Positions 1 through 64,000 of a stretch of DNA of 64,000 bases are shown one piece after another. The position numbers and the translations under genes were made by a program. How positions within the stretch are numbered: the first letter of the stretch is position 1; the number at the start of each line of letters is the position of its first letter. This stretch comes from Escherichia coli (lineage in GTDB: Bacteria; Pseudomonadota; Gammaproteobacteria; Enterobacterales; Enterobacteriaceae): assembly GCF_050320075.1 (NCBI RefSeq), contig NZ_CP190018.1; one strand, written 5' to 3'. The notes under the pieces are model-generated. The model was not told the DNA's origin. It searched no databases and worked only from the letters and a program-made list of their open reading frames with translations.

Positions 1-251
1 TAGAAGCGGCGCGTGTGCTGGAAAGTCTGCACGGCGCGCTGGCTGCTGATGCCGCGCTGTTAAGCACCGCAGAGCGTCAGGTCATTGACGATGCTGCCGC
101 TCACCTGAGTGAAGTGGCGCAGGGCGATGATGTTGACGCTATCGAACAAGCGATTAAAAACGTAGACAAACAAACCCAGGATTTCGCCGCTCGCCGCATG
201 GACCAGTCGGTTCGTCGTGCGCTGAAAGGCCATTCCGTGGACGAGGTTTAA
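1..251 (+). CDS. hscA: Fe-S cluster chaperone HscA, C-terminal fragment (gene begins upstream of window)
   Basis: Open frame running to TAA at 249-251; sits immediately upstream of fdx and iscX as in the enterobacterial isc operon. Confidence 0.85.
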
Positions 252-252
252 T

Positions 253-588
253 ATGCCAAAGATTGTTATTTTGCCTCATCAGGATCTCTGCCCTGATGGC
301 GCTGTTCTGGAAGCGAATAGTGGTGAAACCATTCTCGACGTTGCGCTGCGTAACGGTATCGAGATTGAACACGCCTGTGAAAAATCCTGTGCTTGCACCA
401 CCTGCCACTGCATCGTTCGCGAAGGTTTTGACTCGCTGCCGGAAAGCTCAGAGCAGGAAGACGACATGCTGGACAAAGCCTGGGGACTGGAGCCGGAAAG
501 CCGTTTAAGCTGCCAGGCGCGCGTTACCGACGAAGATTTAGTGGTCGAAATCCCGCGTTACACTATCAACCATGCGCGTGAGCATTAA
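253..588 (+). CDS. fdx: [2Fe-2S] ferredoxin
   Basis: 111-aa ORF with cysteine cluster [12 protein letters not shown] typical of isc-operon ferredoxin; conserved position between hscA and iscX. Confidence 0.95.
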
Positions 589-599
589 CAGAGGTTAGT

Positions 600-800
600 A
601 TGGGACTTAAGTGGACCGATAGCCGCGAAATTGGCGAAGCACTGTACGATGCGTATCCCGATCTTGATCCGAAAACGGTTCGATTCACCGATATGCATCA
701 GTGGATTTGCGATCTGGAAGATTTCGACGACGACCCGCAGGCATCCAACGAGAAAATCCTCGAAGCGATTTTGTTAGTCTGGCTGGACGAAGCCGAATAA
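600..800 (+). CDS. iscX: Fe-S assembly protein IscX
   Basis: 66-aa acidic ORF directly after fdx, matching IscX/YfhJ size and synteny. Confidence 0.9.
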
Positions 801-1044
801 TTTCCGCGTCATGCTTCACGCCGCAGATGCGTTGGCTGCGCTCGTTCACCCCAGTCACATAGTTATCTATGCTCCTGGGGCTTCACTCACTTGCCGCGTG
901 ATTCGGCCTTTTGGCCTCACCCCTTTGGGGCCAGCGCAAGCGCTGTTCAAAACGCAATGCGTTTTGTCCTGCAACGCGAATCATTTAGCGGAAAAATCCT
1001 GGGGCTGCCAACTGGCGGCCCTTTTACAAAGAAGGATAACTAAA

Positions 1045-2328
1045 ATGACAGAAGCGATGAAGATTACCCTCTCTACCCAACCTGCCGACGCGCGCTGGGG
1101 AGAAAAAGCGACTTACAGCATTAATAATGATGGCATTACCCTGCATTTGAACGGGGCAGACGATCTGGGGCTGATCCAGCGTGCGGCGCGCAAGATTGAC
1201 GGTCTGGGCATCAAGCATGTTCAGTTAAGCGGTGAAGACTGGGATGCGGATCGCTGCTGGGCATTCTGGCAAGGTTACAAAGCCCCGAAAGGCACACGTA
1301 AAGTGGAGTGGCCGGATCTGGACGATGCCCAACGGCAGGAACTGGATAACCGCCTGATGATCATCGACTGGGTGCGTGACACCATCAACGCACCGGCGGA
1401 AGAACTGGGGCCATCGCAACTGGCACAGCGTGCTGTTGATCTGATCAGCAATGTCGCGGGCGATCGTGTGACTTACCGGATCACCAAAGGCGAAGATCTG
1501 CGTGATCAAGGTTATATGGGGCTGCACACGGTCGGACGCGGTTCAGAACGTTCTCCGGTATTGCTGGCGCTGGATTACAACCCGACTGGCGATAAAGAAG
1601 CGCCAGTGTACGCGTGCCTGGTTGGTAAAGGCATCACCTTTGATTCCGGCGGCTACAGTATCAAACAGACCGCATTTATGGACTCGATGAAGTCGGACAT
1701 GGGCGGCGCGGCAACGGTTACCGGGGCGCTGGCGTTTGCCATTACGCGCGGACTGAACAAGCGCGTGAAGCTGTTCCTCTGCTGTGCGGATAACCTGATC
1801 AGCGGCAACGCGTTCAAACTGGGCGATATTATTACCTATCGCAACGGTAAAAAAGTTGAAGTGATGAACACTGATGCGGAAGGGCGTCTGGTGCTGGCCG
1901 ATGGCCTGATTGATGCCAGTGCGCAGAAACCGGAACTGATCATTGATGCGGCGACCCTCACCGGGGCGGCGAAAACTGCGCTGGGTAATGATTATCACGC
2001 GCTGTTCAGTTTTGACGATGCGCTTGCCGGTCGCTTGCTGGCGAGTGCCGCGCAGGAGAATGAACCGTTCTGGCGTCTGCCGCTGGCGGAGTTCCACCGC
2101 AGCCAGCTGCCGTCTAACTTTGCCGAACTGAACAATACCGGAAGCGCGGCGTACCCGGCAGGCGCGAGCACGGCGGCGGGCTTCCTGTCGCACTTTGTTG
2201 AGAACTATCAGCAAGGCTGGCTGCATATCGACTGCTCGGCGACTTACCGTAAAGCGCCGGTTGAACAGTGGTCTGCGGGTGCTACGGGACTTGGTGTGCG
2301 CACGATTGCTAATCTGTTAACGGCGTAA
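1045..2328 (+). CDS. pepB: aminopeptidase B (M17 leucyl aminopeptidase family)
   Basis: ORF 811-2328; start placed at ATG 1045 preceded by AAGGA; M17 motif NTDAEGRL present; 427 aa. Confidence 0.9.
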
Positions 2329-2336
2329 TCGTCTTA

Positions 2337-2420
2337 TTTGGCCTACAAAATTGCGAAAATCCAATAGATTGAGATTCCCTTGTAGGCCTGATAAGCGTAG
2401 CGCATCAGGCACTTGTGCCC
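2337..2420. repeat. REP-like extragenic palindromic element
   Basis: Imperfect palindromes ggcctacaa...cttgtaggcc and gcctgataagcgtagcgcatcaggc in the pepB-sseB gap, typical of enterobacterial REP units. Confidence 0.5.
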
Positions 2421-2446
2421 CGAACGTTGAATGAATTGTGGTTCTT

Positions 2447-3223
2447 ATGTCCGAAACAAAAAACGAACTTGAAGATCTGCTGGAAAAAGCAGCAACCGAA
2501 CCGGCGCACCGCCCGGCCTTTTTCCGTACTCTACTGGAATCCACCGTCTGGGTGCCGGGTACGGCGGCGCAGGGCGAGGCTGTGGTTGAAGATAGCGCGC
2601 TTGATTTACAGCACTGGGAAAAAGAAGACGGCACCAGCGTCATTCCTTTTTTTACCTCGTTAGAAGCACTTCAACAGGCGGTTGAAGACGAACAGGCATT
2701 TGTCGTAATGCCCGTTCGCACATTGTTTGAGATGACCCTTGGCGAAACGCTCTTCCTTAATGCCAAACTGCCAACCGGTAAAGAATTTATGCCGCGTGAA
2801 ATCAGTTTGTTGATTGGTGAAGAAGGAAATCCGCTGAGCAGCCAGGAAGTACTGGAGGGCGGTGAATCGCTGATATTATCGGAAGTCGCAGAGCCGCCAG
2901 CACAAATGATTGATTCACTCACCACCTTATTTAAAACTATTAAGCCGGTGAAGCGTGCTTTTATTTGTTCAATTAAAGAGAACGAAGAGGCACAGCCTAA
3001 TTTACTTATTGGCATTGAAGCCGATGGTGATATCGAAGAAATTATTCAGGCGGCGGGAAGTGTAGCGACCGATACATTACCTGGCGATGAACCCATCGAT
3101 ATTTGTCAGGTGAAAAAAGGGGAAAAAGGAATTAGCCACTTTATTACCGAACATATTGTGCCATTCTATGAACGTCGCTGGGGTGGTTTTTTGCGTGACT
3201 TTAAACAGAACCGGATAATCTAA
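2447..3223 (+). CDS. sseB: SseB protein (enhances serine sensitivity)
   Basis: ORF 2438-3223; ATG at 2447 gives 258 aa beginning MSETKNELEDLLEKAA; synteny next to pepB and sseA. Confidence 0.85.
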   Translation: MSETKNELEDLLEKAATEPAHRPAFFRTLLESTVWVPGTAAQGEAVVEDSALDLQHWEKEDGTSVIPFFTSLEALQQAVEDEQAFVVMPVRTLFEMTLGETLFLNAKLPTGKEFMPREISLLIGEEGNPLSSQEVLEGGESLILSEVAEPPAQMIDSLTTLFKTIKPVKRAFICSIKENEEAQPNLLIGIEADGDIEEIIQAAGSVATDTLPGDEPIDICQVKKGEKGISHFITEHIVPFYERRWGGFLRDFKQNRII

Positions 3224-3299
3224 AATATGCCGCCCTAAAGGGCGGCATTCGGGCTTACTTGCTGCTCTGAAGGTTGTTAACCACCAGTAAATTGTTGCC

Positions 3300-3660
3300 G
3301 GAGAGACTCCGGTTATTATTTACCTCGGTTAACAGCGCACCAGAAACAATAAGTACGATACAAAAGCACCGTATCTTCATTGTGCGGTCCATGCGAAGAC
3401 CGCATCACGACAGCACCACTGGCGATATTGCCGCGATAGCAAGCACTGTGGGGTGTCTGCATTTACGGTCATGGAACATCCTTTCCTAAAGCCAGCGCCC
3501 GTTTGCGAGACGGCGAAAAGGGCCGTCACGAATAATACTCTCATGTTTGAATAATTACTCTGTTTATTATCTTGACATAGCCAGGCATAAAAGAGAGTAT
3601 TTCAACACTGTGGGGTGCCTGCGTTGCTCCAGCAACACAAGTCAACCAGCTGGAAAGGCC
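3300..3660. ncRNA. candidate small RNA locus in the sseB-sseA intergenic region (ryfA-like position); strand and ends uncertain
   Basis: 500-bp non-coding gap with a TTGACA box near 3572, an internal 18-bp repeat (about 3445 and 3606) and a flanking bidirectional terminator; ryfA is recalled to lie between sseA and sseB in K-12. Confidence 0.3.
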
Positions 3661-3667
3661 GCGAACC

Positions 3668-3708
3668 AGACCAGCAATAAAAAACCGCCAAATTCGGCGG
3701 TTTTTTAT
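3668..3708. terminator. bidirectional intrinsic terminator downstream of sseA
   Basis: Hairpin aaccgccaaattcggcggtt flanked by an A-run on one side and a T-run on the other. Confidence 0.6.
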
Positions 3709-3722
3709 TGCCTGTAAAAAGC

Positions 3723-4568
3723 TTATTTCAATGGCTCAACCGGTAAATCTGCCCGTGCGCCCCATTCACTCCATGCGCCGTCGTACAGTTTCACGTTTGG
3801 CACATCCAGCGTCGCGAGTGCCAACAAAACCACGGCTGCCGTTACACCAGAACCGCAACTGACGATAATAGGTTTGTCATAACTTACGCCGCGACCAAAA
3901 AATATCGCATCCAGTTCATCGGTCGTTTTTAGTTCGCCTTCACGTACCAGTTCTGTCCACGGAACGTTAAACGCGCCGGGAATATGTCCGCGACGTAAAC
4001 CTGGGCGAGGTTCATCAACTTCTGCGTTAAAACGTGCAGCCGGGCGGGCATCAATAATTTGCGCCGTATTTTCATGGCTTGCCAATAACACATCGGTGAC
4101 TTTCACCACGGCTTCAGGATTAAACGTGGCGTTAAACTCTCCTTCCGGCAGCTCTACTGCACCTTCTTCTAACAGCAGATCATCGCGCTGCCAGCCTGCA
4201 AGTCCACCCCCCAGAATCGACACTTTCTCTACACCAAAGGTGCGCAGCATCCACCATGCTCGTGGGGCTGAGAAAAGATTACCTTCGTCATAGACAATCA
4301 GGTGCTTATCCTGGTTAACGCCTAACTCACGCATCGCCACGGCGAACGTTTCCGGGCGCGGCAGCATGTGCGGAAGCGGGGAAGTGTGATCAGAAAGCGC
4401 TTCGATATCAAAAAACACTGCGCCGGGAATATGTCCATTCAGATACTCCTGAGCAACGTTACGATCTTCCTGTCCAGGCGACGCCATGCGGGCATCGATA
4501 ATCTGAATTTCCGGGTCATCAATATGTTCGGCGAGCCAGTCGGCTCCTACAAACCATGTCGTGGACAT
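3723..4568 (-). CDS. sseA: 3-mercaptopyruvate sulfurtransferase (rhodanese family)
   Basis: ORF 3723-4727 on minus strand; start placed at the ATG giving MSTTWFVGADW (281 aa); tandem rhodanese domains with active-site CGSGVTA. Confidence 0.9.
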   Translation of the reverse strand: MSTTWFVGADWLAEHIDDPEIQIIDARMASPGQEDRNVAQEYLNGHIPGAVFFDIEALSDHTSPLPHMLPRPETFAVAMRELGVNQDKHLIVYDEGNLFSAPRAWWMLRTFGVEKVSILGGGLAGWQRDDLLLEEGAVELPEGEFNATFNPEAVVKVTDVLLASHENTAQIIDARPAARFNAEVDEPRPGLRRGHIPGAFNVPWTELVREGELKTTDELDAIFFGRGVSYDKPIIVSCGSGVTAAVVLLALATLDVPNVKLYDGAWSEWGARADLPVEPLK

Positions 4569-4774
4569 AGGCATCTCCATTTTTGCCGGGGTTAGGCTAA
4601 ATTGTCGGATGTTTAGTGAAATGCAACAAGCAAAAGAGGCTGATTTGGCTGTCTGAGCCACAATTCTCACTAAAATTCGGATTGTATGGGCGTGATACTG
4701 AATTACATAACGTAAATTCTCACGCATAATAATTATTCGACGTTGCTAACGGGCCATTGTGGCAGGGATGAAAA

Positions 4775-7700
4775 ATGAAAAAGTTACGCGTAGCCGCCTG
4801 CATGCTAATGCTGGCGCTGGCAGGGTGCGACAACAACGATAACGCGCCAACAGCGGTGAAAAAAGATGCGCCTTCTGAAGTTACTAAAGCGGCCTCTTCA
4901 GAAAACGTGAGTTCAGCAAAACTTTCCGCGCCGGAGCGACAAAAACTGGCCCAACAGAGTGCCGGTAAGGCGCTGACATTGCTGGATCTCTCTGAAGTTC
5001 AACTTGATGGCGCAGCCACGCTGGTGCTGACGTTCTCCATTCCTCTCGACCCGGATCAGGATTTCTCACGCGTTATCCATGTCGTCGATAAGAAAAGCGG
5101 CAAAGTGGATGGTGCCTGGGAGCTGTCAGATAATCTTAAAGAGTTGCGTTTACGCCACCTCGAACCGAAACGTGATTTGATCGTCACTATTGGCAAGGAG
5201 GTCAAAGCACTCAACAACGCAACCTTCAGTAAAGATTACGAAAAAACTATAACTACCCGCGATATCCAACCCAGCGTCGGTTTTGCCAGCCGTGGTTCGT
5301 TGTTACCTGGTAAAGTTATTGAAGGGCTGCCGGTAATGGCGCTCAACGTTAACAATGTTGATGTTAACTTCTTCCGTGTGAAGCCCGAATCTCTGCCTGC
5401 ATTCATTAGCCAATGGGAATACCGCAATTCGCTGGCGAACTGGCAGTCTGAAAAACTGCTGCAGATGGCGGATCTGGTTTATACCGGACGGTTTGATCTC
5501 AATCCTGCGCGTAACACCCGTGAAAAATTATTGCTGCCGCTGGGTGATATCAAACCGCTTCAGCAGGCAGGCGTGTATCTGGCTGTGATGAATCAGGCTG
5601 GACGTTACGATTACAGTAATCCCGCGACGCTGTTTACGTTAAGTGATATCGGCGTTTCAGCTCACCGTTATCACAATCGTCTGGATATCTTTACCCAAAG
5701 TCTGGAAAACGGCGCGGCCCAGCAAGGAATACAAGTCTCTTTATTAAATGAGAAAGGGCAGACTCTGACTCAGGCAACCAGTGATGCTCAGGGGCATGTG
5801 CAGCTGGAAAATGATAAAAACGCGGCATTACTGCTGGCGCGTAAAGACGGTCAGACAACGCTACTCGATTTAAAACTTCCGGCGCTGGACTTAGCAGAAT
5901 TTAACATTGCTGGCGCGCCAGGCTATAGCAAACAGTTTTTCATGTTTGGCCCGCGCGATCTTTATCGCCCTGGTGAAACAGTCATCCTCAATGGTTTATT
6001 GCGTGATGCAGATGGAAAAGCATTGCCCGATCAACCCATCAAGTTAGACGTGATTAAACCCGACGGGCAGGTACTCAGGAGCGTCGTTAGTCAGCCGGAG
6101 AATGGCCTCTACCACTTTACCTGGCCACTCGATAGCAATGCGGCAACCGGTATGTGGCATATTCGCGCTAACACGGGCGATAACCAGTACCGGATGTGGG
6201 ATTTCCACGTCGAAGATTTTATGCCAGAGCGCATGGCGCTGAATCTGACTGGTGAGAAAACCCCGCTAACGCCGAAAGATGAAGTGAGATTTTCCGTGGT
6301 GGGGTACTACCTGTATGGTGCGCCTGCTAATGGTAATACTTTGCAAGGGCAACTTTTCCTGCGCCCACTGCGTGAAGCTGTGTCAGCCTTACCTGGTTTC
6401 GAATTCGGCGATATAGCTGCCGAAAATCTTTCCCGCACGCTGGATGAAGTTCAGTTGACGCTGGATGATAAAGGGCGTGGCGAAGTTTCTACAGAAAGCC
6501 AGTGGAAGGAAACGCATTCCCCATTACAGGTTATTTTCCAGGGTAGTTTGTTGGAATCGGGCGGTCGCCCGGTGACGCGCCGCGCTGAGCAGGCTATCTG
6601 GCCTGCCGATGCATTGCCGGGGATCCGTCCGCAGTTCGCCTCGAAATCGGTTTACGATTATCGCACTGACAGCACGGTGAAACAGCCCATTGTTGATGAA
6701 GGCAGTAACGCCGCTTTTGACATCGTTTATAGCGATGCGCAAGGCGTGAAAAAAGCCGTGTCGGGCTTGCAGGTGCGCCTGATTCGCGAACGCCGCGATT
6801 ACTACTGGAACTGGTCAGAAGATGAAGGCTGGCAATCACAGTTTGATCAAAAAGATCTGATTGAAAATGAACAAACTCTGGATCTGAAAGCGGACGAAAC
6901 CGGCAAGGTCAGTTTCCCGGTAGAGTGGGGCGCTTATCGTCTGGAAGTCAAAGCGCCGAATGAAGCGGTCAGTAGTGTGCGTTTCTGGGCTGGCTATAGC
7001 TGGCAGGACAACAGCGACGGGAGCGGCGCAGTGCGTCCGGACCGTGTCACGCTGAAACTGGATAAAGCCAGTTATCGCCCTGGCGACACCATTAAGTTGC
7101 ATATCGCCGCGCCAACGGCGGGTAAAGGTTATGCGATGGTCGAGTCCAGTGAAGGGCCGCTGTGGTGGCAAGAGATTGATGTTCCGGCTCAAGGGCTGGA
7201 TCTGACGATTCCGGTCGATAAAACCTGGAATCGTCATGATCTGTATTTAAGTACGCTGGTGGTACGTCCTGGCGATAAATCTCGCTCTGCGACGCCAAAA
7301 CGCGCAGTTGGGGTGTTGCATCTGCCGCTTGGCGATGAAAACCGTCGTCTCGATCTGGCGCTGGAAACCCCCACCAAAATGCGCCCCAATCAGCCATTAA
7401 CCGTGAAAATTAAAGCCAGCAATAAAAATGGTGAGATGCCAAAACAGGTGAATGTGCTGGTGTCTGCCGTTGATAGCGGTGTGCTGAATATTACTGATTA
7501 CGTTACCCCCGATCCGTGGCAGGCGTTCTTTGGTCAGAAACGCTATGGTGCAGACATTTACGATATTTACGGTCAGGTCATTGAAGGTCAGGGGCGTCTG
7601 GCAGCTCTGCGTTTTGGTGGCGATGGTGATGAGCTGAAACGTGGTGGTAAACCGCCGGTCAATCACGTCAATATTGTCGCGCAGCAGGCGCTGCCGGTAA

Positions 7701-9736
7701 CGCTCAACGAACAGGGCGAAGGCTCGGTTACACTGCCGATTGGCGATTTTAACGGTGAACTACGCGTCATGGCGCAAGCCTGGACGGCAGATGACTTCGG
7801 TAGCAACGAAAGCAAAGTGATAGTTGCCGCACCGGTGATTGCTGAACTGAACATGCCGCGCTTTATGGCGAGTGGCGATACCTCGCGTCTGACGCTGGAT
7901 ATCACTAATCTTACCGATAAACCGCAAAAACTGAACGTTGCCCTGACCGCCAGTGGTTTGCTTGAACTGGTCAGCGTTTCACCCGCAGCCGTTGAATTAG
8001 CGCCAGGTGTGCGTACTACGCTGTTTATCCCGGTGCGAGCATTGCCGGGTTATGGCGATGGAGAAATTCAGGCCACCATTAGCGGGTTAGCGTTACCGGG
8101 TGAAACCGTTGCCGATCAGCATAAGCAGTGGAAAATCGGCGTCCGTCCGGCGTTCCCGGCACAAACGGTTAATTACGGTACGGCGTTGCAGCCTGGTGAG
8201 ACATGGGCGATTCCGGCGGATGGATTGCAAAACTTCTCGCCTGTTACACTGGAAGGGCAATTGTTGTTGAGCGGCAAACCACCGCTGAACATCGCACGTT
8301 ATATCAAAGAGTTAAAAGCGTATCCGTACGGCTGTCTTGAGCAAACCGCCAGCGGCTTGTTCCCGTCACTTTATACCAACGCAGCCCAACTGCAGGCGTT
8401 GGGCATCAAAGGCGACAGTGATGAGAAACGCCGTGCATCGGTCGATATCGGCGTTTCCCGTTTGCTGCAAATGCAACGTGATAACGGCGGCTTTGCGCTG
8501 TGGGATAAAAACGGTGACGAAGAGTACTGGCTGACGGCTTACGTGATGGATTTCCTGGTCCGCGCAGGTGAGCAGGGGTACAGCGTGCCGACAGACGTCA
8601 TTAACCGGGGAAATGAGCGTCTGCTGCGCTATTTACAAGATCCGGGCATGATGTCGATCCCGTACGCGGATAATCTCAAAGCCAGTAAATTCGCCGTACA
8701 GTCTTACGCTGCGCTGGTGCTGGCCCGTCAGCAAAAAGCACCACTGGGTGCGCTGCGTGAAATCTGGGAGCATCGTGCAGATGCCGCTTCTGGTTTACCG
8801 CTGCTGCAACTTGGCGTTGCGCTGAAAACCATGGGTGATGCGACGCGTGGTGAAGAAGCAATTGCGTTGGCGCTGAAAACGCCGCGTAATAGTGATGAGC
8901 GGATATGGCTGGGTGATTACGGTAGTCCACTGCGCGACAACGCGTTGATGCTCTCCTTGCTGGAAGAAAATAAACTGCTACCCGATGAGCAGAACACTTT
9001 GCTGAACACGCTTTCGCAGCAGGCATTTGGTGAACGCTGGCTATCGACCCAGGAAAGTAACGCGTTGTTCCTGGCTGCCCGTACAATTCAGGATTTACCG
9101 GGTAAATGGCAGGCGCAAACCTCTTTCTCAGCTGAGCCGCTGACAGGCGAGAAAACGCTAAACAGCAATCTGAATAGCGATCAACTTGCCACCTTGCAGG
9201 TGACCAACAGTGGCGATCAGCCGTTATGGCTGCGTGTGGATGCCAGCGGTTATCCGCAATCCGCACCTTTACCGGCGAACAATGTGCTGCAAATCGAGCG
9301 TCATATTCTTGGTACTGATGGTCAGAGTAAATCGCTGGACTCGTTACGTAGCGGCGATCTGGTGCTGGTCTGGTTGCAGGTAAAAGCCAGTAACAGCGTG
9401 CCGGATGCGTTAGTCGTGGATCTGCTGCCTGCGGGTCTGGAACTGGAAAACCAGAATCTGGCGAACGGTAGCGCCAGCCTGGAGCAAAGTGGTGGCGAAG
9501 TGCAGAACTTACTGAACCAGATGCAGCAGGCGAGCATTAAGCACATTGAGTTCCGTGATGATCGCTTTGTGGCGGCGGTTGCCGTTGATGAATACCAACC
9601 GGTAACGCTGGTGTATCTGGCGCGGGCGGTGACGCCGGGAACGTATCAGGTACCGCAACCGATGGTGGAATCAATGTATGTTCCCCAATGGCGGGCGACT
9701 GGCGCGGCTGAAGATCTGCTGATTGTCAGACCGTAA
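4775..9736 (+). CDS. yfhM: alpha-2-macroglobulin family lipoprotein
   Basis: 1653-aa ORF with lipoprotein signal and lipobox LALAGC; size and position upstream of pbpC as in E. coli. Confidence 0.9.
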   Translation: MKKLRVAACMLMLALAGCDNNDNAPTAVKKDAPSEVTKAASSENVSSAKLSAPERQKLAQQSAGKALTLLDLSEVQLDGAATLVLTFSIPLDPDQDFSRVIHVVDKKSGKVDGAWELSDNLKELRLRHLEPKRDLIVTIGKEVKALNNATFSKDYEKTITTRDIQPSVGFASRGSLLPGKVIEGLPVMALNVNNVDVNFFRVKPESLPAFISQWEYRNSLANWQSEKLLQMADLVYTGRFDLNPARNTREKLLLPLGDIKPLQQAGVYLAVMNQAGRYDYSNPATLFTLSDIGVSAHRYHNRLDIFTQSLENGAAQQGIQVSLLNEKGQTLTQATSDAQGHVQLENDKNAALLLARKDGQTTLLDLKLPALDLAEFNIAGAPGYSKQFFMFGPRDLYRPGETVILNGLLRDADGKALPDQPIKLDVIKPDGQVLRSVVSQPENGLYHFTWPLDSNAATGMWHIRANTGDNQYRMWDFHVEDFMPERMALNLTGEKTPLTPKDEVRFSVVGYYLYGAPANGNTLQGQLFLRPLREAVSALPGFEFGDIAAENLSRTLDEVQLTLDDKGRGEVSTESQWKETHSPLQVIFQGSLLESGGRPVTRRAEQAIWPADALPGIRPQFASKSVYDYRTDSTVKQPIVDEGSNAAFDIVYSDAQGVKKAVSGLQVRLIRERRDYYWNWSEDEGWQSQFDQKDLIENEQTLDLKADETGKVSFPVEWGAYRLEVKAPNEAVSSVRFWAGYSWQDNSDGSGAVRPDRVTLKLDKASYRPGDTIKLHIAAPTAGKGYAMVESSEGPLWWQEIDVPAQGLDLTIPVDKTWNRHDLYLSTLVVRPGDKSRSATPKRAVGVLHLPLGDENRRLDLALETPTKMRPNQPLTVKIKASNKNGEMPKQVNVLVSAVDSGVLNITDYVTPDPWQAFFGQKRYGADIYDIYGQVIEGQGRLAALRFGGDGDELKRGGKPPVNHVNIVAQQALPVTLNEQGEGSVTLPIGDFNGELRVMAQAWTADDFGSNESKVIVAAPVIAELNMPRFMASGDTSRLTLDITNLTDKPQKLNVALTASGLLELVSVSPAAVELAPGVRTTLFIPVRALPGYGDGEIQATISGLALPGETVADQHKQWKIGVRPAFPAQTVNYGTALQPGETWAIPADGLQNFSPVTLEGQLLLSGKPPLNIARYIKELKAYPYGCLEQTASGLFPSLYTNAAQLQALGIKGDSDEKRRASVDIGVSRLLQMQRDNGGFALWDKNGDEEYWLTAYVMDFLVRAGEQGYSVPTDVINRGNERLLRYLQDPGMMSIPYADNLKASKFAVQSYAALVLARQQKAPLGALREIWEHRADAASGLPLLQLGVALKTMGDATRGEEAIALALKTPRNSDERIWLGDYGSPLRDNALMLSLLEENKLLPDEQNTLLNTLSQQAFGERWLSTQESNALFLAARTIQDLPGKWQAQTSFSAEPLTGEKTLNSNLNSDQLATLQVTNSGDQPLWLRVDASGYPQSAPLPANNVLQIERHILGTDGQSKSLDSLRSGDLVLVWLQVKASNSVPDALVVDLLPAGLELENQNLANGSASLEQSGGEVQNLLNQMQQASIKHIEFRDDRFVAAVAVDEYQPVTLVYLARAVTPGTYQVPQPMVESMYVPQWRATGAAEDLLIVRP

Positions 9737-12049
9737 ATGCCTCGCCTGTTAACCAAACGCGGCTGCTGGATAACGCTGGCAGCTGCGCCCTTTCTCCTTT
9801 TTCTTGCAGCGTGGGGAGCAGATAAACTCTGGCCTCTACCGCTGCATGAAGTCAATCCCGCACGAGTGGTTGTGGCGCAGGATGGGACGCCGCTCTGGCG
9901 CTTTGCCGATGCGGAAGGCATCTGGCGTTATCCGGTAACAATCGAAGATGTTTCTCCACGTTACCTTGAAGCGCTGATCAATTATGAAGATCGCTGGTTC
10001 TGGAAGCATCCGGGGGTGAATCCATTCTCGGTGGCGCGCGCAGCATGGCAAGATCTCACTTCGGGACGGGTTATTTCCGGTGGCAGCACGCTCACTATGC
10101 AGGTTGCTCGTCTGCTTGATCCTCACCCCAAAACATTTGGCGGCAAAATTCGCCAGCTCTGGCGCGCGTTGCAACTGGAGTGGCATCTGTCTAAGCGTGA
10201 AATTCTGACCTTGTATCTTAACCGTGCCCCGTTTGGCGGTACGTTGCAGGGGATCGGTGCGGCAAGTTGGGCTTATCTCGGAAAATCGCCTACGAATTTA
10301 AGCTATTCCGAGGCGGCAATGCTGGCGGTTTTGCCGCAAGCTCCCAGCCGTCTTCGCCCGGATCGCTGGCCGGAACGTGCCGAAGCCGCGCGTAATAAAG
10401 TGCTCGAACGGATGGCTGCGCAAGGTGTGTGGTCCCGTGAGCAGGTAAAAGAATCAAGGGAAGAACCCATCTGGCTGGCACCCCGACAAATGCCGCAACT
10501 GGCACCGCTGTTTTCGCGCATGATGCTCGGTAAAAGCAAAAGCGACAAAATCGTTACTACGCTGGATGCCGGTCTTCAACGACGTCTGGAAGAACTGGCG
10601 CAAAACTGGAAAGGACGATTACCACCGCGCAGCTCACTGGCGATGATCGTGGTTGATCATACCGATATGCGTGTTCGCGGCTGGGTGGGTTCTGTTGATC
10701 TCAACGATGATTCACGCTTTGGTCATGTTGATATGGTCAATGCGATCCGATCGCCAGGATCGGTGCTCAAACCGTTTGTTTATGGTCTGGCGCTGGATGA
10801 AGGCTTGATCCACCCGGCATCACTGCTGCAAGACGTTCCCCGGCGCACCGGTGATTATCGACCAGGTAACTTTGATAGCGGTTTTCATGGCCCGATCAGC
10901 ATGAGCGAGGCGCTGGTGCGCTCGCTGAATTTACCTGCTGTGCAGGTGCTGGAAGCCTATGGACCGAAACGGTTTGCGGCAAAATTACGCAATGTTGGAT
11001 TGCCGTTGTATCTGCCCAACGGCGCTGCGCCGAATCTTTCGCTCATTCTCGGCGGCGCTGGTGCAAAACTGGAAGATATGGCGGCAGCGTATACCGCGTT
11101 TGCTCGCCACGGCAAGGCAGGTAAATTGCGCTTACAGCCTGACGATCCGCTGCTTGAACGGCCTTTAATGTCGTCGGGGGCTGCGTGGATCATTCGCCGG
11201 ATTATGGCTGATGAAGCGCAACCCTTGCCGGATGGTGCCTTGCCGCGCGTCGCCCCACTGGCATGGAAAACGGGCACCAGCTATGGCTATCGTGATGCCT
11301 GGGCGATTGGGGTTAACGCTCGCTATGTCATTGGGATCTGGACTGGCAGACCGGACGGCACGCCCGTTGTTGGTCAGTTTGGCTTTGCCAGCGCCGTACC
11401 ATTGTTGAATCAGGTTAATAATATCTTACTGTCGCGCAGTGCGAATCTGCCGGAAGACCCACGTCCTGACTCTGTAAGTCGTGGCGTTATCTGCTGGCCG
11501 GGCGGACAGTCTTTGCCGGAAGGTGACGGTAACTGCCGCCGCCGCCTGGCAACCTGGCTGCTGGACGGGAGTCAGCCACCAACTCTATTACTGCCGGAGC
11601 AGGAAGGCATTAATGGCATTCGTTTCCCCATCTGGCTGGATGAAAACGGCAAACGTGTTGCCGCTGATTGCCCTCAGGCGCGACAAGAAATGATAAATGT
11701 CTGGCCGCTACCGCTGGAACCCTGGTTGCCCGCATCAGAACGCCGCGCTGTGCGCTTACCACCGGCCTCGACAATTTGCCCGCCATACGGTCACGATGCA
11801 CAACTCCCACTGCAGCTGACAGGTGTTCGCGATGGCGCGATTATTAAACGTTTACCGGGCGCAGCGGAAGCGACTTTGCCGTTGCAATCAAGTGGAGGGG
11901 CAGGTGAACGCTGGTGGTTTCTGAATGGCGAACCGTTAACTGAACGCGGGCGCAACGTGACCCTGCATTTGATGGATAAGGGCGATTATCAATTGCTGGT
12001 GATGGATGAGGTGGGGCAAATCGCGACAGTGAAATTTGTCATGCAATAG
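9737..12049 (+). CDS. pbpC: penicillin-binding protein 1C (peptidoglycan glycosyltransferase)
   Basis: 770-aa ORF; start overlaps yfhM stop (TAAATG); glycosyltransferase-51 and transpeptidase-like regions (SxxK present). Confidence 0.9.
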   Translation: MPRLLTKRGCWITLAAAPFLLFLAAWGADKLWPLPLHEVNPARVVVAQDGTPLWRFADAEGIWRYPVTIEDVSPRYLEALINYEDRWFWKHPGVNPFSVARAAWQDLTSGRVISGGSTLTMQVARLLDPHPKTFGGKIRQLWRALQLEWHLSKREILTLYLNRAPFGGTLQGIGAASWAYLGKSPTNLSYSEAAMLAVLPQAPSRLRPDRWPERAEAARNKVLERMAAQGVWSREQVKESREEPIWLAPRQMPQLAPLFSRMMLGKSKSDKIVTTLDAGLQRRLEELAQNWKGRLPPRSSLAMIVVDHTDMRVRGWVGSVDLNDDSRFGHVDMVNAIRSPGSVLKPFVYGLALDEGLIHPASLLQDVPRRTGDYRPGNFDSGFHGPISMSEALVRSLNLPAVQVLEAYGPKRFAAKLRNVGLPLYLPNGAAPNLSLILGGAGAKLEDMAAAYTAFARHGKAGKLRLQPDDPLLERPLMSSGAAWIIRRIMADEAQPLPDGALPRVAPLAWKTGTSYGYRDAWAIGVNARYVIGIWTGRPDGTPVVGQFGFASAVPLLNQVNNILLSRSANLPEDPRPDSVSRGVICWPGGQSLPEGDGNCRRRLATWLLDGSQPPTLLLPEQEGINGIRFPIWLDENGKRVAADCPQARQEMINVWPLPLEPWLPASERRAVRLPPASTICPPYGHDAQLPLQLTGVRDGAIIKRLPGAAEATLPLQSSGGAGERWWFLNGEPLTERGRNVTLHLMDKGDYQLLVMDEVGQIATVKFVMQ

Positions 12050-12197
12050 TCTGTTTTGTCCCTGATTGTTGCTTAAACTAGGTTTATTTTAAAAAAATGT
12101 TACCTTCATCAATAGTCAACGGCCCTGTTGCTCATTATAATCCGCGCCATCTCGTACGCTGGTACAGACAACAACAGAACAATTTACAGAGGTAAAA

Positions 12198-12629
12198 ATG
12201 GCTATTGAACGTACTTTTTCCATCATCAAACCGAACGCGGTAGCAAAAAACGTCATAGGTAATATCTTTGCGCGCTTTGAAGCTGCAGGGTTCAAAATTG
12301 TCGGCACCAAAATGCTGCACCTGACCGTTGAACAGGCTCGTGGCTTTTATGCTGAACACGATGGAAAACCGTTCTTTGATGGTCTGGTTGAATTCATGAC
12401 CTCTGGCCCGATCGTGGTTTCCGTGCTGGAGGGTGAAAACGCCGTTCAGCGTCACCGCGATCTGCTGGGCGCGACCAATCCGGCAAACGCACTGGCCGGT
12501 ACTCTGCGTGCTGATTACGCTGACAGCCTGACCGAAAATGGTACCCACGGTTCTGATTCCGTCGAATCTGCCGCTCGCGAAATCGCTTATTTCTTCGGCG
12601 AAGGCGAAGTGTGCCCGCGCACCCGTTAA
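12198..12629 (+). CDS. ndk: nucleoside diphosphate kinase
   Basis: 143-aa [18 protein letters not shown]... with the active-site NGTHGSDS motif. Confidence 0.95.
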
Positions 12630-12778
12630 TAATTTCGTAAATGCCGCGTGCAAACGTGGCATCCGTGCGCCAGAATTTGTACAATGCAGCGCCCCCGGAC
12701 GAGCAGCCGCTCACCGGGGCGTTTCTTTTTTCAACCCTCCAGGGGCCATAACGTGTAATAACGAGGCCGGAATAGCAT

Positions 12779-13933
12779 ATGTCTGAACAATTAGTCACAC
12801 CTGAAAACGTCACCACGAAAGATGGAAAAATCAACCTGCTGGATCTCAACCGTCAGCAGATGCGGGAGTTTTTTAAAGATTTAGGTGAAAAACCCTTCCG
12901 CGCCGATCAGGTGATGAAGTGGATGTATCACTATTGCTGCGACAACTTTGATGAGATGACCGACATCAACAAAGTGTTGCGCGGCAAACTGAAAGAGGTG
13001 GCGGAGATCCGCGCACCGGAAGTGGTTGAAGAACAGCGTTCATCTGACGGCACCATTAAATGGGCAATTGCCGTTGGCGATCAGCGCGTCGAAACGGTGT
13101 ATATCCCGGAAGACGACCGTGCCACGCTCTGCGTCTCTTCGCAGGTGGGGTGTGCGCTGGAGTGTAAATTCTGTTCCACCGCCCAGCAGGGCTTTAACCG
13201 CAACCTGCGGGTATCGGAAATTATCGGCCAGGTGTGGCGTGCAGCGAAAATCGTCGGCGCAGCAAAAGTCACCGGTCAGCGTCCAATCACTAACGTAGTG
13301 ATGATGGGCATGGGCGAGCCGCTGCTCAACCTGAACAATGTCGTTCCGGCGATGGAAATCATGCTTGATGATTTCGGTTTTGGCCTGTCTAAACGTCGCG
13401 TGACGCTTTCCACTTCCGGTGTAGTTCCGGCGCTGGATAAACTGGGCGATATGATCGACGTTGCACTGGCAATTTCCCTGCACGCGCCGAACGACGAAAT
13501 TCGTGACGAAATTGTGCCGATCAACAAAAAGTACAATATCGAAACGTTCCTTGCTGCGGTACGCCGTTATCTGGAGAAATCCAACGCCAATCAGGGCCGA
13601 GTCACTATTGAATACGTGATGCTTGACCACGTTAACGACGGCACTGAACACGCGCACCAACTGGCGGAGCTACTGAAAGATACGCCGTGTAAGATCAACC
13701 TGATCCCGTGGAACCCGTTCCCTGGCGCGCCGTATGGACGCAGTTCGAACAGCCGTATCGACCGTTTCTCAAAAGTGCTGATGAGCTACGGTTTCACCAC
13801 TATTGTGCGTAAAACTCGTGGTGATGATATCGATGCTGCCTGTGGTCAGTTGGCGGGCGATGTTATCGACCGTACGAAACGTACCCTGCGTAAACGGATG
13901 CAGGGTGAAGCCATCGATATTAAAGCGGTCTGA
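12779..13933 (+). CDS. rlmN: dual-specificity rRNA/tRNA adenine C2 methyltransferase (radical SAM)
   Basis: 384-aa ORF with radical-SAM cysteine motif [10 protein letters not shown]. Confidence 0.95.
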
Positions 13934-13937
13934 TAGC

Positions 13938-13978
13938 CATTACGCCACGGTTACTTTATGTACCGTGGCGTAATCTTT
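13938..13978 (+). terminator. intrinsic terminator after rlmN
   Basis: Hairpin attacgccacggt...accgtggcgtaat followed by a T-rich tract. Confidence 0.5.
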
Positions 13979-14217
13979 TATGAATGAAGTATTAAGTTGC
14001 AATTGTCTGGTCAATATTAACGGTGCGTTTTTGCTGACTTTAAGGCAGTATGTAACGATGCAACAGTAAGTTAGCCTTAGTGAATGTGGGCTTTGTCACG
14101 AGCACACAGACGGTCTTATACTGTATGATAACGGTTAACTTAACGGATGTTTCGCGGTGTGGGTGAGCATGATGGTTCACCGGCATCTCAATTCTCATTT
14201 AAACGTACCTGCAGCGA

Positions 14218-15231
14218 ATGAATACTGAAGCCACGCACGACCAAAATGAAGCACTTACTACCGGCGCTCGCCTGCGTAATGCTCGCGAACAACTAGGACT
14301 TAGTCAGCAGGCCGTTGCCGAGCGACTTTGCCTGAAGGTTTCCACGGTACGCGACATTGAAGAAGATAAGGCACCCGCCGATCTTGCTTCAACATTCCTG
14401 CGCGGATATATCCGCTCTTATGCGCGTCTGGTACATATTCCAGAAGAAGAACTGCTGCCAGGGCTGGAAAAGCAGGCTCCACTTCGGGCTGCAAAAGTTG
14501 CGCCGATGCAGAGTTTTTCCCTCGGTAAACGCCGCAAAAAACGCGACGGCTGGCTGATGACCTTCACCTGGCTGGTGTTGTTTGTGGTTATCGGCCTGAG
14601 CGGTGCCTGGTGGTGGCAAGACCACAAAGCTCAGCAGGAAGAGATCACCACTATGGCCGATCAATCTTCGGCGGAATTGAGCAGTAATAGCGAGCAGGGG
14701 CAGAGTGTTCCGTTAAATACGTCGACAACTACAGACCCGGCTACAACGTCCACGCCGCCAGCGTCTGTGGATACTACCGCAACCAACACGCAAACACCTG
14801 CCGTAACTGCGCCAGCACCAGCTGTTGATCCGCAACAGAATGCGGTTGTTTCGCCTTCGCAGGCAAATGTTGATACCGCCGCGACCCCGGCACCAACGGC
14901 AACAACAACGCCAGATGGTGCTGCGCCGTTGCCAACCGATCAGGCTGGCGTGACCACGCCGGCGGCTGATCCGAATGCGCTGGTGATGAACTTTACTGCC
15001 GATTGCTGGCTGGAGGTCACTGATGCTACCGGTAAAAAACTGTTTAGCGGGATGCAGCGTAAAGACGGTAATTTGAATTTAACCGGCCAGGCACCGTATA
15101 AACTGAAAATTGGTGCGCCAGCCGCAGTACAGATCCAGTATCAAGGGAAACCTGTCGATCTGAGTCGTTTTATCAGAACTAACCAGGTTGCGCGTCTGAC
15201 CCTCAATGCCGAACAATCACCGGCGCAGTAA
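14218..15231 (+). CDS. rodZ: cytoskeleton protein RodZ
   Basis: 337-aa ORF with N-terminal HTH, one transmembrane segment and a Pro/Thr/Ala-rich periplasmic linker. Confidence 0.9.
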
Positions 15232-15257
15232 CAGACGGGTAACGCGGGAGATTTTTC

Positions 15258-16376
15258 ATGCATAACCAGGCTCCAATTCAACGTAGAAAATCAACACGTA
15301 TTTACGTTGGGAATGTGCCGATTGGCGATGGTGCTCCCATCGCCGTACAGTCCATGACCAATACGCGTACGACAGACGTCGAAGCAACGGTCAATCAAAT
15401 CAAGGCGTTGGAACGTGTTGGCGCTGATATCGTCCGTGTCTCAGTACCGACGATGGACGCGGCAGAAGCGTTCAAACTCATCAAACAGCAGGTTAACGTG
15501 CCGCTGGTGGCTGACATCCACTTCGACTATCGCATTGCGCTGAAAGTAGCGGAATACGGCGTCGATTGTCTGCGTATTAACCCTGGCAATATCGGTAATG
15601 AAGAGCGTATTCGCATGGTGGTTGACTGTGCGCGCGATAAAAACATTCCGATCCGTATTGGCGTTAACGCCGGATCGCTGGAAAAAGATCTGCAAGAAAA
15701 GTATGGCGAACCGACGCCGCAGGCGTTGCTGGAATCCGCCATGCGTCATGTTGATCATCTCGATCGCTTGAACTTCGAACAGTTCAAAGTCAGCGTGAAA
15801 GCGTCAGACGTCTTCCTCGCTGTTGAGTCTTATCGTTTGCTGGCAAAACAGATCGATCAGCCGCTGCATCTGGGGATCACCGAAGCGGGTGGTGCGCGCA
15901 GCGGGGCGGTTAAATCCGCCATTGGTTTAGGTCTGCTGCTGTCTGAAGGCATTGGCGACACGCTGCGCGTATCGCTGGCGGCCGATCCGGTTGAAGAGAT
16001 CAAAGTCGGTTTCGATATTTTGAAATCGCTGCGTATCCGTTCGCGCGGGATCAACTTCATCGCCTGTCCAACCTGTTCGCGTCAGGAGTTTGATGTTATC
16101 GGTACGGTTAACGCGCTGGAGCAACGCCTGGAAGATATCATCACTCCGATGGACGTTTCGATTATCGGCTGTGTGGTGAATGGCCCAGGTGAGGCGCTGG
16201 TTTCTACACTCGGCGTCACCGGCGGTAACAAGAAAAGCGGCCTCTATGAAGATGGCGTGCGCAAAGACCGTCTGGACAACAACGATATGATCGACCAGCT
16301 GGAAGCGCGCATTCGTGCGAAAGCCAGTCAGCTGGACGAAGCGCGTCGAATTGACGTTCAGCAGGTTGAAAAATAA
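15258..16376 (+). CDS. ispG: 4-hydroxy-3-methylbut-2-enyl diphosphate synthase
   Basis: 372-aa [26 protein letters not shown]...; C-terminal Fe-S cysteines CPTCSR. Confidence 0.95.
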
Positions 16377-16486
16377 TAACGTGATGGGAAGCGCCTCGCT
16401 TCCCGTGTATGATTGAACCCGCATGGCTCCCGAAACATTGAGGGAAGCGTTGAGGGTTCATTTTTATATTCAGAAAGAGAATAAAC

Positions 16487-17761
16487 GTGGCAAAAAACAT
16501 TCAAGCCATTCGCGGCATGAACGATTACCTGCCTGGCGAAACGGCCATCTGGCAGCGCATTGAAGGCACACTGAAAAACGTGCTCGGCAGCTACGGTTAC
16601 AGTGAAATCCGCTTGCCGATTGTAGAGCAGACCCCGCTATTCAAACGTGCGATTGGTGAAGTCACCGACGTGGTTGAAAAAGAGATGTACACCTTTGAGG
16701 ATCGCAATGGCGACAGCCTGACTCTGCGCCCTGAAGGGACGGCGGGCTGTGTACGCGCCGGCATCGAGCATGGTCTTCTGTACAATCAGGAACAGCGTCT
16801 GTGGTATATCGGGCCGATGTTCCGTCACGAGCGTCCGCAGAAAGGGCGTTATCGTCAGTTCCATCAGTTGGGCTGCGAAGTTTTCGGTCTGCAAGGTCCG
16901 GATATCGACGCTGAACTGATTATGCTCACTGCCCGCTGGTGGCGCGCGCTGGGTATTTCCGAGCACGTAACACTTGAGCTGAACTCTATCGGTTCGCTGG
17001 AAGCTCGTGCAAATTACCGCGATGCGCTGGTGGCATTCCTTGAGCAGCATAAAGAAAAGCTGGACGAAGACTGCAAACGCCGCATGTACACTAACCCGCT
17101 GCGCGTGCTGGATTCAAAAAATCCGGAAGTGCAGGCGCTTCTCAACGACGCTCCGGCATTAGGCGATTATCTGGACGAGGAATCTCGTGAGCATTTTGCC
17201 GGTCTGTGCAAACTGCTTGAGAGCGCGGGGATCGCTTACACCGTCAACCAGCGTCTGGTGCGTGGCCTGGATTACTATAACTGTACCGTTTTCGAGTGGG
17301 TGACTAACAGCCTCGGTTCCCAGGGCACCGTGTGTGCAGGCGGTCGTTATGACGGTCTGGTGGAACAACTGGGTGGTCGTGCTACACCGGCTGTCGGTTT
17401 TGCGATGGGCCTCGAACGTCTTGTATTGTTAGTTCAGGCCGTTAATCCGGAATTTAAGGCCGATCCTGTTGTCGATATATACCTGGTGGCTTCAGGTGCT
17501 GATACACAATCTGCGGCTATGGCATTAGCAGAGCGTCTGCGTGATGAATTACCGGGCGTGAAATTGATGACCAACCACGGCGGCGGCAACTTTAAGAAAC
17601 AGTTTGCCCGTGCTGATAAATGGGGTGCCCGCGTTGCTGTGGTGCTGGGTGAGTCTGAAGTGGCTAACGGCACAGCAGTAGTGAAGGATTTGCGCTCTGG
17701 TGAGCAAACGGCAGTTGCGCAGGATAGCGTAGCCGCGCATTTGCGCACGTTACTGGGTTAA
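16487..17761 (+). CDS. hisS: histidine--tRNA ligase
   Basis: 424-aa ORF starting at GTG ([16 protein letters not shown]); class II aaRS motifs. Confidence 0.95.
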
Positions 17762-17778
17762 GGAAGGAGAAGGACAGC

Positions 17779-18399
17779 GTGGAAATTTACGAGAACGAAA
17801 ACGACCAGGTAGAAGCGGTTAAACGCTTTTTTGCTGAAAATGGCAAAGCACTGGCTGTTGGGGTGATTTTGGGCGTTGGCGCACTAATTGGCTGGCGCTA
17901 CTGGAACAGCCATCAGGTTGATTCTGCACGCTCCGCTTCTCTTGCCTATCAAAATGCGGTTACCGCAGTGAGCGAAGGCAAACCGGATAGCATTCCGGCG
18001 GCGGAAAAATTTGCTGCTGAAAATAAAAATACTTATGGTGCGCTGGCTTCTTTGGAACTTGCGCAGCAATTTGTTGACAAAAATGAACTAGAGAAAGCTG
18101 CCGCCCAGTTACAACAGGGGCTGGCAGACACGAGCGATGAAAATCTCAAAGCCGTGATAAATCTGCGTCTTGCTCGCGTTCAGGTTCAGCTCAAGCAGGC
18201 TGATGCCGCGCTGAAAACCCTTGATACCATCAAAGGTGAAGGGTGGGCTGCCATTGTTGCCGACCTGCGTGGTGAAGCATTGCTGAGCAAAGGTGATAAG
18301 CAAGGTGCGCGTAGTGCATGGGAAGCAGGCGTGAAAAGCGATGTTACCCCGGCACTGAGCGAAATGATGCAGATGAAAATTAATAATTTGTCCATCTGA
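17779..18399 (+). CDS. yfgM: ancillary SecYEG translocon subunit YfgM
   Basis: 206-aa ORF with one N-terminal transmembrane helix, located between hisS and bamB. Confidence 0.85.
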   Translation: MEIYENENDQVEAVKRFFAENGKALAVGVILGVGALIGWRYWNSHQVDSARSASLAYQNAVTAVSEGKPDSIPAAEKFAAENKNTYGALASLELAQQFVDKNELEKAAAQLQQGLADTSDENLKAVINLRLARVQVQLKQADAALKTLDTIKGEGWAAIVADLRGEALLSKGDKQGARSAWEAGVKSDVTPALSEMMQMKINNLSI

Positions 18400-18409
18400 G
18401 AGGGACCCG

Positions 18410-19588
18410 ATGCAATTGCGTAAATTACTGCTGCCAGGACTGCTTTCCGTTACCCTTTTAAGCGGCTGTTCGCTGTTTAACAGCGAAGAAGATGTGGTAA
18501 AGATGTCCCCATTGCCGACCGTTGAAAACCAGTTTACGCCGACCACGGCGTGGAGCACTTCCGTTGGTAGCGGCATTGGCAACTTCTATTCCAATCTTCA
18601 TCCGGCACTGGCGGACAACGTTGTCTATGCAGCGGACCGCGCTGGTTTAGTAAAAGCGCTGAATGCGGATGATGGCAAAGAAATCTGGTCTGTCAGCCTG
18701 GCCGAGAAAGATGGCTGGTTCTCTAAAGAGCCTGCATTACTTTCTGGCGGTGTGACCGTGTCTGGTGGGCATGTCTACATTGGCAGCGAAAAGGCGCAGG
18801 TTTACGCGCTGAATACCAGCGATGGTACTGTGGCATGGCAAACTAAAGTCGCGGGTGAAGCACTTTCGCGTCCGGTGGTCAGCGACGGTCTGGTGTTAAT
18901 CCACACCAGTAACGGTCAGTTACAAGCGCTGAACGAAGCTGACGGCGCTGTCAAATGGACAGTTAACCTCGATATGCCTTCGCTCTCTTTGCGTGGCGAG
19001 TCTGCGCCGGCAACGGCTTTTGGTGCGGCCGTCGTGGGTGGCGATAATGGTCGCGTCAGCGCAGTGCTGATGGAACAGGGCCAGATGATTTGGCAGCAGC
19101 GTATTTCCCAGGCGACCGGTTCTACCGAAATTGACCGTCTGAGCGATGTTGACACGACTCCCGTCGTTGTTAACGGCGTTGTTTTCGCGCTGGCCTATAA
19201 TGGTAACCTGACGGCGCTTGATCTGCGCAGTGGTCAGATTATGTGGAAACGCGAACTGGGTTCGGTGAATGATTTCATCGTCGACGGCAATCGCATCTAT
19301 CTGGTCGATCAAAATGACCGGGTGATGGCGTTGACCATTGATGGCGGCGTTACGCTGTGGACACAAAGCGATCTGTTGCATCGCCTGCTGACTTCTCCGG
19401 TGCTGTATAATGGCAACCTGGTGGTAGGTGACAGCGAAGGTTATCTGCACTGGATTAACGTCGAAGATGGTCGTTTCGTTGCCCAGCAAAAAGTTGATAG
19501 TTCCGGTTTCCAGACTGAACCGGTTGCCGCTGATGGCAAACTGCTGATCCAGGCAAAAGACGGAACCGTGTACTCTATTACACGTTAA
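18410..19588 (+). CDS. bamB: outer membrane protein assembly factor BamB
   Basis: 392-aa ORF with lipoprotein signal LLSGCSLF and beta-propeller repeats. Confidence 0.9.
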   Translation: MQLRKLLLPGLLSVTLLSGCSLFNSEEDVVKMSPLPTVENQFTPTTAWSTSVGSGIGNFYSNLHPALADNVVYAADRAGLVKALNADDGKEIWSVSLAEKDGWFSKEPALLSGGVTVSGGHVYIGSEKAQVYALNTSDGTVAWQTKVAGEALSRPVVSDGLVLIHTSNGQLQALNEADGAVKWTVNLDMPSLSLRGESAPATAFGAAVVGGDNGRVSAVLMEQGQMIWQQRISQATGSTEIDRLSDVDTTPVVVNGVVFALAYNGNLTALDLRSGQIMWKRELGSVNDFIVDGNRIYLVDQNDRVMALTIDGGVTLWTQSDLLHRLLTSPVLYNGNLVVGDSEGYLHWINVEDGRFVAQQKVDSSGFQTEPVAADGKLLIQAKDGTVYSITR

Positions 19589-19609
19589 TCGTCTCTGTCG
19601 TTCACTTTG

Positions 19610-19650
19610 AAAACGGCTCCTGGACAGGGGCCGTTTTCCTGTTTTTAACA
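19610..19650 (+). terminator. intrinsic terminator after bamB
   Basis: Hairpin aaaacggctcc...ggggccgtttt followed by a T-run. Confidence 0.5.
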
Positions 19651-19705
19651 ACGACACGAATATAGCGTGCGTTGTCTGATGATTTATAAAAATGAGGCTT
19701 TAAAC

Positions 19706-21178
19706 ATGGTACCTGTGGTCGCGCTTGTCGGGCGCCCTAACGTAGGAAAATCCACGTTATTTAACCGTCTAACTCGCACCCGAGATGCGCTGGTTGCGGA
19801 TTTCCCGGGTCTGACTCGTGACCGTAAGTACGGTCGTGCAGAAATTGAAGGCCGCGAGTTTATTTGTATTGATACTGGTGGGATTGATGGCACCGAAGAC
19901 GGTGTAGAGACACGTATGGCGGAACAGTCGCTGCTGGCGATTGAAGAAGCGGACGTCGTACTGTTTATGGTGGATGCGCGCGCGGGCCTGATGCCGGCGG
20001 ATGAAGCGATTGCCAAACATCTGCGCTCCCGTGAAAAACCGACCTTCCTGGTGGCAAACAAAACTGACGGTCTGGATCCCGATCAGGCGGTGGTTGATTT
20101 CTACTCGCTTGGTTTAGGGGAAATCTACCCGATCGCCGCGTCTCACGGTCGTGGCGTATTAAGTCTGCTGGAGCACGTGCTGCTGCCGTGGATGGAAGAT
20201 CTCGCACCGCAAGAAGAAGTCGACGAAGACGCCGAATACTGGGCGCAATTTGAAGCGGAAGAGAACGGCGAAGAAGAAGAGGAAGACGACTTCGACCCGC
20301 AAAGTCTGCCGATCAAACTGGCGATTGTGGGTCGTCCGAACGTAGGTAAGTCTACACTCACTAACCGTATTCTTGGTGAAGAGCGCGTTGTTGTTTATGA
20401 TATGCCTGGTACGACGCGTGACAGTATCTACATTCCAATGGAACGCGATGGACGTGAGTATGTGCTCATTGACACCGCTGGCGTACGTAAACGCGGCAAA
20501 ATCACCGATGCTGTAGAGAAATTCTCGGTAATCAAAACGTTGCAGGCCATTGAAGATGCCAACGTGGTGATGTTAGTGATTGATGCGCGCGAAGGTATTT
20601 CCGATCAGGATCTCTCCCTGCTGGGCTTTATTCTCAATAGTGGGCGCTCACTTGTCATTGTGGTGAATAAGTGGGATGGCCTGAGCCAGGAAGTGAAAGA
20701 GCAGGTGAAAGAAACGCTGGACTTCCGTCTGGGCTTTATCGATTTTGCTCGTGTGCATTTTATCTCAGCCTTGCACGGCAGTGGTGTTGGTAATCTGTTT
20801 GAATCAGTACGTGAAGCGTATGACAGCTCCACCCGTCGTGTGGGGACCTCTATGCTGACGCGCATCATGACGATGGCTGTTGAAGATCACCAACCGCCGT
20901 TGGTACGCGGTCGTCGTGTGAAGCTGAAATATGCCCACGCCGGTGGTTATAACCCGCCGATTGTGGTGATTCACGGTAATCAGGTGAAAGACCTGCCTGA
21001 TTCCTACAAGCGTTACTTGATGAACTACTTCCGCAAATCGCTGGACGTAATGGGATCGCCGATTCGTATTCAGTTCAAAGAAGGGGAAAACCCGTATGCG
21101 AACAAGCGTAACACCCTGACGCCAACCCAGATGCGTAAACGTAAGCGTCTGATGAAGCACATCAAGAAAAATAAATAA
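19706..21178 (+). CDS. der: ribosome-associated GTPase Der (EngA), tandem GTPase domains
   Basis: ORF 19667-21178; start placed at ATG 19706 ([17 protein letters not shown]); two G-domains each with GRPNVGKS P-loop. Confidence 0.9.
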
Positions 21179-21247
21179 TTATCCGTAAGTATTTTATCTG
21201 CCATTCCCTCTATGAATGTAGAGGGAATGGCTACCGGAGAAATTCAT

Positions 21248-22860
<1,613 letters not shown>

Positions 22861-22991
22861 TTATTCAGTCGATAGTAACCCGCCCTCCGGGGATAGCAAG
22901 CATTTTTTGCAAAAAGGGGTAGATGCAATCGGTTACGCTCTGTATAATGCCGCGGCAATATTTATTAACCACTCTGGTCGAGATATTGCCC

Positions 22992-24458
22992 ATGCTACGT
23001 ATCGCTAAAGAAGCTCTGACGTTTGACGACGTTCTCCTCGTTCCTGCTCATTCTACCGTTCTGCCGAATACTGCTGACCTCAGCACCCAGCTGACGAAAA
23101 CTATTCGTCTGAATATCCCTATGCTTTCCGCAGCAATGGATACCGTAACGGAAGCGCGCCTGGCTATTGCTCTGGCTCAGGAAGGCGGTATCGGCTTTAT
23201 CCACAAAAACATGTCCATTGAACGCCAGGCAGAAGAAGTTCGCCGTGTGAAAAAACACGAATCTGGCGTGGTAACTGATCCGCAGACCGTGCTGCCGACA
23301 ACCACCCTGCGTGAAGTGAAAGAACTGACCGAGCGTAACGGCTTTGCGGGCTACCCGGTGGTTACCGAAGAAAACGAACTGGTCGGCATCATCACCGGTC
23401 GTGACGTGCGTTTTGTGACCGATCTGAATCAACCGGTTAGCGTTTACATGACGCCGAAAGAGCGTCTGGTAACCGTGCGTGAAGGCGAAGCCCGTGAAGT
23501 GGTGCTGGCAAAAATGCACGAAAAACGCGTTGAAAAGGCGCTGGTGGTTGATGACGAATTCCACCTGATCGGCATGATCACCGTGAAAGACTTCCAGAAA
23601 GCGGAACGTAAACCGAACGCCTGTAAAGACGAGCAAGGCCGTCTGCGTGTTGGTGCAGCGGTTGGCGCGGGTGCGGGTAACGAAGAGCGTGTTGACGCGC
23701 TGGTTGCCGCAGGCGTTGACGTTCTGCTGATCGACTCCTCTCACGGTCACTCAGAAGGCGTTCTGCAACGTATCCGTGAAACCCGTGCTAAATATCCTGA
23801 TCTGCAAATCATCGGCGGCAACGTGGCAACAGCTGCAGGTGCACGCGCTCTGGCAGAAGCTGGTTGCAGCGCGGTTAAAGTCGGTATCGGCCCAGGCTCT
23901 ATCTGTACGACTCGTATCGTGACTGGCGTCGGTGTTCCACAGATCACCGCCGTTGCTGATGCAGTAGAAGCCCTGGAAGGCACCGGTATTCCGGTTATCG
24001 CTGACGGCGGTATCCGTTTCTCAGGCGATATCGCCAAAGCTATCGCCGCTGGCGCAAGCGCGGTAATGGTGGGTTCCATGCTGGCGGGTACTGAAGAATC
24101 TCCGGGTGAAATCGAACTCTACCAGGGCCGTTCTTACAAATCTTACCGTGGGATGGGTTCCCTGGGCGCGATGTCCAAAGGTTCTTCTGACCGTTACTTC
24201 CAGAGCGACAACGCTGCCGACAAACTGGTGCCGGAAGGTATCGAAGGTCGCGTAGCCTATAAAGGTCGCCTGAAAGAGATCATTCACCAGCAGATGGGCG
24301 GCCTGCGCTCCTGTATGGGGCTGACCGGCTGTGGTACTATCGACGAACTGCGTACTAAAGCGGAGTTTGTACGTATCAGCGGTGCGGGCATTCAGGAAAG
24401 CCACGTTCACGACGTGACCATTACTAAAGAGTCCCCGAACTACCGTCTGGGCTCCTGA
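22992..24458 (+). CDS. guaB: IMP dehydrogenase
   Basis: ORF 22923-24458; start placed at ATG 22992 ([21 protein letters not shown]); CBS pair and catalytic loop [11 protein letters not shown]. Confidence 0.95.
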
Positions 24459-24526
24459 TTCTCTTCGCCCGACTTCATGTCGGGCGATTTATATTATCTG
24501 TTTCACTTGCCTCGGAATAAGCGTCA

Positions 24527-26104
24527 ATGACGGAAAACATTCATAAGCATCGCATCCTCATTCTGGACTTCGGTTCTCAGTATACTCAACTGGTTGCGCG
24601 CCGCGTGCGTGAGCTGGGCGTTTACTGCGAACTGTGGGCGTGGGATGTGACAGAAGCACAAATTCGTGACTTCAATCCAAGCGGCATTATTCTTTCCGGC
24701 GGCCCGGAAAGCACCACCGAAGAAAACAGCCCGCGTGCGCCGCAGTATGTCTTTGAAGCAGGCGTACCGGTATTCGGCGTTTGCTATGGCATGCAGACCA
24801 TGGCAATGCAGTTGGGCGGTCACGTTGAAGCCTCTAACGAACGTGAATTTGGCTACGCGCAGGTTGAAGTCGTAAACGACAGCGCACTGGTTCGCGGTAT
24901 TGAAGATGCTCTGACCGCAGACGGTAAACCTCTGCTCGATGTCTGGATGAGCCACGGCGATAAAGTTACCGCTATCCCGTCCGACTTCGTCACCGTAGCC
25001 AGCACCGAAAGCTGCCCGTTTGCCATTATGGCTAACGAAGAAAAACGCTTCTATGGCGTACAGTTCCACCCGGAAGTGACTCACACCCGCCAGGGTATGC
25101 GCATGCTGGAGCGTTTTGTGCGTGATATCTGCCAGTGTGAAGCCCTGTGGACGCCAGCGAAAATTATCGACGATGCTGTAACTCGCATCCGCGAGCAGGT
25201 AGGCGACGATAAAGTCATCCTCGGCCTCTCTGGTGGTGTGGATTCCTCCGTAACCGCAATGCTGCTGCACCGCGCTATCGGTAAAAACCTGACTTGCGTA
25301 TTCGTCGACAACGGCCTGCTGCGTCTCAACGAAGCAGAGCAGGTTCTGGATATGTTTGGCGATCACTTTGGTCTCAATATTGTTCACGTTCCGGCAGAAG
25401 ATCGCTTCCTGTCAGCGCTGGCTGGCGAAAACGATCCGGAAGCAAAACGTAAAATCATCGGGCGCGTTTTCGTTGAAGTATTCGATGAAGAAGCGCTGAA
25501 ACTGGAAGACGTGAAGTGGCTGGCGCAGGGTACTATCTACCCTGACGTTATCGAATCTGCGGCGTCTGCAACCGGTAAAGCACACGTCATCAAATCTCAC
25601 CACAACGTGGGCGGCCTGCCGAAAGAGATGAAGATGGGCCTGGTTGAACCGCTGAAAGAGCTGTTCAAAGACGAAGTGCGTAAGATTGGTCTGGAGCTGG
25701 GCCTGCCGTACGACATGCTGTACCGTCACCCGTTCCCGGGACCAGGCCTTGGCGTTCGTGTTCTGGGTGAAGTGAAGAAAGAGTATTGTGACCTGCTGCG
25801 CCGTGCTGACGCCATCTTCATTGAAGAACTGCGTAAAGCGGACCTGTACGACAAAGTCAGCCAGGCATTCACCGTCTTCCTGCCGGTACGTTCCGTTGGC
25901 GTAATGGGCGATGGTCGTAAGTATGACTGGGTTGTTTCTCTGCGTGCTGTCGAAACCATCGACTTTATGACCGCACACTGGGCGCATCTGCCGTACGATT
26001 TCCTCGGTCGCGTTTCCAACCGCATTATCAATGAAGTGAACGGTATTTCCCGCGTGGTGTATGACATCAGCGGCAAGCCACCAGCTACCATTGAGTGGGA
26101 ATGA
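24527..26104 (+). CDS. guaA: GMP synthase (glutamine-hydrolysing)
   Basis: 525-aa ORF with GATase catalytic cysteine (GVCYGMQ) and ATP-PPase motif SGGVDSS; C-terminus ...PATIEWE intact. Confidence 0.95.
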
Positions 26105-26149
26105 TTAACAGCTAACTCATAGCAAATCATTCCTATTCAGATGCCAACT

Positions 26150-26183
26150 CAACCCTCTGTTTTTGCAGAGGGTTTTTGTTTTT
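26150..26183 (+). terminator. intrinsic terminator after guaA
   Basis: Hairpin aaccctctgtttttgcagagggtt followed by tttgttttt. Confidence 0.7.
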
Positions 26184-26296
26184 ATGTATTCATTTCTATT
26201 CACTCTACACCATATTTTTCGGCGGTACAGGTGACGGTATTACCTTAAAGGTATACTCTCATACCGTCATGAAAATGGTTTCTATACGGGTGAATT

Positions 26297-27547
26297 GTGC
26301 TTACCGATACAAAATTAAAAAACCTCAAGCCGCAGGACAAACTGTACAAGGTCTCCGATCGTGACGGGCTGTATGTAGCTGTGCTTACGTCAGGCACGGT
26401 CTCATTTCGTTATGACTACCGTATCAACGGTCGCCGCGAAACACTGGTAATCGGGCAGTATGGGCGTGACGGTATCAGCCTGGCAGAAGCGCGGGAAGAA
26501 CTGATTGCTGCAAAGAAGCTGCTTAAAGCAGGCCAGTCACCGGCTGCGGCTAAACGTGACGGTATCAAAAAGATTCGTGGTGCCGAAACGTTTGCGGTAC
26601 ATACCGACAGTTATATGAAACACGTCATCCTGGCTGAAAGTACCCGCGCAATGAAGCAGGCAGTGATCGACCGTGACATACTTCCGGTTCTTGGCAACAA
26701 AATGATGGCTGAAATTACCACATCGATGGTTCGTGATTTGTGTGACCGGATTGTCGAACGCGGTGGCCGGGCAACAGCAGTGCAGGCCAGGGAGATCATC
26801 AGCAGCGTATACCATCACGCCAATGACCGTGGTCATGGTTTGTTTAATCCTGCGGCTGACATTAAGCCTTCGTCTATCGCCATATTTAAACCACGAGAGC
26901 GAACACTGACACCAGAAGAAATTGGCCTGTTCTTCCGCACGTTGGATGCCATTGGTGCTATGGGCACTATGAAAATGGCTTTAAAACTGGTGCTTATCAC
27001 TATGGTTCGTAAGGGCGAATTCACCAATGCAACGTGGGATGAAATAGATTTTAAAAAATGGACATGGACAATTCCTTCAGACCGCATGAAGGGAAGCCGG
27101 GCGCATGTTATTTACCTGCCTAAACAGGCTCAGGATATATTGGTCGGGTTGCAGATGTGCGCTGGTGGAAGTGAATATCTGGTTCCTGGTCGTTACAATT
27201 TCCGGAAGCCATTATCTAATGCCGCGCTGAACTCTCTGATCGACAGAACGGTGAAAATAATAAATGAAGATGGTGAGCATATTCAGGATTTCACCGTACA
27301 CGATATGCGCCGTACAGCCAGTACGTTGTTGCATGAGGCTGGTTATCCTTCAGACTGGATTGAAAAGGCTCTGGCACATGAGCAGAAAGGTGTGCGCGCC
27401 GTATATAACAAAGCGGAATACGCCAGACAGCGCGCCTACATGTTGCAGCAGTGGGCCGATATGATAGATTCCTGGATTAACGGGGAGCATACGGATCTGA
27501 TTCCGTTCTCCCCGTCGAAGTTTGAGAAGTGGATGGCGAGGGAATAA
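26297..27547 (+). CDS. int: tyrosine integrase (P4-type, arm-binding N-terminal domain)
   Basis: 416-aa ORF; N-terminus TDTKLKNLKPQDKLYKVSDRDGLYVAV; catalytic HxxR (HDMRRT) and C-terminal Tyr region; lies at the prophage-host junction. Confidence 0.9.
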   Translation: MLTDTKLKNLKPQDKLYKVSDRDGLYVAVLTSGTVSFRYDYRINGRRETLVIGQYGRDGISLAEAREELIAAKKLLKAGQSPAAAKRDGIKKIRGAETFAVHTDSYMKHVILAESTRAMKQAVIDRDILPVLGNKMMAEITTSMVRDLCDRIVERGGRATAVQAREIISSVYHHANDRGHGLFNPAADIKPSSIAIFKPRERTLTPEEIGLFFRTLDAIGAMGTMKMALKLVLITMVRKGEFTNATWDEIDFKKWTWTIPSDRMKGSRAHVIYLPKQAQDILVGLQMCAGGSEYLVPGRYNFRKPLSNAALNSLIDRTVKIINEDGEHIQDFTVHDMRRTASTLLHEAGYPSDWIEKALAHEQKGVRAVYNKAEYARQRAYMLQQWADMIDSWINGEHTDLIPFSPSKFEKWMARE

Positions 27548-27550
27548 CGT

Positions 27551-27745
27551 TTAATTATTCTGCTGATTTTCTTCCATCTCGGCTTCTGCTGCCAGTGATT
27601 CAATTTTATCTGTGAATATTGCTGACAGTGTTGCAAATTCAGCATCAGTGACAGCGGGAATTGGAACAAACCTGATCCCGCTGTGTGCAAGCATGTTTGC
27701 AGTTTCAAGGCATTTCCTTAAATCTGCTGGTGATGCCCTGTTCAT
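27551..27745 (-). CDS. hypothetical small phage protein (64 aa)
   Basis: ATG overlaps the stop of the upstream methyltransferase gene (ATGA), consistent with translational coupling. Confidence 0.45.
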   Translation of the reverse strand: MNRASPADLRKCLETANMLAHSGIRFVPIPAVTDAEFATLSAIFTDKIESLAAEAEMEENQQNN

Positions 27746-28404
27746 GCTGCACGCTCCCGCCCCTGGTTGTCTGTTGGTGACAGCGGAGCATTGCTGAATG
27801 CATTTGTTAATCTGGCAATATCCAACGCGTATCCAGGGTGTAGTTGCACTGCCGGGTCTTCGCACTGATTACCCCAAACATCGAAACCATGAGACGACTG
27901 GCGGGCGAACAGTTCAATGCGAGAAACATCGCCTAACAATTGCACAAGTTTTTCACGAACGATATCTGGTTTTCTTGAATGCTCAAGCCGCGGTGCGGTA
28001 AATGACTGAACGATCCCTGCATTAATGCGCGTAGGTAGTTTTCCCTTTACTGCAAACAGGCAATCTTCACTATTGGCGCGAGTCATGTGACCCATACCCA
28101 TAACCAGTTTATCTGGTTGTCGACTACCACATTTTATCCACGTGAATCCCTTCATGGTCATCAGACGGAATCCCCAGGCCTCAACAACTTTTAGTGCTTC
28201 GAGTGGTTGTGTTGGCACCCACCACATGGCCAACAGACAGTTTTCATCGGCCAAATCCCACACAGGAAGGCGGCAGATATCCAGCACACTCATAACCGGA
28301 TATTTAAAACCGGCACCGCGATTACCATCTGCGGCTTTGTCCCGGTATACCCAGGGTGGATCTGCATAGATTAGTGTGTATTTCTTAGTCATAAACCACC
28401 CCAC
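27742..28404 (-). CDS. MT-A70-like DNA N6-adenine methyltransferase
   Basis: Protein begins ...MTKKYTLIYADPPWVY; DPPW is the catalytic motif of MT-A70/N6-adenine methyltransferases; start may be the second Met (28392). Confidence 0.8.
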   Translation of the reverse strand: MGWFMTKKYTLIYADPPWVYRDKAADGNRGAGFKYPVMSVLDICRLPVWDLADENCLLAMWWVPTQPLEALKVVEAWGFRLMTMKGFTWIKCGSRQPDKLVMGMGHMTRANSEDCLFAVKGKLPTRINAGIVQSFTAPRLEHSRKPDIVREKLVQLLGDVSRIELFARQSSHGFDVWGNQCEDPAVQLHPGYALDIARLTNAFSNAPLSPTDNQGRERAA

Positions 28405-28684
28405 AACATCCTATGCCGCTATAGTCGCCACGGCGAAGGCCGTTACCTTTTGTGATACATTGGTCCCTGCGAACCGCGATCCTTGCACGCTCAACATCAC
28501 CAGAAGCAACATCCATACACTGAAGCCAAAGGTGAGCGGCAATGCGGAACTGCCCTTTTTTCTCTCTTTCAATCGCGCGTTTTTCGATCTCTATCGCCGC
28601 AGGAGTAACGGCGACAATCTTTGACGGACTGCGCATTGAAACCTTGTTCATGTGATATTTTTCAAGTCGGCTTAACTTTCTCAC
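28385..28684 (-). CDS. hypothetical small protein, possibly a small regulator; start uncertain
   Basis: Minus-strand ORF in the early leftward operon, ending just inside the methyltransferase start. Confidence 0.4.
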   Translation of the reverse strand: MRKLSRLEKYHMNKVSMRSPSKIVAVTPAAIEIEKRAIEREKKGQFRIAAHLWLQCMDVASGDVERARIAVRRDQCITKGNGLRRGDYSGIGCCGVVYD

Positions 28685-28793
28685 TTAATCCAACCCTCTC
28701 TGAAAATTAATGCCAGCAGATAAAGCCATGCTGAAACAGAGGCCAGGAATAAGTACCATCCTGACCATTTGCTCCAGTGCCTTAGCAGCACAC

Positions 28794-29042
28794 TCATGCC
28801 GCGTTGCTCACGGGACGATATACACGTTGCTGAACAGGAGGTTTTTTACCCTGGAACTCTGCCGGGCTTGCTGCCTGACGTTCATCAAGCCAACGCTCAA
28901 CTTCATCACGGTTCCATGCGCAGCGTTTATCGGTGATATACCAGCGTTTAGGAAATTCCCCTGCGCGCTCCATACGGTCGATAGTGCTCCATGACAGTGG
29001 AACCACCGCCAGGAGTTCCTTCTTACCTAATGCACCTTTCAT
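28794..29042 (-). CDS. AlpA-like HTH regulator / excisionase family protein
   Basis: 82-aa protein with the pattern ELLAVVPLSWSTIDRMERAGEFPKRWYI...WNRDEVERWL typical of the AlpA prophage regulator fold. Confidence 0.6.
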   Translation of the reverse strand: MKGALGKKELLAVVPLSWSTIDRMERAGEFPKRWYITDKRCAWNRDEVERWLDERQAASPAEFQGKKPPVQQRVYRPVSNAA

Positions 29043-29091
29043 AAATACCTCTCTTGGTTGCAGTGCGGCGCGCGTGGCGCCGCGGTGGTGG

Positions 29092-30033
29092 TTACATAGA
29101 TGTTTCGTTTAATTCTTCCCGACGAACGCTGTAAACGTCGGTGGCTTTTGCCAGCAGTTCGTCATCATCTGAAAGTTTTTGTGCAATGTATTTGTAAGCC
29201 TTATCCAGTTCGGAGACAGTGCTGTAATTCATCGCTGCGCTGGTAAAGGCCATCAGCATTTCTTCTGGATCACGGCTGTCCGATTTACGCGTTTGCTCAT
29301 CAGGCTTTTTCGCTGGTTTAGCGTTGATCAGACTGTTCATTCCCGCAGCAGTGGTCGTTTGCGGAGTAATGTCTCGCTCAACGCGCGGTGCCGTTTCCTG
29401 TAATTCGTCTGGGGTGTAGACGCCCATGATTACGTCAGGACAGTGCAGGCGAGACCAGCGTTTTGTCGCAAGGTATGCGAGTTGTTGTTTCGGATCACTG
29501 GCCCAAAGTGTGGAGTTTCTTACCTGTGCTTGAGACAGCATTAACTCAAGCACTCGAGGTTGATCCTCGCCCTTCATGGTTGCCCATACGCGAACACCGC
29601 AGCCTTCTTCGTCTTTTAGAGTCCAGCCTGGTGCGATATATGGATTGCCGTTTTTGGATGTTTTCTCAACAAACTTACCGATCACGCGTTCCCACGGCCC
29701 GAACCACTCGTAGTTGATGCGATCTTTTGTTGGCGACATCGTTGAGATAACTGCGTTTACTAATTGGGCTTCATAACCTAGCGTGCCGTTCACAACATGG
29801 GTTTTCTGAGCCACGGCAAACGGGTTCATTCCCCACTGCGCAGCCTGCATTGCCACGGCCATGCAATCAGCTGGTTTCCCGGCGAGGTGCGCCGGTACCG
29901 TTACGCGGCTTTGCGCCATTACCTCGGCGAATTTCATCAGTTGGTTCAAGCCGTCTGGGCTGAAAATAGTTGCAGCAGTTCCAGCGATTGCTGTGTCTAC
30001 TGGTGCGTTGATGTTTGCGATGTCGTTGCTCAT
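29092..30033 (-). CDS. RecT-family single-strand annealing recombinase
   Basis: ORF 29092-30060; start placed at the Met directly following the stop of the upstream exonuclease gene; RecT-like sequence (...GTLGYEAQLVNAVISTMSP...). Confidence 0.75.
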   Translation of the reverse strand: MSNDIANINAPVDTAIAGTAATIFSPDGLNQLMKFAEVMAQSRVTVPAHLAGKPADCMAVAMQAAQWGMNPFAVAQKTHVVNGTLGYEAQLVNAVISTMSPTKDRINYEWFGPWERVIGKFVEKTSKNGNPYIAPGWTLKDEEGCGVRVWATMKGEDQPRVLELMLSQAQVRNSTLWASDPKQQLAYLATKRWSRLHCPDVIMGVYTPDELQETAPRVERDITPQTTTAAGMNSLINAKPAKKPDEQTRKSDSRDPEEMLMAFTSAAMNYSTVSELDKAYKYIAQKLSDDDELLAKATDVYSVRREELNETSM

Positions 30034-30851
30034 ATGTACATATCCTGTTTGCGTGCCCACTCAGGGCGTTTAATGATTTCCACACCGCCCCATTCATCAT
30101 TGATGCGGCATTCGTGATAGGTATTCAGATCCCGGCGGAACAGAGCGTGCCCGGCATCGACATCCTGCGCATCCAGCTCGAACACGCGTACCGGATACCG
30201 ACCACAATCAATGCTTTCGCTCACGGCAAGAAAGAAAAAACCATGCGGCTGACCAGTAACCCTCATTGCGCCTTCGCGGTACATTGCGTCCTGCACGTGG
30301 TAGCGGAATTCCTCGATGTGGCGTGCAAAACGGTCCATATCTGCAACCTTTTTCACGTCGACGATCACGTTGTGCTCGTTCAGCCATTTGTCTGGACGAA
30401 TTCGGCACAACTCCCCCGTCTCTTCATCGTTCCAGTACATTGATGCTTCGCAGTAACCAGGTGCTTCCAGCATCCAGCGTGCCGCCGGGTGAGCCATTGC
30501 GCTATCACGCATCAGCTCCAGTTTCCGCCACTGCTCGGCATCAAGTACCGTAATCCCCATATCCGCCACATCACGAAGAAATTCCTCTTCGTCAGCTTTA
30601 CCTTGTTTCGTCCGACGATCGAATTTCGGTGAAACAATGAAGCGTTTGTCGAACTCTCCAGGCTCCAGAAGCAGACAGTGCAATGCGGTTCCCATATCCA
30701 GTGCAGACTTTTTCTCTTCGTCTTCTGGTGCTGCCTGAACCCATTTAAGAAGCGCCGGATTCTTGGCAACCATGTCCAGTTGCGACTTACTCACGCCGTC
30801 ACCGGCGTGGTAGTCTTCGTTGCTGATGTCGAAATAAATTCCCGGTTTCAT
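30030..30851 (-). CDS. PD-(D/E)XK exonuclease (RecE/YqaJ-like recombination exonuclease)
   Basis: 273-aa protein MKPGIYFDISNEDYHAGDGVSKSQLD...; pairs with the downstream RecT as a RecET-like module. Confidence 0.7.
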   Translation of the reverse strand: MKPGIYFDISNEDYHAGDGVSKSQLDMVAKNPALLKWVQAAPEDEEKKSALDMGTALHCLLLEPGEFDKRFIVSPKFDRRTKQGKADEEEFLRDVADMGITVLDAEQWRKLELMRDSAMAHPAARWMLEAPGYCEASMYWNDEETGELCRIRPDKWLNEHNVIVDVKKVADMDRFARHIEEFRYHVQDAMYREGAMRVTGQPHGFFFLAVSESIDCGRYPVRVFELDAQDVDAGHALFRRDLNTYHECRINDEWGGVEIIKRPEWARKQDMYI

Positions 30852-31147
30852 GCCGCGTCCCTCTGTCCATCAAGCTGATCCGCCAGATCCCAGCGGGCGA
30901 TAATTGCCATTGCCTCTCGCCGATAGGCATCCATCAGTTCTTCGAACTCAGGGCTGTCTTTAGCAGCCTCCAGTACTTCCTGGCGAACGCCTTTAACTGT
31001 TACAACGTCGAAAGTTGATGCCAGTTGATGAAGCCGGATACTCTCAATCAGTTCAACTTGTCGGTCATATAGCTGTTCTGACAGACGGTAGTCCTTGTCG
31101 AATGCCAGCATGATTTTTTGAAGATTTTTCTGCTGATTAACGTTCAT
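30848..31147 (-). CDS. hypothetical phage early protein
   Basis: ORF 30848-31162; the ATG at 31147 sits 2 nt after the stop of the upstream small ORF. Confidence 0.45.
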   Translation of the reverse strand: MNVNQQKNLQKIMLAFDKDYRLSEQLYDRQVELIESIRLHQLASTFDVVTVKGVRQEVLEAAKDSPEFEELMDAYRREAMAIIARWDLADQLDGQRDAA

Positions 31148-31149
31148 TA

Positions 31150-31302
31150 TCAGCCCTCCCATATCTCGTTATCGTTGGCCACATCGCGAGCTTCTTTGCT
31201 GACGAAAGCCCACTTAATGCCTTCCTGTAAGGTGCGGAACTTCCAGCTCATGAATCCGCATGCAGTAACGCAGTACCAACCGTTGATGATTTTCCACTGC
31301 AT
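31150..31302 (-). CDS. small Cys/Trp-rich ORF (50 aa), first gene of the leftward early operon
   Basis: Manually translated: MQWKIINGWYCVTACGFMSWKFRTLQEGIKWAFVSKEARDVANDNEIWEG; GAGG ribosome-binding site upstream; below the ORF-track length cutoff. Confidence 0.35.
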   Translation of the reverse strand: MQWKIINGWYCVTACGFMSWKFRTLQEGIKWAFVSKEARDVANDNEIWEG

Positions 31303-31409
31303 AACTTGTTACCTCGGTCTGTTACCGTTGAGGTAATAATTATGCGTATATGGTTTGATGTCAATAGATATGAGTTAAAAAAATTACCCGTTAGGTAATC
31401 GAATAGGCA

Positions 31410-31435
31410 ATAAAAAAGCCGCCATAAGGCGGCTT
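31410..31435 (-). terminator. intrinsic terminator after the repressor gene
   Basis: Hairpin gccgccataaggcggc followed on the minus strand by a U-run. Confidence 0.6.
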
Positions 31436-31455
31436 ACTTACTGAAAAATATGGTT

Positions 31456-32040
31456 TTATTGTTTGTTTTTTTCGTTCTGGTTGATGACAAATTCAATGTA
31501 ACTTTCGATCTTTGCTTTCTCGGTTTCGGGTAACAATGCGTAGCGCGAGCGATCATAGTTGATGGTCGCAGGGTCGTGCGGGTGAATCAGTAATTCATAG
31601 CCGTGACGCCCGAATGCGGATGCAACATTCTCCAGGGTGGAAATGGAAACGCTGACCTCATTGTTTAACAGGCGGCTGATTGTCACCTGGGCTACGCCGG
31701 ATGCGCGGTGAAGTTTTCCCTGTGTTGAAAGGTCGCGGCTTTCGCTCATCCAGCGTTCCAGGTTGTGAGCCGCCAGCTGGCCAATGTCGCTTGGGCCGAC
31801 AGGCTGAAAACCTTCCTGAGAAAGCGAGCGATCGATATCAAGCCAGTTACGGGGTTTATTGGCGGCAGCTTCAATTTTTCGCGCAACCTGATCGCCGATA
31901 ACCTTCTTACCAAGAGCCCAGCGGTTTACCAGATTTGCCTGAGTTCCAAGTTTTTCAGCCATCCGCGTCTGAACACCATTGAATTCACGGTCGATCAAGT
32001 CGTTGAGATTTTGCCTGCGGACGTCCTGGATACTTTTCAT
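31456..32040 (-). CDS. prophage repressor candidate (CI-like), tandem HTH domains, no recognisable S24 peptidase domain
   Basis: 194-aa protein; HTH-like segments QTRMAEKLGTQANLVNRWALGKK and LHRASGVAQVTISRLLNNEVSVSISTLENVASAFG; divergent from a Cro-like gene across an operator-rich gap. Confidence 0.65.
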   Translation of the reverse strand: MKSIQDVRRQNLNDLIDREFNGVQTRMAEKLGTQANLVNRWALGKKVIGDQVARKIEAAANKPRNWLDIDRSLSQEGFQPVGPSDIGQLAAHNLERWMSESRDLSTQGKLHRASGVAQVTISRLLNNEVSVSISTLENVASAFGRHGYELLIHPHDPATINYDRSRYALLPETEKAKIESYIEFVINQNEKNKQ

Positions 32041-32194
32041 TTTCTGGAAAATCGCCTCATATATGAATCAGTAGATGATTCAATTTAAAGCAATATTACC
32101 CAACAGGTAAATGCACCTCATGGGTAACTATCCTTGATTTTTGTTACCTTATGGGTGAATATTTATTATCTGAAATAAATATCAGGCAATAGCT
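32041..32194. promoter_or_regulatory. divergent repressor/cro control region with three palindromic operator-like sites
   Basis: TTACC-caaca-GGTAA (32096-32110), gCACC-tcatg-GGTAA (32113-32127), TTACC-ttatg-GGTGA (32144-32158) between the divergent genes. Confidence 0.55.
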
Positions 32195-32425
32195 ATGAGC
32201 GATAACGGACATTTCGATTTCAAAAAGCACTGGCTTGCACTTACTCCGGATGAGCGTGAAGCCTTCGCACAGGAAGCCGGAACGACGAGTCACTATATCC
32301 AGACTCACTTAACAGGTAAGCGCAAAATGCCAGGTAAAGTATTGATGAATGGGCTTTTTAAAGCCTGTAAAACAAGACAATGGCTGCGCTCAAAAGCAGA
32401 ACTGGCATACTTCTTCTACTCATGA
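32195..32425 (+). CDS. Cro/CII-like small HTH regulator
   Basis: 76-aa ORF directly across the operator region from the repressor; HTH-like segment AQEAGTTSHYIQTHLTGKRK. Confidence 0.5.
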   Translation: MSDNGHFDFKKHWLALTPDEREAFAQEAGTTSHYIQTHLTGKRKMPGKVLMNGLFKACKTRQWLRSKAELAYFFYS

Positions 32426-32575
32426 TATCCAGCTACAACCCTCTGTAGACCGCCACCCGGCGGTCTTTTCATATCTATTCGTACCTCAAAGGTAATAAAA
32501 AACCAAATATGGTTGATATTTTTTTTGTGTCAGCACAAAATGACCGTAATCCCAATACTAATAACAGGGCTTACC

Positions 32576-32776
32576 ATGGAAATCATTACACGTATTGATG
32601 CCGCAAAGCGCGGACTTAAACGCTACTACACCGGAAAAACATGTAAGCACGGACATGACAGTGAACGCTGGGTTTACAACGGACACTGTGTTGAGTGCAC
32701 CATGGAATCAAACCGTCGTATCAGGGCAGAGATTAAGCAGATCATGATTAATTCCTCCCCACAACATTCAAGCTGA
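32576..32776 (+). CDS. hypothetical zinc-ribbon protein
   Basis: ORF 32513-32776 starts with a TTG; ATG 32576 gives MEIITRIDAAKRG... with a CKHGH...CVEC metal-binding pattern. Confidence 0.4.
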   Translation: MEIITRIDAAKRGLKRYYTGKTCKHGHDSERWVYNGHCVECTMESNRRIRAEIKQIMINSSPQHSS

Positions 32777-32791
32777 TAGCGGAGATTAATC

Positions 32792-33607
32792 ATGAGCAGA
32801 CATGCAACAGATTGGGCCTGGGAGACAGATCCAGGTAGCTCATCATTAAAGCTCATACTGCTCTCGATGGCTGACAGAGCCGATGAATATAACCTCTGCT
32901 ACCCCAGCATAGAACGCCTCGTTAAAGACACTTGCCTGAATAAAAAAACCGTGCAGGCCGGGCTTATATCGCTCATGAAAATGGGGCTTATTTCAGATAC
33001 CGGAGAGAGAAAGGGAGCGACAAAAAGAGTGCGGGTTTTCTCTCTTAATATAACCAAAAACGGGAACATTAAAGGCAACCGGGAAGGGGGTAATGAACCC
33101 GAAATCGGTAATGTTACCGAAAACGGGAATATACCCAAAAACGGGATGTTGAATGATCCCAAAAACGGGATGTTGAATGATCCCAAAAACGGGATCCAGA
33201 ACCAGTCATATAACCAGTCATTTAACCAAGAGAGGGAGAGCAGGACAAAAAGCGGGGATTCTGTGCCTCATGACCCCGGAGCAAACAACGCCGTGATGAA
33301 TAACTTTGTTCCTCCTGGTGGGCCAGGGCAATTAGGCAAATTTGTCATGCATGAACAATGGCAGCCATCAGATGACTTTCTTCGGAAAAGCTCATTGCAG
33401 GGGATCTACCTGGACAGTCTGCCAACGGCACAGGAACTTGCAGAGTTCAGAATTTACTGGATGGCTGAGGGTAAGGCATACCATCAGGCACAGTGGGAGC
33501 AGAAGCTGGCAAGGCGGCTGCAGATTAGCAGACAGAAGCAATCAACATTACCTGATAACAACGTTCCGCACTGGAACAGCCCTGAAGCATGGGAGGATTT
33601 CTTGTGA
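32792..33607 (+). CDS. replication initiator, lambda O-like (N-terminal winged-HTH, iteron-encoded linker, DnaT-like C-terminal region)
   Basis: 271-aa ORF; tandem DNA repeats inside the gene encode a low-complexity linker (PKNGMLNDPKNGMLNDPKNG), as in lambda O; followed by a P-like gene. Confidence 0.65.
   Translation: MSRHATDWAWETDPGSSSLKLILLSMADRADEYNLCYPSIERLVKDTCLNKKTVQAGLISLMKMGLISDTGERKGATKRVRVFSLNITKNGNIKGNREGGNEPEIGNVTENGNIPKNGMLNDPKNGMLNDPKNGIQNQSYNQSFNQERESRTKSGDSVPHDPGANNAVMNNFVPPGGPGQLGKFVMHEQWQPSDDFLRKSSLQGIYLDSLPTAQELAEFRIYWMAEGKAYHQAQWEQKLARRLQISRQKQSTLPDNNVPHWNSPEAWEDFL
33054..33225. repeat. iteron cluster (candidate replication origin) inside the O-like gene
   Basis: Five copies of CC(A/G)AAAACGGGA (about 33054, 33117, 33134, 33158, 33182), the last three as exact 24-bp tandem units, followed by a doubled aaccagtcat. 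Confidence 0.6.
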
Positions 33608-34389
33608 ACAACGTTTTTACCGCGATACAAAACCGTGACGGAGAAGCCCTTTCTCGCATGTCAGGTTATGAGCATCAGTACGTCAACAATGACAATGTGG
33701 TGAACATGTCAGCAGAGAGGCTTGTTGATGCCCTTTTTAAACAGCTGAAACAACTGTTTCCGGCGGCAGTGGTAACCAACCTGAAGACGCCAGAGCAGGA
33801 AGTTGCTGCAAAACAGCAGTGGATTGCTGCGTTTGCCGAAGGGGGGATCCGAACCCGTGAACAGGTTTCTGCTGGTATGCGCCACGCCCGCGCCAGTGAA
33901 TCTCCGTTCTGGCCGTCTCCAGGGCAATTTATCAAGTGGTGCAAAGACAGCAAGATGGTTCTTGGCGTCACCATTGACGATGTGATGGCGGAGTTTCACC
34001 GGTACAGCAAGGAAAAAAGTTTATATCCTGGTGGTCCCGAAAGATTCCCGTGGCGACATCCGGTTATGTACTGGGTCGTATGTGATACCCGCCGTGCAAT
34101 GTATCAGCGCCAGCTTAGCGAGATTGAGGTTGAGAAACACGCACGCAGGCTGCTCGATGATTGGGCGAAAAAGGTGGCTTCCGGACAGCAGATACCCGAT
34201 CCGGTGATCAGCATACAGGCAAAGCCAGAGCCCATGAGTACGCCTCCGGACACAGGGAGAGACGTTTACCATCCACCAGGGCGAAGTTTCGGGTGCATGC
34301 CTAACGCCGCCACCCTTGGGGGAATAACACCGGCGCAGTGGCTGATGGAGGAATACAGGCGGGGAAAGGCGGCAGGATTTATCAAGTAA
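33604..34389 (+). CDS. replication protein P-like (helicase loader)
   Basis: ORF 33589-34389; strong similarity by eye to lambda P (QVSAGMRHARASESPFWPSPGQFIKWC versus lambda QVNAGMRVARRQNRPFLPSPGQFVAWC); GTG 33604 with GGGAGG SD overlaps the O-like stop. Confidence 0.8.
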   Translation: MNNVFTAIQNRDGEALSRMSGYEHQYVNNDNVVNMSAERLVDALFKQLKQLFPAAVVTNLKTPEQEVAAKQQWIAAFAEGGIRTREQVSAGMRHARASESPFWPSPGQFIKWCKDSKMVLGVTIDDVMAEFHRYSKEKSLYPGGPERFPWRHPVMYWVVCDTRRAMYQRQLSEIEVEKHARRLLDDWAKKVASGQQIPDPVISIQAKPEPMSTPPDTGRDVYHPPGRSFGCMPNAATLGGITPAQWLMEEYRRGKAAGFIK

Positions 34390-34506
34390 TACCAGCGCGA
34401 TAGCGCATTTTTTTACGTCTATATGATTACCTGGAAGGTAATAAAATGTTCTAATCTCTATTGATTTCATGTCTTATGTGGTTTTTAATTACCTAAGGGG
34501 TAAATC

Positions 34507-34854
34507 ATGAGAAAACAGATACAGGCTCTTGGTCGACTCAAAACAGGCCAGATGAACAAAACAGAATCTGCGTATTGCCAGCACCTTGAGCTGCGTAAAC
34601 GTGCAGGGGAAATCGCCTGGTATCGATTCGAGGGTATCAAGCTGCGGTTAGCTAATAACACGTTCTATACGCCCGATTTCGCTGTGATGCTCGCCACCGG
34701 CGAGATGGAGCTGCACGAAGTGAAAGGGGGATTCTGGACCGATGACGCCAGAGTGAAAACCAAAGTCGCCGCAGATCAGTATCCGTTCCGAATCATCGGG
34801 GTAACGGTTAAACCAAAGAAAGCAGGTGGTGGCTGGAACATCGAAGAGTTCTGA
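34507..34854 (+). CDS. hypothetical phage protein (DUF1064-like)
   Basis: 115-aa ORF in the post-replication accessory region; family assignment from memory. Confidence 0.45.
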   Translation: MRKQIQALGRLKTGQMNKTESAYCQHLELRKRAGEIAWYRFEGIKLRLANNTFYTPDFAVMLATGEMELHEVKGGFWTDDARVKTKVAADQYPFRIIGVTVKPKKAGGGWNIEEF

Positions 34855-34915
34855 ATCGACGATCTATTTAGTTATCAATGTAATCAATAAGTTATGTGGA
34901 TAAGCGAGGGTAAAG

Positions 34916-35482
34916 ATGGAAAGTAATATCAAAGGGTTAGTTGCCGCCGGGCATGAGATGGCTTCGGAACTGAAAGCAGAATGTGGTGCCGTTGATATGC
35001 GCAGTGTGGCAAAGCTGATCAGCGATTTGGCAACGCAACTGGAAGTGCAACTGGTGCGTGCTAATGCGCTGGCGGCGGAGAGTGCGGCAATGCATGAAAC
35101 TATTGAAGCCGTTCGGAGTGTTGCGGATAACTCCAGTGGAATTGCCGGATGGCATTTGAATGGCGATATCGCTACATGGGAAGAGATTCTTCCTGAAATT
35201 AACGATATCGAAACTCCAGCCACCGATGCTTTCCTGGCTGAAATTCGTGCGGAAGCACGCAACGAGGGGATTAACTATACCGCCAGCCGTCTTGCTGCTG
35301 CGTTCAATCACGGATTTATCAATAAATCTTTGCGTGAAGTTTTCGACGTTACACGCATGATTTTGTCAGCGAAAGAAGAGTTGGCTAATGAACCGCATCC
35401 GATTGATGGCCTGTCCGGTGAATATGCGGAGAAATCCCTTGAAGAATGGGCGGAACAGATTCGCAAAGGAGGCAAGCAGTGA
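34916..35482 (+). CDS. hypothetical phage protein
   Basis: 188-aa acidic ORF with good coding continuity in the accessory region. Confidence 0.45.
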   Translation: MESNIKGLVAAGHEMASELKAECGAVDMRSVAKLISDLATQLEVQLVRANALAAESAAMHETIEAVRSVADNSSGIAGWHLNGDIATWEEILPEINDIETPATDAFLAEIRAEARNEGINYTASRLAAAFNHGFINKSLREVFDVTRMILSAKEELANEPHPIDGLSGEYAEKSLEEWAEQIRKGGKQ

Positions 35483-35778
35483 GTGTATATCTTATTGATA
35501 AACGTCGACGTGGGCAACAAATACCACCTGTAGGAATTCCGAATCACACATGGTTTTGCGTACTTGATATCGATGGTATGGATGCGTTGGTTGACACTCG
35601 TCATTACTGCGATACCGCAACAGCTACTCCGGCGAAAGCAAAGAAAATGGCTGCTCTGATAGAAAACTGGACTCCACCTGATGGTTGGTGCAATGGGAAT
35701 GATCGAGATTGGCATGAAAAAATGAAGGGCTATATCTGCGATTTCTTACGTAAATGCAACGGATTCAGGGTGATGTGA
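35479..35778 (+). CDS. hypothetical phage protein; start uncertain
   Basis: ORF 35446-35778; GTG at 35479 overlaps the upstream stop. Confidence 0.35.
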   Translation: MSVYLIDKRRRGQQIPPVGIPNHTWFCVLDIDGMDALVDTRHYCDTATATPAKAKKMAALIENWTPPDGWCNGNDRDWHEKMKGYICDFLRKCNGFRVM

Positions 35779-35779
35779 C

Positions 35780-36337
35780 ATGAACAAGATTGACTATCAG
35801 GCACTGCGTGAGGCGGCAGAGAAGGCAACGTGGGGAGACTGGGACTCATATAAACCACACCGTGGCGCACGTGGTTATGAGGTCCGACTAAGTAGTCAGG
35901 CCATTGCGCAACACGTTCTGAAAAACAACGCTGAATTTATTGCTGCCTTTAATCCAAAGATTGCTTTGGCACTACTGGATGAACGGGAAAGGAACCAGCA
36001 ATACATCAAATCCCGCGACCAGGAGAACGAGGATATTGCACTAACGGTAGGGAAGTTGCGCGTTGAGCTGGAAGCAGCAAAATCAAAACTCAACGAGCAG
36101 CGTGAGTATTACGAAGGTGTTATCTCTGATGGGAGTAAGCGCATAGCAGAGTTAGAAAGTGGTTCTCAGGCACAAAAGTTAGTTGAAGCAATCATTGTTG
36201 CGATAGAAAACGAACAGGAACGTCTTTTTGATGAAGATTACCTAATGGATTCGAAAGAATGCATTGACGTAATTCGTGAAGAAGTAAAGCGATGGGATGA
36301 TTCCCGCGCCGCTGGCATTGGCATCAAAGGAGAGTGA
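35780..36337 (+). CDS. hypothetical phage protein (Ea22-like)
   Basis: 185-aa ORF beginning MNKIDYQALREAAEKATWGDW with a coiled-coil-like middle. Confidence 0.45.
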   Translation: MNKIDYQALREAAEKATWGDWDSYKPHRGARGYEVRLSSQAIAQHVLKNNAEFIAAFNPKIALALLDERERNQQYIKSRDQENEDIALTVGKLRVELEAAKSKLNEQREYYEGVISDGSKRIAELESGSQAQKLVEAIIVAIENEQERLFDEDYLMDSKECIDVIREEVKRWDDSRAAGIGIKGE

Positions 36338-36602
36338 TATGGCAACTTTGACAAAAAAAGAACAAGCATGGTTGAGCGAATTACAGGACGTTCTTGATCG
36401 CTGCCCATCACCGAAAAAAATTGGTTTTTACACCATTGGCGATAAAAGCATTTACCTGTATGACCTGCGCCGCATGGATGAAATCATGGAGGCTCTTGAT
36501 AATCGTTCGTCAATGGATTGGTGTGTTGCTGTTCATGATATGAATGCCGGATTTGATGAAAAGATTTTATTCCCCTCATCAGTTGAAAGTACAGCAGGAT
36601 AA
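36337..36602 (+). CDS. hypothetical phage protein
   Basis: ORF 36297-36602; ATG 36337 (MATLTKKEQAWL...) overlaps the upstream stop. Confidence 0.4.
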
Positions 36603-36612
36603 GGACTAACAC

Positions 36613-37542
36613 ATGACCACTATTACCAAAGAGCGACTGCTGACAATCAGGCAGTGGCGCGAAACATACGGACCTGGTAGCAACGTTGTACTGCCAGCAG
36701 AAGAAGCGGAAGAACTGGCACGAATTGCTCTGGCATCGCTGGAGCAGAATGTACTATCGGGCAACTCTCCGCTTATTCCTGGTGAAGTGTTGTCCGCAAT
36801 CCGGGAGGTTGCCAGGATTCGTGCCGATTTCGATGATTTTGACGGTGACAGGCGAGGTATCGGTGATTGTCTGGATGAGGCCGAGCAAGAGCTTATCGTT
36901 ACCATTAACAAATATGCCAGTCAGTTGGCAGCAGAACCGATAGCGACTAATGACGTTCGAGAGCAGCAGACAGCCGTTCCGCCAGTTCCGGAAATACAGG
37001 ATGATGTCGCGCAAGCAATTGAAAATCTCAAGCAGAAGTTAGTGGAATGCAATCGCTATAACTACTGCGCAGATGCAGTTAAAGGCGTAGAGGATGCCTG
37101 CCATGCTGCCATGCTTCATAGTGCCGAACCTGCAAGTAATCATGAAGAGTTGCCGCTTGATTATCTCCAAGGTCAAAAAGATGGTCTTGAATGGGCTGCG
37201 CAGCTTGCAGAAGCAAATCACCCACAAACTGGCGACTGGCTTTACGATGACCCGCTGGAGGTGGCTAAAGCTATCAGAAAAGGTCCTGACATGCCCGAAT
37301 TCGATGGACCAACTCCGGCAACTCCGGATGGTTGGATAAGCTGTAGTGAGCGAATGCCGAACGATAAACAGTATGTTTGGTGTTGGGGTAAGTCTTACGG
37401 CTGGACTGAGTGCGATACCTTCGAAGGGTATTACGATTGGTCGAGAAACAAATGGTGGGCAGTTACTGACGATGGGGAAGAACCGGCATCGAAAGTAACC
37501 CACTGGATGCCGCTACCAGAACCGCCGCAGGAGGTGAAGTGA
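36613..37542 (+). CDS. hypothetical phage protein with DUF551-like C-terminus
   Basis: 309-aa ORF; C-terminal WISCSERMPNDKQYVWCW...VTHWMPLPEPP resembles the phage DUF551 domain. Confidence 0.5.
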   Translation: MTTITKERLLTIRQWRETYGPGSNVVLPAEEAEELARIALASLEQNVLSGNSPLIPGEVLSAIREVARIRADFDDFDGDRRGIGDCLDEAEQELIVTINKYASQLAAEPIATNDVREQQTAVPPVPEIQDDVAQAIENLKQKLVECNRYNYCADAVKGVEDACHAAMLHSAEPASNHEELPLDYLQGQKDGLEWAAQLAEANHPQTGDWLYDDPLEVAKAIRKGPDMPEFDGPTPATPDGWISCSERMPNDKQYVWCWGKSYGWTECDTFEGYYDWSRNKWWAVTDDGEEPASKVTHWMPLPEPPQEVK

Positions 37543-37647
37543 TGAACAAGTGCAACGCTCTGCTTTATGCCATGGTGATTGGTTTCGGCCTGGTTGCTGG
37601 TATCCGGGTTTATATTACCTGGGAGTCATTAATCAATCTGGCGTGGA

Positions 37648-37995
37648 GTGCGATTCGTGGCTAAATCCCCCGCAGAACGCAAAGCCGCGCAGCGCGCTCG
37701 GCAGTCCGCCGCCGGTGAGCGCAAAATTGAACTGGTGCTGGATAAGCAGGAGCAGGAAATGCTGGAGCGTAACTGTGCCACGCGTCGCCCCGGGCGTGCG
37801 CCTTACGAATTTGGGGAGTATATAGCGTTACTGATCCGCCAGGATGATGCACGCGTGCGCGGGCGTATAAAATCGATTAGCAGAAAACGTTGCGGTAAGT
37901 GCGGCGAGAAAGTTCCCGTTAATTCATGCCCGTGTAATGGTGACTCGCAATGCTGGGTGACTAAAGGCTGGCATGAAACGAAATTAATAGTGTGA
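37648..37995 (+). CDS. zinc-finger protein immediately upstream of the terminase genes (candidate late regulator)
   Basis: 115-aa basic protein with cysteine cluster CGKCGEKVPVNSCPCNGDSQC; stop codon lies inside a GTGACATGTCAC palindrome. Confidence 0.45.
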   Translation: MRFVAKSPAERKAAQRARQSAAGERKIELVLDKQEQEMLERNCATRRPGRAPYEFGEYIALLIRQDDARVRGRIKSISRKRCGKCGEKVPVNSCPCNGDSQCWVTKGWHETKLIV

Positions 37996-38044
37996 CATGT
38001 CACGAGTAGATTATGCATGATGAATTTGATGGGTTTTGAATACT

Positions 38045-38070
38045 GCCGCCAACTATGGCGGCTTTATTTT
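38045..38070 (+). terminator. intrinsic terminator between the early region and the terminase genes
   Basis: Hairpin gccgccaactatggcggc followed by tttatttt. Confidence 0.55.
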
Positions 38071-38113
38071 GCATGGTACTATTACCACAACGGTAACAAT
38101 TACCATGGTGGTT

Positions 38114-38710
38114 ATGATGCCTGCTGAACCTAAAACCTATAAACGCAAATCAACGCAATTTAAGCCACTAACCGCAATGCAGGAGGCTTATTGCCAGTCA
38201 TACATCAAAACGCCTGAAAACCAGACTCAGGCAGCGATTAACGCAGGATTCTCCCCAAATACAGCGGCAGTTAAAGCCAGTGTCATGATGCGCGATGAAC
38301 GCATTCAAAAACGGATTGCCGAGTTGATGGAGGAGCGCAACAAACGAATGCGCGTCAGTGCCGATTACGTTCTCATGCGCCTGGTGGAGATCGACCAGAT
38401 GGACGTGATTGATATCCTCAATGACGATGGGAGCCTTAAGCCAATCCGCGAGTGGCCGAAAATCTGGCGCACTACGCTTAGTGGCTTTGATCTGTCATCG
38501 ACCATCATGAACATGAACGAGGATTCGATAGAGACAATTCTCAAAAAAATTAAATGGCCTGACAAGGTGAAGAACCTCGAACTGATTGGTAAGCACGTCG
38601 ACGTCAATGCATTCAAAGAACGCCTGGATGTTAATGTGAATGTGACAATTGCTGATCGCATAGCGGCAGCCAGGAAGCGACTCAAAGAACGTCAGGATGG
38701 TAATCAGTGA
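38114..38710 (+). CDS. terminase small subunit
   Basis: ORF 38036-38710; start placed at ATG 38114/38117 (MPAEPKTYKRKS...); directly upstream of, and overlapping, the large terminase gene (GTGA). Confidence 0.6.
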   Translation: MMPAEPKTYKRKSTQFKPLTAMQEAYCQSYIKTPENQTQAAINAGFSPNTAAVKASVMMRDERIQKRIAELMEERNKRMRVSADYVLMRLVEIDQMDVIDILNDDGSLKPIREWPKIWRTTLSGFDLSSTIMNMNEDSIETILKKIKWPDKVKNLELIGKHVDVNAFKERLDVNVNVTIADRIAAARKRLKERQDGNQ

Positions 38711-40182
38711 CAGATACAGCGTTATCTCCTGAAGAGCAGTTGATCGAGGATATTGCAGGGTTCACTCACGATCCGCTTGGCTATGCCCTCTATGCGTTCC
38801 CGTGGGGGGAAGAGGGGACTGAACTGGCACATGCTACCGGCCCACGTCAGTGGCAGGCTGATGCGTTCCGAGAGATACGTGATCACCTGCAGAATCCAGA
38901 GACGCGCTATCAGCCGCTTATGCTGGCACGCGCTTCTGGTCACGGTATTGGTAAATCCGCATTCATCTCAATGCTGATCAACTGGGGCATGTCCACTTGC
39001 GAGGATTGTAAGGTCGTGGTGACCGCCAACACCGACAACCAGCTACGAACGAAGACCTGGCCGGAAATTATCAAGTGGTCGAACCTTGCTATCACGAAAG
39101 ACTGGTTTACCTGTACCGCTACTGCGATGTACAGCAATGATCCTGGGCACGACAAGCGGTGGCGAGCTGACGCAATCCCCTGGTCTGAGCACAACACTGA
39201 GGCATTCGCCGGACTACACAACGAGCGCAAACGCATCATCGTGGTATTCGATGAAGCGTCGAACATTGCGGATCTGGTGTGGGAAGTTGCTGAGGGTGCG
39301 CTTACGGACGAAGACACTGAGATTATCTGGGTGGCGTTCGGAAACCCTACACGTAATACCGGGCGTTTTCGCGAATGTTTCCGCAAATACAAACACCGCT
39401 GGAAAACTGCGCAGATTGACAGCCGGACGGTGGAAGGTACTAACAAACAGCAGTTGCAGAAATGGGTTGATGACTACGGGGAAGACAGCGACTTCGTTAA
39501 AATCCGTGTGCGCGGCATATTCCCTGATGCATCTGAATTGCAGTTTATCCCTACCGGTCTTACTGATGAGGCAATGAAACGGGTGGTAACCGCTGCGCAG
39601 GTTGCACATGCTCCGGTGATAATCGGCGTTGACCCGGCATACTCCGGAGTTGATGACGCTGTGATATACCTGCGGCAGGGGCTGCACAGTAAGGTGCTGT
39701 GGACTGGCAACAAGACCACTGACGATCTGATAATGGCGAAGCGTATCGCTGACTTTGAAGACCAGTACCAGGCTGACGCAGTGTTCATCGACTTCGGTTA
39801 CGGAACTGGTCTGAAGTCAATCGGTGACGGCTGGGGTCGTACATGGCAACTTGTTCCGTTCGGTGGCGCGTCTACTGACCCGCAGATGCTCAACAAGCGT
39901 GGGGAGATGTTCAACTCATGCAAGACATGGCTGAGGCTGGGCGGGATGCTGGATGACCAGGAAACAGCAGACGACCTGTCGACGGCAGAGTACAAAGTTC
40001 GCGTGGACGGTAAAATCGTTATCGAACCGAAGGAAGATATCAAGGAGCGGCTTGGGCGTTCGCCGGGTAAAGGCGATGCGCTACTGCTGACGTTTGCGTT
40101 CCCTGTGTCTAAGCGTCTGCGAATTCCCGGGCAGCAGAACCAGCAAGGCAAGGCCATTACAGATTACGATCCCTATGCTTAA
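38707..40182 (+). CDS. terminase large subunit
   Basis: 491-aa ORF with a Walker A-like ATPase region and C-terminal nuclease-like region. Confidence 0.85.
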   Translation: MTDTALSPEEQLIEDIAGFTHDPLGYALYAFPWGEEGTELAHATGPRQWQADAFREIRDHLQNPETRYQPLMLARASGHGIGKSAFISMLINWGMSTCEDCKVVVTANTDNQLRTKTWPEIIKWSNLAITKDWFTCTATAMYSNDPGHDKRWRADAIPWSEHNTEAFAGLHNERKRIIVVFDEASNIADLVWEVAEGALTDEDTEIIWVAFGNPTRNTGRFRECFRKYKHRWKTAQIDSRTVEGTNKQQLQKWVDDYGEDSDFVKIRVRGIFPDASELQFIPTGLTDEAMKRVVTAAQVAHAPVIIGVDPAYSGVDDAVIYLRQGLHSKVLWTGNKTTDDLIMAKRIADFEDQYQADAVFIDFGYGTGLKSIGDGWGRTWQLVPFGGASTDPQMLNKRGEMFNSCKTWLRLGGMLDDQETADDLSTAEYKVRVDGKIVIEPKEDIKERLGRSPGKGDALLLTFAFPVSKRLRIPGQQNQQGKAITDYDPYA

Positions 40183-40272
40183 TCCGTTAGCGGGGATAAT
40201 GACGGAGATATCCTCTGGTGAGGATAAAACAAAGCCAGCTCATCGGCTGGCTGTTTGTGACATGTCACGGTG

Positions 40273-40644
40273 TTATTGCTCGCTTAACTTCTGCTTCAGC
40301 AAGTAACCTTCAAGCATCCAGATTTTGTTTACAGCATTCTGCCGGGCAATCTTCCGACCAATTTCCGCATCAAAGTTTTCCGGGCTTGCACAGGCGCTCT
40401 CTCCGGTGACGGTGAAGCCGTTGCGCAGCACCAGAACGCAGAACGTCAGCAGAGAAAGTGATTCGTGCGGCTGGTAGTTTACCTCTCCGCCAGTATGTTT
40501 CGCTTTTATGGCTACGCCAAAGACACCATCTTCTGCTGTGAAATATGCCTCCTGAGCAATAATGCTCTCGATATGGTCTGGCGTAACGCGCGGCGCGGCT
40601 AAACCTTTAGCCTGAATTTCAGATTCAATGTCTTTGTCACTCAT
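40273..40644 (-). CDS. hypothetical phage protein
   Basis: 123-aa minus-strand ORF inserted between terminase and portal genes; AAGGTGA SD upstream. Confidence 0.45.
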   Translation of the reverse strand: MSDKDIESEIQAKGLAAPRVTPDHIESIIAQEAYFTAEDGVFGVAIKAKHTGGEVNYQPHESLSLLTFCVLVLRNGFTVTGESACASPENFDAEIGRKIARQNAVNKIWMLEGYLLKQKLSEQ

Positions 40645-40847
40645 AGTCTAATCTCACCTTAAAAAAATGCCCGGCGAACCGGGCGAACTGGAAGCAATGA
40701 GTTATGCCTTCCGTGGCTGTACTGGTTTACAGCATGAAGTCATCGCAATGGCGTCCTGCTGTAAAAAGGGCGGTGATAGTCCTTCAAGGGAAACCATCAC
40801 CGCCAAGCACCTGGAACTTCTGGCATCACGGTCCTTAGGCGTGATTC

Positions 40848-40924
40848 TGGCGTGGCATGCAGGATTCGAACCTGCGACCAACCGCTTAGAAGGCGGTTGC
40901 TCTGTCCAACTGAGCTAATGCCAC
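40848..40924 (-). tRNA. tRNA-Arg (anticodon UCU), phage-encoded
   Basis: Manual cloverleaf: acceptor GTGGCAT/ATGCCAC, D-arm GCTC/GAGC, anticodon stem ACCGC/GCGGT, loop CTTCTAA (UCU), T-arm GCAGG-TTCGAAT-CCTGC, discriminator G, CCA encoded; closely resembles host argU. Confidence 0.85.
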
Positions 40925-41352
40925 AACGCTGAGAGCACTTAGCCTGTTAAGTGCGCCACACTTTGTCGCAGCTCCATAAATGCTCTCATCGTTGTACCCT
41001 CGTCTCTTCCGAGGCGTCACACCGAATCGCCGGGATGGTGAATCCCCGTGCGCGGAATAAAACCGCTCGACTTGCACATTCCGGCTACCTGGTTCGTTTG
41101 CCCGAGCAAGGGAGGGTGCCCCTTAAACGTATCCAGACCGCTATCGGCGCATGTGCCATACGCCGTACTGCTCAAAATAAAAGCTCACTCCACCTGTTCA
41201 ATTTAACGACAAGCCAGTCAGGTTAATAACCGGAATGAACCATTTACTTACCTGAAAGGTAATAATTCGTGCGTTAAATGTCAACTACCTACGATAAATA
41301 AATCATATGTGGTTAAATTGGTAATAATTTAATTGCGTACGGAGTCATTGAT

Positions 41353-41559
41353 ATGTGCATGGGTAGCTCACCATCAGTGCCTGCAACACCAGAAGTTCAG
41401 GCAGCACCACAGGAGCAGGATGCCGCCGTTGTTGATGCCCGCGACGAAGAAACACGTCGCCGTCGCGCTGCTGCTGGTCGTAGTTCTACGCTGCTTACCG
41501 GTTCTCAGGGCGACACATCAACTGCTAATACCAGCGGTAAAACGCTGCTTGGTCAGTAA
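41353..41559 (+). CDS. hypothetical small protein
   Basis: 68-aa ORF just upstream of the portal gene with the same SD context (ggagtcattga-ATG) as the portal gene. Confidence 0.4.
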   Translation: MCMGSSPSVPATPEVQAAPQEQDAAVVDARDEETRRRRAAAGRSSTLLTGSQGDTSTANTSGKTLLGQ

Positions 41560-41573
41560 CCGGAGTCATTGAA

Positions 41574-43253
41574 ATGGCGGAAACAACTAAAGAGCGATTG
41601 AGCAAACAGTTCGCACAACTTGAAAGCGAGCGTCAGTCGTTCGAGCCGCACTGGCGCGAGTTGAGTGATTACATCAACCCGCGTGGTTCCCGCTTTCTGA
41701 CTTCTGAGGCCAACCGTAACGATCGGCGCAATACACACATTATTGATTCGACCGGGACTATGGCGGCGCGCACTCTCGCCAGCGGCATGATGTCAGGCAT
41801 CACAAGCCCCGCGCGTCCGTGGTTTCGCCTGGCTACGCCAGATCCTGAAATGATGGATTATGGCCCTGTTAAGTTGTGGCTTGAGGCGGTGCAGAACCGC
41901 ATGAACGATATGTTCAATAAGTCGAATCTCTATCAGTCGCTGCCGCAGTTATACGGAAGCCTCGGCACATACAGCACCGGTGCAATGGCGGTACTGGAGG
42001 ATGATGAGGACATCATTCGCACAATGCCATTCCCGATAGGCAGTTACTACCTGGCTAACTCACCTCGTGGCAGTGTTGACACCTGTTTTCGCAAGTTCTC
42101 TATGACTGTTCGTCAGCTTGTTCAGGAGTTCGGGCTAAATAACGTCAGCGAATCCGTAAAAAGCATGTGGGAAAGCGGCATCTACGAGAAGTGGATTGAC
42201 GTGATGCATTCGGTTTACCCGAACATTGACCGCGATACATCGAAGCTGGATAGCAAGAACAAGCCATTCAAATCGGTTTATTACGAGGTTGGTGGCGATA
42301 ACGACAAGTTGTTGCGTGAGTCCGGATTCGATGAGTTTCCAATTATGGCTCCGCGCTGGGAAGTTAACGGTGAAGATGTTTATGGATCATCATGCCCGGG
42401 CATGCTGGCGCTTGGACCTGTTAAGGCATTGCAGCTTCTCCAGAAGCGCAAGTCGCAGTTGATTGATAAAGCCACCAATCCGCCGATGGTTGCTCCGACT
42501 TCCCTCAAGAATCAGCGCGCCTCCCTTCTTCCTGGCGACATCACGTATATCGATCAGATTACTGGTCAGGATGGCTTCAGGCCTGCTTATCTGGTTAACC
42601 CCAGTACAGCAGATTTGGTGGCAGACATTCAGGACACTCGTCAAATCATTAACAGCGCCTACTTTGTCGATCTGTTCATGATGTTGCAGAACATCAATAC
42701 CCGCTCGATGCCTGTTGAAGCGGTGATCGAAATGAAAGAAGAAAAACTTCTGATGTTGGGGCCGGTTCTGGAGCGTCTGAACGACGAATGTCTTAATCCT
42801 CTCATTGACCGCGCTTTCTCGATGATGGTGCGTAAAAACATGCTGCCGCCACCGCCTGACGCGATGGAAGGCATGCCCCTGAAGGTCGAATACATTTCCG
42901 TCATGGCTCAGGCGCAGAAGTCTATCGGCCTGTCCAGTCTGGCGTCCACGGTTAACTTCATTGGTCAACTTGCGCAAGCGAAACCAGAAGCTCTCGACAA
43001 ACTCAACGTTGATCAGGCGATCGATGCATTCGCTGATATGTCCGGAGTGTCTCCAACCGTCATTGTTCCGCAGGAACAGGTTGAGCAGGCTCGCCAGCAA
43101 CGGGCACAGCAGCAACAGCAGCAACAAATGATGGCGATGGGGATGGCGGCGGCACAGGGGGCCAAGACGCTAAGCGAAGCTAAAACTTCGGATCCGAGTG
43201 TTTTGTCAGCTATGGCGAATGCAGTTAGTGGTCAGGGTGGGCAATCACAATGA
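41574..43253 (+). CDS. portal protein
   Basis: 559-aa ORF downstream of the large terminase and upstream of scaffold and capsid; size and Q-rich C-terminal tail typical of podovirus portals. Confidence 0.7.
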   Translation: MAETTKERLSKQFAQLESERQSFEPHWRELSDYINPRGSRFLTSEANRNDRRNTHIIDSTGTMAARTLASGMMSGITSPARPWFRLATPDPEMMDYGPVKLWLEAVQNRMNDMFNKSNLYQSLPQLYGSLGTYSTGAMAVLEDDEDIIRTMPFPIGSYYLANSPRGSVDTCFRKFSMTVRQLVQEFGLNNVSESVKSMWESGIYEKWIDVMHSVYPNIDRDTSKLDSKNKPFKSVYYEVGGDNDKLLRESGFDEFPIMAPRWEVNGEDVYGSSCPGMLALGPVKALQLLQKRKSQLIDKATNPPMVAPTSLKNQRASLLPGDITYIDQITGQDGFRPAYLVNPSTADLVADIQDTRQIINSAYFVDLFMMLQNINTRSMPVEAVIEMKEEKLLMLGPVLERLNDECLNPLIDRAFSMMVRKNMLPPPPDAMEGMPLKVEYISVMAQAQKSIGLSSLASTVNFIGQLAQAKPEALDKLNVDQAIDAFADMSGVSPTVIVPQEQVEQARQQRAQQQQQQQMMAMGMAAAQGAKTLSEAKTSDPSVLSAMANAVSGQGGQSQ

Positions 43254-43546
43254 CAGATTACGAAGACGATCAACTGAAAGAAGAAAACGCCCGTAAGCAA
43301 CGTGACATGGCACAGCGTGAAATTGATGACATTCGCTTTGTCATGAGCTGTGAACAGGGGCGTCGGGTTGTCTGGTCGGTACTGGAGAAAGGCCGTGTGT
43401 TTTCCGCTATCTCGCCGATGGACGCTATGGCAATGGCATTTAATGAGGGGCAACGCAATCTGGCGCTGGAACTGTTTCAGCGCGTTATGGCGCATTGCCC
43501 TGAACAGTATTTGAAGATGGCCAAAGAGGCCAGTGAACAGGAGTGA
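43250..43546 (+). CDS. hypothetical head-assembly protein
   Basis: 98-aa ORF coupled between portal and scaffold genes. Confidence 0.45.
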   Translation: MTDYEDDQLKEENARKQRDMAQREIDDIRFVMSCEQGRRVVWSVLEKGRVFSAISPMDAMAMAFNEGQRNLALELFQRVMAHCPEQYLKMAKEASEQE

Positions 43547-43549
43547 TCA

Positions 43550-44244
43550 TGAATTTATTTGAGCGTTTGCTGTATAGCCGTCTTTGCAATGAGCAACCAG
43601 TCGATGGTGGAGCAGCTCCGGCTGCGTCAGAACCGTCAGCGCCTGCAGGTGATAACCCTGCTCCAGTTGGTGATCCATCACAACAGGAAGGTGATAAGCC
43701 ACAACCTGTTGCTGATGGCGATAAACCTGCTGATGACAAAAAGCCTGAAAACGATAAGCAGGATGAAAAAAAGGACGGCGATAAACCAGAGGGTGCGCCT
43801 GAGAAGTACGAGTTTCAGGCTGCCGAAGGCGTAGAGCTGGATACAGAAGCGTTGAAGGAGTTCGAGCCGGTGGCGCGAGAACTTAACCTGACCAACGAGC
43901 AAGCGCAAAAGCTGGTTGATGCTTATCCGAAAATTCTGGCAGGTGTTCAGCAGCGCCAGGCAGAAGCCTGGCAGAAAACAACCGAGCAGTGGGCTGCGGA
44001 TGTAAAAGCTGACAAAGAAATCGGTGGCGACAAGTTGATTTCTAACCTTAGCGCCGCACAGCGTGCGCTTGACCAGTTCGGGACACCTGAACTCAAAGAA
44101 TATCTGAACACCACCGGGCTGGGTAATCACCCTGATCTGGTCAAAACGTTCGTGAAAATCGGAAAGGCTATGTCTGAAGATGGCATGGTCACCGGTGGTA
44201 ATGAAGGCCAGCGTAGTGCGGCCGAAGTGCTCTATGGCAAATAA
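43550..44244 (+). CDS. scaffolding protein
   Basis: Acidic, helical, low-complexity protein immediately upstream of the major capsid gene; ATG 43550 with AGGAG SD. Confidence 0.6.
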
Positions 44245-44258
44245 GAGAGGAGATAACA

Positions 44259-45245
44259 ATGTCTGTTAAAGGCTTAACTGCGCTAACGCTGGCTGACTGG
44301 GGTAAGCGCGTCGATCCAAATGGGAAAGTCGATAAGATTATCGAGCTTCTCAATCAAACTAACCCAATTCTTCAGGATATGCCTTTTGTTGAAGGAAACC
44401 TTCCTACCGGACACCGAACCACCATTCGTTCTGGTTTACCTTCTGCTACCTGGCGTTTGCTGAACTATGGCGTACAGCCAAGCAAATCAACCACAGTGCA
44501 GGTCACCGATTCCATTGGCATGCTGGAAACCTATGCTGAAGTCGATAAGTCTCTGGCTGATCTGAACGGTAATACTGCCGAATTCCGTCTGTCTGAAGAC
44601 CGAGCATTTATTGAAGCGATGAATCAGGCGATGGCGCAGACACTGTTTTACGGTGATTCCAGCGTTAACCCTCAGCAGTTTATGGGACTGTCCTCCCGCT
44701 ATTCCAGCCTGTCTGCGGGTAATGCTCAGAACATCATTGATGCTGGTGGCACGGGTACAGATAACACTTCAATCTGGTTAGTGGTGTGGGGCGAAAACAC
44801 CGTGCATGGCATCTTCCCGAAAGGACAGAAGGCTGGCATTCAGATGGAAGATAAAGGCCAGGTGACACTGGAAGATGCTAAAGGCGGCAAGTACGAAGGT
44901 TATCGTACCCATTATAAGTGGGACAACGGGCTGACATTACGTGACTGGCGCTATGTAGTTCGTATCGCAAACATTGATGTCAGTAATCTTGACGCTCCTT
45001 CTACTGCCGCGAATATCGCAAAACTGATGATTCGTGCCCTTCATCGAATCCCAAATCGTGGGATGGGACGTCCTGTTTTCTACATGAACAGAACCATTAA
45101 CGAAGTGCTTGACCTGCAATCTCTGGAGAAGAGTTCTCTGGCGATCAGCGTGAAAGAGACAGAAGGCGAATGGTGGACAGCACTTCGTGGTGTGCCGATT
45201 CGTGAAACTGACGCACTTCTGGAAACAGAAGCCCGCGTGGTGTAA
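44259..45245 (+). CDS. major capsid protein
   Basis: 328-aa ORF following the scaffold gene with a strong SD (GAGAGGAG); size and position typical of an HK97-fold capsid protein. Confidence 0.7.
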   Translation: MSVKGLTALTLADWGKRVDPNGKVDKIIELLNQTNPILQDMPFVEGNLPTGHRTTIRSGLPSATWRLLNYGVQPSKSTTVQVTDSIGMLETYAEVDKSLADLNGNTAEFRLSEDRAFIEAMNQAMAQTLFYGDSSVNPQQFMGLSSRYSSLSAGNAQNIIDAGGTGTDNTSIWLVVWGENTVHGIFPKGQKAGIQMEDKGQVTLEDAKGGKYEGYRTHYKWDNGLTLRDWRYVVRIANIDVSNLDAPSTAANIAKLMIRALHRIPNRGMGRPVFYMNRTINEVLDLQSLEKSSLAISVKETEGEWWTALRGVPIRETDALLETEARVV

Positions 45246-45296
45246 CGCCTGTTATTAACCTGTGGGCCGCAACAGGCCCACTAATGGAGAAAGAAG

Positions 45297-45734
45297 ATGA
45301 TCACCGACAAACTGTTGATGTTCTCCGAAGCACAGGCGGTAACTGATACCGCGGCTTCTACTGACGTAATCGATCTCGGTCCAATTGACGGAAACCGTCG
45401 CGATATCGGTGTGGGTTACCCGCTTGAGTTTTGGGTGCTGGTTAACGAAGCCGCCACGGCAAGTGGTGAGGCAACTGTAAACATCCAGTTGCAGACGAGT
45501 GAGAATAACAGCTCATGGTCCACTATTTATGATAGTGGCGCACTGGCAAAGGCCACCCTGACAGCAGGTAAGCGAGTTGTTTCTGCAAAGGTGCCTGCCG
45601 GTGTTCAGCGATATCTGCGTGTTAACTACTCCGTCGCAACTGGCCCACTAACGGCTGGCAAATTCACTGCGGGTATCAATCTTGATGTTGATGCCAATAC
45701 GCCGTATCCGATCCGCTCAAAAGTAACTGGTTAA
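45297..45734 (+). CDS. hypothetical head protein (possible decoration protein)
   Basis: 145-aa ORF immediately after the capsid gene. Confidence 0.45.
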   Translation: MITDKLLMFSEAQAVTDTAASTDVIDLGPIDGNRRDIGVGYPLEFWVLVNEAATASGEATVNIQLQTSENNSSWSTIYDSGALAKATLTAGKRVVSAKVPAGVQRYLRVNYSVATGPLTAGKFTAGINLDVDANTPYPIRSKVTG

Positions 45735-45744
45735 GGTGATATTG

Positions 45745-46080
45745 ATGTCAGGTGAGAAACCAAGATACCGCGTTCTGCGCCTCTCTCATATCCATAACAC
45801 TCTGTGGCCGGAGGGGGCAGAAATCGAATACGAAGGTGAGCCTGGTAGCGCACTGGAACCTGTTAACGATGCAGCCAGACAGGCAAAAGCAAAAGTTGCA
45901 GGAAAGGTGTCAATGGCAGCAACCAGCACCAAAATCATCAACGATGTGTCAGATGATGGTGAACTGGATAAGCTCCGTGAAGAGTACGAATTGCTCTTTA
46001 ACGAGAAGCCACACCATAACGCCAAAGCCGAAACGCTCCGCGAGAAGATCGCAGATAAGCGTAAAGAACTGGGCGTGTAA
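45745..46080 (+). CDS. hypothetical virion-associated protein
   Basis: ORF 45736-46080; ATG 45745 with AAGGTGA SD; followed by a terminator. Confidence 0.45.
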   Translation: MSGEKPRYRVLRLSHIHNTLWPEGAEIEYEGEPGSALEPVNDAARQAKAKVAGKVSMAATSTKIINDVSDDGELDKLREEYELLFNEKPHHNAKAETLREKIADKRKELGV

Positions 46081-46096
46081 GCCTCGCGAATCAGAC

Positions 46097-46118
46097 AAGG
46101 GGCTTCGGCCCCTTTATT
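46097..46118 (+). terminator. intrinsic terminator between head and tail modules
   Basis: Hairpin ggggcttcggcccc followed by tttatt. Confidence 0.55.
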
Positions 46119-46136
46119 GCAGGAGTATAGAAACTT

Positions 46137-46742
46137 ATGGCCTCTGTAGTAGAGATCTGCAATCGTGCGCTGTCCAATATTGGCAACAGCCGCAGTATTA
46201 ACAGCCTGACGGAAGCCAGCAAGGAAGCGGGGGAATGTTCGCTGCACTTTGAGGCCTGCCGTGATGCTGTGCTTTCTGATTTTGACTGGAACTTTGCTAC
46301 CAAACGCGTGGCGCTTGCAGATACGAGCAATCCACCGCCTGACTGGGAATATGCGTACCAGTACCCGTCCGATTGTCTGCGCATTACTGAAATTATGCTT
46401 CCTGGTGTACGCAATCCAACAGCAGCAATGCGCGTTCAGTACGAAGTTGGTGCAGACACCAACGGAACAGGAAAGTTGATCTACACAGACCAGCCGCAGG
46501 CATGGCTCAAGTATGTATCTCGCGTTTCAGATGTGAACATGTTTGATGCCATTTTTATGGAGGCGTTGGCCTGGCGTCTTGCGGCAGCCATTAACATGGC
46601 GCTGACTGGGAATGCAGACCTCGGTACGTTTGCCCTCAATATGTACAATCGCGTGATTCTTAGTGCTGGCTCGCATAGCCAGAATGAATCACAGGAACCA
46701 CAGCCACCGGTTGACGAGTTTACCATTGCGAGGTTGTCCTGA
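46137..46742 (+). CDS. tail tubular protein A-like (T7 gp11-like adaptor)
   Basis: 201-aa protein of gp11-like size with a similar N-terminal pattern, directly upstream of a roughly 820-aa gp12-like protein. Confidence 0.5.
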   Translation: MASVVEICNRALSNIGNSRSINSLTEASKEAGECSLHFEACRDAVLSDFDWNFATKRVALADTSNPPPDWEYAYQYPSDCLRITEIMLPGVRNPTAAMRVQYEVGADTNGTGKLIYTDQPQAWLKYVSRVSDVNMFDAIFMEALAWRLAAAINMALTGNADLGTFALNMYNRVILSAGSHSQNESQEPQPPVDEFTIARLS

Positions 46743-49213
46743 TGGCTATCAGTTGGATCCAGCCCAGCTTTGCCGGTGGTGAGATTGGACCGTCGTTGTA
46801 CGGACGTATCGACATGGCGAAGTACCAGGTGGCATTGCGCAAGTGCGATAACTTTATCGTGCGGCAGTATGGCGGCGTTGAGAATCGACCAGGTACGCGT
46901 TTTGTCGGTGCCGCAAAATACCCAAATCGGAAATGCCGCCTGATCCCGTTCCAGTTCTCGACGGTTCAGACCTATGCTCTGGAGTTCGGACACCAGTACA
47001 TGCGCGTTATCAAAGATGGTGCGTTGGTGCTGAACAGCAGCAATGTTATTTATGAAATTGCCACGCCATATACTGAAGCCGATCTGTTCCGAATTAAATT
47101 CACGCAAAGCGCCGACGTGCTTACGCTGGTTCACCCGGCATACCCGCCGAAAGAGTTGCGCCGCTACGCGCATGACAACTGGCAACTGGTTGATGTGGTA
47201 ACGAAGAACGGGCCATTTGAAGATATCAATATTGACGAGTCAGTGACGGTTTATGCCAGCGCCAGCACCGGGACAATTACGTTAACGGCAAGCGCCTCTA
47301 TTTTTGGCGCGGAGCAGGTAGGCAAATTGTTCTATCTGGAACAGCCTGCAGTGGATTCAGTGCCGGTATGGGAAACCAGTAAGAGTACGTCGATTGGCGA
47401 TATTCGCCGTGCAGACAGTAATTACTATCGCGCCGTTACAGCAGGCAAAACAGGCACTTTGCGCCCTTCGCATACAGAAGGCACATCATGGGATGGCTGG
47501 GGCGGCTCCGGTGATGATGATACTGGCATTGAGTGGGAGTATCTGCACAGTGGTTTTGGCATTGCCCGTATCACTGCTGTAAACGGCACTACTGCAACTG
47601 CCGAGGTGATTTCCTATATCCCTTCGCAGGTCGTTGGCGAGGATAATGCCAGCTATAAATGGGCTAAATATGCCTGGAACAGTGTTAATGGTTATCCTGG
47701 CACTGTTGTTTATTATCAACAACGTCTTTACTTCGCCGCATCGACTGCGTTCCCTCAGACTATCTGGGCCAGCCGTACCGGGGATTATAAGGATTTTGGC
47801 AAAAGCAATCCTACGCAGGATGACGACAGAATTATCTACACCTATGCCGGGCGTCAGGTTAATGAGATCCGCCACCTGATTGATGTTGGTTCGCTGGTGG
47901 CGCTGACTTCCGGAGGTGAGTACGTCATCACCGGCGACCAGAACAAAGTGTTAACCCCATCATCATTTGCATTCAGCTCTCAGGGATCAAATGGCTCAAG
48001 CAACGTCCCACCAATTGCTGTGGCGAATATTGCTCTGTTCGTCCAGGAGAAAGGCAGTGTTGTCCGTGATCTGGCCTACTCATTCGATGTTGACGGCTAT
48101 CAGGGGAACGACCTTACTATCCTTGCCAATCATCTTTTTCAGAAGCACAGCATTGTTGACTGGTGCTTCTCTATTGTCCCTTACTCCAGCGCCTTCTGCA
48201 TTCGTGATGACGGTAAATTACTGGTGATGACCTATTTGCGTGATCAACAGGTTTTTGCATGGGCACCACAGTCCAGTACCGGAAAATATGAAAGCACATG
48301 CAGTATCAGCGAAGGCAATGAAGATGCGGTGTATTTCGTCGTTAACCGAACCGTTAACGGGCAAACAGTGAGATACATCGAGCGGCTGTCCAGCCGTTTA
48401 TTTACCAGCGATGAAGATGCTTTCTTTGTTGATTCTGGCCTTAGCTATGATGGAAGAAATACGTCTGACAGAACGATGACCATCACTGGTGGTTCTGGCG
48501 AATGGGATTATCGCGCGGAATATACAATCAGTGTTTCTGGTGGTGCGTACTTCACCAGTAGTGATGTCGGCGCGCAACTACAGTTCCCTTATGCCGGAAC
48601 TGATCCTGATACTGGCGATGAAGTGTCAAAGGAATTACGTTGCGACATTATTTCTGTAACCAGCAATACCGCTGTAGTGGTTCGTGCCAACAGGAACGTC
48701 CCGCCATCCCTCAGGAATACGGCCACCACGAACTGGCAGATGGCGCGCCGGACATTTGGAGGCCTGTCTCATCTTGAAGGACAGACCGTAAACATTCTTT
48801 CTGATGCGAATGTTGAGCCACAGAAAGTTGTTTCCGGAGGTGCCGTCACACTGGAATCTCCGGGGGCTGTAGTGCACATCGGCCTGCCAATAACTGCTGA
48901 ATTCGAAACACTGGATATCAACATTAACGGACAGGAAACGCTGCTGGACAAAAAACAGGTGATCCCCTCCGTTACTCTGGTTGTGAATGCCAGTCGCGGC
49001 ATCTGGGCGACTACGCCCGGCGGTAAATGGTACGAATATCCACAGCGTGAATTCGAGTTCTACGATGATCCTGTTGATGATGCTACCGGAAAAGTAGAAG
49101 TGAAACTGGACAGTAACTGGGGCAAAAACGGACGTGTAAAAATCCGTCAGCTTGACCCGTTGCCGCTGTCTGTTCTTGCCGTTATTCCTCGCCTTACTGT
49201 TGGGGGATTCTGA
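46742..49213 (+). CDS. tail tubular protein B-like (T7 gp12-like nozzle)
   Basis: 823-aa ORF overlapping the gp11-like stop (TGATG); size and order match podovirus tail tube B. Confidence 0.55.
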   Translation: MAISWIQPSFAGGEIGPSLYGRIDMAKYQVALRKCDNFIVRQYGGVENRPGTRFVGAAKYPNRKCRLIPFQFSTVQTYALEFGHQYMRVIKDGALVLNSSNVIYEIATPYTEADLFRIKFTQSADVLTLVHPAYPPKELRRYAHDNWQLVDVVTKNGPFEDINIDESVTVYASASTGTITLTASASIFGAEQVGKLFYLEQPAVDSVPVWETSKSTSIGDIRRADSNYYRAVTAGKTGTLRPSHTEGTSWDGWGGSGDDDTGIEWEYLHSGFGIARITAVNGTTATAEVISYIPSQVVGEDNASYKWAKYAWNSVNGYPGTVVYYQQRLYFAASTAFPQTIWASRTGDYKDFGKSNPTQDDDRIIYTYAGRQVNEIRHLIDVGSLVALTSGGEYVITGDQNKVLTPSSFAFSSQGSNGSSNVPPIAVANIALFVQEKGSVVRDLAYSFDVDGYQGNDLTILANHLFQKHSIVDWCFSIVPYSSAFCIRDDGKLLVMTYLRDQQVFAWAPQSSTGKYESTCSISEGNEDAVYFVVNRTVNGQTVRYIERLSSRLFTSDEDAFFVDSGLSYDGRNTSDRTMTITGGSGEWDYRAEYTISVSGGAYFTSSDVGAQLQFPYAGTDPDTGDEVSKELRCDIISVTSNTAVVVRANRNVPPSLRNTATTNWQMARRTFGGLSHLEGQTVNILSDANVEPQKVVSGGAVTLESPGAVVHIGLPITAEFETLDININGQETLLDKKQVIPSVTLVVNASRGIWATTPGGKWYEYPQREFEFYDDPVDDATGKVEVKLDSNWGKNGRVKIRQLDPLPLSVLAVIPRLTVGGF

Positions 49214-49677
49214 TGATCGATGTTCAAATTATTCCCGCTACCGAAGAGCATCTTCAGATGATTTTGCCGGATGTTCGTCAGGCTGATATTGACGAACTGT
49301 ATGCGGTATCACTGATGACTACCGAAGATGCGCTGCGTGTTGGTCTGCGTACTGCGACTATGGCCTGGTCAGGATTTGCGAACGGAGAACTGGTAACCAT
49401 GTTTGGTGTATCTCCGGCGTCAATGATCGGTGGCAATGGTACGCCCTGGCTGGTCGGAACCAGCCGTATTGAAAAATATCAGAAGACATTTCTTCGCCAC
49501 TGCCGCCCTGTATTGCAGCAGATGCTGGCAGTTTATCCGCGCCTGGAAAACTACGTCGACGAGCGAAACCATGTTGCCAAAGCATGGCTGCACTGGCTTG
49601 GATTCAGGCTTGAAGAAGCCGCGCCTTATGGTGCTCTTGGTCTTAATTTCCACAGATTTCACATGGAGAGAAAATAA
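49213..49677 (+). CDS. hypothetical internal virion protein
   Basis: 154-aa ORF coupled to neighbours in the tail/ejection module. Confidence 0.4.
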   Translation: MIDVQIIPATEEHLQMILPDVRQADIDELYAVSLMTTEDALRVGLRTATMAWSGFANGELVTMFGVSPASMIGGNGTPWLVGTSRIEKYQKTFLRHCRPVLQQMLAVYPRLENYVDERNHVAKAWLHWLGFRLEEAAPYGALGLNFHRFHMERK

Positions 49678-50222
49678 TGTGCGATCCGGTTATTGCTGGT
49701 GGCGCAATGCTCGCCATGAGTGGCATTCAGGCATACACCCAGTACCAACAGGGAAAGTATGCCTCGAAGGTTGCAGAAGCGAACGCAGATATAGCCACAG
49801 CTCAGGCAAATGATGCAATAAACAGAGGTAACGCTGAAGCTGAGCAACGGCGCAGAGAGACCCGACAGCGGCTTGGTACACAGGCGGCGACAATGGGGGC
49901 TACCGGCGCTGATTTATCTACAGGTAACGCGCTGGATATATTTGGTGACACTGCTCAGTTTGGCGCTCTTGATTCGCTAACGACGGTGAATAACGCGCAA
50001 CGCGAGGCTTACGGTTATCAGGTTCAGGCTGCCAACTATAAAGCAGAAGCCAGATCAGCCCGTAAACAGGGGAATGTGGGAGCAGCAACAACATTGCTCA
50101 CTGCGCCTCTGAAGGCATACGGTGCGTACCAGATGTTTGGTGGGACGTGGAGTCCGTTTACTCAAAGCACTCCTGCGCCAATCGGGGCAGCAGCAGGAAC
50201 CAGATTACCCGGAGGATTATAA
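49677..50222 (+). CDS. hypothetical internal virion protein
   Basis: 181-aa Ala/Gln-rich ORF coupled to neighbours. Confidence 0.4.
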   Translation: MCDPVIAGGAMLAMSGIQAYTQYQQGKYASKVAEANADIATAQANDAINRGNAEAEQRRRETRQRLGTQAATMGATGADLSTGNALDIFGDTAQFGALDSLTTVNNAQREAYGYQVQAANYKAEARSARKQGNVGAATTLLTAPLKAYGAYQMFGGTWSPFTQSTPAPIGAAAGTRLPGGL

Positions 50223-52843
50223 TGCCAGTCGTACCAACAGTATCCGGACGTCAGGTTGAGAGCCGTGGAGTTCAGTCAGCAGGCTTGCAGATGTTTTCTC
50301 AGCCAGGTATTGGTGATGCTTTTGTTCTGGCAGGGGCAGAGGCTATTGATGTTCTGGGTCAGGCAAAACAGCGTGCCAATATTGCCTTGGTTCAGGAGGC
50401 ATCCCTTAAACTCAGTCAGACAGGCAGCGATCTGCTGAATAACCCTGAAACAGGTTTGCTTAACCTGAAAGGGAAAAATGCTATTGGAAAAGGTCAGGAG
50501 TATACGCAGCAGTTTGATGCTCAGGTCGAACAACTGGCTATGTCGCTGCCGGATGAACAGGCTCGTAATGCTTTCATGCAGCAGGCGCAGCAGCAGCGCA
50601 TTCAGTTCACTACGCAGGCCGGGAGGTACGAAATAGGACAGGTTCGCCAGTATGAGGCGGATATGCAGGATGCGACACTAAAAAACCTATCGATGCAGTT
50701 CCGTAACCCGACAATGGCAAACCAGGCAGGATTGAAGGCATATCATAGCATCATCGCTTACGGAGAAGCCCACGGCCAGAGTCAGGAAGAGATCGAACAG
50801 AACTGGGTTTCGTGGCGCGAGAATGCCGCGAACGGTGCGGCGGAGGCGTGGTATGTGCCGATGTATCAACAGATGATGGGTCCGAACGGCAAGATTGAGG
50901 TAACCGATACACCGAGTGAGGCGCAGTTATTCTCTGCAATAATCTGGCAGGAGAGTGGCGGAAATCAGTACGGAAAGGACGGAACACCTCTGGTGTCGCC
51001 AAAAGGCGCTGTTGGCGTAGCGCAGGTGACGGAAGATACTGGCCCCGAAGCTGCCCGCCTTGCTGGCGTGCCGTGGGACCGCGATAAATGGTTGAATGAC
51101 CCGCGCTATAATGCCCGCTTGGGGCAAGCTTATTTCGGCGCGCAGATGAAGAAATACGACAATAACCCGGTTCTGGCAGTAGCTGCCTATAACGCTGGCC
51201 CAGGAAAGGTTGACGGCTGGATTAAACAGATTGGCGATCCGCGCACAGGCGAAGTCAGTAACGCCCAGTTTGCCGCAGCTATCCCATACGACGAGACGCG
51301 CAATTATGTGGCAAAAGTAACTGGCAGTGCTGGAGCTATTCCTGGATCTGCGACGATGGAAAACCTCATCGCACAGCCATTCTGGAACGCCATGAGTCCG
51401 GACAAAAAGTCGCAGATGATGAGCAAGGTTGCTGGCATGTACGACATGCAGGCTTCAGCCGGTCGCGTTGCGCTACAGAGTCGAATGCAGGACGACCTAT
51501 CCAAAATTGAGGCCGGTAAGCAGGTGACGCCTATTTCAGCGCACGAATGGGCCGCCGTTATGCCGCTTCAGGCAGCGCCTGCCGAGCGCCTGCAGATGGA
51601 AAAAACCTTCCAGCAATACCAGCAGGCAATGACGCTACAACCTGTTTATCAGACCATTATGCAGGGCAACGTCCAGCAGGGTACCGCCGCCGTGCAGGCA
51701 ATGGCACCGCAGGAAAACGACCCTGACTTTAAATACAAAGCAGAGCTTTATGCATCGGCAAAGGTCAAGCTTGGGCAGGTACTGAAGGCGCGGGAAGCGG
51801 ATCCGGGGGCATGGCTGCAACAAAACTCTCCGGTTGTGCAGGCTGCATTCCAGCAGTACCTGAATGACCCTTCATCTGGTGAATACCTAGTTTCCCGCAT
51901 ACAGTCTGAAAAAGACCGCCTGGGGATAATGAGCAAAAAAGTTTTACCGGAGTCCATGGTCAACGACGTACTGCAGCGTATTGACAACACGCAGGAATCT
52001 AGCGTAAAGGCCATTCAGTCGGTGGCGCAGTCGTTCGGCAAATACTCGGATCAGGTGATGCGGCAGGTGCAAAATAAAGCATTCCCAGCTTTAAAGGTTG
52101 TAATGTCTACAGAAAACCAACGGGCAGCAGATGCGTTGTGGCAAATACGGAATGTACCTACTTCTGATTTGAGATCTGGTTTGGATAAAAACCAGGCAGA
52201 CAGTGCAGACTCATCGTGGACAGATCAATTTAAAGATTTTTCTTCAACTCTTATTCCTCAGAGAAATGGTGCTGAAAACTGGACTATTTATAACGAGCAG
52301 GGAAAACGCTTGACCTACAACTACATGCAGCGCGGAATGTCGGCGTCTGATGCAGCAAAACAGGCGTATCAGGACCTTCTCGGCGAGCAGTACCAGACCA
52401 ATGGCACTTGGCGGCTACCTAATCGTGCAGGGGTAGATATTCGTGACGTTAACGATGGTGCCAATGCGTATCTGAAAAACCTGTCAGCAGATCAGATTAT
52501 GCCGCTTATTGGTGACCCAAGGCTACCTGATGAGGTCAACCGTGAGCAGAGTATCTCCCGCATTCGTGATAATGCGCAGTGGGTTACCAACAGCGACGAA
52601 ACAGGACTTACCCTGATGCTCAACGGGCTGATCGTCAACGGTGCCGACGGCAACTCGATTACGGTGACGTTCAACGATCTGGCGAAACTGGGAACAACCA
52701 ACCGATCAGTATGGAACCGCATTACCAAGTTCATTGATACTCCGGTGAAATATACTCCCGGACAGTCTAAGGAATACAGCGCAGAAAGTCAGCGCGACAA
52801 CCTGATTAACATTTTCCAGAACGGCCAGCAATCAGGACGATAA
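50222..52843 (+). CDS. internal virion/ejection protein with lytic transglycosylase (SLT) domain
   Basis: ORF 50147-52843; start placed at ATG 50222; SLT motifs ...WQESGGNQ...GAVGVAQVT...AYNAGPGKV. Confidence 0.75.
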   Translation: MPVVPTVSGRQVESRGVQSAGLQMFSQPGIGDAFVLAGAEAIDVLGQAKQRANIALVQEASLKLSQTGSDLLNNPETGLLNLKGKNAIGKGQEYTQQFDAQVEQLAMSLPDEQARNAFMQQAQQQRIQFTTQAGRYEIGQVRQYEADMQDATLKNLSMQFRNPTMANQAGLKAYHSIIAYGEAHGQSQEEIEQNWVSWRENAANGAAEAWYVPMYQQMMGPNGKIEVTDTPSEAQLFSAIIWQESGGNQYGKDGTPLVSPKGAVGVAQVTEDTGPEAARLAGVPWDRDKWLNDPRYNARLGQAYFGAQMKKYDNNPVLAVAAYNAGPGKVDGWIKQIGDPRTGEVSNAQFAAAIPYDETRNYVAKVTGSAGAIPGSATMENLIAQPFWNAMSPDKKSQMMSKVAGMYDMQASAGRVALQSRMQDDLSKIEAGKQVTPISAHEWAAVMPLQAAPAERLQMEKTFQQYQQAMTLQPVYQTIMQGNVQQGTAAVQAMAPQENDPDFKYKAELYASAKVKLGQVLKAREADPGAWLQQNSPVVQAAFQQYLNDPSSGEYLVSRIQSEKDRLGIMSKKVLPESMVNDVLQRIDNTQESSVKAIQSVAQSFGKYSDQVMRQVQNKAFPALKVVMSTENQRAADALWQIRNVPTSDLRSGLDKNQADSADSSWTDQFKDFSSTLIPQRNGAENWTIYNEQGKRLTYNYMQRGMSASDAAKQAYQDLLGEQYQTNGTWRLPNRAGVDIRDVNDGANAYLKNLSADQIMPLIGDPRLPDEVNREQSISRIRDNAQWVTNSDETGLTLMLNGLIVNGADGNSITVTFNDLAKLGTTNRSVWNRITKFIDTPVKYTPGQSKEYSAESQRDNLINIFQNGQQSGR

Positions 52844-52844
52844 C

Positions 52845-54542
52845 ATGCCAATTTACACAGATGATCCGGGACAGGGCATTAACCAGCCAATTGGCAACGC
52901 GCCAGCAGGGCTTGGCGAATCGCTGCTTTCTTCCCTTAAGCAGGGATTTGAAGAGGGGCCGGTCATGTCCGGCTACCGCTTTGCGCAGGTCGACTCGCTG
53001 GCGAATGACCCAAACTCTACAGTTATCAGTAAGCAGGACGCAGATGAGCTCCTGAAGCAGTACGGCGTAAAGAGCATAAACGTGCCAGATTCTGGCGTTA
53101 CGCAGGCTTTTCTCGATCATGTTATTGCCGAACGCAAAGATTCTCTGGCACGCCAGCAGATTGCGATGTCGGCACCGAGCGGGTGGGTAGCCACGCCGCT
53201 TAATTTCGCAGCCAGCCTAGCTGGTTCAATGGCAGATCCTGGTAACGTGGCGCTGGCGCTGGTTCCGTTCGCTGGAGAAGCAAAGGCAGCTTCTGTGCTT
53301 GGCCGATTTGGCGAGCGATTTGTTGCGGGTGCACGCATGGGGGCAGCGCAGGCGGTGGTGACCGTGCCGTTTACCGGGCTGGCAGCGGCGGCGGAAGGTG
53401 ACGACTTCACCTATAGCAACGCGTTGGAAAGTACTTTCTTTAACACGATGGCTGGCGGTCTAATGCATGCCGGCGGCGGCCTTATCGCCGATATCGTGCG
53501 ACCGCGTCGCGTTCCCGATGCTGCAACGGGAGAGTCCCCGGCGTTTTCTGGCGATGCGCAGCCAACCCCGGTGATAACGCCTGACAACATTCCGGCGGGC
53601 GTGAATATCCCTGAGGTTGGCGCTAACGCAGATCTGGCGGCGGCCATTTCCAGTGAAGCGGAGAGCTACGCATACAGCCGGGCTTATGACGACGTGGTTC
53701 CTGACTATATGGCGCGCCAGCAGGAGTTACAGAGCGGACAGATCGGTAACGTTGCCGACCTGCGTGCCGAGCTTGCGGCTAATCAACGTCATGCTGACTC
53801 GCTTGATGCGACTCTGCAGCAGCGCACCAAAAAGTATCAGGGGCAGCGGATGAAGTTTAAGGATGCGCGCTCTAGGGCACTGAAAGAGATTCAGGCCGAG
53901 AAAGACGCCATCGCTGCACGCAATCAGGAGATCAACACATCGCTGGAGCAGAACGCGACAGCAGAGCAGGCGCGCTGGCACCAGTCTCAGATTTCCCGCG
54001 GCGAGATCCCCGACGACCTGAAAGTCACCATTTCCGAGCGTGCGCAGCAGATCCTGGACGGCATGCAGATGTCGCCGATCGCTGGCGCAGTTCGCACTGC
54101 CGCAAGCGCCATCAGGGATGCTGACTGGAGCGTGAACCAGCAGGCGTATCGCGCTGCGCTGGCACACATGATGGAAGGACGTAGCCCAGATGTTGAGCCC
54201 TTCTATGAACTGCACAAATCGGCACTGCGTGAACGCGCCATCCATCGCATACAGAACCCGGCACGGCAGGTTGATGAAACGGCTCGCCCAGTAAGCGAAA
54301 CAGCCGATCGGGTTTATCAAGAAACGCAAAAGGCAGATCATGAAATTACCGCTGCCGCTGCAGACCTTGATAACGAGCTCAACCTGAGTAACGCCCTGCT
54401 TGACGATATCGCTGTCGATAACCCTGATCTTGCGACCACGTTGCGCCAGAAACTCAATGATATTCGTGCCGACGCCAGCGACAATAGCATGAGCAACGCT
54501 TTCCGGGCATTTGCCGCCTGTATGATTAACCGGGGGATGTGA
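52845..54542 (+). CDS. internal virion/ejection protein
   Basis: 565-aa ORF in the ejection-protein block. Confidence 0.45.
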   Translation: MPIYTDDPGQGINQPIGNAPAGLGESLLSSLKQGFEEGPVMSGYRFAQVDSLANDPNSTVISKQDADELLKQYGVKSINVPDSGVTQAFLDHVIAERKDSLARQQIAMSAPSGWVATPLNFAASLAGSMADPGNVALALVPFAGEAKAASVLGRFGERFVAGARMGAAQAVVTVPFTGLAAAAEGDDFTYSNALESTFFNTMAGGLMHAGGGLIADIVRPRRVPDAATGESPAFSGDAQPTPVITPDNIPAGVNIPEVGANADLAAAISSEAESYAYSRAYDDVVPDYMARQQELQSGQIGNVADLRAELAANQRHADSLDATLQQRTKKYQGQRMKFKDARSRALKEIQAEKDAIAARNQEINTSLEQNATAEQARWHQSQISRGEIPDDLKVTISERAQQILDGMQMSPIAGAVRTAASAIRDADWSVNQQAYRAALAHMMEGRSPDVEPFYELHKSALRERAIHRIQNPARQVDETARPVSETADRVYQETQKADHEITAAAADLDNELNLSNALLDDIAVDNPDLATTLRQKLNDIRADASDNSMSNAFRAFAACMINRGM

Positions 54543-57091
54543 TGGCAGCAAACGAATTTTTGACGCAGTGCGAGCGCAGTGTAAATGCTGCCGCTGGTCG
54601 CGAGCTTTCTTCCGATGAGATGGAGTCGCTGGTGCGTGACATGAACGACACCACTAGGCGAATTCTGGCGACCAATGAGGCGCTGTCTCTGGAAGAGGCC
54701 GCGATGCGCGCAGCGGAAGAACTGAGCAATGCCGATATGCTGGCAAAACAGATTGAGTCCCGCAATAAGGCAATCAACACCCGTATTGCCGCACAACGAC
54801 TTAGAGAGCTTCGTACTATCTGGAAAGACCGCCCGGATATCGGGCTTGAAGCAATGCTGGTTGGCCGCAACGATGCGCGTACCGGCGCCCGCCGGTCGGT
54901 ATCTTCGGAGGTGGCGCAACTGCGCGGCAAGTATCATTCCGGTATCAACTACGATTTTGACCGTGCCGGGCTGGTGCAATTCATCGCCAGCGGCAGCAAT
55001 GACAGGGAAATTGCCGATGCAATGTGGCGCATAGGGCGCGGGCAGTCAACTGACGGTATGACAAGGCAATCCGTAAGCGCTGCACAAATCATCATGAAAT
55101 GGCAGGAAACTGCGCACATTGATGAGAACCGCGCCGGGGCATGGATACGCAAAGAGCCGGGCTATATAGTGCGCCAGTCACACGACATCATGAAGATCCG
55201 CGCCGCAGGTTATGAAGCATGGCGAAATGCTATTCTCCCGCGCCTTGATGAGCGCACTTTTGACGGCGTGGCTGACCGCGAGCAGTTCATGCGTAACATT
55301 TATAACGGGCTGGCTTCCGGCGTGCATCTTACATCTGAAAAGCCCGATTGGATGAATGGCTTTAAGGGATCGGCGAACGCAGCTAAACGCGCCAGCCAAG
55401 AGCGAATTTTGCACTTCAAAGATGGTATCTCGTGGCACGAGTACAACCAGCAATTCGGCACCGGCAGCCTGCGAGAGGCGCTGTTTGGTGGCTTAAACAG
55501 CGCTGCCCGCACAACGGGCATGATGCGCGTACTGGGCACTAACCCACAGAACATGTTTAAGTACCTGACGGACACCATTGCTGAAGATATCAGCAAATCC
55601 GGAAGACCGGCAGCGTTGGCTGACTACATGACGAAGGTGCGTCGCATTAACCGTACCGTAATGCCGCAGGTTGACGGCTCGCTAAATATTCCTGGCAGCG
55701 TAGGCTGGGCCAATGCGTCGGCGGCTGTACGCGGCTGGTTGCGTATGAGCCAGCTTGGTGGCGCGGTAATCTCATCGTTTAACGACGTGCCTATCGCCGC
55801 TACCGAGATGCGCTACCAAGGGCAGAATTTTATGCAGGCGTTGCTTGGTGCTATGAGAGGCCGCTTCACGCGTTACAACAGCGCGGAGCAGAAAGAGATC
55901 CTTTCCTCTATCGGAGTTTATTCCGACTCCATGACGCAGGAAATCATCCGGCGTATATCTGGTGATGACACGCTGAATGGAAAACTTGGTCGCGCGCAGC
56001 AGCTTTTCTTTAAGTACAACCTCATGAACTTCTGGACCGAGAGCGGTCGCAACAGCAACGCCATGATGATAACCAACTGGCTTGCAAAGAATGCTGACCA
56101 GCCTCATGCGCGGCTACCGGAAGACCTGCGACGCGTGCTGGATCTGCACGGTATTGGCGAACGTGAGTGGGAAATTTTTCGCAACATGGACATGGCCGAT
56201 AGCGAAGGTCGTAAGTTCATGACGACCAGCGGCATCCGCGGCGTGCCTGACGAAGTGATTGCCGGTTATGTAGAGAGTAAGGGGATCAAGCCAACGCAGC
56301 GCGCTATCGCTGACGCACGCGATCAATTGGAAGGGCAGTTGCGCGGCTACATCCTTGACCGCCTGAATATCGCCATGTCAGAGCCTGGCGATCGCACGCA
56401 GGCGTTTATGAAGATGGGCACGGTGCCAGGAACGGTGGCTGGGGAAGCAATACGATTCGCTGGTCAGTACAAATCGTTCACTGCAAGCTTCATGCAGAAC
56501 GTACTAGGACGCGAAGTATTCGGGCGTGGTTATATTCCTGCTGGGCTTGGTGAGTCGAAAACCGGATCGCTGACGAATGCTCTGCTGCGTAACGGGAAGG
56601 GGGCTTTCCTTGGTGCTGCAAACCTCTTTGTCTGGGCGACTATGTTTGGTTATATCTCCATGCAGTCAAAACTCATGCTGAAAGGGCAAACACCACGCCC
56701 GGCAGATGCCAAGACGTTTCTCGCAGCCGCATCTCAGGGGGGCGGTCTTGGCATCTTGGGTGACTTCATGTTTGGCGAGGTCAACCGCATGGGGGCCGGG
56801 CCGGTTACGTCGCTAATGGGACCGGCAGCATCGAACGCTGACAGCATTATCACGCTGCTCCAGCAGACCACGAGAGGGGATGCAGATTTGGGTGACTGGT
56901 ATCGCACGGCACTTGACAATACGCCATTCCTCAACGTGTTCTGGCTTCGTACGGCGATGAATGGTTTAATATTGAACCGGATACAAGATGCCCTTGACCC
57001 AGGCTCTCTTGAGCGTTATCAGCGCCGTGTTGAGCGTGAGCAGGGTAACGAATTTCTGATCCCACCATCGCAGTTCATGCTAGGGAAGTAA
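54542..57091 (+). CDS. internal virion/ejection protein (large)
   Basis: ORF 54539-57091; ATG 54542 overlaps the upstream stop. Confidence 0.45.
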   Translation: MAANEFLTQCERSVNAAAGRELSSDEMESLVRDMNDTTRRILATNEALSLEEAAMRAAEELSNADMLAKQIESRNKAINTRIAAQRLRELRTIWKDRPDIGLEAMLVGRNDARTGARRSVSSEVAQLRGKYHSGINYDFDRAGLVQFIASGSNDREIADAMWRIGRGQSTDGMTRQSVSAAQIIMKWQETAHIDENRAGAWIRKEPGYIVRQSHDIMKIRAAGYEAWRNAILPRLDERTFDGVADREQFMRNIYNGLASGVHLTSEKPDWMNGFKGSANAAKRASQERILHFKDGISWHEYNQQFGTGSLREALFGGLNSAARTTGMMRVLGTNPQNMFKYLTDTIAEDISKSGRPAALADYMTKVRRINRTVMPQVDGSLNIPGSVGWANASAAVRGWLRMSQLGGAVISSFNDVPIAATEMRYQGQNFMQALLGAMRGRFTRYNSAEQKEILSSIGVYSDSMTQEIIRRISGDDTLNGKLGRAQQLFFKYNLMNFWTESGRNSNAMMITNWLAKNADQPHARLPEDLRRVLDLHGIGEREWEIFRNMDMADSEGRKFMTTSGIRGVPDEVIAGYVESKGIKPTQRAIADARDQLEGQLRGYILDRLNIAMSEPGDRTQAFMKMGTVPGTVAGEAIRFAGQYKSFTASFMQNVLGREVFGRGYIPAGLGESKTGSLTNALLRNGKGAFLGAANLFVWATMFGYISMQSKLMLKGQTPRPADAKTFLAAASQGGGLGILGDFMFGEVNRMGAGPVTSLMGPAASNADSIITLLQQTTRGDADLGDWYRTALDNTPFLNVFWLRTAMNGLILNRIQDALDPGSLERYQRRVEREQGNEFLIPPSQFMLGK

Positions 57092-57092
57092 T

Positions 57093-57464
57093 ATGAACAG
57101 AATTATATTAATGATTATTCTTATGCTTTTAGCTGTAAAATCTTTTGCAGATACTACCTCACCGTTAATGATTCAGCCTAAAAATGGGGAAACACTGGAG
57201 GACTCTAAAAAGCATACAATGGAATATTTTGGATGTATAAAAGGGCAGGCCGTAAAATACGCTAAGACAGGAGAAAGTGTTGATTCTATATCCAAAGCTT
57301 CGGTTGTGTCATGCGAGTCGTACATACAAAAGATTGCTGAATCAAATATATACTATTTAAATTCCTCTCAAGACGGTAAGCGGAAATTTATTGGAAGGCT
57401 TAAATCAGATGGTGAAAATTTAGCAACGAAATTTGCTATGGATGAAAAGCTAAAAAATAAATAG
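57093..57464 (+). CDS. secreted protein of unknown function (moron)
   Basis: 123-aa ORF with N-terminal signal peptide MNRIILMIILMLLAVKSFA; conspicuously AT-rich coding sequence. Confidence 0.5.
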   Translation: MNRIILMIILMLLAVKSFADTTSPLMIQPKNGETLEDSKKHTMEYFGCIKGQAVKYAKTGESVDSISKASVVSCESYIQKIAESNIYYLNSSQDGKRKFIGRLKSDGENLATKFAMDEKLKNK

Positions 57465-57471
57465 GTGACAC

Positions 57472-57768
57472 ATGCAAGCGATAGGATTCATTGTTTATAT
57501 CGTCGTTGGTCTTTTTCAGTTGGCAGCAATTATGGCTGGGCTTGAATCATGGTGGGGATTGCACTGGATAATTGCAGCCCCCATTGCTTTCATCGTGAGC
57601 TATATTCCATTTGTTGGAGCGATTGTTGGTATGGTTGGTGCTGTGGATGTATGGCGGTGGGAGTGGTGGCAGGCTGGCCTTCTCTTCTTTGGTGGGATCA
57701 TCTTTGCTATTGTCTGCGGTGGAATGTCATCATTTTTCGAACGGCTATCATTCAGAAAAGGAACGTGA
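57472..57768 (+). CDS. small inner-membrane protein (moron)
   Basis: 98-aa ORF with three hydrophobic helices; AGGTGA SD; stop codon inside a GTGACATGTCAC palindrome. Confidence 0.5.
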   Translation: MQAIGFIVYIVVGLFQLAAIMAGLESWWGLHWIIAAPIAFIVSYIPFVGAIVGMVGAVDVWRWEWWQAGLLFFGGIIFAIVCGGMSSFFERLSFRKGT

Positions 57769-57800
57769 CATGTCACAGGCCGCTTTCGCGGCCTTGTTTT

Positions 57801-57959
57801 TAACGAATGCCACCGCCACCCGGGCGGGAATCCGCAGAACGCCCACCGCAGCGGGAGCCGTCAGCGGCAGTATCGCTGTCGTGCTGACAACGACCGGCAA
57901 AGGCCTGAGTTGAAGCTACCAGAGACAACAAAACGAACAGTGCAGCAAATGCTTTTTTC
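57801..57959 (-). CDS. small secreted Cys-containing peptide (about 52 aa)
   Basis: Manual translation MKKAFAALFVLLSLVASTQAFAGRCQHDSDTAADGSRCGG...; signal peptide; terminator hairpin ggccgcgaaagcggcc right after the stop. Confidence 0.35.
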
Positions 57960-58030
57960 ATTGTGAAATTTCCATCTATAAGCCACCTCAATGTGGCGTC
58001 AATGAGTGTAGCACTGACTTTTGTTTCGTC

Positions 58031-58054
58031 CACAAAAAAGCCCGCAGCGCGGGC
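58031..58054 (-). terminator. intrinsic terminator after the DUF2335-like gene
   Basis: Hairpin gcccgcagcgcgggc followed on the minus strand by a U-run. Confidence 0.55.
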
Positions 58055-58603
58055 TTACTTTTCTTCAGGTTTGTTGTCTTCAGATTTCTTCTTGATGCTT
58101 GGTTTTTGTCTAAGAACGAAAATACCAGCCACTGCAACAACTGTACCGATCACTGTGCCAGCTAGAACTTCATGACCTGTTAAACCTAATAATGTTGCAC
58201 AAGCTACTGTAAAAATAGTTGCACTCAGGCCAAACCACTGCCCACGTTTATCTCTATTAATAGCCCCGTCAAGTGCCTTTTCCTCCATTTTCTGGCGGTG
58301 AGCAAACTCCTTCTCCGTCAGCTGGAAGATGCGTTCGGGGGCATCAGGTAAAATATCCTGATACCCGCGAAGCAGATAGGGGGGAGGAAGCGGACCCTGA
58401 AACGCATGGTGAGCGACAACTATCTCCTGAATTTCAGGGCGATCAAGAACTCTTGTGAAGGCATCTGGGTGTTGAATGATCTCGTTACTTAGCCCTTCCT
58501 CAACTTCCTCGAACTCAGTTTCTTCGTTATCACTTGGTTGCCCAATAGATTTTTGCATATTTGTCGAAGGACATTCCTTTAGCTTCTGGTTTTCCTCTTG
58601 CAT
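58055..58603 (-). CDS. membrane protein, DUF2335-like
   Basis: 182-aa protein: acidic N-terminus, PLPPPYLLRGY...ERIFQLTEKEFAHRQKMEEKALD...RGQWFG motif, two C-terminal transmembrane helices. Confidence 0.5.
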   Translation of the reverse strand: MQEENQKLKECPSTNMQKSIGQPSDNEETEFEEVEEGLSNEIIQHPDAFTRVLDRPEIQEIVVAHHAFQGPLPPPYLLRGYQDILPDAPERIFQLTEKEFAHRQKMEEKALDGAINRDKRGQWFGLSATIFTVACATLLGLTGHEVLAGTVIGTVVAVAGIFVLRQKPSIKKKSEDNKPEEK

Positions 58604-58871
58604 TTGAGTTTTTCCCTGTCACTATTGCCCATTTTCCGCCAGCAGGCGCTGCAATTTTTTTTCCGTTCTTTACTATATATTCAGCATAAACACGATTTTC
58701 TGACCGTCTGAGATCGTCTCCGACCATATTCATGTCTCTTGATATAACTTTGACGACAGAGTCTCGGTTTAAAGCCTTGGCATAGTTGGAGCCAGGAACG
58801 ATACCCAAAGGGGTGCCAGACTCTATAGCCAGCTCCTTGACATATCTTCTGCTCATATGAACCTCAACCAA
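58530..58871 (-). CDS. hypothetical protein; overlaps the start of the downstream DUF2335-like gene in another frame
   Basis: 113-aa ORF; real extent uncertain because of the 74-nt out-of-frame overlap. Confidence 0.35.
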   Translation of the reverse strand: MVEVHMSRRYVKELAIESGTPLGIVPGSNYAKALNRDSVVKVISRDMNMVGDDLRRSENRVYAEYIVKNGKKIAAPAGGKWAIVTGKNSNARGKPEAKGMSFDKYAKIYWATK

Positions 58872-58977
58872 TCGACTTTACCAATCGGGTAATTTTAAAC
58901 ATGAGTATAATGCTTTTAACTGCAACGAGTGTAAACAATTATTGATAATTGTAGGCACATCCCTGTGCCGCCGCCCG

Positions 58978-59664
58978 TCAGAAGAACCCTGCTTTGTCGT
59001 TGATGTACTCCGCGTGCGTCTGGATATCACGCAGGCATTTACTCACACCGACGATGTAGCAGAACATGGTGGTCAACTCCGCCGCCGCGCCCGATACGTC
59101 GTGCCCGTCGTCCTGTAACTGGTTCAGCAAATTCATCAGCAGTGAGTTCTCCGTCAGGCCGAGAACACCAGACGGCGAATGAATCAGGCTACGGTAGCCG
59201 GGCTTCAGTGGGGCGCTGTAGGTTTTGTTCTCTATCTTCATTGCCTGCATCACTGCTGATGCTGTGGCGTTGGCTACCTGGTCGGCAACCATCTTTATGC
59301 GTTCTTCCTGCGGGAGCGAGTTTTTAATGTAACTTCCGGTGCGGCGGATCTGAGGAAGAACCTCACCTGTAACCCATTTGCGAAAGCGGTAGGGGATAGT
59401 GCCTGGTGTTACTGCATCGCGGCAGCGGAGGATCAGTGTGTAGAGGCCTGACTCGTTGATAATATTGGTTTCGCCTTGACGGCCTAAGTTAAATTTAGCC
59501 CTTTCATCATCATCAAGAGATTTTATTGACATAGTGGGGTTTGTCAGTTGAAGAGCTTTAATAACGTCTTTGGCAACAAACCAAGGATTTCCATCAATAA
59601 CAATGGCTCGAATGGTTGCTTCTGATTCAAAATGAAAAACAGATGGGGTTACGTTAGCAGTCAT
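58978..59664 (-). CDS. antirepressor (Bro-N domain protein)
   Basis: ORF 58978-59817; start placed at the ATG giving MTANVTPSVFHFESEATIRAIVIDGNPWFVAKDVIKALQL... (Bro-N signature); AAGGTGA SD. Confidence 0.7.
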   Translation of the reverse strand: MTANVTPSVFHFESEATIRAIVIDGNPWFVAKDVIKALQLTNPTMSIKSLDDDERAKFNLGRQGETNIINESGLYTLILRCRDAVTPGTIPYRFRKWVTGEVLPQIRRTGSYIKNSLPQEERIKMVADQVANATASAVMQAMKIENKTYSAPLKPGYRSLIHSPSGVLGLTENSLLMNLLNQLQDDGHDVSGAAAELTTMFCYIVGVSKCLRDIQTHAEYINDKAGFF

Positions 59665-59817
59665 AGTGATCACCTTTGTAGTTAGGTTAATCACCACTAC
59701 CGACGCCAATCGGTTGGTGGTGAACTGTGCAGGGTTGGCGTAACCGGCTACAAAGGACCCGGCGCACCTTTCGGTGCCCCCACACAGCCCACCATAGAAT
59801 AGGTGCGCTTTACACAT

Positions 59818-59838
59818 AAAAAAAACCGCTTATGCGGC
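59818..59838 (-). terminator. intrinsic terminator after the 90-aa gene
   Basis: Hairpin ccgcataagcgg followed on the minus strand by eight U. Confidence 0.5.
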
Positions 59839-59977
59839 ATATGTGCCTCTGTAGTAACTCGGGACGCCAATCCCGGCACTGGATTTTGCCAGTGCCCGAT
59901 TACTATGGCACAAGAGGAGTGCGTTGTAAATTTACCGCAAAGGTAAATATAAGCACTCCACTTGGCAATTGCAAACC

Positions 59978-60250
59978 TTATCTGGTTTGTTTTCGTAATT
60001 GTTCGGCACAATAGTCGAGATGTGTTTGCAGATCCCGCATAGACATCTGTGAGCTGGTGACGTAGTTAATCAGTGCAGTCAGTTCGGCAAGTGGGCCATC
60101 GACATTAAATCCATCCTTATCGAGATCCCGGAGTAATTTCATCAAGTGCGATCCCTCCACCAGTGACCTGACGCCTCCCGGCGTGTGAATCCTTTCGGTA
60201 AATCCGTCTTCCAGTGGATAGTGATACTGCTGCATCTTAATCTTCTCCAT
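59978..60250 (-). CDS. small protein similar to the C-terminal region of the adjacent antirepressor
   Basis: 90-aa ORF; LMKLLRDLDKDGFNVDGPLAELTALINYV...RDLQTHLDY parallels LMNLLNQLQDDGHDVSGAAAELTTMFCYI...RDIQTHAEY in the Bro protein. Confidence 0.45.
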   Translation of the reverse strand: MEKIKMQQYHYPLEDGFTERIHTPGGVRSLVEGSHLMKLLRDLDKDGFNVDGPLAELTALINYVTSSQMSMRDLQTHLDYCAEQLRKQTR

Positions 60251-60431
60251 GCAATAACTGTATATTTATACAGTATCAAATAATTTGTTTGCTATCCAGC
60301 ACGTTTTGCAAATTACCTGAAAGGTAATATCTATTCATATTCACAGTCTTTCTATCCATATATGGTTTTTTGGGTAATAGAATAACCAGATATGCGGCGC
60401 AACGGGTGCTGCGACTATCTGGAGATTTAAC

Positions 60432-63275
60432 ATGACGGTCTCAACCGAAGTTGACCACAACGAATACACAGGTAACGGCGTTACGACATCGTTTCCGTAT
60501 ACTTTTCGAATTTTCAGAAAATCAGACCTGGTTGTTCAGGTGTCTGACCTGAACGGGAACGTAACAGAATTGGTTCTGGATACCGGTTATACGGTAACTG
60601 GGGCGGGCACTTATAGTGGCGGTTCAGTGGTTCTGCCGTCTCCGCTTGCTGCTGGCTGGCGAATTACGATAGATCGTGTGCTTGATGTAGTGCAGGAGAC
60701 AGACCTCCGCAATCAGGGAAAGTTTTTCCCCGAAGTGCATGAAGATGCCTTTGACTACCTGACGATGCTGATCCAGCAATGTTTTGGGTGGTTCAGACGT
60801 GCATTGATGAAGCCCTCTCTGCTTGCAAAATATTACGATGCAAAGCAAAACAGAATTTCTAACCTTGCAGATCCATCACTTGAGCAGGACGCTGTAAATA
60901 ATCGCTCAATGCGTAATTATGTCGATGCTGCAATCGCCGGAGTTGTTGGTGGTTTTGGTTGGTTTATTCAGTATGGTTCTGGGGCAGTATATCGCACCTT
61001 CCAGGACAAGATGCGAGATGAAATAAATGTTCATGATTATGGTGCTATAGGTGATGGAAATTATCACCCGCTTTCTGAACGTTATTCATCGTTGGCTGCT
61101 GCGCAGCAACAATATCCATTTGCTACTTCCCTTGGTCAGTCTATTGACTGGGCTGCAATACAGGCAGCGATCAATGCCTCACAAGGCAGAAAGGTAAAAT
61201 TATTAGCAAAAACATACATTTCTACTGATGGATTCACTGGCGTTGATGGTCTTTGTTTAATTGGTGAAGGTGCTACCCCTTTTTACCTTAACTTTCAGGA
61301 CATTCCATACACCAACAATGGTGGTACTGACATTCTTTTCTATGGTACAGGCCAAAAGAACAGAAGCATTTATGGTATTTCGGATATGCAGCCATCCGGT
61401 GGTGTGAGGACAGATCCTGATTTAGGCGTGACTCATGCATTAACCAATATGACGAATGGAGACGCCAGCACTTCGGCGGCTGCAACCCCTCGAGCAGTAA
61501 GCGCTGGCTTATACCTTGAGCATTGCAAAGGCTGGCAAATTGAGGGAATCCGATTTGCTCCATATTTTAACGGGGTCGAATCATATACAGACCAGACTAA
61601 CTTAGGGCTGGCTGATGAATGGGATATCGGAATTCTCATCAATAGTTCTTATGATGGTGTAATGCGCGATGTTCGCGCGGTTGGGCACTGGCGAGTTGCT
61701 GGCCTGGCTGTGTTTGCAGGCGAAAATCCTTTCAACACAGGCGCGTCATCTTCATGTGAACGAAACAGATTTTTTTCCTGTCAGTTTAATGGAAAGTCTG
61801 GCGTTCTTATTCGCGGCGGGGATGCCTACCGGTGTACAGCAGTAACAGCTGACACTGTCGAAATTCCATGGCACGATTCAAACCCGTTCCGGCATACCGG
61901 TGGGGTATTTCTTGGGGCCTTTGGTGGCGCAACCTCTGCAAGCTATACCTATACCAGCGCAACGGTTACCGGTGATAAGCTGACGCTCCACGGAGTAAGC
62001 CCTAACCCTTTATCGAATGGTATGACAACATCTTCAGGGGTGTATACCGGTAGAAGTTATGGGTTCCAGGGTACGCAATTCTTTGGTTGTTACTTTGGCG
62101 GCCTTGAGCATCAGACTAACCGAGTGGCTACAGACCCGGCGCTTACCTCACCATTCCCTACGTCGTCAAAACCTGTCGAAATTTCAGGTGTTCCGGCAGG
62201 AAATATCAGGTTCTATGGTTGTACGCACATGACCCGGGAAGACTGTGTGTGGATGATCCATAACGCCTCAAATATCTACGACTTCGGAGGCTATTTTGAG
62301 GCCAAGCGAGCGATCACTGCTACTGGCGGCGGCTCGCGCATGGTAGCCATCGGTAATTGGCCTGATTACACCCCGACTGCAGAATCACCATATCCGTTTG
62401 GTACGGTCAGTAACATAAATATGTTCGGTTCGCAGGCTCTTAATTTCGTTGATATGTACCCTGTAGTTGCCCGTTCTACAGGTGTAACGCGCTTTACCTC
62501 CGGGATGTGGGATTGTAAGACCCTCTATAGCTCCGAGGCATTTCAGGATCTTGCTGACACCAACAACTATGTAATAAAGGGTTTACGAAACGAAAGCATA
62601 AGGTTCGAGGACGGAGCCGGCGGCCATCTTATGACCATGCAGAATATTGGCAATCTCCTGCTTGGTAAGCGCGCCAGATTTAACACCTCAACAGAGGATC
62701 GTTATCAGTTCTATCGACTCGATGGAACAACCATTTTCTTATCCCTCGATGGCACGATGTCCACGCCAGTAATGACTCTGGATGGAAACTTTGTCCCTGC
62801 AGTTGCCAATACAAGGTTGGTCGGAACTGCGGCCAAGCCCTTCTCGGGAGGTAATACCCAGACAGCTTATAACATCACTTCTGACCGGAACTACAAAACT
62901 GACTTTGGTGAAATTCCTGACGCCGTTCTGGATGCATGGGAATTGGTGCAGTATTCACAATATAAACTCAGGGATGCAGTTGCGTTGAAGGGGGAAGGCG
63001 CCAGATTACATGTCGGTGTTGTTGCACAGCAGGTGAAAGAGGCATTTGAATCAGTAGGGGTCGATCCTTTTGCATATGGCGTACTGTGCTACGACGAATG
63101 GTCTGGTCAGGAAGAAGTTATTGAGGACGGTGTCATTACGCAGCAAAAAGTGGAAGCAGGGAAGCGTTACAGTGTGCGCTACGAAGAGGCATATGCAATA
63201 GAGTCCGCCTTGCTTCGGAGAACTCATACCAGATTGGAGCAGCGCTTATCTTCTCTTGAAGAAAAATCAAAATAG
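60432..63275 (+). CDS. tailspike/tail fibre protein with C-terminal S74 intramolecular chaperone domain
   Basis: 947-aa ORF; conserved podovirus N-terminal region; C-terminal ...NITSDRNYKTDF... autoproteolysis motif (Ser/Lys dyad) typical of Peptidase_S74 chaperone domains. Confidence 0.8.
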   Translation: MTVSTEVDHNEYTGNGVTTSFPYTFRIFRKSDLVVQVSDLNGNVTELVLDTGYTVTGAGTYSGGSVVLPSPLAAGWRITIDRVLDVVQETDLRNQGKFFPEVHEDAFDYLTMLIQQCFGWFRRALMKPSLLAKYYDAKQNRISNLADPSLEQDAVNNRSMRNYVDAAIAGVVGGFGWFIQYGSGAVYRTFQDKMRDEINVHDYGAIGDGNYHPLSERYSSLAAAQQQYPFATSLGQSIDWAAIQAAINASQGRKVKLLAKTYISTDGFTGVDGLCLIGEGATPFYLNFQDIPYTNNGGTDILFYGTGQKNRSIYGISDMQPSGGVRTDPDLGVTHALTNMTNGDASTSAAATPRAVSAGLYLEHCKGWQIEGIRFAPYFNGVESYTDQTNLGLADEWDIGILINSSYDGVMRDVRAVGHWRVAGLAVFAGENPFNTGASSSCERNRFFSCQFNGKSGVLIRGGDAYRCTAVTADTVEIPWHDSNPFRHTGGVFLGAFGGATSASYTYTSATVTGDKLTLHGVSPNPLSNGMTTSSGVYTGRSYGFQGTQFFGCYFGGLEHQTNRVATDPALTSPFPTSSKPVEISGVPAGNIRFYGCTHMTREDCVWMIHNASNIYDFGGYFEAKRAITATGGGSRMVAIGNWPDYTPTAESPYPFGTVSNINMFGSQALNFVDMYPVVARSTGVTRFTSGMWDCKTLYSSEAFQDLADTNNYVIKGLRNESIRFEDGAGGHLMTMQNIGNLLLGKRARFNTSTEDRYQFYRLDGTTIFLSLDGTMSTPVMTLDGNFVPAVANTRLVGTAAKPFSGGNTQTAYNITSDRNYKTDFGEIPDAVLDAWELVQYSQYKLRDAVALKGEGARLHVGVVAQQVKEAFESVGVDPFAYGVLCYDEWSGQEEVIEDGVITQQKVEAGKRYSVRYEEAYAIESALLRRTHTRLEQRLSSLEEKSK

Positions 63276-63366
63276 GGGATGGTAATAATTATCCGTATAT
63301 GGTTTATTGTGTATGATGAACTCACCAACTAAGGGGGTTCTTTATGCACAATAAACGGTGGTCATC

Positions 63367-63771
63367 ATGTCGCACTCGTTAACTACGGAGTCGCTAAATC
63401 AGGGGCTTAGCCTGAGCGCGCTGGTTTCCGTATTGGCAGGTGTGCCGCCAGAAGTGGCTTTAGGGGCGCTGGCCGGTGCGGTAATTTTTGTTACCTCTGC
63501 GGTCGAGTACCCCATAAAGCGGCGTTTACTTCTGGCGTTCCTCAGCTTCTTCTGCGGCCTTCTTTTTTATAAACCAGCAGCATCAATTCTTATCGGCATC
63601 GCCAGCCTGATCCCTACTATCACGCAGGACTCTTTTGAAAAAGGGATTGTTTTCTCTGCTGGCGCATTCGTGTCAGCAATTGTTGCTGTGCGTATTGGTA
63701 TATGGCTCTACCACCGTTCCGATAATCCACGCGAGTTAATTCCGGGGAGAAAAGACGATGGTAACGCATGA
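63367..63771 (+). CDS. small membrane protein (possible holin or other moron)
   Basis: ORF 63358-63771; ATG 63367; three or four hydrophobic helices and a charged C-terminus. Confidence 0.45.
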   Translation: MSHSLTTESLNQGLSLSALVSVLAGVPPEVALGALAGAVIFVTSAVEYPIKRRLLLAFLSFFCGLLFYKPAASILIGIASLIPTITQDSFEKGIVFSAGAFVSAIVAVRIGIWLYHRSDNPRELIPGRKDDGNA

Positions 63772-64000
63772 GTTTTTTTTGCTTATCACCAATGCAGTTA
63801 TTTGTACTGGCATAGCAATTCGCGTTGTCACATTCCGGCGTAACGGATCTCAATATCGAAGATTGGGGGGATGGCTTGCTTATTTCCTGATTGTCGCTGC
63901 GGCAAGTATTCCTGTTCGTGTCGTCTATGCAATCTGGTTACGCACGCCAATGGCTGTGGATTTATCCGAGGTCATTATCAATGCTGTCATGCTTGCTGCG
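63768..64000 (+). CDS. membrane protein, N-terminal fragment (continues beyond window)
   Basis: Manual translation MSFFLLITNAVICTGIAIRVVTFRRNGSQYRRLGGWLAYFLIVAA...; ATG overlaps the upstream stop. Confidence 0.35.

Follow-up and report, generated by a model that had tools for sequence, protein, structure and literature searches.

Three copies of a 12-bp palindrome in an epsilon15/phiV10-like prophage as candidate recognition sites of a small phage-encoded protein

What does a 12-bp palindrome do when a prophage of Escherichia coli carries it, letter for letter, at three boundaries between its gene blocks? The window analyzed here is a stretch of 64,000 nucleotides (contig NZ_CP190018.1), and a phiV10/epsilon15-like (Uetakevirus) prophage inserted at guaA fills it from ~26.2 kb on. 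The palindrome, GTGACATGTCAC, has exactly three perfect copies in the window, at 37992-38003 (site A), 40257-40268 (site B), and 57765-57776 (site C), and is absent from the 26 kb of host DNA within it. The sequence-only reading considered three identical 12-mers to be beyond chance, and the numbers agree: 0.01 copies are expected per window, and none of 100 shuffles reached three. A search of the window for the half-sites with spacers of 1-6 bases returned only the three 12-mers and no other spacing. A one-mismatch copy at 43302 is intragenic and is not kept in epsilon15 or SPN1S. The truncated copy that had been placed at 35769-35779, ATGTGACATGA, really lies at 35773-35783, four bases off. 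It is a TGA/ATG stop-start junction with only GTGACATG in common with the motif, and it was judged not meaningful; extra GTGACATG 8-mers in the window number three against 2.2 expected.

Site A lies upstream of terS, over the TGA stop codon (37993-37995) of a plus-strand gene for a small regulator of 112 aa, the last gene of the early-right operon. This gene had been read as a Zn-finger gene at 37648-37995; its stop within site A holds, whereas homologues place the start at 37657, giving 37657-37995. An intrinsic terminator of the early-right operon follows on the plus strand at 38045-38062, 41 nt past site A (GCCGCCAACTATGGCGGC then TTTATTTT), and an equivalent stem-loop is annotated in epsilon15 at 39646-39672. 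Site B belongs to an accessory gene of the Phage_gp49_66 family (N4 gp49 / Sf6 gene 66; PF13876, E 3.3e-35; PHROG 322), which occupies 40273-40644 on the minus strand, and the site co-travels with this cassette. On the minus strand it sits 4 nt after the Phage_gp49_66 stop and 4 nt before a terminator hairpin at 40233-40252, between this gene and the convergent terL. The hairpin is canonical on the minus strand, where TTGTTTTAT follows it, and its stems covary between genomes in the alignment. Site C marks the 3' end of the morphogenesis operon. Here the operon ends with a variable cargo gene of 98 aa (57472-57768, plus strand; PHROG 3075), whose TGA at 57766-57768 lies inside the site, so that two copies do overlap stop codons as had been claimed. 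The overlap at site C is found in this prophage only and is incidental: the gene that precedes site C differs in other genomes, and phiV10, SPN1S, and Tyrion carry the site 2-8 nt past a stop. The terminator hairpin reported beside this copy is present as well, as an intrinsic terminator of the morphogenesis operon on the plus strand (57777-57794) that directly abuts site C; across six genomes its stem is invariant and its loop variable. In this genus, the three sites thus lie 0-41 nt upstream of the terminators, each on the terminated strand, that close three transcription units, namely the early-right operon, the Phage_gp49_66 cassette (convergent with the terminase genes), and the morphogenesis operon.

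The same three syntenic positions carry the 12-mer in epsilon15, SPN1S, Tyrion, 65FD, and phiV10, with one mismatch each in 65FD and phiV10. The flanks of these conserved sites are unrelated, and the terminase DNA is just ~80% identical. Being kept at syntenic positions despite such diverged surroundings, the 12-mer is probably under purifying selection. Of 80 related viral contigs, 76 have site A, at offset -1 relative to the stop codon, and about three quarters have site B. Replacement of the entire post-terL cassette accounts for the absence of site B from ~16 of the 80, and a one-base variant is seen in a few relatives. For site C the count is 51 of 60 related contigs, and the site lies 157-1894 bp past the last large structural gene, at a distance set by the intervening cargo; the match of phiV10 to this region is limited to a 62-bp island that consists of site C and the terminator. 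Since site B and, less often, site C are lost in otherwise near-identical phages, they are not essential. BcepC6B has an epsilon15-like structural module but another gene ahead of terS, and 25 kb of its sequence is free of the motif.

The 112-aa protein corresponds to epsilon15 gp49, phiV10 p55, and N15 gp46 (PHROG 536). Its family comprises 148 clusters at 50% identity, all labelled 'hypothetical' or with the generic 'transcriptional regulator', from temperate phages of E. coli, Salmonella, Klebsiella, Yersinia, Pectobacterium, and Vibrio, and its taxonomic spread is almost limited to Enterobacterales, Vibrio, and Aeromonas. The protein has no Pfam match even at E 10 and no NCBIfam or PDB sequence match, and 59 family members searched against Pfam gave just single weak matches (E 0.03-0.07) to RHH_5, RHH_1, and RepB-RCR_reg. 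The best three PDB sequence-profile matches are TraR (two distinct sequences) and YbiI, with a marginal E of ~0.05. The predicted architecture is a basic N-terminal helix, a ribbon-helix-helix (RHH) core, and a C-terminal four-cysteine zinc knuckle. An AF2 model (pLDDT 88.7) contains the strand-helix-helix core fold. In a glycine-linked tandem dimer model (pTM 0.68), residues 22-28 and 159-165 are both predicted as beta strand, which is not so in the monomer. The models predict an RHH dimer with a zinc knuckle.

Homologues of this protein with 28-65% identity occur in N15, a P2-like Yersinia phage, the myovirus ZF40, a lambdoid phage, and Vibrio phages. In homologue-bearing phages, the motif overlaps or closely trails the stop codon of the gene, with 1-2 more copies elsewhere in the genome. 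The site lies over the stop in N15 (with two more copies) and in the P2-like Yersinia phage, 3 nt past it in ZF40 (also with two more), and 7 nt past it in the lambdoid phage Chlobot. Among metagenomic homologues with 28-38% identity, L091 and L092 have a site over the stop, and L090, L097, and L099 have 2-3 motif copies within 14 kb; Vibrio phage K303 has three. Two divergent homologues are without the motif in the available DNA, which comprises short contigs for L093/L094 and 20 kb for L095/L096. A tally from annotations puts ~19 of 25 sites from diverse lineages between genes or over a stop codon. Extra copies inside genes or before terS are found in ZF40, N15 (in repA), and the Vibrio phages. 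A conserved block that follows an HNH gene in Vibrio-type phages contains one site, with 11-31 nt between it and the start codon of terS.

Written in full, the motif reads 5'-Y GTGAC NN GTCAC R-3', and all 27 sites conform, with a pyrimidine before and a purine after. The spacer is two bases at every one of these phage sites (12 bp), and only the flanking Y/R is conserved beyond the 12-mer. The chance rate of GTGAC-NN-GTCAC is ~1 per 1.05 Mb. The central dinucleotide tracks the protein clade, being AT at 10/10 sites of the epsilon15/ZF40/Chlobot clade and TG/CA at 3/3 N15 sites. ACATGT had been noted in the core of the palindrome, but the central two bases differ between phage lineages and this core is not the conserved portion. 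The half-sites stay highly conserved even where the proteins share just 28% identity, and on podo-, sipho-, and myovirus backbones alike. The gene and its site look like a co-inherited module that recurs in many unrelated phages of enteric bacteria and vibrios.

The palindrome is probably the cognate DNA recognition site, or operator, of the protein encoded at 37657-37995. A protein recognition site had been among the earlier suggestions, with the Zn-finger protein as the partner, and the co-occurrence of the motif with exactly that gene across unrelated phages speaks for this choice. Each palindrome of 12-14 bp would be occupied by a single symmetric RHH dimer. The 3' end of the gene always has a site on it or beside it, often sharing the TGA, and the further one or two are mostly intergenic. 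Operators are not usually found at the 3' end of the gene for their own protein, and the true ligand may be a different protein of phage or host. In this genus, the bound protein may modulate RNA polymerase at unit boundaries, perhaps as an insulator between units, as a roadblock, or by governing read-through to the block that follows. Expression of the packaging and late genes would then be coupled to how much of the last early gene product has accumulated. Terminators adjoin all three sites in this prophage but only ~1 of 21 sites in other lineages, and a termination-related mechanism would therefore be genus-specific at best. The position of the site in the terS leader of Vibrio-type phages fits a roadblock or RNA-level role better than classical promoter control. 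There is also a slim prospect that the gene and its site are a phage counterpart of a chromosome-organizing or polymerase-targeting system, and not an ordinary repressor. In the first form, the RHH protein, bound to sites that are nearly matS, would be a bridge or a mark on phage DNA or a competitor of host MatP. In the second, it would be a site-specific factor with a weakly TraR/DksA-like zinc module that acts on transcribing RNA polymerase just before terminators, providing a sequence-addressed termination or antitermination device.

Other explanations can be weighed against an operator of the small protein. A chance repeat or an ordinary site of a CRP-type host regulator is practically negligible. 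Chance would give 0.01 copies, and the sites are conserved across genera. TGTGA/TCACA-like pentamers, which had been read as CRP-like half-sites, arise when the flanking Y/R happens to be T/A. CRP requires TGTGA-N6-TCACA. In the palindrome, the pentamers are 4 bases apart, and a CRP site was rejected on this spacing and on the outer T/A, which is not conserved and differs among the three sites of the window. The motif might instead work as RNA, with the transcript segment GUGACNNGUCAC serving as a protein-binding or processing signal for translation of the next gene or for formation of the adjacent terminator, for example as a zinc-knuckle target as in Mu Com or as an RNase site. Many copies are indeed followed directly by a ribosome-binding site and start codon (those of N15 gene 47, of the downstream gene in Chlobot, and of terS in L090, L099, and K303), in this prophage a terminator hairpin adjoins sites B and C on the transcribed strand, and the palindrome reads identically in RNA from either strand. 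However, the hairpin on its own is very weak (-1.2 kcal/mol), the 'loop' bases vary and its stems are invariant, with no compensatory changes, a symmetric Y/R extension around 5+5 half-sites is typical for a dimer that recognizes DNA, and the N-terminal domain has a predicted DNA-binding RHH fold, all of which makes the RNA reading quite improbable.

Recombination or junction sequences, either short linkers for module exchange or remnants or targets of homing or site-specific insertion, are less plausible still. The earlier claim that the sites flank variable DNA holds in part: variable cargo directly adjoins sites B and C, as the 62-bp island against phiV10 and the ~16 cassette swaps illustrate, and the gene with its site occurs as a cassette in unrelated phage backbones. 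The accompanying idea of homing or recombination scars fails, because no nuclease or recombinase domain is found in the 112-aa protein, its Phage_gp49_66 neighbor, or the other neighbors, the sites are intact, identical, perfect palindromes and not half-sites or scars, and the breakpoint of the post-terL cassette swap is the terL stop codon and not the palindrome. Extra copies inside genes (ZF40, N15 repA) or at terS leaders also fit poorly. Moreover, the 12-mer is invariant where the adjoining terminator stems have drifted with compensatory changes, which points to selection on the 12-mer sequence itself; the sites look like conserved functional islands between swappable cargo. Accessory packaging signals, by which the small protein would flag the terminase region to the packaging machinery in the way of a pac/cos accessory factor, are very doubtful. 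The sites bracket terS-terL in this genus, and the terS-leader site of Vibrio-type phages agrees with such a role, but N15, ZF40, the P2-like phage, and Chlobot are without a site near the terminase genes or cos, the terminase small subunits of the phages concerned are of differing families, and site C lies 19.7 kb from terS. Binding by a host protein, most obviously MatP, with the phage engaging or evading the chromosome-organizing machinery and the gene linkage being indirect, is unlikely but deserves more weight. The half-sites are those of matS, and the range of the family resembles the MatP-bearing clade, which is approximately Enterobacterales plus Vibrio and Aeromonas. Vibrio phage K303 additionally has one canonical 13-bp matS-like site, GTGACACCGTCAC. 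Against this, all 27 phage sites have a 2-base and not a 3-base spacer, and a rigid dimer normally no longer binds when the distance between its half-sites changes by one base. A host protein would also leave the tight physical linkage to the phage gene unexplained, the central dinucleotide follows the clade of the phage protein, and the prophage lies at guaA, outside the Ter region.

With an operator of the small protein as the preferred reading, an orphan and widespread protein family that is unnamed and has no Pfam model gains a concrete candidate DNA target. The three sites become candidate control points for separating and timing the early, packaging, and morphogenesis units in epsilon15/phiV10-type phages. 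phiV10 and its relatives serve as typing and reporter phages for E. coli O157 and carry serotype-converting genes. The near-identity to matS further raises the possibility of cross-talk with host chromosome organization.

Several known systems resemble parts of this arrangement. As with lambda-type Q and its QBE, the phage gene is the last early gene, directly before the packaging and late genes, and a DNA site and an intrinsic terminator lie within ~70 bp past it. No similarity of the 112-aa protein to the Q family was found. ZF40, N15, and Chlobot each have a Q-like gene besides this gene, which is therefore not their late switch. With the DksA/TraR C4 fingers, a long helix and a CxxCGxxhP zinc motif align (TraR and YbiI, at the marginal E given above), whereas the cysteines are spaced C-x2-C-x8-C-x7-C in the phage protein against C-x2-C-x17-C-x2-C, and the DksA/TraR Pfam model PF01258 was undetected in the 59 family members.

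Small RHH repressors, including P22 Arc, Mnt, CopG, R1 CopB/RepA2, and the TacA/ParD antitoxins, share the predicted fold, the similar small size, palindromic DNA targets, and a basic N-terminal arm of the ERKxAQRxR type. In contrast, the phage protein belongs to no RHH Pfam family significantly and carries an added zinc knuckle. Moreover, the operators of these repressors are at their own promoters, whereas the phage site is at the 3' end of its gene and the others are kilobases away.

MatP binds DNA through an RHH dimer (PMC12756933), and its site matS is GTGACRNYGTCAC (PMC6907758, Table 2). The half-sites GTGAC/GTCAC are identical in the two systems, and GTGAC-AT-GTCAC is the matS consensus minus its central N, so that a spacer of 3 in matS (13 bp) stands against a spacer of 2 in the phage motif (12 bp). 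The N-terminal four-helix bundle and C-terminal coiled coil of MatP have no counterpart in the phage protein, which carries a basic helix and a Cys4 zinc knuckle instead; only the RHH core of the phage protein model superposes on MatP. An hhalign comparison of the family profile with E. coli MatP gave no homology (E 0.13, probability 0.5%), and in K-12 the matP gene itself has no matS-like site beside it. Both systems nevertheless have few sites, scattered along the replicon and not clustered at one promoter.

The palindrome GTGACATGTCAC is present in three exact copies in the 64-kb window, at 37992-38003 (site A), 40257-40268 (site B) and 57765-57776 (site C), against 0.01 expected. None of the shuffled windows reached three copies, and the sequence-only reading was thus right to place three identical 12-mers beyond chance. 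Raising the tolerance to two mismatches adds one window site, at 43302 within a gene, which has no conserved counterpart in epsilon15 or SPN1S. The "truncated copy" of the same reading lies at 35773-35783 and is a TGA/ATG stop-start junction with only GTGACATG in common with the palindrome. With the three palindromes left out, extra 8-mers of the GTGACATG type number 3 in the window versus 2.2 expected, which is the chance rate.

A phage integrase gene (26297-27547) comes after guaB (22923-24458) and guaA (24527-26104), and the DNA from there to the window end is a podovirus prophage of the phiV10/epsilon15 type (genus Uetakevirus) with 95-98% identity to several E. coli phages. Integration at the guaA 3' end has been reported for a relative, ZX5 (PMC9782041). 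Site A lies over the stop codon of the last early-right gene, ahead of the small terminase gene terS; site B separates the large terminase gene terL from a Phage_gp49_66-family gene convergent with it; and site C closes the morphogenesis operon. The overlap with stop codons noticed earlier is real at sites A and C. An intrinsic terminator adjoins each site (at 38045, 40233 and 57777 for A, B and C), and the order on the canonical terminator strand is always site and then hairpin, with gaps of 41, 4 and 0 nt, respectively. With the terS start annotated in phiV10-type records, TTG at 38036, the gene would include both the terminator of the early operon (38045-38062) and the repressor operators; the actual start probably lies further downstream, as it does in epsilon15 with its 198-aa terS. 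A minus-strand tRNA-Arg (anticodon TCT, 40848-40924) lies in the variable DNA between the terminase genes and the portal genes, flanked by two minus-strand terminators at 40804-40769 and 40684-40669.

Elsewhere in the genus, epsilon15 (39612, 2142 and 19517), SPN1S and Tyrion carry the 12-mer unchanged at all three corresponding positions, and 65FD carries it there with one mismatch at B. phiV10 has B and C intact and one mismatch in site A, which is split by the arbitrary record start. In its RefSeq record, site A is divided between 39101-39104 and 1-8 and carries a C-to-T change (GTGACATGTTAC). Since the record opens partway through site A, the linear phiV10 sequence does not show the palindrome. 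The position of this genome end is a numbering convention, the record starting after the last stop codon. In 132-bp window alignments, the palindrome is an invariant island amid unrelated flanks. The adjacent terminator stem is also invariant at site C, and the terminator stems at site B are altered with compensatory substitutions.

Among 80 related viral contigs, site A is at offset -1 of the stop codon in 76; the remaining four comprise two with one mismatch and two cut by the contig end. Site B is kept in most of the 80, and site C in 51 of 60 contigs that have the last large structural gene, both counts coming from partly clonal contigs. About 16 of the 80 are without site B, since the whole post-terL cassette has been swapped for AT-rich cargo, and three others have single-base variants. 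The replacement starts right at the terL stop codon. The swapped contigs, including L012, L023, L036, L037, L051, L075, L083 and L086, are otherwise near-identical prophages; they have lost the terminator, site B and the Phage_gp49_66 gene, and carry at least two kinds of opposite-strand AT-rich cargo instead. Site C lies 157-1894 bp downstream of the last large structural gene, varying with the intervening cargo. Sites B and C are dispensable. This conservation amid swappable cargo makes sites A-C conserved anchors between exchangeable cargo. In one sub-lineage (L117, L120, L127, L133, L134, L139, L149 and L151), the large virion protein gene contains an extra site within its coding sequence; its centre differs (GTGACCTGTCAC), and it lies 2488 nt ahead of where the last structural gene ends.

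The gene whose stop codon falls in site A (37657-37995, plus strand) is a member of PHROG 536, with epsilon15 gp49, phiV10 p55 and N15 gp46 as counterparts. Its homologues are found in phages of quite different architecture, and GTGAC-NN-GTCAC is again at the 3' end of the gene. The myovirus ZF40 has the site 3 nt past the stop and two more perfect copies; the lambdoid phage Chlobot has it 7 nt past the stop; N15 has GTGACTGGTCAC over the gene 46 stop and two more copies; and a P2-like Yersinia phage has GTGACGCGTCAC over the stop. Among the public-assembly homologues of 28-38% identity, the site overlaps the stop in L091 and L092; it occurs three times within 14 kb in L090, as a tandem pair with a distance of 23 bp in L097/L098, and twice in L099/L100; only L093-L096 show no motif in the available DNA. 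Vibrio phage K303 (33% identity) contains three copies. By chance, a palindrome with 10 specified bases occurs once per about 1.05 Mb. BcepC6B, with an epsilon15-type structural module and another gene before terS, has no motif in 25 kb.

At all 27 sites, a pyrimidine precedes and a purine follows the motif, which lengthens it symmetrically to 14 bp. The two central bases do not vary within a protein clade: they are AT at 10 of 10 epsilon15/ZF40/Chlobot sites and TG/CA at 3 of 3 N15 sites. By a tally of annotations, about 19 of 25 sites in the diverse lineages lie between genes or overlap a stop codon. One N15 site (28550-28561) is intergenic, upstream of the antirepressor operon (genes 32-30) and about 115 nt before an annotated terminator, and the tandem sites of L097 are just past a Bro-N gene; a link of the motif to antirepressor control is possible in these two.

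The encoded 112-aa protein has no match in Pfam, NCBIfam or PDB sequences. Its family is small: 1.8 billion representatives include only 148 clusters of it at 50% identity, none of them named and nearly all from Enterobacterales, Vibrio and Aeromonas. The alignment consists of a basic N-terminal segment (ERKxAQRxR), a short hydrophobic strand, two helices and then C-x2-C-G-x2-L-P...C...G-D-x2-C. The AF2 model is confident (pLDDT 88.7), and when two copies are modelled in tandem with a glycine linker, residues 22-28 of both are predicted to become a beta strand, as the ribbon of a ribbon-helix-helix (RHH) fold would. Foldseek against the PDB returned weak RHH matches only, and the AFDB50 structure search only uncharacterised members of the same family. 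A PDB sequence profile search marginally related the C-terminal half to TraR and YbiI (E about 0.05), with no backing from Pfam; TraR/DksA membership is a marginal lead only.

The best explanation, and a fairly probable one, is that the palindrome is the cognate operator of this protein, because the site is symmetric over 12-14 bp, its half-sites are conserved, its centre is specific to the clade, it is placed between genes, and it is obligatorily linked to a gene whose product has a predicted dimeric DNA-binding fold. Protein bound at sites A-C would control polymerase behaviour at transcription-unit boundaries, whether by insulation, by a roadblock, or by regulated read-through that carries early transcription on into the packaging and late genes. 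Such boundary control is favoured since all three sites in this genus are just 5' of terminators ending three transcription units. Terminator adjacency is not a family-wide rule, being found at 3 of 3 sites here versus about 1 of 21 elsewhere, and in Vibrio-type phages one site lies 11-31 nt ahead of the terS start codon. The effect of the predicted binding may therefore differ between phages. The latter sites (L090 13026, L099 14095 and L102, i.e. K303, 23214) belong to phages of the HNH and Terminase_4 type, and the conserved block before terS that contains them (AAATAAGATCTTTTTTT...) is possibly a cos region.

Host MatP is an unlikely ligand of the sites. The matS site to which it binds is GTGACRNYGTCAC (PMC6907758), with half-sites identical to those of the phage motif and one extra central base, and MatP too binds via an RHH fold (PMC12756933). 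However, the spacing differs from matS at every phage site, sequence homology of the phage protein to MatP is undetectable, and the gene linkage speaks for the phage protein. K303 has a canonical 13-bp matS-type site, GTGACACCGTCAC, at 6763-6775 in addition to its three 12-bp sites; with about 0.006 expected per 24 kb, chance would not be expected to produce it, and it is relevant to the question of MatP. Action of the element in RNA, as GUGACAUGUCAC, is disfavoured and improbable, as the hairpin is weak (-1.2 kcal/mol, which rules out a stable structure) and the palindrome shows no covariation. The earlier suggestion of a junction, recombination or homing remnant is likewise disfavoured and very improbable, given the intact sites, the absence of nuclease and recombinase domains, and a cassette-swap breakpoint outside the palindrome. 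A packaging signal, which is at odds with N15, ZF40, the P2-like phage and the lambdoid phage, is very improbable.

Chance and CRP are excluded as explanations, the CRP-like half-sites seen earlier failing on both spacing and flanks. Coding constraint from the C-terminus of the linked protein is ruled out by sites 3-230 nt past the stop in ZF40, Chlobot, L090 and K303. Mimicry of a sigma-70 -35 element (GTGACA) is unsupported; promoter-like matches are at background level and vanish with other central bases.

The palindrome is also not the prophage repressor operator. The motif annotated as such in epsilon15, ATTACC-N5-GGTAAT, is located elsewhere in the window, with 10 copies at up to 1 mismatch versus 0.05 expected (31321-31399, 32095-32111, 34426-34504, 38081-38115, 41247-41263, 58877-58893 and 60312-60328). 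Besides those in the immunity region, there are copies immediately ahead of terS (as a tandem pair), of the portal operon, of a gene on the minus strand (58055-58603) that is probably of antirepressor type, and of the tail-fibre gene. With operators upstream of late units, the repressor appears to control these units directly.

The searchable literature on the 12-mer, the protein family, N15 gp46 and SPC32H holds no description of this element or family, and neither the epsilon15 nor the phiV10 record marks the palindrome, though the terminators next to it and the repressor operators are annotated in them. An RHH regulator with a palindromic site is a known kind of system. Unusually, the predicted regulator here has an added zinc knuckle, its site is conserved at the 3' end of the very gene that encodes it, in many cases including the stop codon, and the half-sites are invariant across very divergent phages and coincide with those of matS.

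Follow-up and report, generated by a model that had tools for sequence, protein, structure and literature searches.

This locus raises the question of whether a phage tRNA-Arg(UCU) gene, the two hairpins that follow it on the same strand and the protein gene behind them merely stand side by side or belong to a single unit. The genes lie in a phiV10/epsilon15-type prophage within a 64,000-nt stretch of Escherichia coli DNA (the window). Our preferred reading, to which we give a probability of roughly 0.55, is that the tRNA and both hairpins are parts of one early non-coding transcription unit, a modular cassette of temperate phages of Enterobacterales. Its promoter, its RNA processing sites and the read-through beyond its terminators are features that we infer from sequence. 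The components are listed in Table 1.

Table 1 Features of the proposed cassette in the window, in the order of minus-strand transcription.
Feature	Position	Strand	Basis and details
Proposed promoter	41256-41284	-	Inferred, read from sequence: TTGACA (41284-41279), 17-nt spacer, TACCTT (41261-41256)
Palindrome TTACCT-N3-AGGTAA	41248-41262		Probable prophage-repressor operator, overlapping the -10 hexamer
Leader upstream of U	41169-41247	-	Motifs CUUGUCGUUAAAU and GGAGUGAGCUU
'U' RNA	40931-41168	-	Core 41168-40995; terminal hairpin GAGAGCA (40987-40981)...UGCUCUC (40937-40931)
tRNA-Arg(UCU)	40848-40924	-	ARAGORN and Rfam tRNA model; CCA encoded; preceded by ...CGUU/G (slash, 5' junction)
Trailer hairpin AUCACG-CCUAAGGAC-CGUGAU	40825-40845	-	Immediately 3' of the tRNA
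DicF-position small RNA, GUUCCAGGUGC-UUGGCGGU... plus T1	40763-40820	-	Terminator scan, Rfam DicF model, conserved gene order
'D' hairpin	40726-40765	-	Stem UUUACAGC (40765-40758) / GCUGUAAA (40733-40726); near-invariant loop ACGCCAUUGCGAUGAC (40754-40739)
Short RNA ending at T2	40661-40725	-	Terminator scan and alignment; carries a 13-nt identity with the RyhB core at 40699-40687
Cargo gene, Acb4-family (PF13876) protein	40273-40644	-	Pfam PF13876; own promoter not visible
Terminator T3	40233-40252	-	Terminator scan; closes the unit opposite the terL end; annotated as a terminator in phiV10

The tRNA, which had been proposed at these positions in an earlier sequence-only reading of the locus, was recovered by ARAGORN as the single tRNA of the window (tRNA-Arg, anticodon TCT at position 35, 7-nt anticodon loop) and by the Rfam covariance model RF00005 (73.3 bits; threshold, 29). 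The nucleotide at position -1 of its 5' junction is U. The window also has an ORF antisense to the tRNA (40667-40918, plus strand; PhiV10p04), and the ORFs annotated over the cassette locus are not conserved. AGA, the codon read by this tRNA, occurred 4.7 times per 1000 codons in prophage ORFs compared with 1.5 in the host ORFs of the window, a threefold difference of the kind that the sequence-only reading had suggested looking for; the tail-fibre gene 60432-63275 contains 11 AGA codons. A tRNA-Arg(UCU) in an AGA-rich phage resembles the rare-codon tRNA genes of other temperate phages (argN/argO/ileZ of Stx phages; P1 tRNAs). The locus might hold an ordinary phage tRNA with T1 as its own terminator, T2 serving just to insulate the next gene or to stabilise its 5' end and the flanking conservation being a matter of linkage, with no further functional RNA. 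That rare-codon phage tRNAs are common and that AGA is enriched here both fit such an account.

3' of the tRNA, the terminator scan identified T1 (a 14-pair stem at 40804..40769 followed by CTTTTT; U-run 40767-40763) and T2 (stem 40684..40669, 6 G-C pairs, then ATTTTTTT to 40661; U-run 40667-40661, AU7), both of which have the hairpin and U-run by which intrinsic (Rho-independent) terminators are predicted. The second hairpin had previously been placed exactly (40661-40684), ending 17 nt before the start codon of the next gene; the first, given as about 40780-40815, is a real hairpin with a U-run, but its position was off by about 10 nt, overlapping T1 (40804-40763). Folding of the region, proposed earlier as a check, went beyond chance, the predicted fold of a 196-nt stretch being better than that of all 200 shuffles (z = -3.1). 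In the alignment of relatives, 97.7% of the cells in the downstream hairpins were paired, compared with 29-43% when the partners were slid, and T1 and T2 were both kept in phages of E. coli, Salmonella and Klebsiella, with base changes compensated across the stems (in T2, GG/CC to AC/GU). Covariation was modest (4 pairs, 2 of them in T2). Two further observations suit an ordinary tRNA equally well: most downstream columns never vary and are therefore neutral as to structure, and the four terminator-like sites found in 2.2 kb, against 2.7 ± 1.6 expected, are by their count alone not above chance. The loop 16-mer of D was unchanged in eight relatives that came from BLAST and not from a motif search; elsewhere part of its invariance follows from the sampling, since this same 16-mer served to retrieve many of the loci.

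The protein encoded behind T2 matched Pfam PF13876 over model positions 1-82 of 82 (E = 3.3e-35), with a weak direct match (E = 0.007) to the solved SPO1 protein (PDB 9e4w). PF13876 is the Acb4 family of anti-CBASS sponges (bioRxiv 10.1101/2024.12.30.630793), and by its Pfam match the cargo is thus a homologue of that family, a membership that the sequence-only reading had missed. The 17 nt between the end of the T2 U-run and the ATG at 40644 hold a ribosome-binding site, AAGGTGAG. As claimed earlier, no promoter fits between T2 and this gene, for which none is visible, and neither inspection by eye nor the consensus scan gave an acceptable -35/-10 pair within the T1-T2 interval. The closeness of T2 to the ATG and the missing promoter had suggested a leader or attenuator controlling gene 40273-40644 specifically. 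The identity with relatives, however, ends exactly at the end of T2 (40661), after which TL-2011b, SPN9TCW and Klebsiella phages carry a different gene and phiv142-3, which keeps the cassette, carries none. With the leader constant up to 40661 in front of other cargo or no cargo at all, T2 is not this gene's own attenuator; nor did the alignment of relatives contain an upstream segment complementary to, or covarying with, the arms of T2, that is, a conserved alternative pairing that could compete with it. We consider a dedicated attenuator very improbable. The other half of the earlier proposal, a tRNA-linked small RNA or processed transcript, fared better, as the 3' region has the appearance of small RNAs cut from one transcript.

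The relatives also bear on the tRNA itself. One order on the minus strand, namely proposed promoter and operator, leader, U, tRNA, trailer hairpin, DicF-position RNA (T1), D, T2 RNA and cargo, is common to Uetakevirus-like phages of E. coli, Salmonella and Klebsiella. The tRNA slot was without a detectable tRNA in 45/130 related loci, a number that does not count independent events, close relationship being frequent among the loci. Most of the tRNA-less slots inspected by eye held a tRNA-like module with the same closing stem (5' GUGGUG / 3' CACCAC), D-like and T-like hairpins and the same ...CGUU/G junction as the tRNA. T1, D and T2 were retained in loci without a tRNA, as was the trailer hairpin, even where a tRNA-like module replaced the tRNA. 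The segment 5' of T2 exists as two alleles among the relatives, one of them the Klebsiella type. Unlike the rare-codon tRNA genes mentioned above, the tRNA of the window is an interchangeable module of a non-coding cassette, with a slot that in many relatives is filled by a non-decoding tRNA-like RNA.

The element that precedes the tRNA, U, is a covariation-supported structured non-coding RNA that is absent from Rfam. The covariance model R1 scored it at 161 bits and found a single copy in the window. U measures about 165-240 nt and folds into four nested helices and a pseudoknot, in which 98.6% of the aligned cells were paired (28-47% with partners slid) and 11/22 pairs had changed on both sides; none of 500 shuffles reached any of the observed measures. 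An Rfam scan of 40150-41650 at E ≤ 5 matched the tRNA and no known family over U. A literature search for the invariant 19-mer of U returned no paper containing that sequence, and searches on phiV10 small RNAs and on DicF with tRNA-like terms returned nothing relevant. U is without annotation in the phiV10, P1, TL-2011b and RefSeq E. coli locus records, and in those of mEp460 and PhiR63_1 it is overlapped solely by hypothetical-protein ORF calls. A coding region was rejected on account of variant lengths (153, 157, 161, 162, 174 and 175 nt) that differ by non-multiples of three, of the covarying helices and of the lack of conservation of the ORFs annotated over the locus.

U turned up in 24 stretches, which represent at least 10 genera of Enterobacterales, and in three unrelated phage groups, P1, lambdoid (Stx2c-type, mEp460-type) and phiV10/epsilon15-type. 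In all loci inspected it adjoined a tRNA or tRNA-like module at a fixed spacing of 5 nt, with a uridine at position -1. RNA ends are set by a neighbouring tRNA or tRNA-like structure in the E. coli 3'ETS-leuZ spacer RNA and the mammalian MALAT1-mascRNA, and the large GOLLD and ROOL RNAs often adjoin phage tRNAs. U shares its place beside a tRNA or tRNA-like structure with these RNAs but is without homology to any of them, and GOLLD and ROOL, which are in Rfam, gave no match to it. The sequence-only reading, which looked downstream of the tRNA for structured RNA, had missed this larger conserved structure upstream. The strong covariation of U and its retention across unrelated phage groups, the persistence of the trailer hairpin, T1, D and T2 without the tRNA and the cargo-less cassette of phiv142-3 all count against an ordinary tRNA with its own terminator, which we regard as unlikely.

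The proposed promoter lies in a block conserved in the Klebsiella and Salmonella versions. The consensus promoter scan reported no promoter at the cassette start, as the proposed one falls under its threshold with a -10 hexamer that matches at just 3/6 positions. The palindrome that overlaps this hexamer occurs 10 times in the window, where chance would give 0.07 sites, and always within the prophage. Copies lie on both sides of the repressor gene 31456-32040 (phrog_8) and ahead of the C4/ant operon, and relatives have one at the equivalent position of the cassette. At the proposed cassette promoter it is probably an operator of the prophage repressor, though the promoter that it serves might just as well be a divergent one reading rightward. 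The leader between promoter and U aligns with the Klebsiella and Salmonella versions and with the stretch 5' of dicF in the Qin prophage of E. coli K-12.

The first hairpin likewise points towards dicF. A chain of conserved gene order connects the window with lambdoid cassettes through U, and these with K-12 dicF through a variable module. Immediately 5' of K-12 dicF stand that module, at 89% identity over 123 nt, and a related leader that shares its motifs with the cassette, U being absent. By this gene order, the T1 RNA occupies the position of DicF in a dicBF-type early operon, and the position had gone unnoticed in the sequence-only reading. In sequence, the Rfam DicF model (RF00039) aligned to 40768-40815 over its full length at 13 bits against a threshold of 48 (E = 1.9); the Klebsiella orthologue of the T1 RNA reached 22.7 bits (E = 0.019), below the same threshold, and the lambdoid-type copy of this RNA gave no match to the model. 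In a crude test of pairing with the start region of ftsZ, K-12 DicF formed a duplex of -38.5 kcal/mol (9% of shuffles as good) and the T1 RNA of the window one of -31.8 kcal/mol (42% of shuffles as good). Membership of the DicF family was rejected on both the score and the ftsZ complementarity, and since the latter is not beyond chance we refer to a 'DicF-position' RNA rather than to DicF.

DicF itself receives its 5' end through an RNase E cut of a polycistronic RNA and its 3' end through termination or through RNase III acting on read-through dicBF mRNA (PMC5069750), a longer form being the product of the RNase III cut. K-12 Qin dicBF and the cassette share an apparently repressor-controlled unit of early-left type with the same variable module and related leader upstream, and each has, within a longer transcript, a small RNA with the 5' flank UUUGGCGGU, a hairpin and a U-run, placed upstream of a protein gene that read-through reaches in Qin and would reach in the cassette. 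The two differ in that Qin dicBF is without U and tRNA, in that the T1 RNA of the window falls short of DicF in model score and ftsZ complementarity, and in their cargo, dicB in Qin and the Acb4-family gene in the window. Judged by sequence and order, the cassette and the dicBF leader of lambdoid prophages are related, K-12 dicBF being a U-less relative of the cassette.

The short RNA ending at T2 suggested a second link to a known small RNA. The 13-nt segment CAUUGCUUCCAGU, 2 nt before the hairpin and its U7, is identical to positions 49-61 of RyhB, the iron regulator of the host (window 40699-40687), a match as long as which was given by 0/2000 shuffles; it is present in 64/111 family copies, and the Rfam RyhB model (RF00057) aligned to the T2 RNA over its full length. 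These matches would fit an Hfq-type small RNA that copies the RyhB seed and acts on RyhB targets. The model score, however, was 18.1 bits against a threshold of 55 (E = 0.3-2.6), the Klebsiella-type allele is without the motif, the motif is partly paired in the predicted fold and the duplex with the sodB start was at chance level (-15.1 kcal/mol compared with -12.9 ± 3.1 for shuffles, 24% of which were at least as good). RyhB family membership was rejected on score, allele and sodB pairing, and we think it quite improbable that the T2 RNA is a RyhB mimic.

Outside the phiV10 type, the surroundings of U suggest a role in early transcription. In P1, U stands between trnI and ban within the C1-controlled ban operon, which also carries a 'dicF-like region' and further tRNAs. 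In mEp460 and PhiR63_1 it comes after the repressor gene and after operators of the type found at OR, and ahead of the early-left genes; in mEp460-like lambdoid phages, which have no annotated N gene, it is just downstream of the early-left operators and opens the early-left transcript. U could accordingly be a cis-acting processive antiterminator like the put RNA of HK022, modifying its own polymerase to read through T1, T2 and later terminators, and this would explain the expression of promoter-less genes behind terminators. It lies in a unit with repressor-operator sites in P1 and lambdoid phages, and probably in the phiV10 type. Terminator-like hairpins with U-runs stand between U and the early genes of mEp460-like phages, and sense-strand terminator-like sites are enriched downstream of U (at least one in 64/70 loci). 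An N homologue is reported to be lacking in the related lambdoid phage LLS, for which put-like antitermination has been suggested (PMC12315714). In the N-less lambdoid phage HK022, put is, like U, a non-coding RNA just 3' of an early repressor-controlled promoter and 5' of terminators.

The resemblance does not extend to structure. The put RNA has a two-stem fold of about 70 nt that binds the beta' zinc domain of RNA polymerase and suppresses termination, whereas U is far longer, with its nested helices and pseudoknot, and no sequence similarity between the two was found. R1 matched nothing in 22-30 kb of HK022, a stretch outside which the put sites may fall. Other points also weigh against antitermination: read-through of the dicF terminator is documented in K-12 Qin without U, U is mid-operon in P1 with no terminator before ban, and an antiterminator has no obvious need to adjoin a tRNA. 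Antitermination by U is a possibility that we hold doubtful.

Under the preferred reading of one early non-coding unit, transcription would begin at the promoter overlapped by the prophage repressor operator, so that induction or infection would turn the unit on. A single transcript would contain the leader, U, tRNA-Arg(UCU), the trailer hairpin, the DicF-position RNA up to T1, D and the short RNA up to T2. The tRNA would both decode AGA, used more by the phage than by the host, and serve as a cutting mark, with RNase P cutting 5 nt after the last hairpin of U and 3' processing freeing the downstream RNAs. Most transcripts would end at T1 or T2, and those that read through would carry the cargo gene. 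D, a proposed processing site, would then be where the read-through RNA is cut, much as RNase III cutting gives the longer DicF.

Going further, U may tentatively be seen as a regulatory phage RNA of a new class, acting with the adjoining tRNA or tRNA-like module, either as a put-independent cis antiterminator that opens early operons in N-less lambdoid, P1-like and phiV10-like phages or as a stable trans-acting RNA with ends cut by tRNA-processing enzymes. The K-12 dicF locus would then be a decayed remnant of the cassette.

U is an overlooked RNA in well-studied phages (P1, Stx2c-type, mEp460-type and phiV10/epsilon15-type) and would be a new phage RNA. How N-less lambdoid phages express their early-left operon is a question raised in the literature (PMC12315714), for which the cassette offers a candidate. 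The dicF locus may also be seen anew, with DicF-type small RNAs, phage tRNAs and tRNA-like RNAs brought together in what looks like one modular unit defined by processing. Finally, the presence of at least one known sponge family (Acb4) in the cargo slot points to read-through as a control on how much, or when, the anti-defence gene is expressed.

The window is Escherichia coli chromosome, in which ryfA and sroE were found, with a prophage spanning from ~26,090 to the window end. Over the region of interest the prophage shares 99.2% identity with phiV10 (genus Uetakevirus, epsilon15 group) and 100% with a prophage of E. coli YZLc1-3. The sole RNA annotated between the terminase and portal genes is a tRNA-Arg(UCU), flanked on the opposite strand by the large terminase gene on one side and by a small ORF and the portal gene on the other. 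The tRNA and its terminators are an ordinary kind of feature, and they are surrounded by an unusual RNA cassette that is conserved and lacks annotation. This comprises a proposed promoter/operator, a leader, a structured RNA (U), the tRNA or a tRNA-like module, a trailer hairpin, a first terminator hairpin (T1), a hairpin (D), a second terminator hairpin (T2) and a cargo gene. The tRNA and hairpins noticed in the sequence-only reading were confirmed as real; their interpretation was too narrow. The larger feature, U, lies upstream of the tRNA. An 83-codon ORF runs antisense to D, T1 and the tRNA; phiV10 (PhiV10p04) and TL-2011b have it annotated as a protein, but as a gene it is almost certainly spurious. 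The host part also gave an Rfam match to AaHKsRNA22 (47.2 bits, threshold 39.8).

Coordinates of the cassette and of other features in the window.
Feature	Position	Strand	Description
AaHKsRNA22 match	902-974	-	Host part
Repressor gene	31456-32040		phrog_8
Large terminase gene	38707-40182	+	
Cargo gene	40273-40644	-	
T2	40684-40669	-	6 G-C pairs, then AU7, ending at 40661; consensus scan
RyhB-core match	40699-40687		13 bases
D hairpin	40765-40758 with 40733-40726	-	Stem UUUACAGC/GCUGUAAA; alignment of 12 versions
T1	40804-40769	-	14 pairs, then CUUUUU; consensus scan
Trailer hairpin	40845-40825	-	Directly 3' of tRNA; alignment of 12 versions
Antisense ORF	40667-40918	+	83 codons
tRNA-Arg(UCU)	40848-40924	-	Anticodon TCT
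U terminal hairpin	40987-40931	-	3' end of U
16-codon ORF	40990-40940	-	MRAFMELRQSVAHLTG
U	41168-40995		161 bits with R1
Palindrome at promoter	41262-41248		TTACCT-N3-AGGTAA, overlaps -10 hexamer
Proposed promoter	41284-41279 (-35)	-	Perfect TTGACA, 17-nt spacer, TACCTT; kept in relatives
Small ORF	41353-41559	+	
Portal gene	41574-43253	+	Beside small ORF
C4/isrK and Ant	59713-59895 and 58978-59817	-	
Tail-fibre-sized ORF	60432-63275	+	11 AGA, 5 AGG codons
All palindrome sites	26240, 31322, 31384, 32096, 32481, 34427, 34489, 41248, 59932, 60313		15 nt each

ARAGORN returned a single tRNA in the window, which scored 73.3 bits with the Rfam tRNA model. Its proposed role in decoding the rare AGA codon is consistent with codon counts in a small sample (ORFs of at least 100 codons), in which AGA was commoner in the prophage than in the host DNA of the window (4.7 vs 1.5 per 1000 codons; 7.9% vs 2.4% of arginine codons). 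This excess fits an ordinary decoding role, and a tail-fibre-sized ORF with the highest AGA/AGG count in the prophage is the likeliest beneficiary.

Concerning the two hairpins with U-runs reported downstream, the coordinates of T2 held and the position of T1 was shifted by ~10 nt. The distance from the T2 U-run to the ATG of the cargo gene is indeed 17 nt, with an RBS alone in between. A consensus scan gave four terminator-like sites in the region against 2.7 expected, which is not above chance. The folding of the tRNA-downstream stretch surpassed all 200 shuffles (z = -3.1), and the T1 and T2 hairpins were kept in other genera with compensatory changes. An alignment of 12 diverse versions added the trailer hairpin and D, the stem of which takes in part of the T1 U-run and the loop of which (ACGCCAUUGCGAUGAC) is near-invariant. 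Across these downstream hairpins, 97.7% of cells were paired, compared to 29-43% when partners were slid, and four pairs changed on both sides (two in T2). As most columns are invariant, the support consists of conservation and modest covariation. Two alleles exist of the segment just 5' of T2. A 13-base run in the T2-ending RNA is identical to part of the RyhB core (0/2000 shuffles); this motif is absent from one allele, the RNA scored far under the threshold of the RyhB model, and its pairing with sodB was no better than chance.

The hairpins had been read as a possible attenuator of the cargo gene. In many relatives, identity to the window is complete up to the final U of T2 and is lost beyond it. 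Unrelated genes occupy the cargo place in TL-2011b, SPN9TCW and two Klebsiella phages, and phiv142-3 keeps everything through T2, followed directly by the terL terminator with no gene. This places T2 within the non-coding unit rather than with the cargo gene. No segment complementary to the T2 arms was found upstream, which together with the swappable or absent cargo argues against a gene-specific attenuator.

BLAST revealed ~80% identity between window 41166-41004 and DNA without annotation in lambdoid phages and in hundreds of P1-like plasmids. A covariance model (R1) built from 16 diverse copies detected U once in the window. Among these 16 sequences, four nested helices and one pseudoknot were supported, with 97.3% of cells paired and two-sided changes in 10 pairs; none of 500 shuffles reached the observed value on four of five measures (55/500 for further pair types). 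In the lambdoid type, the pseudoknot pairs AACC with GGUU instead of CACC with GGUG. In 29 distinct sequences, aligned by fitting to the model and hence biased toward the structure, 98.6% of cells in the four helices were paired (slid controls, 28-47%), 11/22 pairs changed on both sides and 0/500 shuffles reached any of the five measures. This set included 24 stretches from Citrobacter, Kosakonia, Klebsiella, Phytobacter, Buttiauxella, Pseudescherichia, Pseudocitrobacter, Superficieibacter, Escherichia and Candidatus Erwinia. Variant lengths differ by non-multiples of three, so U is not coding. A further hairpin at its 3' end stops 5 nt before the tRNA; it holds a 16-codon ORF with a GAGG motif upstream, which is probably not translated since its end differs in lambdoid copies. 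U had no match in Rfam 15 at E <= 5, and a full-text literature search for its invariant 19-mer returned no paper; U appears undescribed so far. The P1 genome (AF234173) is densely annotated elsewhere but has no annotation for U, which lies between trnI and ban (70702-70881; 2499-2678 of the extracted record, L218), in an operon that also has two further tRNAs and an annotated 'dicF-like region'. Two short contigs labelled as Bacillota/Lachnospiraceae metagenome-assembled genomes (L226, L244) also carry U (137-155 bits) and are probably wrongly binned enterobacterial phage DNA.

The tRNA slot itself is variable. Across 130 related loci it held tRNA-Arg(UCU) in 82, was cut off at a contig end in three and had no detectable tRNA in 45; the trailer hairpin, T1, D and T2 were retained in loci without the tRNA. 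Most inspected loci of this last kind had a 110-230-nt tRNA-like RNA in the slot, in which ARAGORN called no tRNA. These modules start with GUGGUG(A), 3' of the same ...CGUU junction, possess a D-arm-like hairpin and frequently a T-arm-like hairpin (GCCGG-UUCGAUU-CCGGC), and end in CACCAC-A, sometimes followed by CCA, with an acceptor-like stem closing their minimum-energy folds. U adjoined the tRNA or module in all inspected loci, on the 5' side in the phiV10-type and lambdoid settings and, in P1, on the 3' side of trnI.

One of the tRNA-like modules stands directly 5' of dicF in K-12 MG1655, where the ydfC-dicF spacer (1649189-1649379; 2690-2880 of the extracted record, L219) contains a 123-nt variable module and a remnant of the leader, each homologous to phage cassette parts. 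The 123-nt module is 89% identical to that between U and the T1-like terminator of lambdoid cassettes, and leader motifs CUGUCGUUAAAU and GUGCGCUUCC are common to the window and to K-12 farther upstream of dicF. A second variable module (GUGGUGAAUGCGG...) begins 3' of dicF (2950-2975 of L219). U is missing from this K-12 locus. All T1/dicF copies compared share a 5' flank (UUUGGCGGU) and tail (CCGCCCUUUUUA). The Rfam DicF model aligned at full length to a Klebsiella-type T1 orthologue (22.7 bits, E = 0.019) and weakly to the window T1 (13 bits, E = 1.9; threshold 48). DicF-like complementarity to ftsZ was not found in the window T1 RNA, which we therefore call a DicF-position homologue and not a family member.

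The proposed cassette promoter scores under the consensus-scan threshold. The palindrome that overlaps it occurs 10 times in the window, always within the prophage, compared to 0.07 expected. Sites lie on both sides of the repressor gene and 5' of several operons, including the C4/isrK/ant operon, and the palindrome is predicted to be the operator of the prophage repressor. This scattered pattern resembles that of P1. Directly 5' of the anti-repressor (Ant) gene are isrK (74 bits) and C4 antisense RNA (79.5 bits), so that this phiV10-type prophage has a secondary immunity module of the P1/P7 immI type. In mEp460 and PhiR63_1, the repressor gene, its terminator and two OR-type operators (TTGC-N7-GCAA; four sites vs 0.3 expected) are followed by U and the early-left genes, and in P1 U lies within the ban operon, downstream of Pban, a promoter under C1 control. 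Taken together, these layouts place the cassette in a unit with main-repressor sites in all three phage groups, by direct observation in P1 and in the lambdoid phages and by inference in the phiV10 type.

Starting from the observed layout, conservation, covariation, interchangeability of modules and place in units with operator-type sites, we propose that a single early transcript would cross the whole unit. RNase P would cut at the tRNA 5' end, consistent with a uridine at -1 and a constant 5-nt spacing, and U, the tRNA and two small RNAs would then be released by processing of 3' ends together with termination at T1 and T2. Cargo mRNA would then arise from read-through. RNase E cuts DicF out of polycistronic RNA, and the DicF 3' end comes from its own terminator or from RNase III cleavage of dicBF mRNA made by read-through (PMC5069750); by analogy, D may be a processing site. 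As a candidate role, U could act as a put-like cis antiterminator. Its place in lambdoid phages with no annotated N gene (mEp460, PhiR63_1) would suit such a role, a question raised for a related phage (PMC12315714), and sense-strand terminators are in excess 3' of U (at least one in 64/70 loci; mean 1.4 per 800 nt downstream vs 0.47 upstream). Against it stand the read-through of dicF at the U-less K-12 locus, the lack of any terminator from U to ban in P1, and the dissimilarity of U and put.

The window cargo gene had a hit at E = 3.3e-35 to Pfam PF13876, for which Chang et al. set the definition as the Acb4 anti-CBASS sponge family (bioRxiv 10.1101/2024.12.30.630793). A direct match of its protein to the solved SPO1 protein was weak. 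Alternative cargo genes in four of the other records compared encode unrelated small proteins (L009 2697-3218, L010 2345-2851, L003 3549-3896, L012 2782-3063). One alternative is annotated DUF2829, which we take to be the Tad2 sponge family. The cargo slot of this cassette may be an anti-defence hotspot.

Follow-up and report, generated by a model that had tools for sequence, protein, structure and literature searches.

The initiation region of the portal gene in this Escherichia coli prophage appears to have been derived from that of the small gene that precedes it. Comparison with related phages suggests that one short templated copy of the initiation region of a 68-aa open reading frame (ORF) was placed into the gap in front of the portal gene and was retained there as a working ribosome-binding site (RBS), and this is, with moderate confidence, the best explanation of the direct repeat found at the two gene starts.

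The two copies of the repeat, CGGAGTCATTGATATG in front of the small ORF (copy 1) and CGGAGTCATTGAAATG in front of the portal gene (copy 2), were established by reading of the sequence, by pattern search and by a repeat search (family D1: 16 nt, 94% identity, spacing 221). They consist of a run of 12 identical nucleotides (cGGAGTCATTGA) followed by W and ATG, and are located 221 nt apart (Table 1). The repeat reported in the first-pass annotation is hereby confirmed, with the identical run including one base (the C before GGAG) beyond what was listed there. When the window (i.e. the whole analysed stretch of 64,000 nucleotides) was scanned allowing up to two mismatches, only these two sites were detected, compared to an expectation of 0.29, and one of 100 shuffled sequences reached two; no third or inverted copy of the 12-mer was present in the window at this threshold. 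Since every gene start is expected to contain GGAG and ATG, the informative part of the repeat is represented by the eight additional bases in register (C and TCATTGA), whose agreement by chance would be expected at approximately 4^-8 (1.5e-5) per gene pair, or ~8e-4 over 54 adjacent pairs. When the annotated gene starts of phiV10 were compared pairwise (1,485 pairs), the small ORF and the portal gene had the longest in-register run (12 nt). The next longest runs measured 10, 9 and 9 nt; of these, two are extended Shine-Dalgarno (SD) sequences (GGAGGTGAGT, AAAGGAGG-type), while the third (GCCGACTTG, p34/p48) is not. As other gene starts share runs of 9-10 nt, the 12-nt run heads a distribution and does not stand far outside it. 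On these estimates the repeat exceeds chance expectation and is unlikely to be a coincidence.

The 68-aa protein matches phrog_831 over its full length (E 2.4e-36), with its residues 1-68 aligned to positions 3-70 of the 70-position profile. Its family comprises 1,381 representatives at 50% clustering and is characterised by an invariant N-terminal Met-Cys, a Pro-rich segment, RRRR, STxLTG and a C-terminal KTLLGQ, with M1 and C2 being invariant in 40 diverse members aligned from residue 1. Pfam returned no match for the 68-aa protein, no solved structure with a member of its family was found, and a search of a limited literature collection returned nothing on epsilon15 gp3 or on the start-site repeat. 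The ORF is annotated everywhere as hypothetical. The portal protein matches PF12236 (Head-tail_con; E 5.6e-187, 622 bits versus a 27-bit cut-off), with residues 7-496 aligned to profile positions 2-488 of 489, and the portal of PDB entry 8ck0 (E 9.6e-178, matched from residue 2). Both belong to the head genes of a phiV10/epsilon15-type prophage. Both ATG codons are true starts, the protein N-termini being conserved from each.

Table 1. Features surrounding the repeated initiation region (positions in the window).
Feature	Coordinates	Strand	Description
Conserved non-coding leader	41248..41339	+	Directly upstream of copy 1
Repeat copy 1, small-ORF initiation region	41340..41355	+	C; SD GGAG 41341-41344; spacer TCATTGAT 41345-41352; ATG 41353-41355
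68-aa ORF (epsilon15 gp3 / phiV10p06, phrog_831)	41353..41559	+	First gene of head operon
Intercistronic gap, 14 nt	41560..41573	+	From small-ORF TAA stop (41557-41559) to portal ATG; encloses nearly all of copy 2
Repeat copy 2, portal initiation region	41561..41576	+	C; SD GGAG 41562-41565; spacer TCATTGAA 41566-41573; ATG 41574-41576
Portal (head-to-tail connector), 559 aa, T7 gp8-type	41574..43253	+	PF12236, phrog_332, PDB 8ck0

At both sites the GGAG core is separated from the ATG by 8 nt, as is typical of an SD-type initiation region, in which a purine-rich core able to pair with the anti-SD of 16S rRNA precedes the start codon by 5-10 nt; most phiV10 gene starts have GGAG-type cores at similar spacing, and the record of Enterobacter phage Tyrion annotates both sites as ribosome-binding sites. 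The two copies are probably ordinary SD-type initiation regions (GGAG, an 8-nt A/T-rich spacer and ATG) of adjacent, co-transcribed head genes, and resemble those of other adjacent cistrons in phage late operons in their GGAG position, the 14-nt gap and the RBS annotation in Tyrion. They differ from these in that neighbouring spacers are normally unrelated, whereas here 12 nt are identical in register. No significant local RNA structure was detected at either site (z -0.8 to +0.7), and site accessibility falls in the same range in lineages with and without the repeat. A putative ancestral coupling hairpin, in which the epsilon15 portal initiation region folds through pairing of the last small-ORF codons with the spacer, was considered and ruled out, as neither minimum free energy nor accessibility of the SD and start (0.28-0.66) separates repeat from non-repeat lineages (n=14). 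A search of Rfam at a permissive E-value returned only a tRNA-Arg and one below-threshold chance match, and no sigma-70 consensus promoter was found in 40100-41700. The leader upstream of copy 1 holds an inverted repeat (TTACCTGAAAGGTAAT, 41248-41263), GTCAA at 41280 and an invariant block (ATATGTGGTTAAATTGGTAATAATTTAA, 41305-41332), as well as a direct repeat, GGTAATAATT, found by repeat search. Its columns are invariant across six lineages whose coding identity is 76-85%, and the record of epsilon15 places IHF and repressor sites in this region; the presence of this conserved leader probably explains why the small-ORF initiation region is the conserved one. An overlapping 79-aa ORF in an alternative frame (41333-41572), which extends from repeat to repeat and ends at a TGA inside copy 2, was rejected as, of 20 lineages inspected, 17 (including Tyrion) have one to four stops in its frame, which is open only in BUCT554, L175 and L107.

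The distribution of the repeat among relatives indicates which of the two copies is the source. Across ~48 haplotypes, the in-register run between the small-ORF and portal initiation regions amounts to 11-12 nt in phiV10-type prophages and 13 nt in Tyrion, and to 1-4 nt in the ~45 haplotypes outside these two groups. At the small ORF, the context GGAG(T/C)(C/T)ATTG is shared by phiV10, Tyrion, epsilon15, SPN1S and the lineages L164/L165, the site being GGAGCTATTGCT in epsilon15/SPN1S and GGAGTCATTGAA in L164/L165, while the portal spacers of the latter phages (GGAGTAGGCAGAG in epsilon15/SPN1S and GGGATCGTC in L164/L165) are unrelated to this motif. The portal copy is found only in phiV10-type prophages and in their sister Tyrion. 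Since the motif is also present at the small ORF in lineages with an unrelated portal spacer, the portal gene acquired the context of the small ORF, and by this comparison copy 1 is the ancestral source and copy 2 the derived sequence. In neighbour-joining trees, whether built from the small ORF or from the portal 5' region, the window sequence and Tyrion are sisters (85% identity to each other, at most 81% to all others), and a single event thus suffices. Scanning of viral contigs for the derived portal context retrieved the phiV10 haplotype (116 of 120 stretches), three single-base variants and Tyrion, and a search of 100,044 species genomes retrieved one phiV10-type prophage; no further haplotypes were present in metagenome contigs (two scans). 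The derived state is accordingly represented by two independent haplotypes only, with the event placed at one node of a tree built from short sequences.

These comparisons establish that the repeat exists, how rare it is, where it occurs in the phylogeny and which copy is the source; the molecular mechanism of the copying, and its neutrality, we infer. In the common ancestor of the phiV10-type prophages and Tyrion, ~8-14 nt of the small-ORF initiation region would have been copied into the 14-nt gap located 221 nt downstream, replacing an unrelated, epsilon15-like spacer. The gap of epsilon15 is also 14 nt in length but differs in sequence (CGGAGTAGGCAGAG), its portal spacer TAGGCAGAG being the counterpart of the native portal spacer TCATTGAA. 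Conversion of the epsilon15-type CGGAGTAGGCAGAG to CCGGAGTCATTGAA requires a 1-nt shift and at least six substitutions, and its product equals the neighbouring site, which argues for a templated rather than a mutational origin. Template switching, short-tract ectopic conversion, or duplication followed by deletion is the likely route, and the copying may have been anchored by microhomologies that already existed at either end, namely ACGGAG(T) (left) and ATG (right). Since then the copy would have been retained for its function in ribosome binding, and how much of each protein is made relative to the other would be affected at most secondarily. Short-tract ectopic conversion and template switching correct quasi-repeats and homogenise short repeats in bacterial and phage genomes. 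The present case resembles such events in that a tract of ~8-14 nt corresponds to a donor sequence at a distance of 221 nt, is bounded by the above microhomologies and leaves the total gap length at 14 nt; it differs in that the event is deduced from phylogeny, with just two descendant haplotypes. Furthermore, position -2 differs in parallel between the groups (A/A in phiV10-type prophages, T/T in Tyrion), which hints that later exchange or selection for identity, and not one neutral event, may have shaped the copies. This is one mirrored site, and a chance parallel change within 14 positions has a probability of ~10-20% at the observed divergence by our rough estimate; the two copies disagree at positions -1 and -14, where no mirroring is seen, and in the single-nucleotide variant L202 the small-ORF copy alone is altered.

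Gp6.7 of phage T7 is a virion core protein, present in 12 copies on the dodecameric portal barrel, which is wrapped by its residues 2-15, and ejected at infection (PMC11784390), and epsilon15 possesses a T7-like core stack (PMC8954989). Gp6.7 (PF17570) and the 68-aa protein are both small (88 and 68 aa, respectively), start with Met-Cys followed by xS-PKxP, and have their genes upstream of a PF12236 portal gene in podoviruses that possess an internal core; the Met-Cys and ensuing S-PK-x-P, which form the portal-barrel-binding loop I of T7, were found in the 68-aa family. Profile-profile comparison of the two families by hhalign yielded a probability of 63.6% (E 6.8e-5) over columns 1-10 only, the invariant residues being M1, C2, P5, K6 and P10 in the gp6.7 family and M1 and C2 in the 68-aa family. 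In contrast, the C-terminal halves are unrelated (STxLTG...KTLLGQ in the 68-aa family versus GRKxLKV...IRKSAFGG in gp6.7), and genes 7, 7.3 and 7.7 intervene before gene 8 in T7. Phage T7 particles formed by 6.7 mutants are able to adsorb, yet their ejection is poor. Homology over the full length was not supported, as hhalign gave 2-5% against the single T7 sequence, with only approximately the first ten residues aligning. At the 25-bit cut-off, PF17570 (T7-like_gp67) matched neither the window protein nor 19 aligned family members, and two distant members of the 68-aa family scored 12.6 and 14.6 bits (overall range 0-15), below this cut-off.

It had been proposed in the first-pass annotation that the 68-aa ORF was inserted or duplicated using the initiation region of the portal gene, and the direct repeats do bracket the ORF exactly and in the same register, as short direct repeats do in the case of morons and other mobile ORFs of temperate phages. 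A recent insertion or duplication which brought or borrowed the portal initiation region and left flanking repeats is nevertheless highly improbable. At all loci inspected, a T7-type portal gene follows immediately after the small ORF (165 of 166 first loci, the sole exception being a contig that ends there, and all 24 later loci with gene calls), including the ~45 haplotypes without the repeat, and no close relative without the ORF was found. It is ancient, as the size of its family also attests, shows no similarity to the portal gene, carries the motif in its ancestral position and, unlike a moron, lies inside the head operon rather than with a promoter and terminator of its own. Additionally, a synthetic deletion-junction query was compared with the phage collection and 5,426 E. 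coli genomes, in neither of which an ORF-less junction was matched in one piece; 532 of these genomes carry the region, and among the matches listed all consisted of two pieces spanning 321 bp, two slightly better-scoring records representing the ordinary haplotype. Repeat-mediated deletion of the small ORF was rejected on the same two-piece matches. The universal presence of the ORF with divergent upstream regions in relatives, which the first-pass annotation had set out as refuting its proposal, does tell against insertion, yet pure coincidence, as concluded there, does not follow: that the initiation context was duplicated holds, whereas the proposed direction and cause are not supported, since it is at the small ORF that the shared motif is ancestral. 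The same spacer could have arisen at two neighbouring genes through independent point mutations, given ordinary selection for a good RBS, and such an origin would be consistent with the 9-10 nt runs between unrelated phiV10 gene starts, with exact 12-mer repeats being individually common in 64 kb, and with the repeat having no detectable structural or accessibility consequence. The comparative data make it unlikely, however, since the eight positions outside the SD lack complementarity to the anti-SD and are thus not explained by selection for ribosome binding, the chance estimates given above are low, other lineages never exceed 4 nt in register, and the match is kept, and is 1 nt longer, in the 85%-identical Tyrion. 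That the 12-mer serves as an operator for a translational repressor or small RNA governing both genes is equally far-fetched as recent insertion; identical sites do coincide with the SD sequences of two genes linked in function, but the absence of further copies in the window at up to two mismatches, the lack of conserved structure or of any Rfam match but a tRNA, and the absence of the portal copy from almost all relatives argue against it.

The first-pass annotation alternatively suggested that both genes are co-regulated at the translational level, which is plausible by analogy because the small protein shares its N-terminal MCxSPKxP with the portal-barrel-binding gp6.7. Under such a scheme, identical initiation regions would be maintained, by selection or repeated conversion, for matched synthesis of two proteins assembled 1:1, at 12 each per virion as for T7 gp6.7. 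The MC(F/M/L)xSPKxP start common to both families, the T7 gp8-type portal and the core stack of epsilon15 are in agreement with this, as are the constant adjacency of the gene pair and its 4-nt overlap in two of three distant lineages, a 4-nt gene overlap being typical of translational coupling. The parallel change at -2 and an 11-nt core with no changes at 22 sites between phiV10-type prophages and Tyrion, despite ~15% divergence of the flanks, point in the same direction. Conversely, the unrelated initiation regions of the ~45 other haplotypes imply that identity is not needed for the partnership, and co-regulation as a general requirement is weakened since nearly all relatives have dissimilar sites. 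The covariation concerns one site, with the unmirrored differences and the one-sided change in L202 opposing it; equal initiation is not guaranteed, as the downstream codons differ and the portal site lies 14 nt past a stop codon; and the similarity to gp6.7 is confined to ~10 residues of a family for which no structure is solved. Matched synthesis as the reason for the repeat consequently appears doubtful, and it is quite unlikely that recurrent short conversion keeps the two regions alike so as to equalise the portal and a gp6.7-like barrel partner (12:12), with phrog_831 as the gp6.7 counterpart. If true, these proposals would represent stoichiometry tuning by a duplicated ribosome-binding site, and would make the phrog_831 family, encoded upstream of T7-type portals, the epsilon15-group counterpart of the T7 core protein.

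With a single templated copy as the preferred reading, the repeat is a real but minor evolutionary quirk, i.e. an ordinary pair of ribosome-binding sites of which one would be a lineage-specific copy of the other. It would illustrate, cleanly and on a small scale, that an intercistronic region can be rewritten by templated copying of very short tracts, and it cautions that flanking direct repeats by themselves are no evidence of gene insertion. Furthermore, the match of the Met-Cys...PKxP segment to the portal-binding loop of T7 gp6.7 leads to a hypothesis on the function of epsilon15 gp3 and related proteins that can be tested.

The initiation region of the small 68-aa ORF recurs 221 nt downstream at the start of the portal gene (Table); in each copy a Shine-Dalgarno core, GGAG, is followed by an 8-nt spacer and a start codon. 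The repeated sequence reported in the first-pass annotation was found at both positions, extending one base further to the left than listed. A search of both strands of the 64-kb window, allowing up to two mismatches, revealed no third copy. In shuffled sequence 0.29 matches were expected, and two matches were reached in 1 of 100 shuffles (two or fewer mismatches). As GGAG and ATG are usual at gene starts, the informative part of the repeat is the eight further in-register identities, whose chance occurrence is approximately 1.5e-5 per gene pair. The annotated gene starts of phiV10 form 1,485 pairs, of which only 54, including this one, are adjacent, and the 12-nt in-register run is the longest of all; the next-longest runs measure 10, 9 and 9 nt, two being extended Shine-Dalgarno sequences while the third, GCCGACTTG (p34/p48), is not. 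The repeat is thus unlikely to be due to chance.

Features of the head operon region and its surroundings (window positions)
Feature	Position	Strand	Evidence or remark
ORF just 5' of terminase genes	37648-37995		counterpart of phiV10p55 'transcriptional regulator'; Pfam search without match
Small and large terminase genes	38036-40182	+	gene calls
Large terminase subunit	38707-40182		PHROG 2 (terminase large subunit), phrog_5902; no Pfam-A match at E<=0.01
N4-gp49/Sf6-gp66-family gene	between terminase genes and leader	-	gene calls
PhiV10p04 (83-aa hypothetical ORF)	40667-40918	+	phiV10 record
tRNA-Arg(TCT)	40848-40924	-	ARAGORN, Rfam (73 bits)
Non-coding leader, ~430 nt	directly before small ORF	+	local gene order
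Inverted repeat TTACCTGAAAGGTAAT	41248-41263		in leader; IHF and 'repressor' sites annotated there in epsilon15 record
GTCAA	41280		in leader
Invariant block ATATGTGGTTAAATTGGTAATAATTTAA	41305-41332		in leader
Copy 1, CGGAGTCATTGATATG	41340-41355		small-ORF initiation region
Small ORF, 68 aa (epsilon15 gp3 / phiV10p06)	41353-41559	+	phrog_831, E 2.4e-36
Copy 2, CGGAGTCATTGAAATG	41561-41576		portal initiation region
Portal gene	41574-43253	+	PF12236, 622 bits
Bbp19-like, scaffold/protease-like and major capsid genes	after portal gene	+	gene order

The prophage is of the phiV10/epsilon15 type (Uetakevirus), and the 651 bp around the repeat share 98.6% identity with Escherichia phage phiV10, 85.5% with Enterobacter phage Tyrion and approximately 78% with Salmonella phage epsilon15. 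The gene order identifies the 68-aa ORF, whose product has no Pfam match, as the first gene of the head operon, separated from the portal gene by 14 nt. The large terminase subunit belongs to a divergent family that is poorly covered by Pfam. The tRNA gene is not listed at the corresponding position of the phiV10 reference record, which instead carries PhiV10p04 on the opposite strand; this ORF overlaps the tRNA by approximately 70 nt and is probably a spurious CDS call.

Both initiation regions were compared in six annotated phages and in 160 IMG/VR loci retrieved with small-protein profiles, as well as in 16 contigs with intermediate homologues and three distant family members. Of the first 166 loci, 165 have the small ORF upstream of the portal gene, the sole exception being truncated at a contig end; the 24 loci with gene calls that were added afterwards all show this arrangement. 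Its presence across relatives, including lineages that lack the repeat, contradicts the initial proposal that it was inserted or duplicated using the portal initiation region. Furthermore, clustering of the family at 50% leaves 1,381 representatives, most of them 63-75 aa long and aligned from residue 1, and its linkage to the PF12236 portal persists at 45-55% identity. A synthetic junction query, representing the product expected from recombination between the two copies, was not matched in one piece anywhere in the phage collection or among 5,426 complete E. coli genomes, including the 532 that contain the region. The two genes display a 4-nt, ATGA-type overlap at two of the three distant loci (small ORF 840-1040 and portal 1037-2701 in L311; 482-685 and 682-2355 in L308), whereas enterobacterial lineages have a 9-14-nt gap and a separate Shine-Dalgarno sequence, indicating that the mode of expression linkage changed during evolution. 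A Mor-family transcription activator gene (PF08765, 72-410) lies immediately upstream of the pair in L308, an SRR12245801 contig, a hint as to the activation of the head operon in that lineage.

Among approximately 48 distinct haplotypes, an in-register run of 11-13 nt was observed only in phiV10-type prophages and Tyrion, all others displaying 1-4 nt. Epsilon15 and SPN1S carry GGAGCTATTGCT at the small ORF versus GGAGTAGGCAGAG at the portal, L164/L165 carry GGAGTCATTGAA versus GGGATCGTC, and the two sites are unrelated in Klebsiella, Enterobacter, Morganella-type and other lineages. By this comparison, the shared motif belongs to the small ORF and not to the portal gene. Neighbour-joining trees of the small ORF and of the 5'-most 1.2 kb of the portal gene both place the window and Tyrion as sisters, and one event in their common ancestor explains the distribution of the repeat. 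When viral contigs were scanned for the derived portal context, 116 of 120 stretches represented the phiV10 haplotype, the remainder being three single-base variants thereof and Tyrion; 100,044 species-representative genomes yielded one match, in a phiV10-type prophage that shares 97.8% identity with the window. Two patterns written to exclude the phiV10 haplotype recovered no other haplotype from the metagenome collection.

The gaps preceding the portal gene in epsilon15-type (TAA-CGGAGTAGGCAGAG-ATG) and phiV10-type phages (TAA-CCGGAGTCATTGAA-ATG) are both 14 nt long, and turning the former into the latter takes a 1-nt shift plus six or more substitutions, the resulting sequence being that found 221 nt upstream. 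A short templated copy is the economical explanation and the most probable origin of the repeat. We infer that a short tract of the small ORF's initiation region, with the ACGGAG(T) and ATG common to both sites as its boundaries, was probably copied into this gap once, in the common ancestor of phiV10-type prophages and Tyrion, by template switching, short-tract conversion, or duplication followed by deletion. The repeat is a real, non-random and lineage-restricted duplication of a ribosome-binding region; the suggested duplication of the initiation context holds, albeit in the opposite direction, the portal gene having gained a copy of the small ORF's site.

Selection for identity was also considered. 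The 11-nt core is identical in both copies of the window and Tyrion against approximately 15% flanking divergence, and position -2 shifts in parallel (A/A versus T/T), which is suggestive, although it concerns one site only and, by our estimate, chance alone would produce such a parallel change somewhere among the 14 positions with a probability of roughly 10-20%. The copies differ from each other at positions -1 and -14. Moreover, rare single-base variants within the phiV10 lineage affect one copy alone: L202 (IMGVR_UViG_3300039322_000270) has GGAGTAATTG at the small ORF but not at the portal, and L031/L185 have CAGGAG in place of CCGGAG at the portal but not at the small ORF. Independent drift of the copies is thus possible within short periods; no further haplotypes bearing on concerted evolution were present in the collections searched. 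Both sites are functionally ordinary ribosome-binding sites, with no significant local structure at either and the same accessibility as in lineages without the repeat.

The leader, whose 3' end is copy 1, is unusually conserved, its segment 41248-41335 surpassing the flanking coding DNA in this respect. Its 28-column block, which includes the palindrome TTAAATT-GGTAAT-AATTTAA, shows no variation among six lineages with a coding DNA identity of only 76-85%, and two occurrences of GGTAATAATT lie 62 nt apart. A search for a sigma-70 consensus promoter found none. The leader is probably either the promoter or operator for activator-dependent late expression of the head operon or an RNA leader.

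The 68-aa protein is 'hypothetical' in all databases. Its family, encoded directly 5' of the PF12236 portal gene in every locus examined, features an invariant N-terminal Met-Cys, a Pro-rich segment, RRRR, STxLTG and a C-terminal KTLLGQ. T7 gp6.7 likewise begins with Met-Cys. Full-length similarity to the T7 gp6.7 sequence was not significant (hhalign 2.4% and 5.5%), and membership of PF17570 was not supported, the window protein giving no match and two distant family members scoring 12.6 and 14.6 bits, below the 25-bit cut-off. Profiles of 31 gp6.7 homologues and 40 diverse small-ORF family members aligned with 63.6% probability (E 6.8e-5) over the first 10 columns only, MC(F/M/L)xS-PKxP. In T7, residues 2-15 of gp6.7 wrap the portal barrel in 12 copies (PMC11784390), and it is with this portal-binding loop that the first 10 or so residues of the small protein align. 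No solved structure contains a small-ORF family member. Given the shared segment, the T7-like core stack on the epsilon15 portal (PMC8954989) and the T7 gp8-type portal in the window, it is a reasonable but unproven hypothesis, by analogy, that the small protein may work like gp6.7, binding the portal 1:1. If so, matched initiation regions would make biological sense. In most relatives the partnership operates with dissimilar sites or gene overlap. Overall, the repeat is a feature of an ordinary kind to which evolution has added a small twist.

What the first reader, a model, noticed from the sequence alone, without database searches (positions are those of the whole stretch)
57801..57959. Unannotated small secreted cysteine peptide on the minus strand
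A 52-codon ORF absent from the length-filtered track encodes a signal peptide and a short Gly/Ser/Asp-rich mature region with two cysteines. It has its own terminator hairpin and is flanked by the GTGACATGTCAC palindrome. It could be a small periplasmic effector or exclusion factor.
Basis: seen in the sequence. Interest (0 to 1): 0.4.

Follow-up and report, generated by a model that had tools for sequence, protein, structure and literature searches.

The report
Small secreted peptide moron in prophage
A real, strongly conserved 53-codon gene sits in an E. coli prophage as a self-contained cassette and very probably exports a 31-residue, disulfide-looped peptide to the periplasm; it is already annotated in public genomes as a hypothetical protein, its function is unknown, and its core is a widespread cell-envelope mini-domain that Pfam and NCBIfam do not model.

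Summary
The ORF is real but slightly mis-described. It runs from ATG 57961 to stop 57800 on the minus strand and has 53 codons. It is 100% identical to RefSeq WP_000708858.1 and belongs to PHROG 14503, which NCBI elsewhere calls "transmembrane anchored protein".

Across eight homologues from six genera, synonymous sites are saturated (pS about 0.70). The mature peptide barely changes (pN 0.12), while the signal peptide drifts (pN 0.32).

The gene travels as a block of about 290 nt: terminator hairpin, promoter-like site, 5' hairpin, ORF, 3' hairpin, then the GTGACATGTCAC palindrome. The flanks beyond this block differ among at least eight phage contexts. The gene is also the only annotated non-mobilisation gene on a 3.4-kb mobilisable plasmid.

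The mature core is C-x12-C-G-x-R-[SA]-A-x-x-R-P-G-G. It is a stand-alone copy of an extracytoplasmic module found in 367 protein clusters, from Proteobacteria to cyanobacteria. It has no Pfam, NCBIfam, PDB or literature match. Where larger carriers hold a known domain, it is mostly peptidoglycan-binding (SH3_3, PG_binding_1).

Best reading: a lysogenic-conversion moron that secretes a periplasmic, cell-wall-associated mini-protein. An exclusion or protection role is plausible but untested. The palindrome lies on one side only, and the 3' hairpin's T-run faces the opposite strand.

The parts
57800..57961 (-). CDS of the 53-aa precursor (ATG 57961-57959; stop TAA 57802-57800).
   Evidence: RefSeq WP_000708858.1. 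(PHROG 14503, E = 2e-40). (conservation and purifying selection).
57896..57961 (-). Signal-peptide coding part (residues 1-22, MKKAFAALFVLLSLVASTQAFA). Predicted signal peptidase I cut after Ala22.
   Evidence: pN is 0.32 here against 0.12 in the mature part. Cleavage is inferred, not measured.
57803..57895 (-). Mature peptide coding part (residues 23-53, GRCQHDSDTAADGSRCGGRSADSRPGGGGIR; 3060 Da, pI 8.1). It carries the C25-x12-C38 core motif.
   Evidence: GC content is 0.69.
57777..57794 (.). GC-rich hairpin AGGCCGCTTTCGCGGCCT, 5 nt after the stop codon. It is the 3' hairpin of the cassette and also the intrinsic terminator of the convergent plus-strand 98-aa gene (T-run on the plus strand).
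   Evidence: (present after the ORF in 80/80 loci). (minimum free energy -17.9 kcal/mol together with the palindrome, z = -4.4).
57765..57776 (.). Perfect palindrome GTGACATGTCAC. It marks the exact distal edge of the conserved cassette and overlaps the TGA stop of the 98-aa plus-strand ORF.
   Evidence: 4 matches against 0.11 expected. (exact copy in 70 of 80 loci, with sequence diverging immediately beyond it). (same palindrome next to terminators in phiV10).
57982..57997 (-). 5-bp inverted repeat GCCAC-ATTGAG-GTGGC, 20 nt upstream of the ATG. Candidate 5'-terminal stem-loop of the mRNA, or an operator.
   Evidence: 86% of cells paired, 3 of 5 pairs changed on both sides, and 0 of 500 shuffles reach the covariation score. 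A Pseudomonas phage copy has GCGCC/GGCGC at the same place. Only 12 related sequences, so this is suggestive.
58005..58032 (-). Promoter-like site TGGACG (58032-58027), a 16-nt spacer, then TGc-TACACT (58010-58005). The -10-like hexamer keeps A2 and T6 across genera (TACAAT, TAAACT, TACGCT, AATACT).
   Evidence: Read. It scores below the threshold of the scan (8 of 12 matches). Inferred; no transcription-start data.
58038..58056 (-). Intrinsic terminator AAGCCCGCGCTGCGGGCTT followed by TTTTTT, ending the upstream DUF2335 gene. It is the proximal edge of the conserved cassette.
   Evidence: the hairpin is conserved while the sequence upstream of it differs among at least eight contexts.

Best explanation
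The region 57765-58056 is a self-contained moron cassette inside an epsilon15/phiV10-like (Uetakevirus) prophage. It is transcribed against the late operon.

**Inferred mechanism**
1. Transcription starts at the cassette's own weak sigma-70-type promoter, just downstream of the terminator of the preceding gene.
2. The mRNA begins with a short stem-loop and ends in a GC-rich hairpin.
3. The 53-aa precursor is exported by the Sec pathway and cut by signal peptidase I after Ala22.
4. The 31-residue product (3.06 kDa) is closed by a C25-C38 disulfide in the periplasm.

**What the product is.** It is the free-standing form of a small extracytoplasmic module, G-[NP]-C-x-[HY]-x-x-[DQ]-x-A-x-D-G-S-R-C-G-x-R-[SA]-A-x-x-R-P-G-G. 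Many diderm bacteria carry this module after signal peptides, or at the periplasmic ends of membrane proteins and lipoproteins. In some carriers it is fused to peptidoglycan-binding domains.

**Most likely role.** The peptide most likely acts alone in the periplasm, on the cell wall or on wall-processing or wall-penetrating proteins. This would give the lysogen or plasmid host an envelope-level advantage, such as exclusion of incoming phage or protection from wall-degrading attack.

**Shown versus inferred**
- Shown: it is a real, selected coding gene; the cassette is modular and mobile; the motif family exists and is extracytoplasmic.
- Inferred: export, cleavage and disulfide (about 0.85); cell-wall association (about 0.4); an exclusion or protection phenotype (about 0.25).
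For: **Coding and under selection**
- Homologues of 50-55 aa occur in E. coli, Shigella, Citrobacter, Klebsiella, Cronobacter, Pectobacterium, Dickeya, Salmonella and Rahnella, with a near-invariant mature core.
- Nei-Gojobori comparison of 8 divergent copies gives pS about 0.70, pN 0.117 in the mature part and 0.32 in the signal peptide.
- In 80 viral contigs, 18 of 21 variable sites are at third codon positions.

**Export**
- The N-terminus has the signal-peptide layout and an A-x-A site.
- In larger proteins the motif always follows a signal peptide or a transmembrane helix.

**Cassette**
- The block from hairpin to palindrome is identical in 80 loci, while both flanks differ.
- phiV10 lacks the ORF but keeps the hairpin and palindrome.
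- The gene occupies several moron slots. These are the ejection-protein/tailspike slot in E. coli, Klebsiella and Pseudomonas phages, the position next to ant in Stx phage TL-2011b, and the Q-to-lysis slot in a Rahnella prophage.
- It also lies among tail genes in Pectobacterium and Dickeya.
- On a 3.4-kb MOB plasmid it is the only annotated gene besides the mobilisation genes, and a 3.1-kb Salmonella contig holds it beside a relaxase gene and one 176-aa ORF.
- The cassette is present in 421-530 of 5,426 complete E. coli genomes.

**Module family**
- 367 representative proteins match at E <= 1e-3, and 931 clusters match a profile of the short forms.
- Carriers include Pasteurellaceae (core locus next to htpG), Rhizobiales, Burkholderiales and cyanobacteria.
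- A 4-Cys, roughly 65-aa extended form gives a confident model (pLDDT 86.5).

**Cell-wall link**
- Among 145 carriers, nearly all credible co-occurring Pfam domains are SH3_3 (3 proteins) and PG_binding_1 (2 proteins); the one other is T2SS-T3SS_pil_N.

**Acts alone**
- No neighbouring gene is conserved.
Against: - There is no expression, export or cleavage data of any kind. No signal-peptide predictor was available, so export rests on manual rules.
- The predicted promoter is weak (8 of 12 consensus matches) and fell below the scan threshold.
- The 3' hairpin lacks a U-tract on the ORF's strand.
- The cell-wall link rests on only 5 of 145 carrier proteins. Most carriers have no recognisable domain at all.
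- The model of the minimal peptide has only moderate confidence (pLDDT 69.5), and no solved structure resembles either model.
- Core-chromosome copies in Pasteurellaceae and an unnamed 1.65-Mb genome suggest a housekeeping role rather than a dedicated anti-phage one.
- No defence-system model matches.
- The homologues used for the selection test were found by protein similarity, which biases pN downward. It cannot, however, create saturated pS.
Confidence: 0.5

Rival explanations
1. The N-terminal hydrophobic stretch is not cleaved. It anchors the peptide in the inner membrane (type II topology), as the database name 'transmembrane anchored protein' implies. The 31-residue tail would then work while tethered at the membrane surface.
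For: - Many larger family members carry the motif right next to a genuine transmembrane helix through a short linker, so a membrane-proximal position is natural for this module.
- The NCBI and PHROG names say 'membrane anchored' or 'membrane associated'.
Against: - The hydrophobic core is only 13-14 residues long and is followed by a canonical A-x-A site.
- That site is conserved in 56-64 of 72 homologues, although the rest of the segment drifts.
- The database name appears to trace to an unreviewed 'putative' phage annotation and comes with no experimental support.
Confidence: 0.15
2. The gene serves the phage's own lytic cycle in epsilon15-like podoviruses rather than the lysogen. For example, it might modulate the ejection-protein channel, wall penetration or lysis timing.
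For: - It recurs in the same slot, between the ~850-aa ejection protein and the tailspike gene, in E. coli, Klebsiella, Buttiauxella-type and Pseudomonas phages.
- In the Pseudomonas phage it is co-oriented with the late genes.
Against: - phiV10 and other Uetakeviruses lack it.
- In enterobacterial phages it is antisense to the late operon and bracketed by terminators.
- It also lives in unrelated phage types, tiny plasmids and core chromosomes.
Confidence: 0.1
3. The peptide leaves the cell and acts outside it as a toxin, bacteriocin or signal, in the way Sec-exported, DsbA-oxidised heat-stable enterotoxin does.
For: - It is a small Sec-type precursor with a disulfide.
- It is present in pathogens such as ETEC H10407 and an Stx phage.
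- It is the only annotated non-mobilisation gene on a small plasmid, as bacteriocin genes often are.
Against: - No immunity, export or processing gene accompanies it.
- The same module is an integral part of membrane-tethered proteins in soil and aquatic bacteria.
- It has no similarity to any toxin or bacteriocin family.
- It has 2 Cys, against 6 in heat-stable enterotoxin STa (general knowledge).
Confidence: 0.07
4. It is a periplasmic metal-binding or redox peptide that uses Cys25, His27, Asp28/30/34 and Cys38.
For: - The phage subfamily has C-x-H-D-x-D ... D-G-S-x-C.
- This recalls Cys-bounded calcium-binding loops such as Excalibur (recalled from memory, not tested).
Against: - His27 and Asp28 are not conserved in the wider family, where the positions read Y, P, S or W and D is often replaced by Q.
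- The conserved residues are instead Gly and three Arg, which do not bind cations.
- The 4-Cys variants suggest structural disulfides.
- No Pfam metal-binding family matches even at E <= 10.
Confidence: 0.06
5. It is not a gene. The ORF is a by-product of conserved non-coding sequence (terminators, a small RNA) between convergent genes.
For: - The ORF is short and lies between two hairpins.
- The region is highly conserved at the DNA level within E. coli.
Against: - Across genera the DNA is saturated at synonymous sites, yet the mature peptide is kept.
- The start codon, Shine-Dalgarno-like purines, length and stop position are conserved.
- The same peptide motif occurs inside hundreds of unrelated larger proteins.
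- No Rfam family matches.
Confidence: 0.02

Closest known systems
PHROG 14503 / PHROG 3117, NCBI 'transmembrane anchored protein' (WP_000708858.1; phage TL-2011b gp43, YP_007001994.1)
   Same: The protein is identical to these entries. It gives a full-length profile match (E = 2e-40) with the same length and motif.
   Different: Nothing differs. This is the family it belongs to, but the family has no characterised member and its name is an unreviewed prediction.
Classical prophage morons (the promoter-gene-terminator units first defined in HK97/HK022, such as lambda bor and lom)
   Same: It is a stand-alone unit bracketed by terminators with a promoter-like site. It is antisense to late genes, present or absent among close relatives, and found in several known moron slots.
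   Different: The product is much smaller (31 residues when mature). It is neither a lipoprotein like Bor nor an outer-membrane barrel like Lom. Expression in the lysogen has not been shown.
Phage T4 Spackle (Sp), a small periplasmic superinfection-exclusion protein that blocks the incoming tail lysozyme (general knowledge)
   Same: It is a phage-encoded, Sec-exported small periplasmic protein. The analogy is attractive because the gene sits next to the ejection and transglycosylase genes of the prophage.
   Different: There is no sequence or fold similarity, and no defence or exclusion model matches. Spackle's mature form is roughly twice as long. The activity was not tested here.
Ivy-type periplasmic lysozyme and lytic-transglycosylase inhibitors, which use a short disulfide-bounded CKPHDC loop (general knowledge)
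   Same: It is periplasmic and has a disulfide-bounded loop that contains His-Asp in the phage subfamily (C-Q-H-D...).
   Different: The loop here is 12 residues long, not 4. His-Asp is not conserved in the wider family. There is no Pfam Ivy match. This is a resemblance only.
Excalibur extracellular calcium-binding domain (Pfam PF05901; motif recalled from memory)
   Same: Both are short extracytoplasmic modules bounded by two Cys with an Asp/Gly-rich segment before the second Cys. Both occur alone or attached to other envelope domains.
   Different: There is no profile match even at E <= 10. The D-x-D-x-D-G-x-x-C-E signature is absent, while the conserved C-G-x-R-[SA]-A-x-x-R-P-G-G tail is unique to this family.

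Membership tests
PHROG 14503 / NCBI 'transmembrane anchored protein' family | Full-length, significant match to the family profile | tested here: met
   PHROG 14503 E = 2.3e-40 over residues 1-53 of 53. PHROG 3117 E = 4.1e-36. Identical to WP_000708858.1.
PHROG 14503 / NCBI 'transmembrane anchored protein' family | Hydrophobic N-terminus followed by the C-x12-C-G-G-R-S-A-D-S-R-P-G-G core | tested here: met
   Alignments A1 and A2 show the core invariant or nearly so in 20-31 homologues.
Prophage moron | Present in some and absent from other closely related phages at the same position | tested here: met
   phiV10 keeps only the palindrome, the hairpin and 23 nt of the ORF's 3' end. phiv142-3, HEMP4 and the window carry the gene.
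Prophage moron | Bracketed by its own transcription signals (promoter upstream, terminator downstream) | tested here: inconclusive
   Hairpins lie on both sides. The promoter-like site TGGACG-16-TGcTACACT is conserved but weak and unverified. The 3' hairpin has no U-tract on this strand.
Prophage moron | Moves as a unit between unrelated genomic contexts | tested here: met
   The block is identical while at least eight different flanks occur on each side in 80 viral contigs. It is also found in other phage types and in plasmids.
Prophage moron | Expressed from the repressed prophage | not testable with these tools
   No transcriptome or Ribo-seq data are accessible. No paper mentions the protein.
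Sec signal peptide cleaved by signal peptidase I | Positive n-region, 10-15-residue hydrophobic core, small residues at -3 and -1 | tested here: met
   MKK, then AFAALFVLLSLVAS (mean hydropathy 2.49), then A-F-A|G. Among 72 homologues, 56 have Ala at -1 and 64 have A/S/V at -3. Checked by manual rules; no predictor was run.
Sec signal peptide cleaved by signal peptidase I | Actual export and cleavage | not testable with these tools
   Needs fusion reporters or mass spectrometry.
Bacterial lipoprotein (signal peptidase II) | Lipobox [LVI][ASTVI][GAS]-C, with Cys as the first mature residue | tested here: not met
   The sequence reads A-F-A-G-R-C. A residue (R, N or P) always separates Gly from Cys, and G-x-C is also conserved in internal copies that have no signal peptide.
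Known anti-phage defence or exclusion proteins (PADLOC models; T4 Sp/Imm type) | Sequence match to a defence or exclusion family | tested here: not met
   No PADLOC hit at E <= 0.1. No Pfam or NCBIfam hit.
Known anti-phage defence or exclusion proteins (PADLOC models; T4 Sp/Imm type) | Reduces infection by a superinfecting phage | not testable with these tools
   Requires plating assays.
Excalibur or other catalogued small Cys-bounded extracytoplasmic domains (Pfam) | Profile match to the domain | tested here: not met
   No Pfam family at E <= 10 for the mature peptide or for seven other motif segments. None at E <= 1 for the precursor.
Heat-stable enterotoxin or microcin-type secreted peptides | Family profile match, several disulfides or a double-glycine leader, and dedicated export or immunity genes | tested here: not met
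   No profile match. Only two Cys. A Sec-type leader, not a double-glycine one. No conserved neighbour gene.

The most novel reading that the evidence does not exclude
The C-x12-C-G-x-R-[SA]-A-x-x-R-P-G-G module is a previously undescribed periplasmic mini-fold that recognises peptidoglycan or a universal wall-processing enzyme. Phages and small plasmids have captured its minimal 31-residue form. They would use it as a diffusible decoy or inhibitor that blocks wall penetration by incoming phage ejection proteins (lytic transglycosylases) or by other wall-degrading weapons. This would be a new, single-peptide mechanism of superinfection exclusion or envelope immunity.
Probability: 0.15. Interest if true: 0.7.

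Novelty: new member of a known kind. Interest (0 to 1): 0.35.

Why it matters
About one in ten complete E. coli genomes carries this cassette, including ETEC H10407 and an Stx phage. It also spreads on tiny mobilisable plasmids, so it very likely confers some benefit on its own. No function is known for it.

Its core is a compact extracytoplasmic module that is widespread in diderm bacteria. Pfam and NCBIfam do not model it, and no solved structure resembles it. The 31-residue phage version could be made by peptide synthesis, which makes it a convenient entry point for finding what the whole module binds.

If the target is the cell wall or wall-penetrating enzymes, the peptide would be a minimal exclusion or immunity factor. 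If not, it remains one more conserved small envelope protein of unknown role, which is an ordinary outcome for prophage morons.

Tried and rejected
**Longer reading frame rejected**
- The 77-aa GTG-start version (57800-58033, PHROG 3117 style) is rejected as the real start.
- N-terminal extensions in homologues are unrelated to each other, whereas the MKK start and its purine-rich spacer are conserved.
- The GTG also lies inside the T-tail of the upstream terminator.

**Other local features rejected**
- A five-codon upstream mini-ORF (ATG GAA ATT TCA CAA TGA) overlaps the start as ATGA and has a GAGGTGG ribosome-binding site. It is not conserved in other genera, and its ribosome-binding site is simply the 3' arm of the conserved hairpin.
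- The alternative promoter TTGACG-16-TATAGA has a -35 element that is not conserved, and it lacks the final T of the -10 element.

**Searches that found nothing**
- Pfam, NCBIfam and PADLOC gave no meaningful hit. The weak NCBIfam hits HxsA3 (E = 0.07) and MarB (E = 0.16) are noise.
- The weak DUF6719 hit on one 4-Cys relative (E = 0.034) was not reproduced on isolated segments.
- The PDB sequence search found nothing.
- Rfam found nothing relevant.
- Five literature searches found nothing on the protein. The terms were its name, accession and peptide strings, plus a phiV10/epsilon15/moron search.
- Cluster names were uninformative.
- No conserved neighbour gene was found.

**Neighbour slots**
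- The neighbouring 123-aa and 98-aa ORFs are not homologous to the genes in the same slots of the Klebsiella relative, which include a Rap1a-like one.

**Palindrome**
- Identifying it as a CRP or LexA site was considered and dropped. Its spacing and half-sites do not fit those consensus sequences as I recall them.
Full report
**1. What is in the sequence**

On the minus strand an ATG at 57961-57959 opens a frame that ends at TAA 57802-57800. It encodes 53 residues: MKKAFAALFVLLSLVASTQAFAGRCQHDSDTAADGSRCGGRSADSRPGGGGIR. The mechanical ORF list shows it as the 3' part of a 77-aa GTG-start ORF (57800-58033).

The N-terminus has two lysines, a 14-residue hydrophobic core (mean hydropathy 2.49) and A-F-A. 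The remaining 31 residues are hydrophilic (G8 R5 D4 S4 A3 C2; 3060 Da, pI 8.1).

**2. Where the window comes from**

The region is 100% identical to the E. coli YZLc1-3 chromosome. There it lies in a Uetakevirus-type (epsilon15/phiV10-like) prophage integrated between guaA and yfgI.

The ORF is annotated there as WP_000708858.1, 'hypothetical protein'. In phage TL-2011b and many genomes the same protein is called 'transmembrane anchored protein'. It matches PHROG 14503 at E = 2e-40.

The gene sits in a minus-strand island of five genes: this ORF, a DUF2335 membrane protein, a hypothetical gene, a BRO-N protein and an epsilon15 gp19-like gene. The island interrupts the plus-strand late operon between the ~850-aa ejection protein and the tail-fibre gene.

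**3. Is it a gene?**

Yes.

- Homologues of 50-55 aa occur in at least ten genera of Enterobacterales. The mature segment C-Q-H-D-x-D-T-A-A-D-G-S-R-C-G-G-R-S-A-D-S-R-P-G-G is nearly invariant, while the hydrophobic N-terminus varies.
- I compared eight divergent copies by the Nei-Gojobori method. They were the window, Klebsiella, Pectobacterium and Dickeya prophages, a Rahnella megaplasmid prophage, two small plasmids and an IncF plasmid.
- Synonymous differences are saturated (pS about 0.70). Non-synonymous differences are 0.117 in the mature part and 0.32 in the signal peptide.
- Among 80 viral contigs, 34 distinct nucleotide versions encode essentially one protein, and 18 of 21 variable sites are third positions. 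That set was ranked by protein identity, so it is biased.
- N-terminal extensions predicted in some records share no similarity, whereas the MKK start with a purine-rich stretch 8-13 nt upstream is conserved. The 53-aa form is therefore the real product.
- No Rfam family covers the region.

**4. Export**

No signal-peptide predictor was available, so this rests on rules and comparison.

- Of 72 stand-alone homologues, 56 have Ala three residues before the first Cys and 64 have A, S or V two residues further up. This is the A-x-A pattern of signal peptidase I, and cleavage there would leave G-x-C as the mature N-terminus.
- There is no lipobox. A residue always separates Gly from Cys, and G-x-C is also conserved in internal copies.
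- In larger proteins the motif is always placed after a signal peptide or a transmembrane helix.
- I infer Sec export, cleavage after Ala22 and a C25-C38 disulfide. None of this has been measured.

**5. The cassette**

In 80 related viral loci one block is conserved. In order, it consists of:

1. The terminator hairpin of the preceding gene (window 58038-58056).
2. About 75 nt of leader.
3. The ORF.
4. AAACA followed by the hairpin GGCCGCGAAAGCGGCC (57777-57794).
5. The palindrome TGTGACATGTCAC (57765-57776).

The sequence outside both ends differs among at least eight contexts on each side. The exact palindrome is present in 70 of the 80 loci.

phiV10 lacks the ORF but keeps the palindrome, the hairpin and 23 nt of the ORF's 3' end. 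The unit therefore behaves as a moron.

Its 3' hairpin is shared with the convergent 98-aa plus-strand gene, and the T-run is on the plus strand only. On the ORF's strand the hairpin is followed by a second small hairpin formed by the palindrome (together -17.9 kcal/mol, z = -4.4).

Upstream, a -10-like hexamer keeps its key positions across genera: TACACT at 58010-58005 with TG two bases before it, and TACAAT, TAAACT, TACGCT or AATACT elsewhere. A -35-like TGGACG lies 16 nt further up. This combination scores 8 of 12 and fell below the scan threshold.

Directly after it comes a 5-bp inverted repeat (GCCAC/GTGGC, 57982-57997) that changes by compensatory substitutions:

| Source | Stem arms |
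|---|---|
| Pectobacterium (two species) | CCGC/GCGG and CTGC/GCAG |
| Enterobacter | GCCGUC/GAUGGC |
| Pseudomonas phage | GCGCC/GGCGC |

On the 12-sequence alignment 86% of cells pair, 3 of 5 pairs change on both sides, and no shuffle of 500 reaches the covariation score. This fits a 5'-terminal mRNA stem-loop or an operator. With 12 related sequences it is only suggestive.

**6. Where else the gene lives**

| Context |
|---|
| Same slot (ejection protein to tailspike) in Klebsiella; also in Pseudomonas alloputida prophages, where it is co-oriented with late genes and has a canonical terminator |
| Next to ant in Stx phage TL-2011b |
| Between the antiterminator and lysis genes of a Rahnella prophage |
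| Among tail genes in Pectobacterium and Dickeya |
| Only annotated non-mobilisation gene on a 3.4-kb MOBP plasmid; on a 3.1-kb Salmonella contig beside a relaxase gene and one 176-aa ORF |
| Core chromosomal loci: next to htpG in Haemophilus and Rodentibacter; between bacA and ffh in an unnamed 1.65-Mb genome |

The cassette is found in 530 of 5,426 complete E. coli genomes, and 421 of these hold at least 80% of it. No neighbouring gene is conserved across contexts, so the product must work with something the host already has.

**7. The motif is a widespread module**

A profile of the family, searched against 1.84 billion representative proteins, found 367 proteins at E <= 1e-3. A profile of the short forms found 931 clusters in the 5.8-billion-protein collection.

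The shared element is [YF]-x-G-[NP]-C-x-[HY]-x-x-[DQ]-x-A-x-D-G-S-R-C-G-x-R-[SA]-A-x-x-R-P-G-G. Among the 145 hits that were aligned, out of the 150 best listed, it occurs as follows:

- alone after a signal peptide: 42 short proteins;
- at the extreme C-terminus of larger membrane proteins or lipoproteins: 41;
- at the N-terminus, often just before a transmembrane helix: 36;
- internally: 11;
- in two or three copies: 15.

Carriers include Enterobacterales, Pasteurellaceae, Vibrio, Rhizobiales, Burkholderiales, cyanobacteria and Bacteriovorax.

A roughly 65-residue extended form has the layout helix, C-x-C-P-Y core, helix, with four Cys. It gives a confident model (pLDDT 86.5, pTM 0.71). The extra Cys pair links the start of the core to the segment after RPGG, which suggests that the tail packs back on the N-terminal strand. 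The minimal 31-35-residue form models less confidently (pLDDT 69.5).

Several searches returned nothing:

- Neither model resembles any solved structure.
- No PDB sequence matches.
- No Pfam or NCBIfam model matches, even at E <= 10.
- No paper contains the motif.

**8. What it probably does**

The only functional association I could extract is domain co-occurrence. Among 145 carriers, very few have any Pfam domain, and nearly all the credible ones are bacterial SH3_3 (3 proteins) and PG_binding_1 (2 proteins). Both are cell-wall-binding modules. The one other credible hit is a T2SS-T3SS_pil_N domain.

Four observations point the same way:

- the strictly extracytoplasmic placement;
- the conserved Arg/Gly face;
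- the absence of a partner gene;
- the recurrent position beside the genes for the T7-gp14-type, SLT-transglycosylase and ~850-aa ejection proteins.

From these I favour a periplasmic mini-protein that associates with the wall or with wall-processing or wall-penetrating proteins.

For a prophage or plasmid, the pay-off would be exclusion of incoming phage or protection from wall-degrading attack. This is analogous in logic to T4 Spackle or to Ivy-type inhibitors, but not in sequence. It is an inference: no defence model matches, and core-chromosome copies argue for a more general envelope role.

My confidences are:

| Claim | Confidence |
|---|---|
| Real translated gene | about 0.95 |
| Exported and cleaved | about 0.85 |
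| Wall-associated | about 0.4 |
| Exclusion or protection phenotype | about 0.25 |

**9. The palindrome**

GTGACATGTCAC occurs at 37992, 40257 and 57765, and at 43302 with one mismatch. That is 4 matches against 0.11 expected.

- The 37992 copy is at the end of the gene preceding the small terminase subunit, at the head of the late operon.
- The 40257 copy is 3 nt after the terminator that follows the large terminase gene, facing a minus-strand Gp49-family gene.
- The 57765 copy abuts the terminator described above.

phiV10 has it at the two equivalent terminator sites. Klebsiella and Buttiauxella relatives keep it next to the same hairpin although the flanks have diverged. It is thus a conserved feature of this phage group at convergent junctions, and it coincides with a mosaic boundary. 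Its role (regulator site, RNA 3' structure or recombination boundary) is unexplained. It lies on one side of the ORF only.

**10. Verdict**

The 'secreted cysteine peptide' reading is well supported, and the 'exclusion factor' reading is open.

The gene belongs to a catalogued but uncharacterised family, so it is not new as a sequence. What this analysis adds is:

- the evidence for selection;
- the exact cassette anatomy;
- the recognition that the peptide is the minimal form of a widespread extracytoplasmic module, unmodelled in Pfam and NCBIfam, with a weak link to the cell wall.

Interest is moderate.

Noticed in passing
window 37992-38003, 40257-40268, 57765-57776 (exact); 43302-43313 (one mismatch); phiV10 (L095) 2262 and 19493: The 12-bp perfect palindrome GTGACATGTCAC recurs at the head of the late operon and beside two convergent terminators (4 matches against 0.11 expected). 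It is conserved in phiV10 and in Klebsiella and Buttiauxella relatives, and it coincides with a mosaic boundary. Its function is unknown.
   Followed up: partly
window 57093-57464 (+): A 123-aa ORF with a signal-peptide-like N-terminus and very low GC (0.336 against 0.50 for the prophage). It matches no family. The equivalent slot in a Klebsiella relative (L084 4711-5094) holds an unrelated Rap1a-like (T6SS immunity family) gene, so this is a second variable moron slot.
   Followed up: partly
window 57472-57768 (+): A 98-aa, very hydrophobic, Trp/Gly-rich membrane protein (PHROG 3075, unknown function; sub-threshold holin-family hit, E = 0.027). It ends the plus-strand block, and its stop codon lies inside the palindrome.
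   Followed up: no
window 58055-58871 (-): The gene immediately upstream of the cassette is variable among E. coli prophages. Here it is a DUF2335 membrane protein overlapping a 113-aa ORF. Elsewhere it is a YafO-family toxin, a DUF4760 protein or other genes, each ending in the same terminator hairpin with different loop sequences.
   Followed up: partly
window about 40848-40924 (-) (L003 15635-15711): The prophage carries a tRNA-Arg gene between the Gp49-family gene and the portal region, according to the RefSeq annotation of the identical chromosome.
   Followed up: no
proteins P0076, P0096, P0097, P0120, P0123, P0131, P0132, P0161, P0176, P0179, P0181, P0201, P0165 (metagenomic; Glaciecola L159): A recurrent architecture with no Pfam match anywhere: signal or lipoprotein peptide, the motif ending in RPGGRNPDTDW, one transmembrane helix, a low-complexity linker, and a conserved cytoplasmic domain of about 100 aa (...NEYDAA..YM..Q...). 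It looks like a transmembrane sensor or anchor family built on the same module.
   Followed up: no
[not shown]
   Followed up: partly
L138, L140, L144, L146 (Haemophilus, Rodentibacter), position 3001-3156: Pasteurellaceae keep a stand-alone 51-aa family member in a conserved core locus next to htpG, an HTH gene, an ArsC-family gene, an M20 peptidase gene and a VanY-type gene. The family is therefore not purely a mobile-element gene.
   Followed up: partly
L168, L172, L174, L184 (Microvirga, Aureimonas), just downstream of the motif gene: A variant of the peptide with two extra C-terminal Cys (ACTNS.D.A.DGS.CG.RA.GC..GGR.G.C) is followed by a gene for a staphylococcal-nuclease-like (SNase) protein in these four genomes. 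Phormidesmis (L180) has the same SNase-like neighbour but carries the ordinary two-Cys core inside a 158-aa protein.
   Followed up: no
NZ_CP123240.1 (the chromosome identical to the window): The same strain carries a second copy of the cassette elsewhere in its chromosome (2 places in the record), outside the window. Up to 3 copies per genome occur in E. coli.
   Followed up: no
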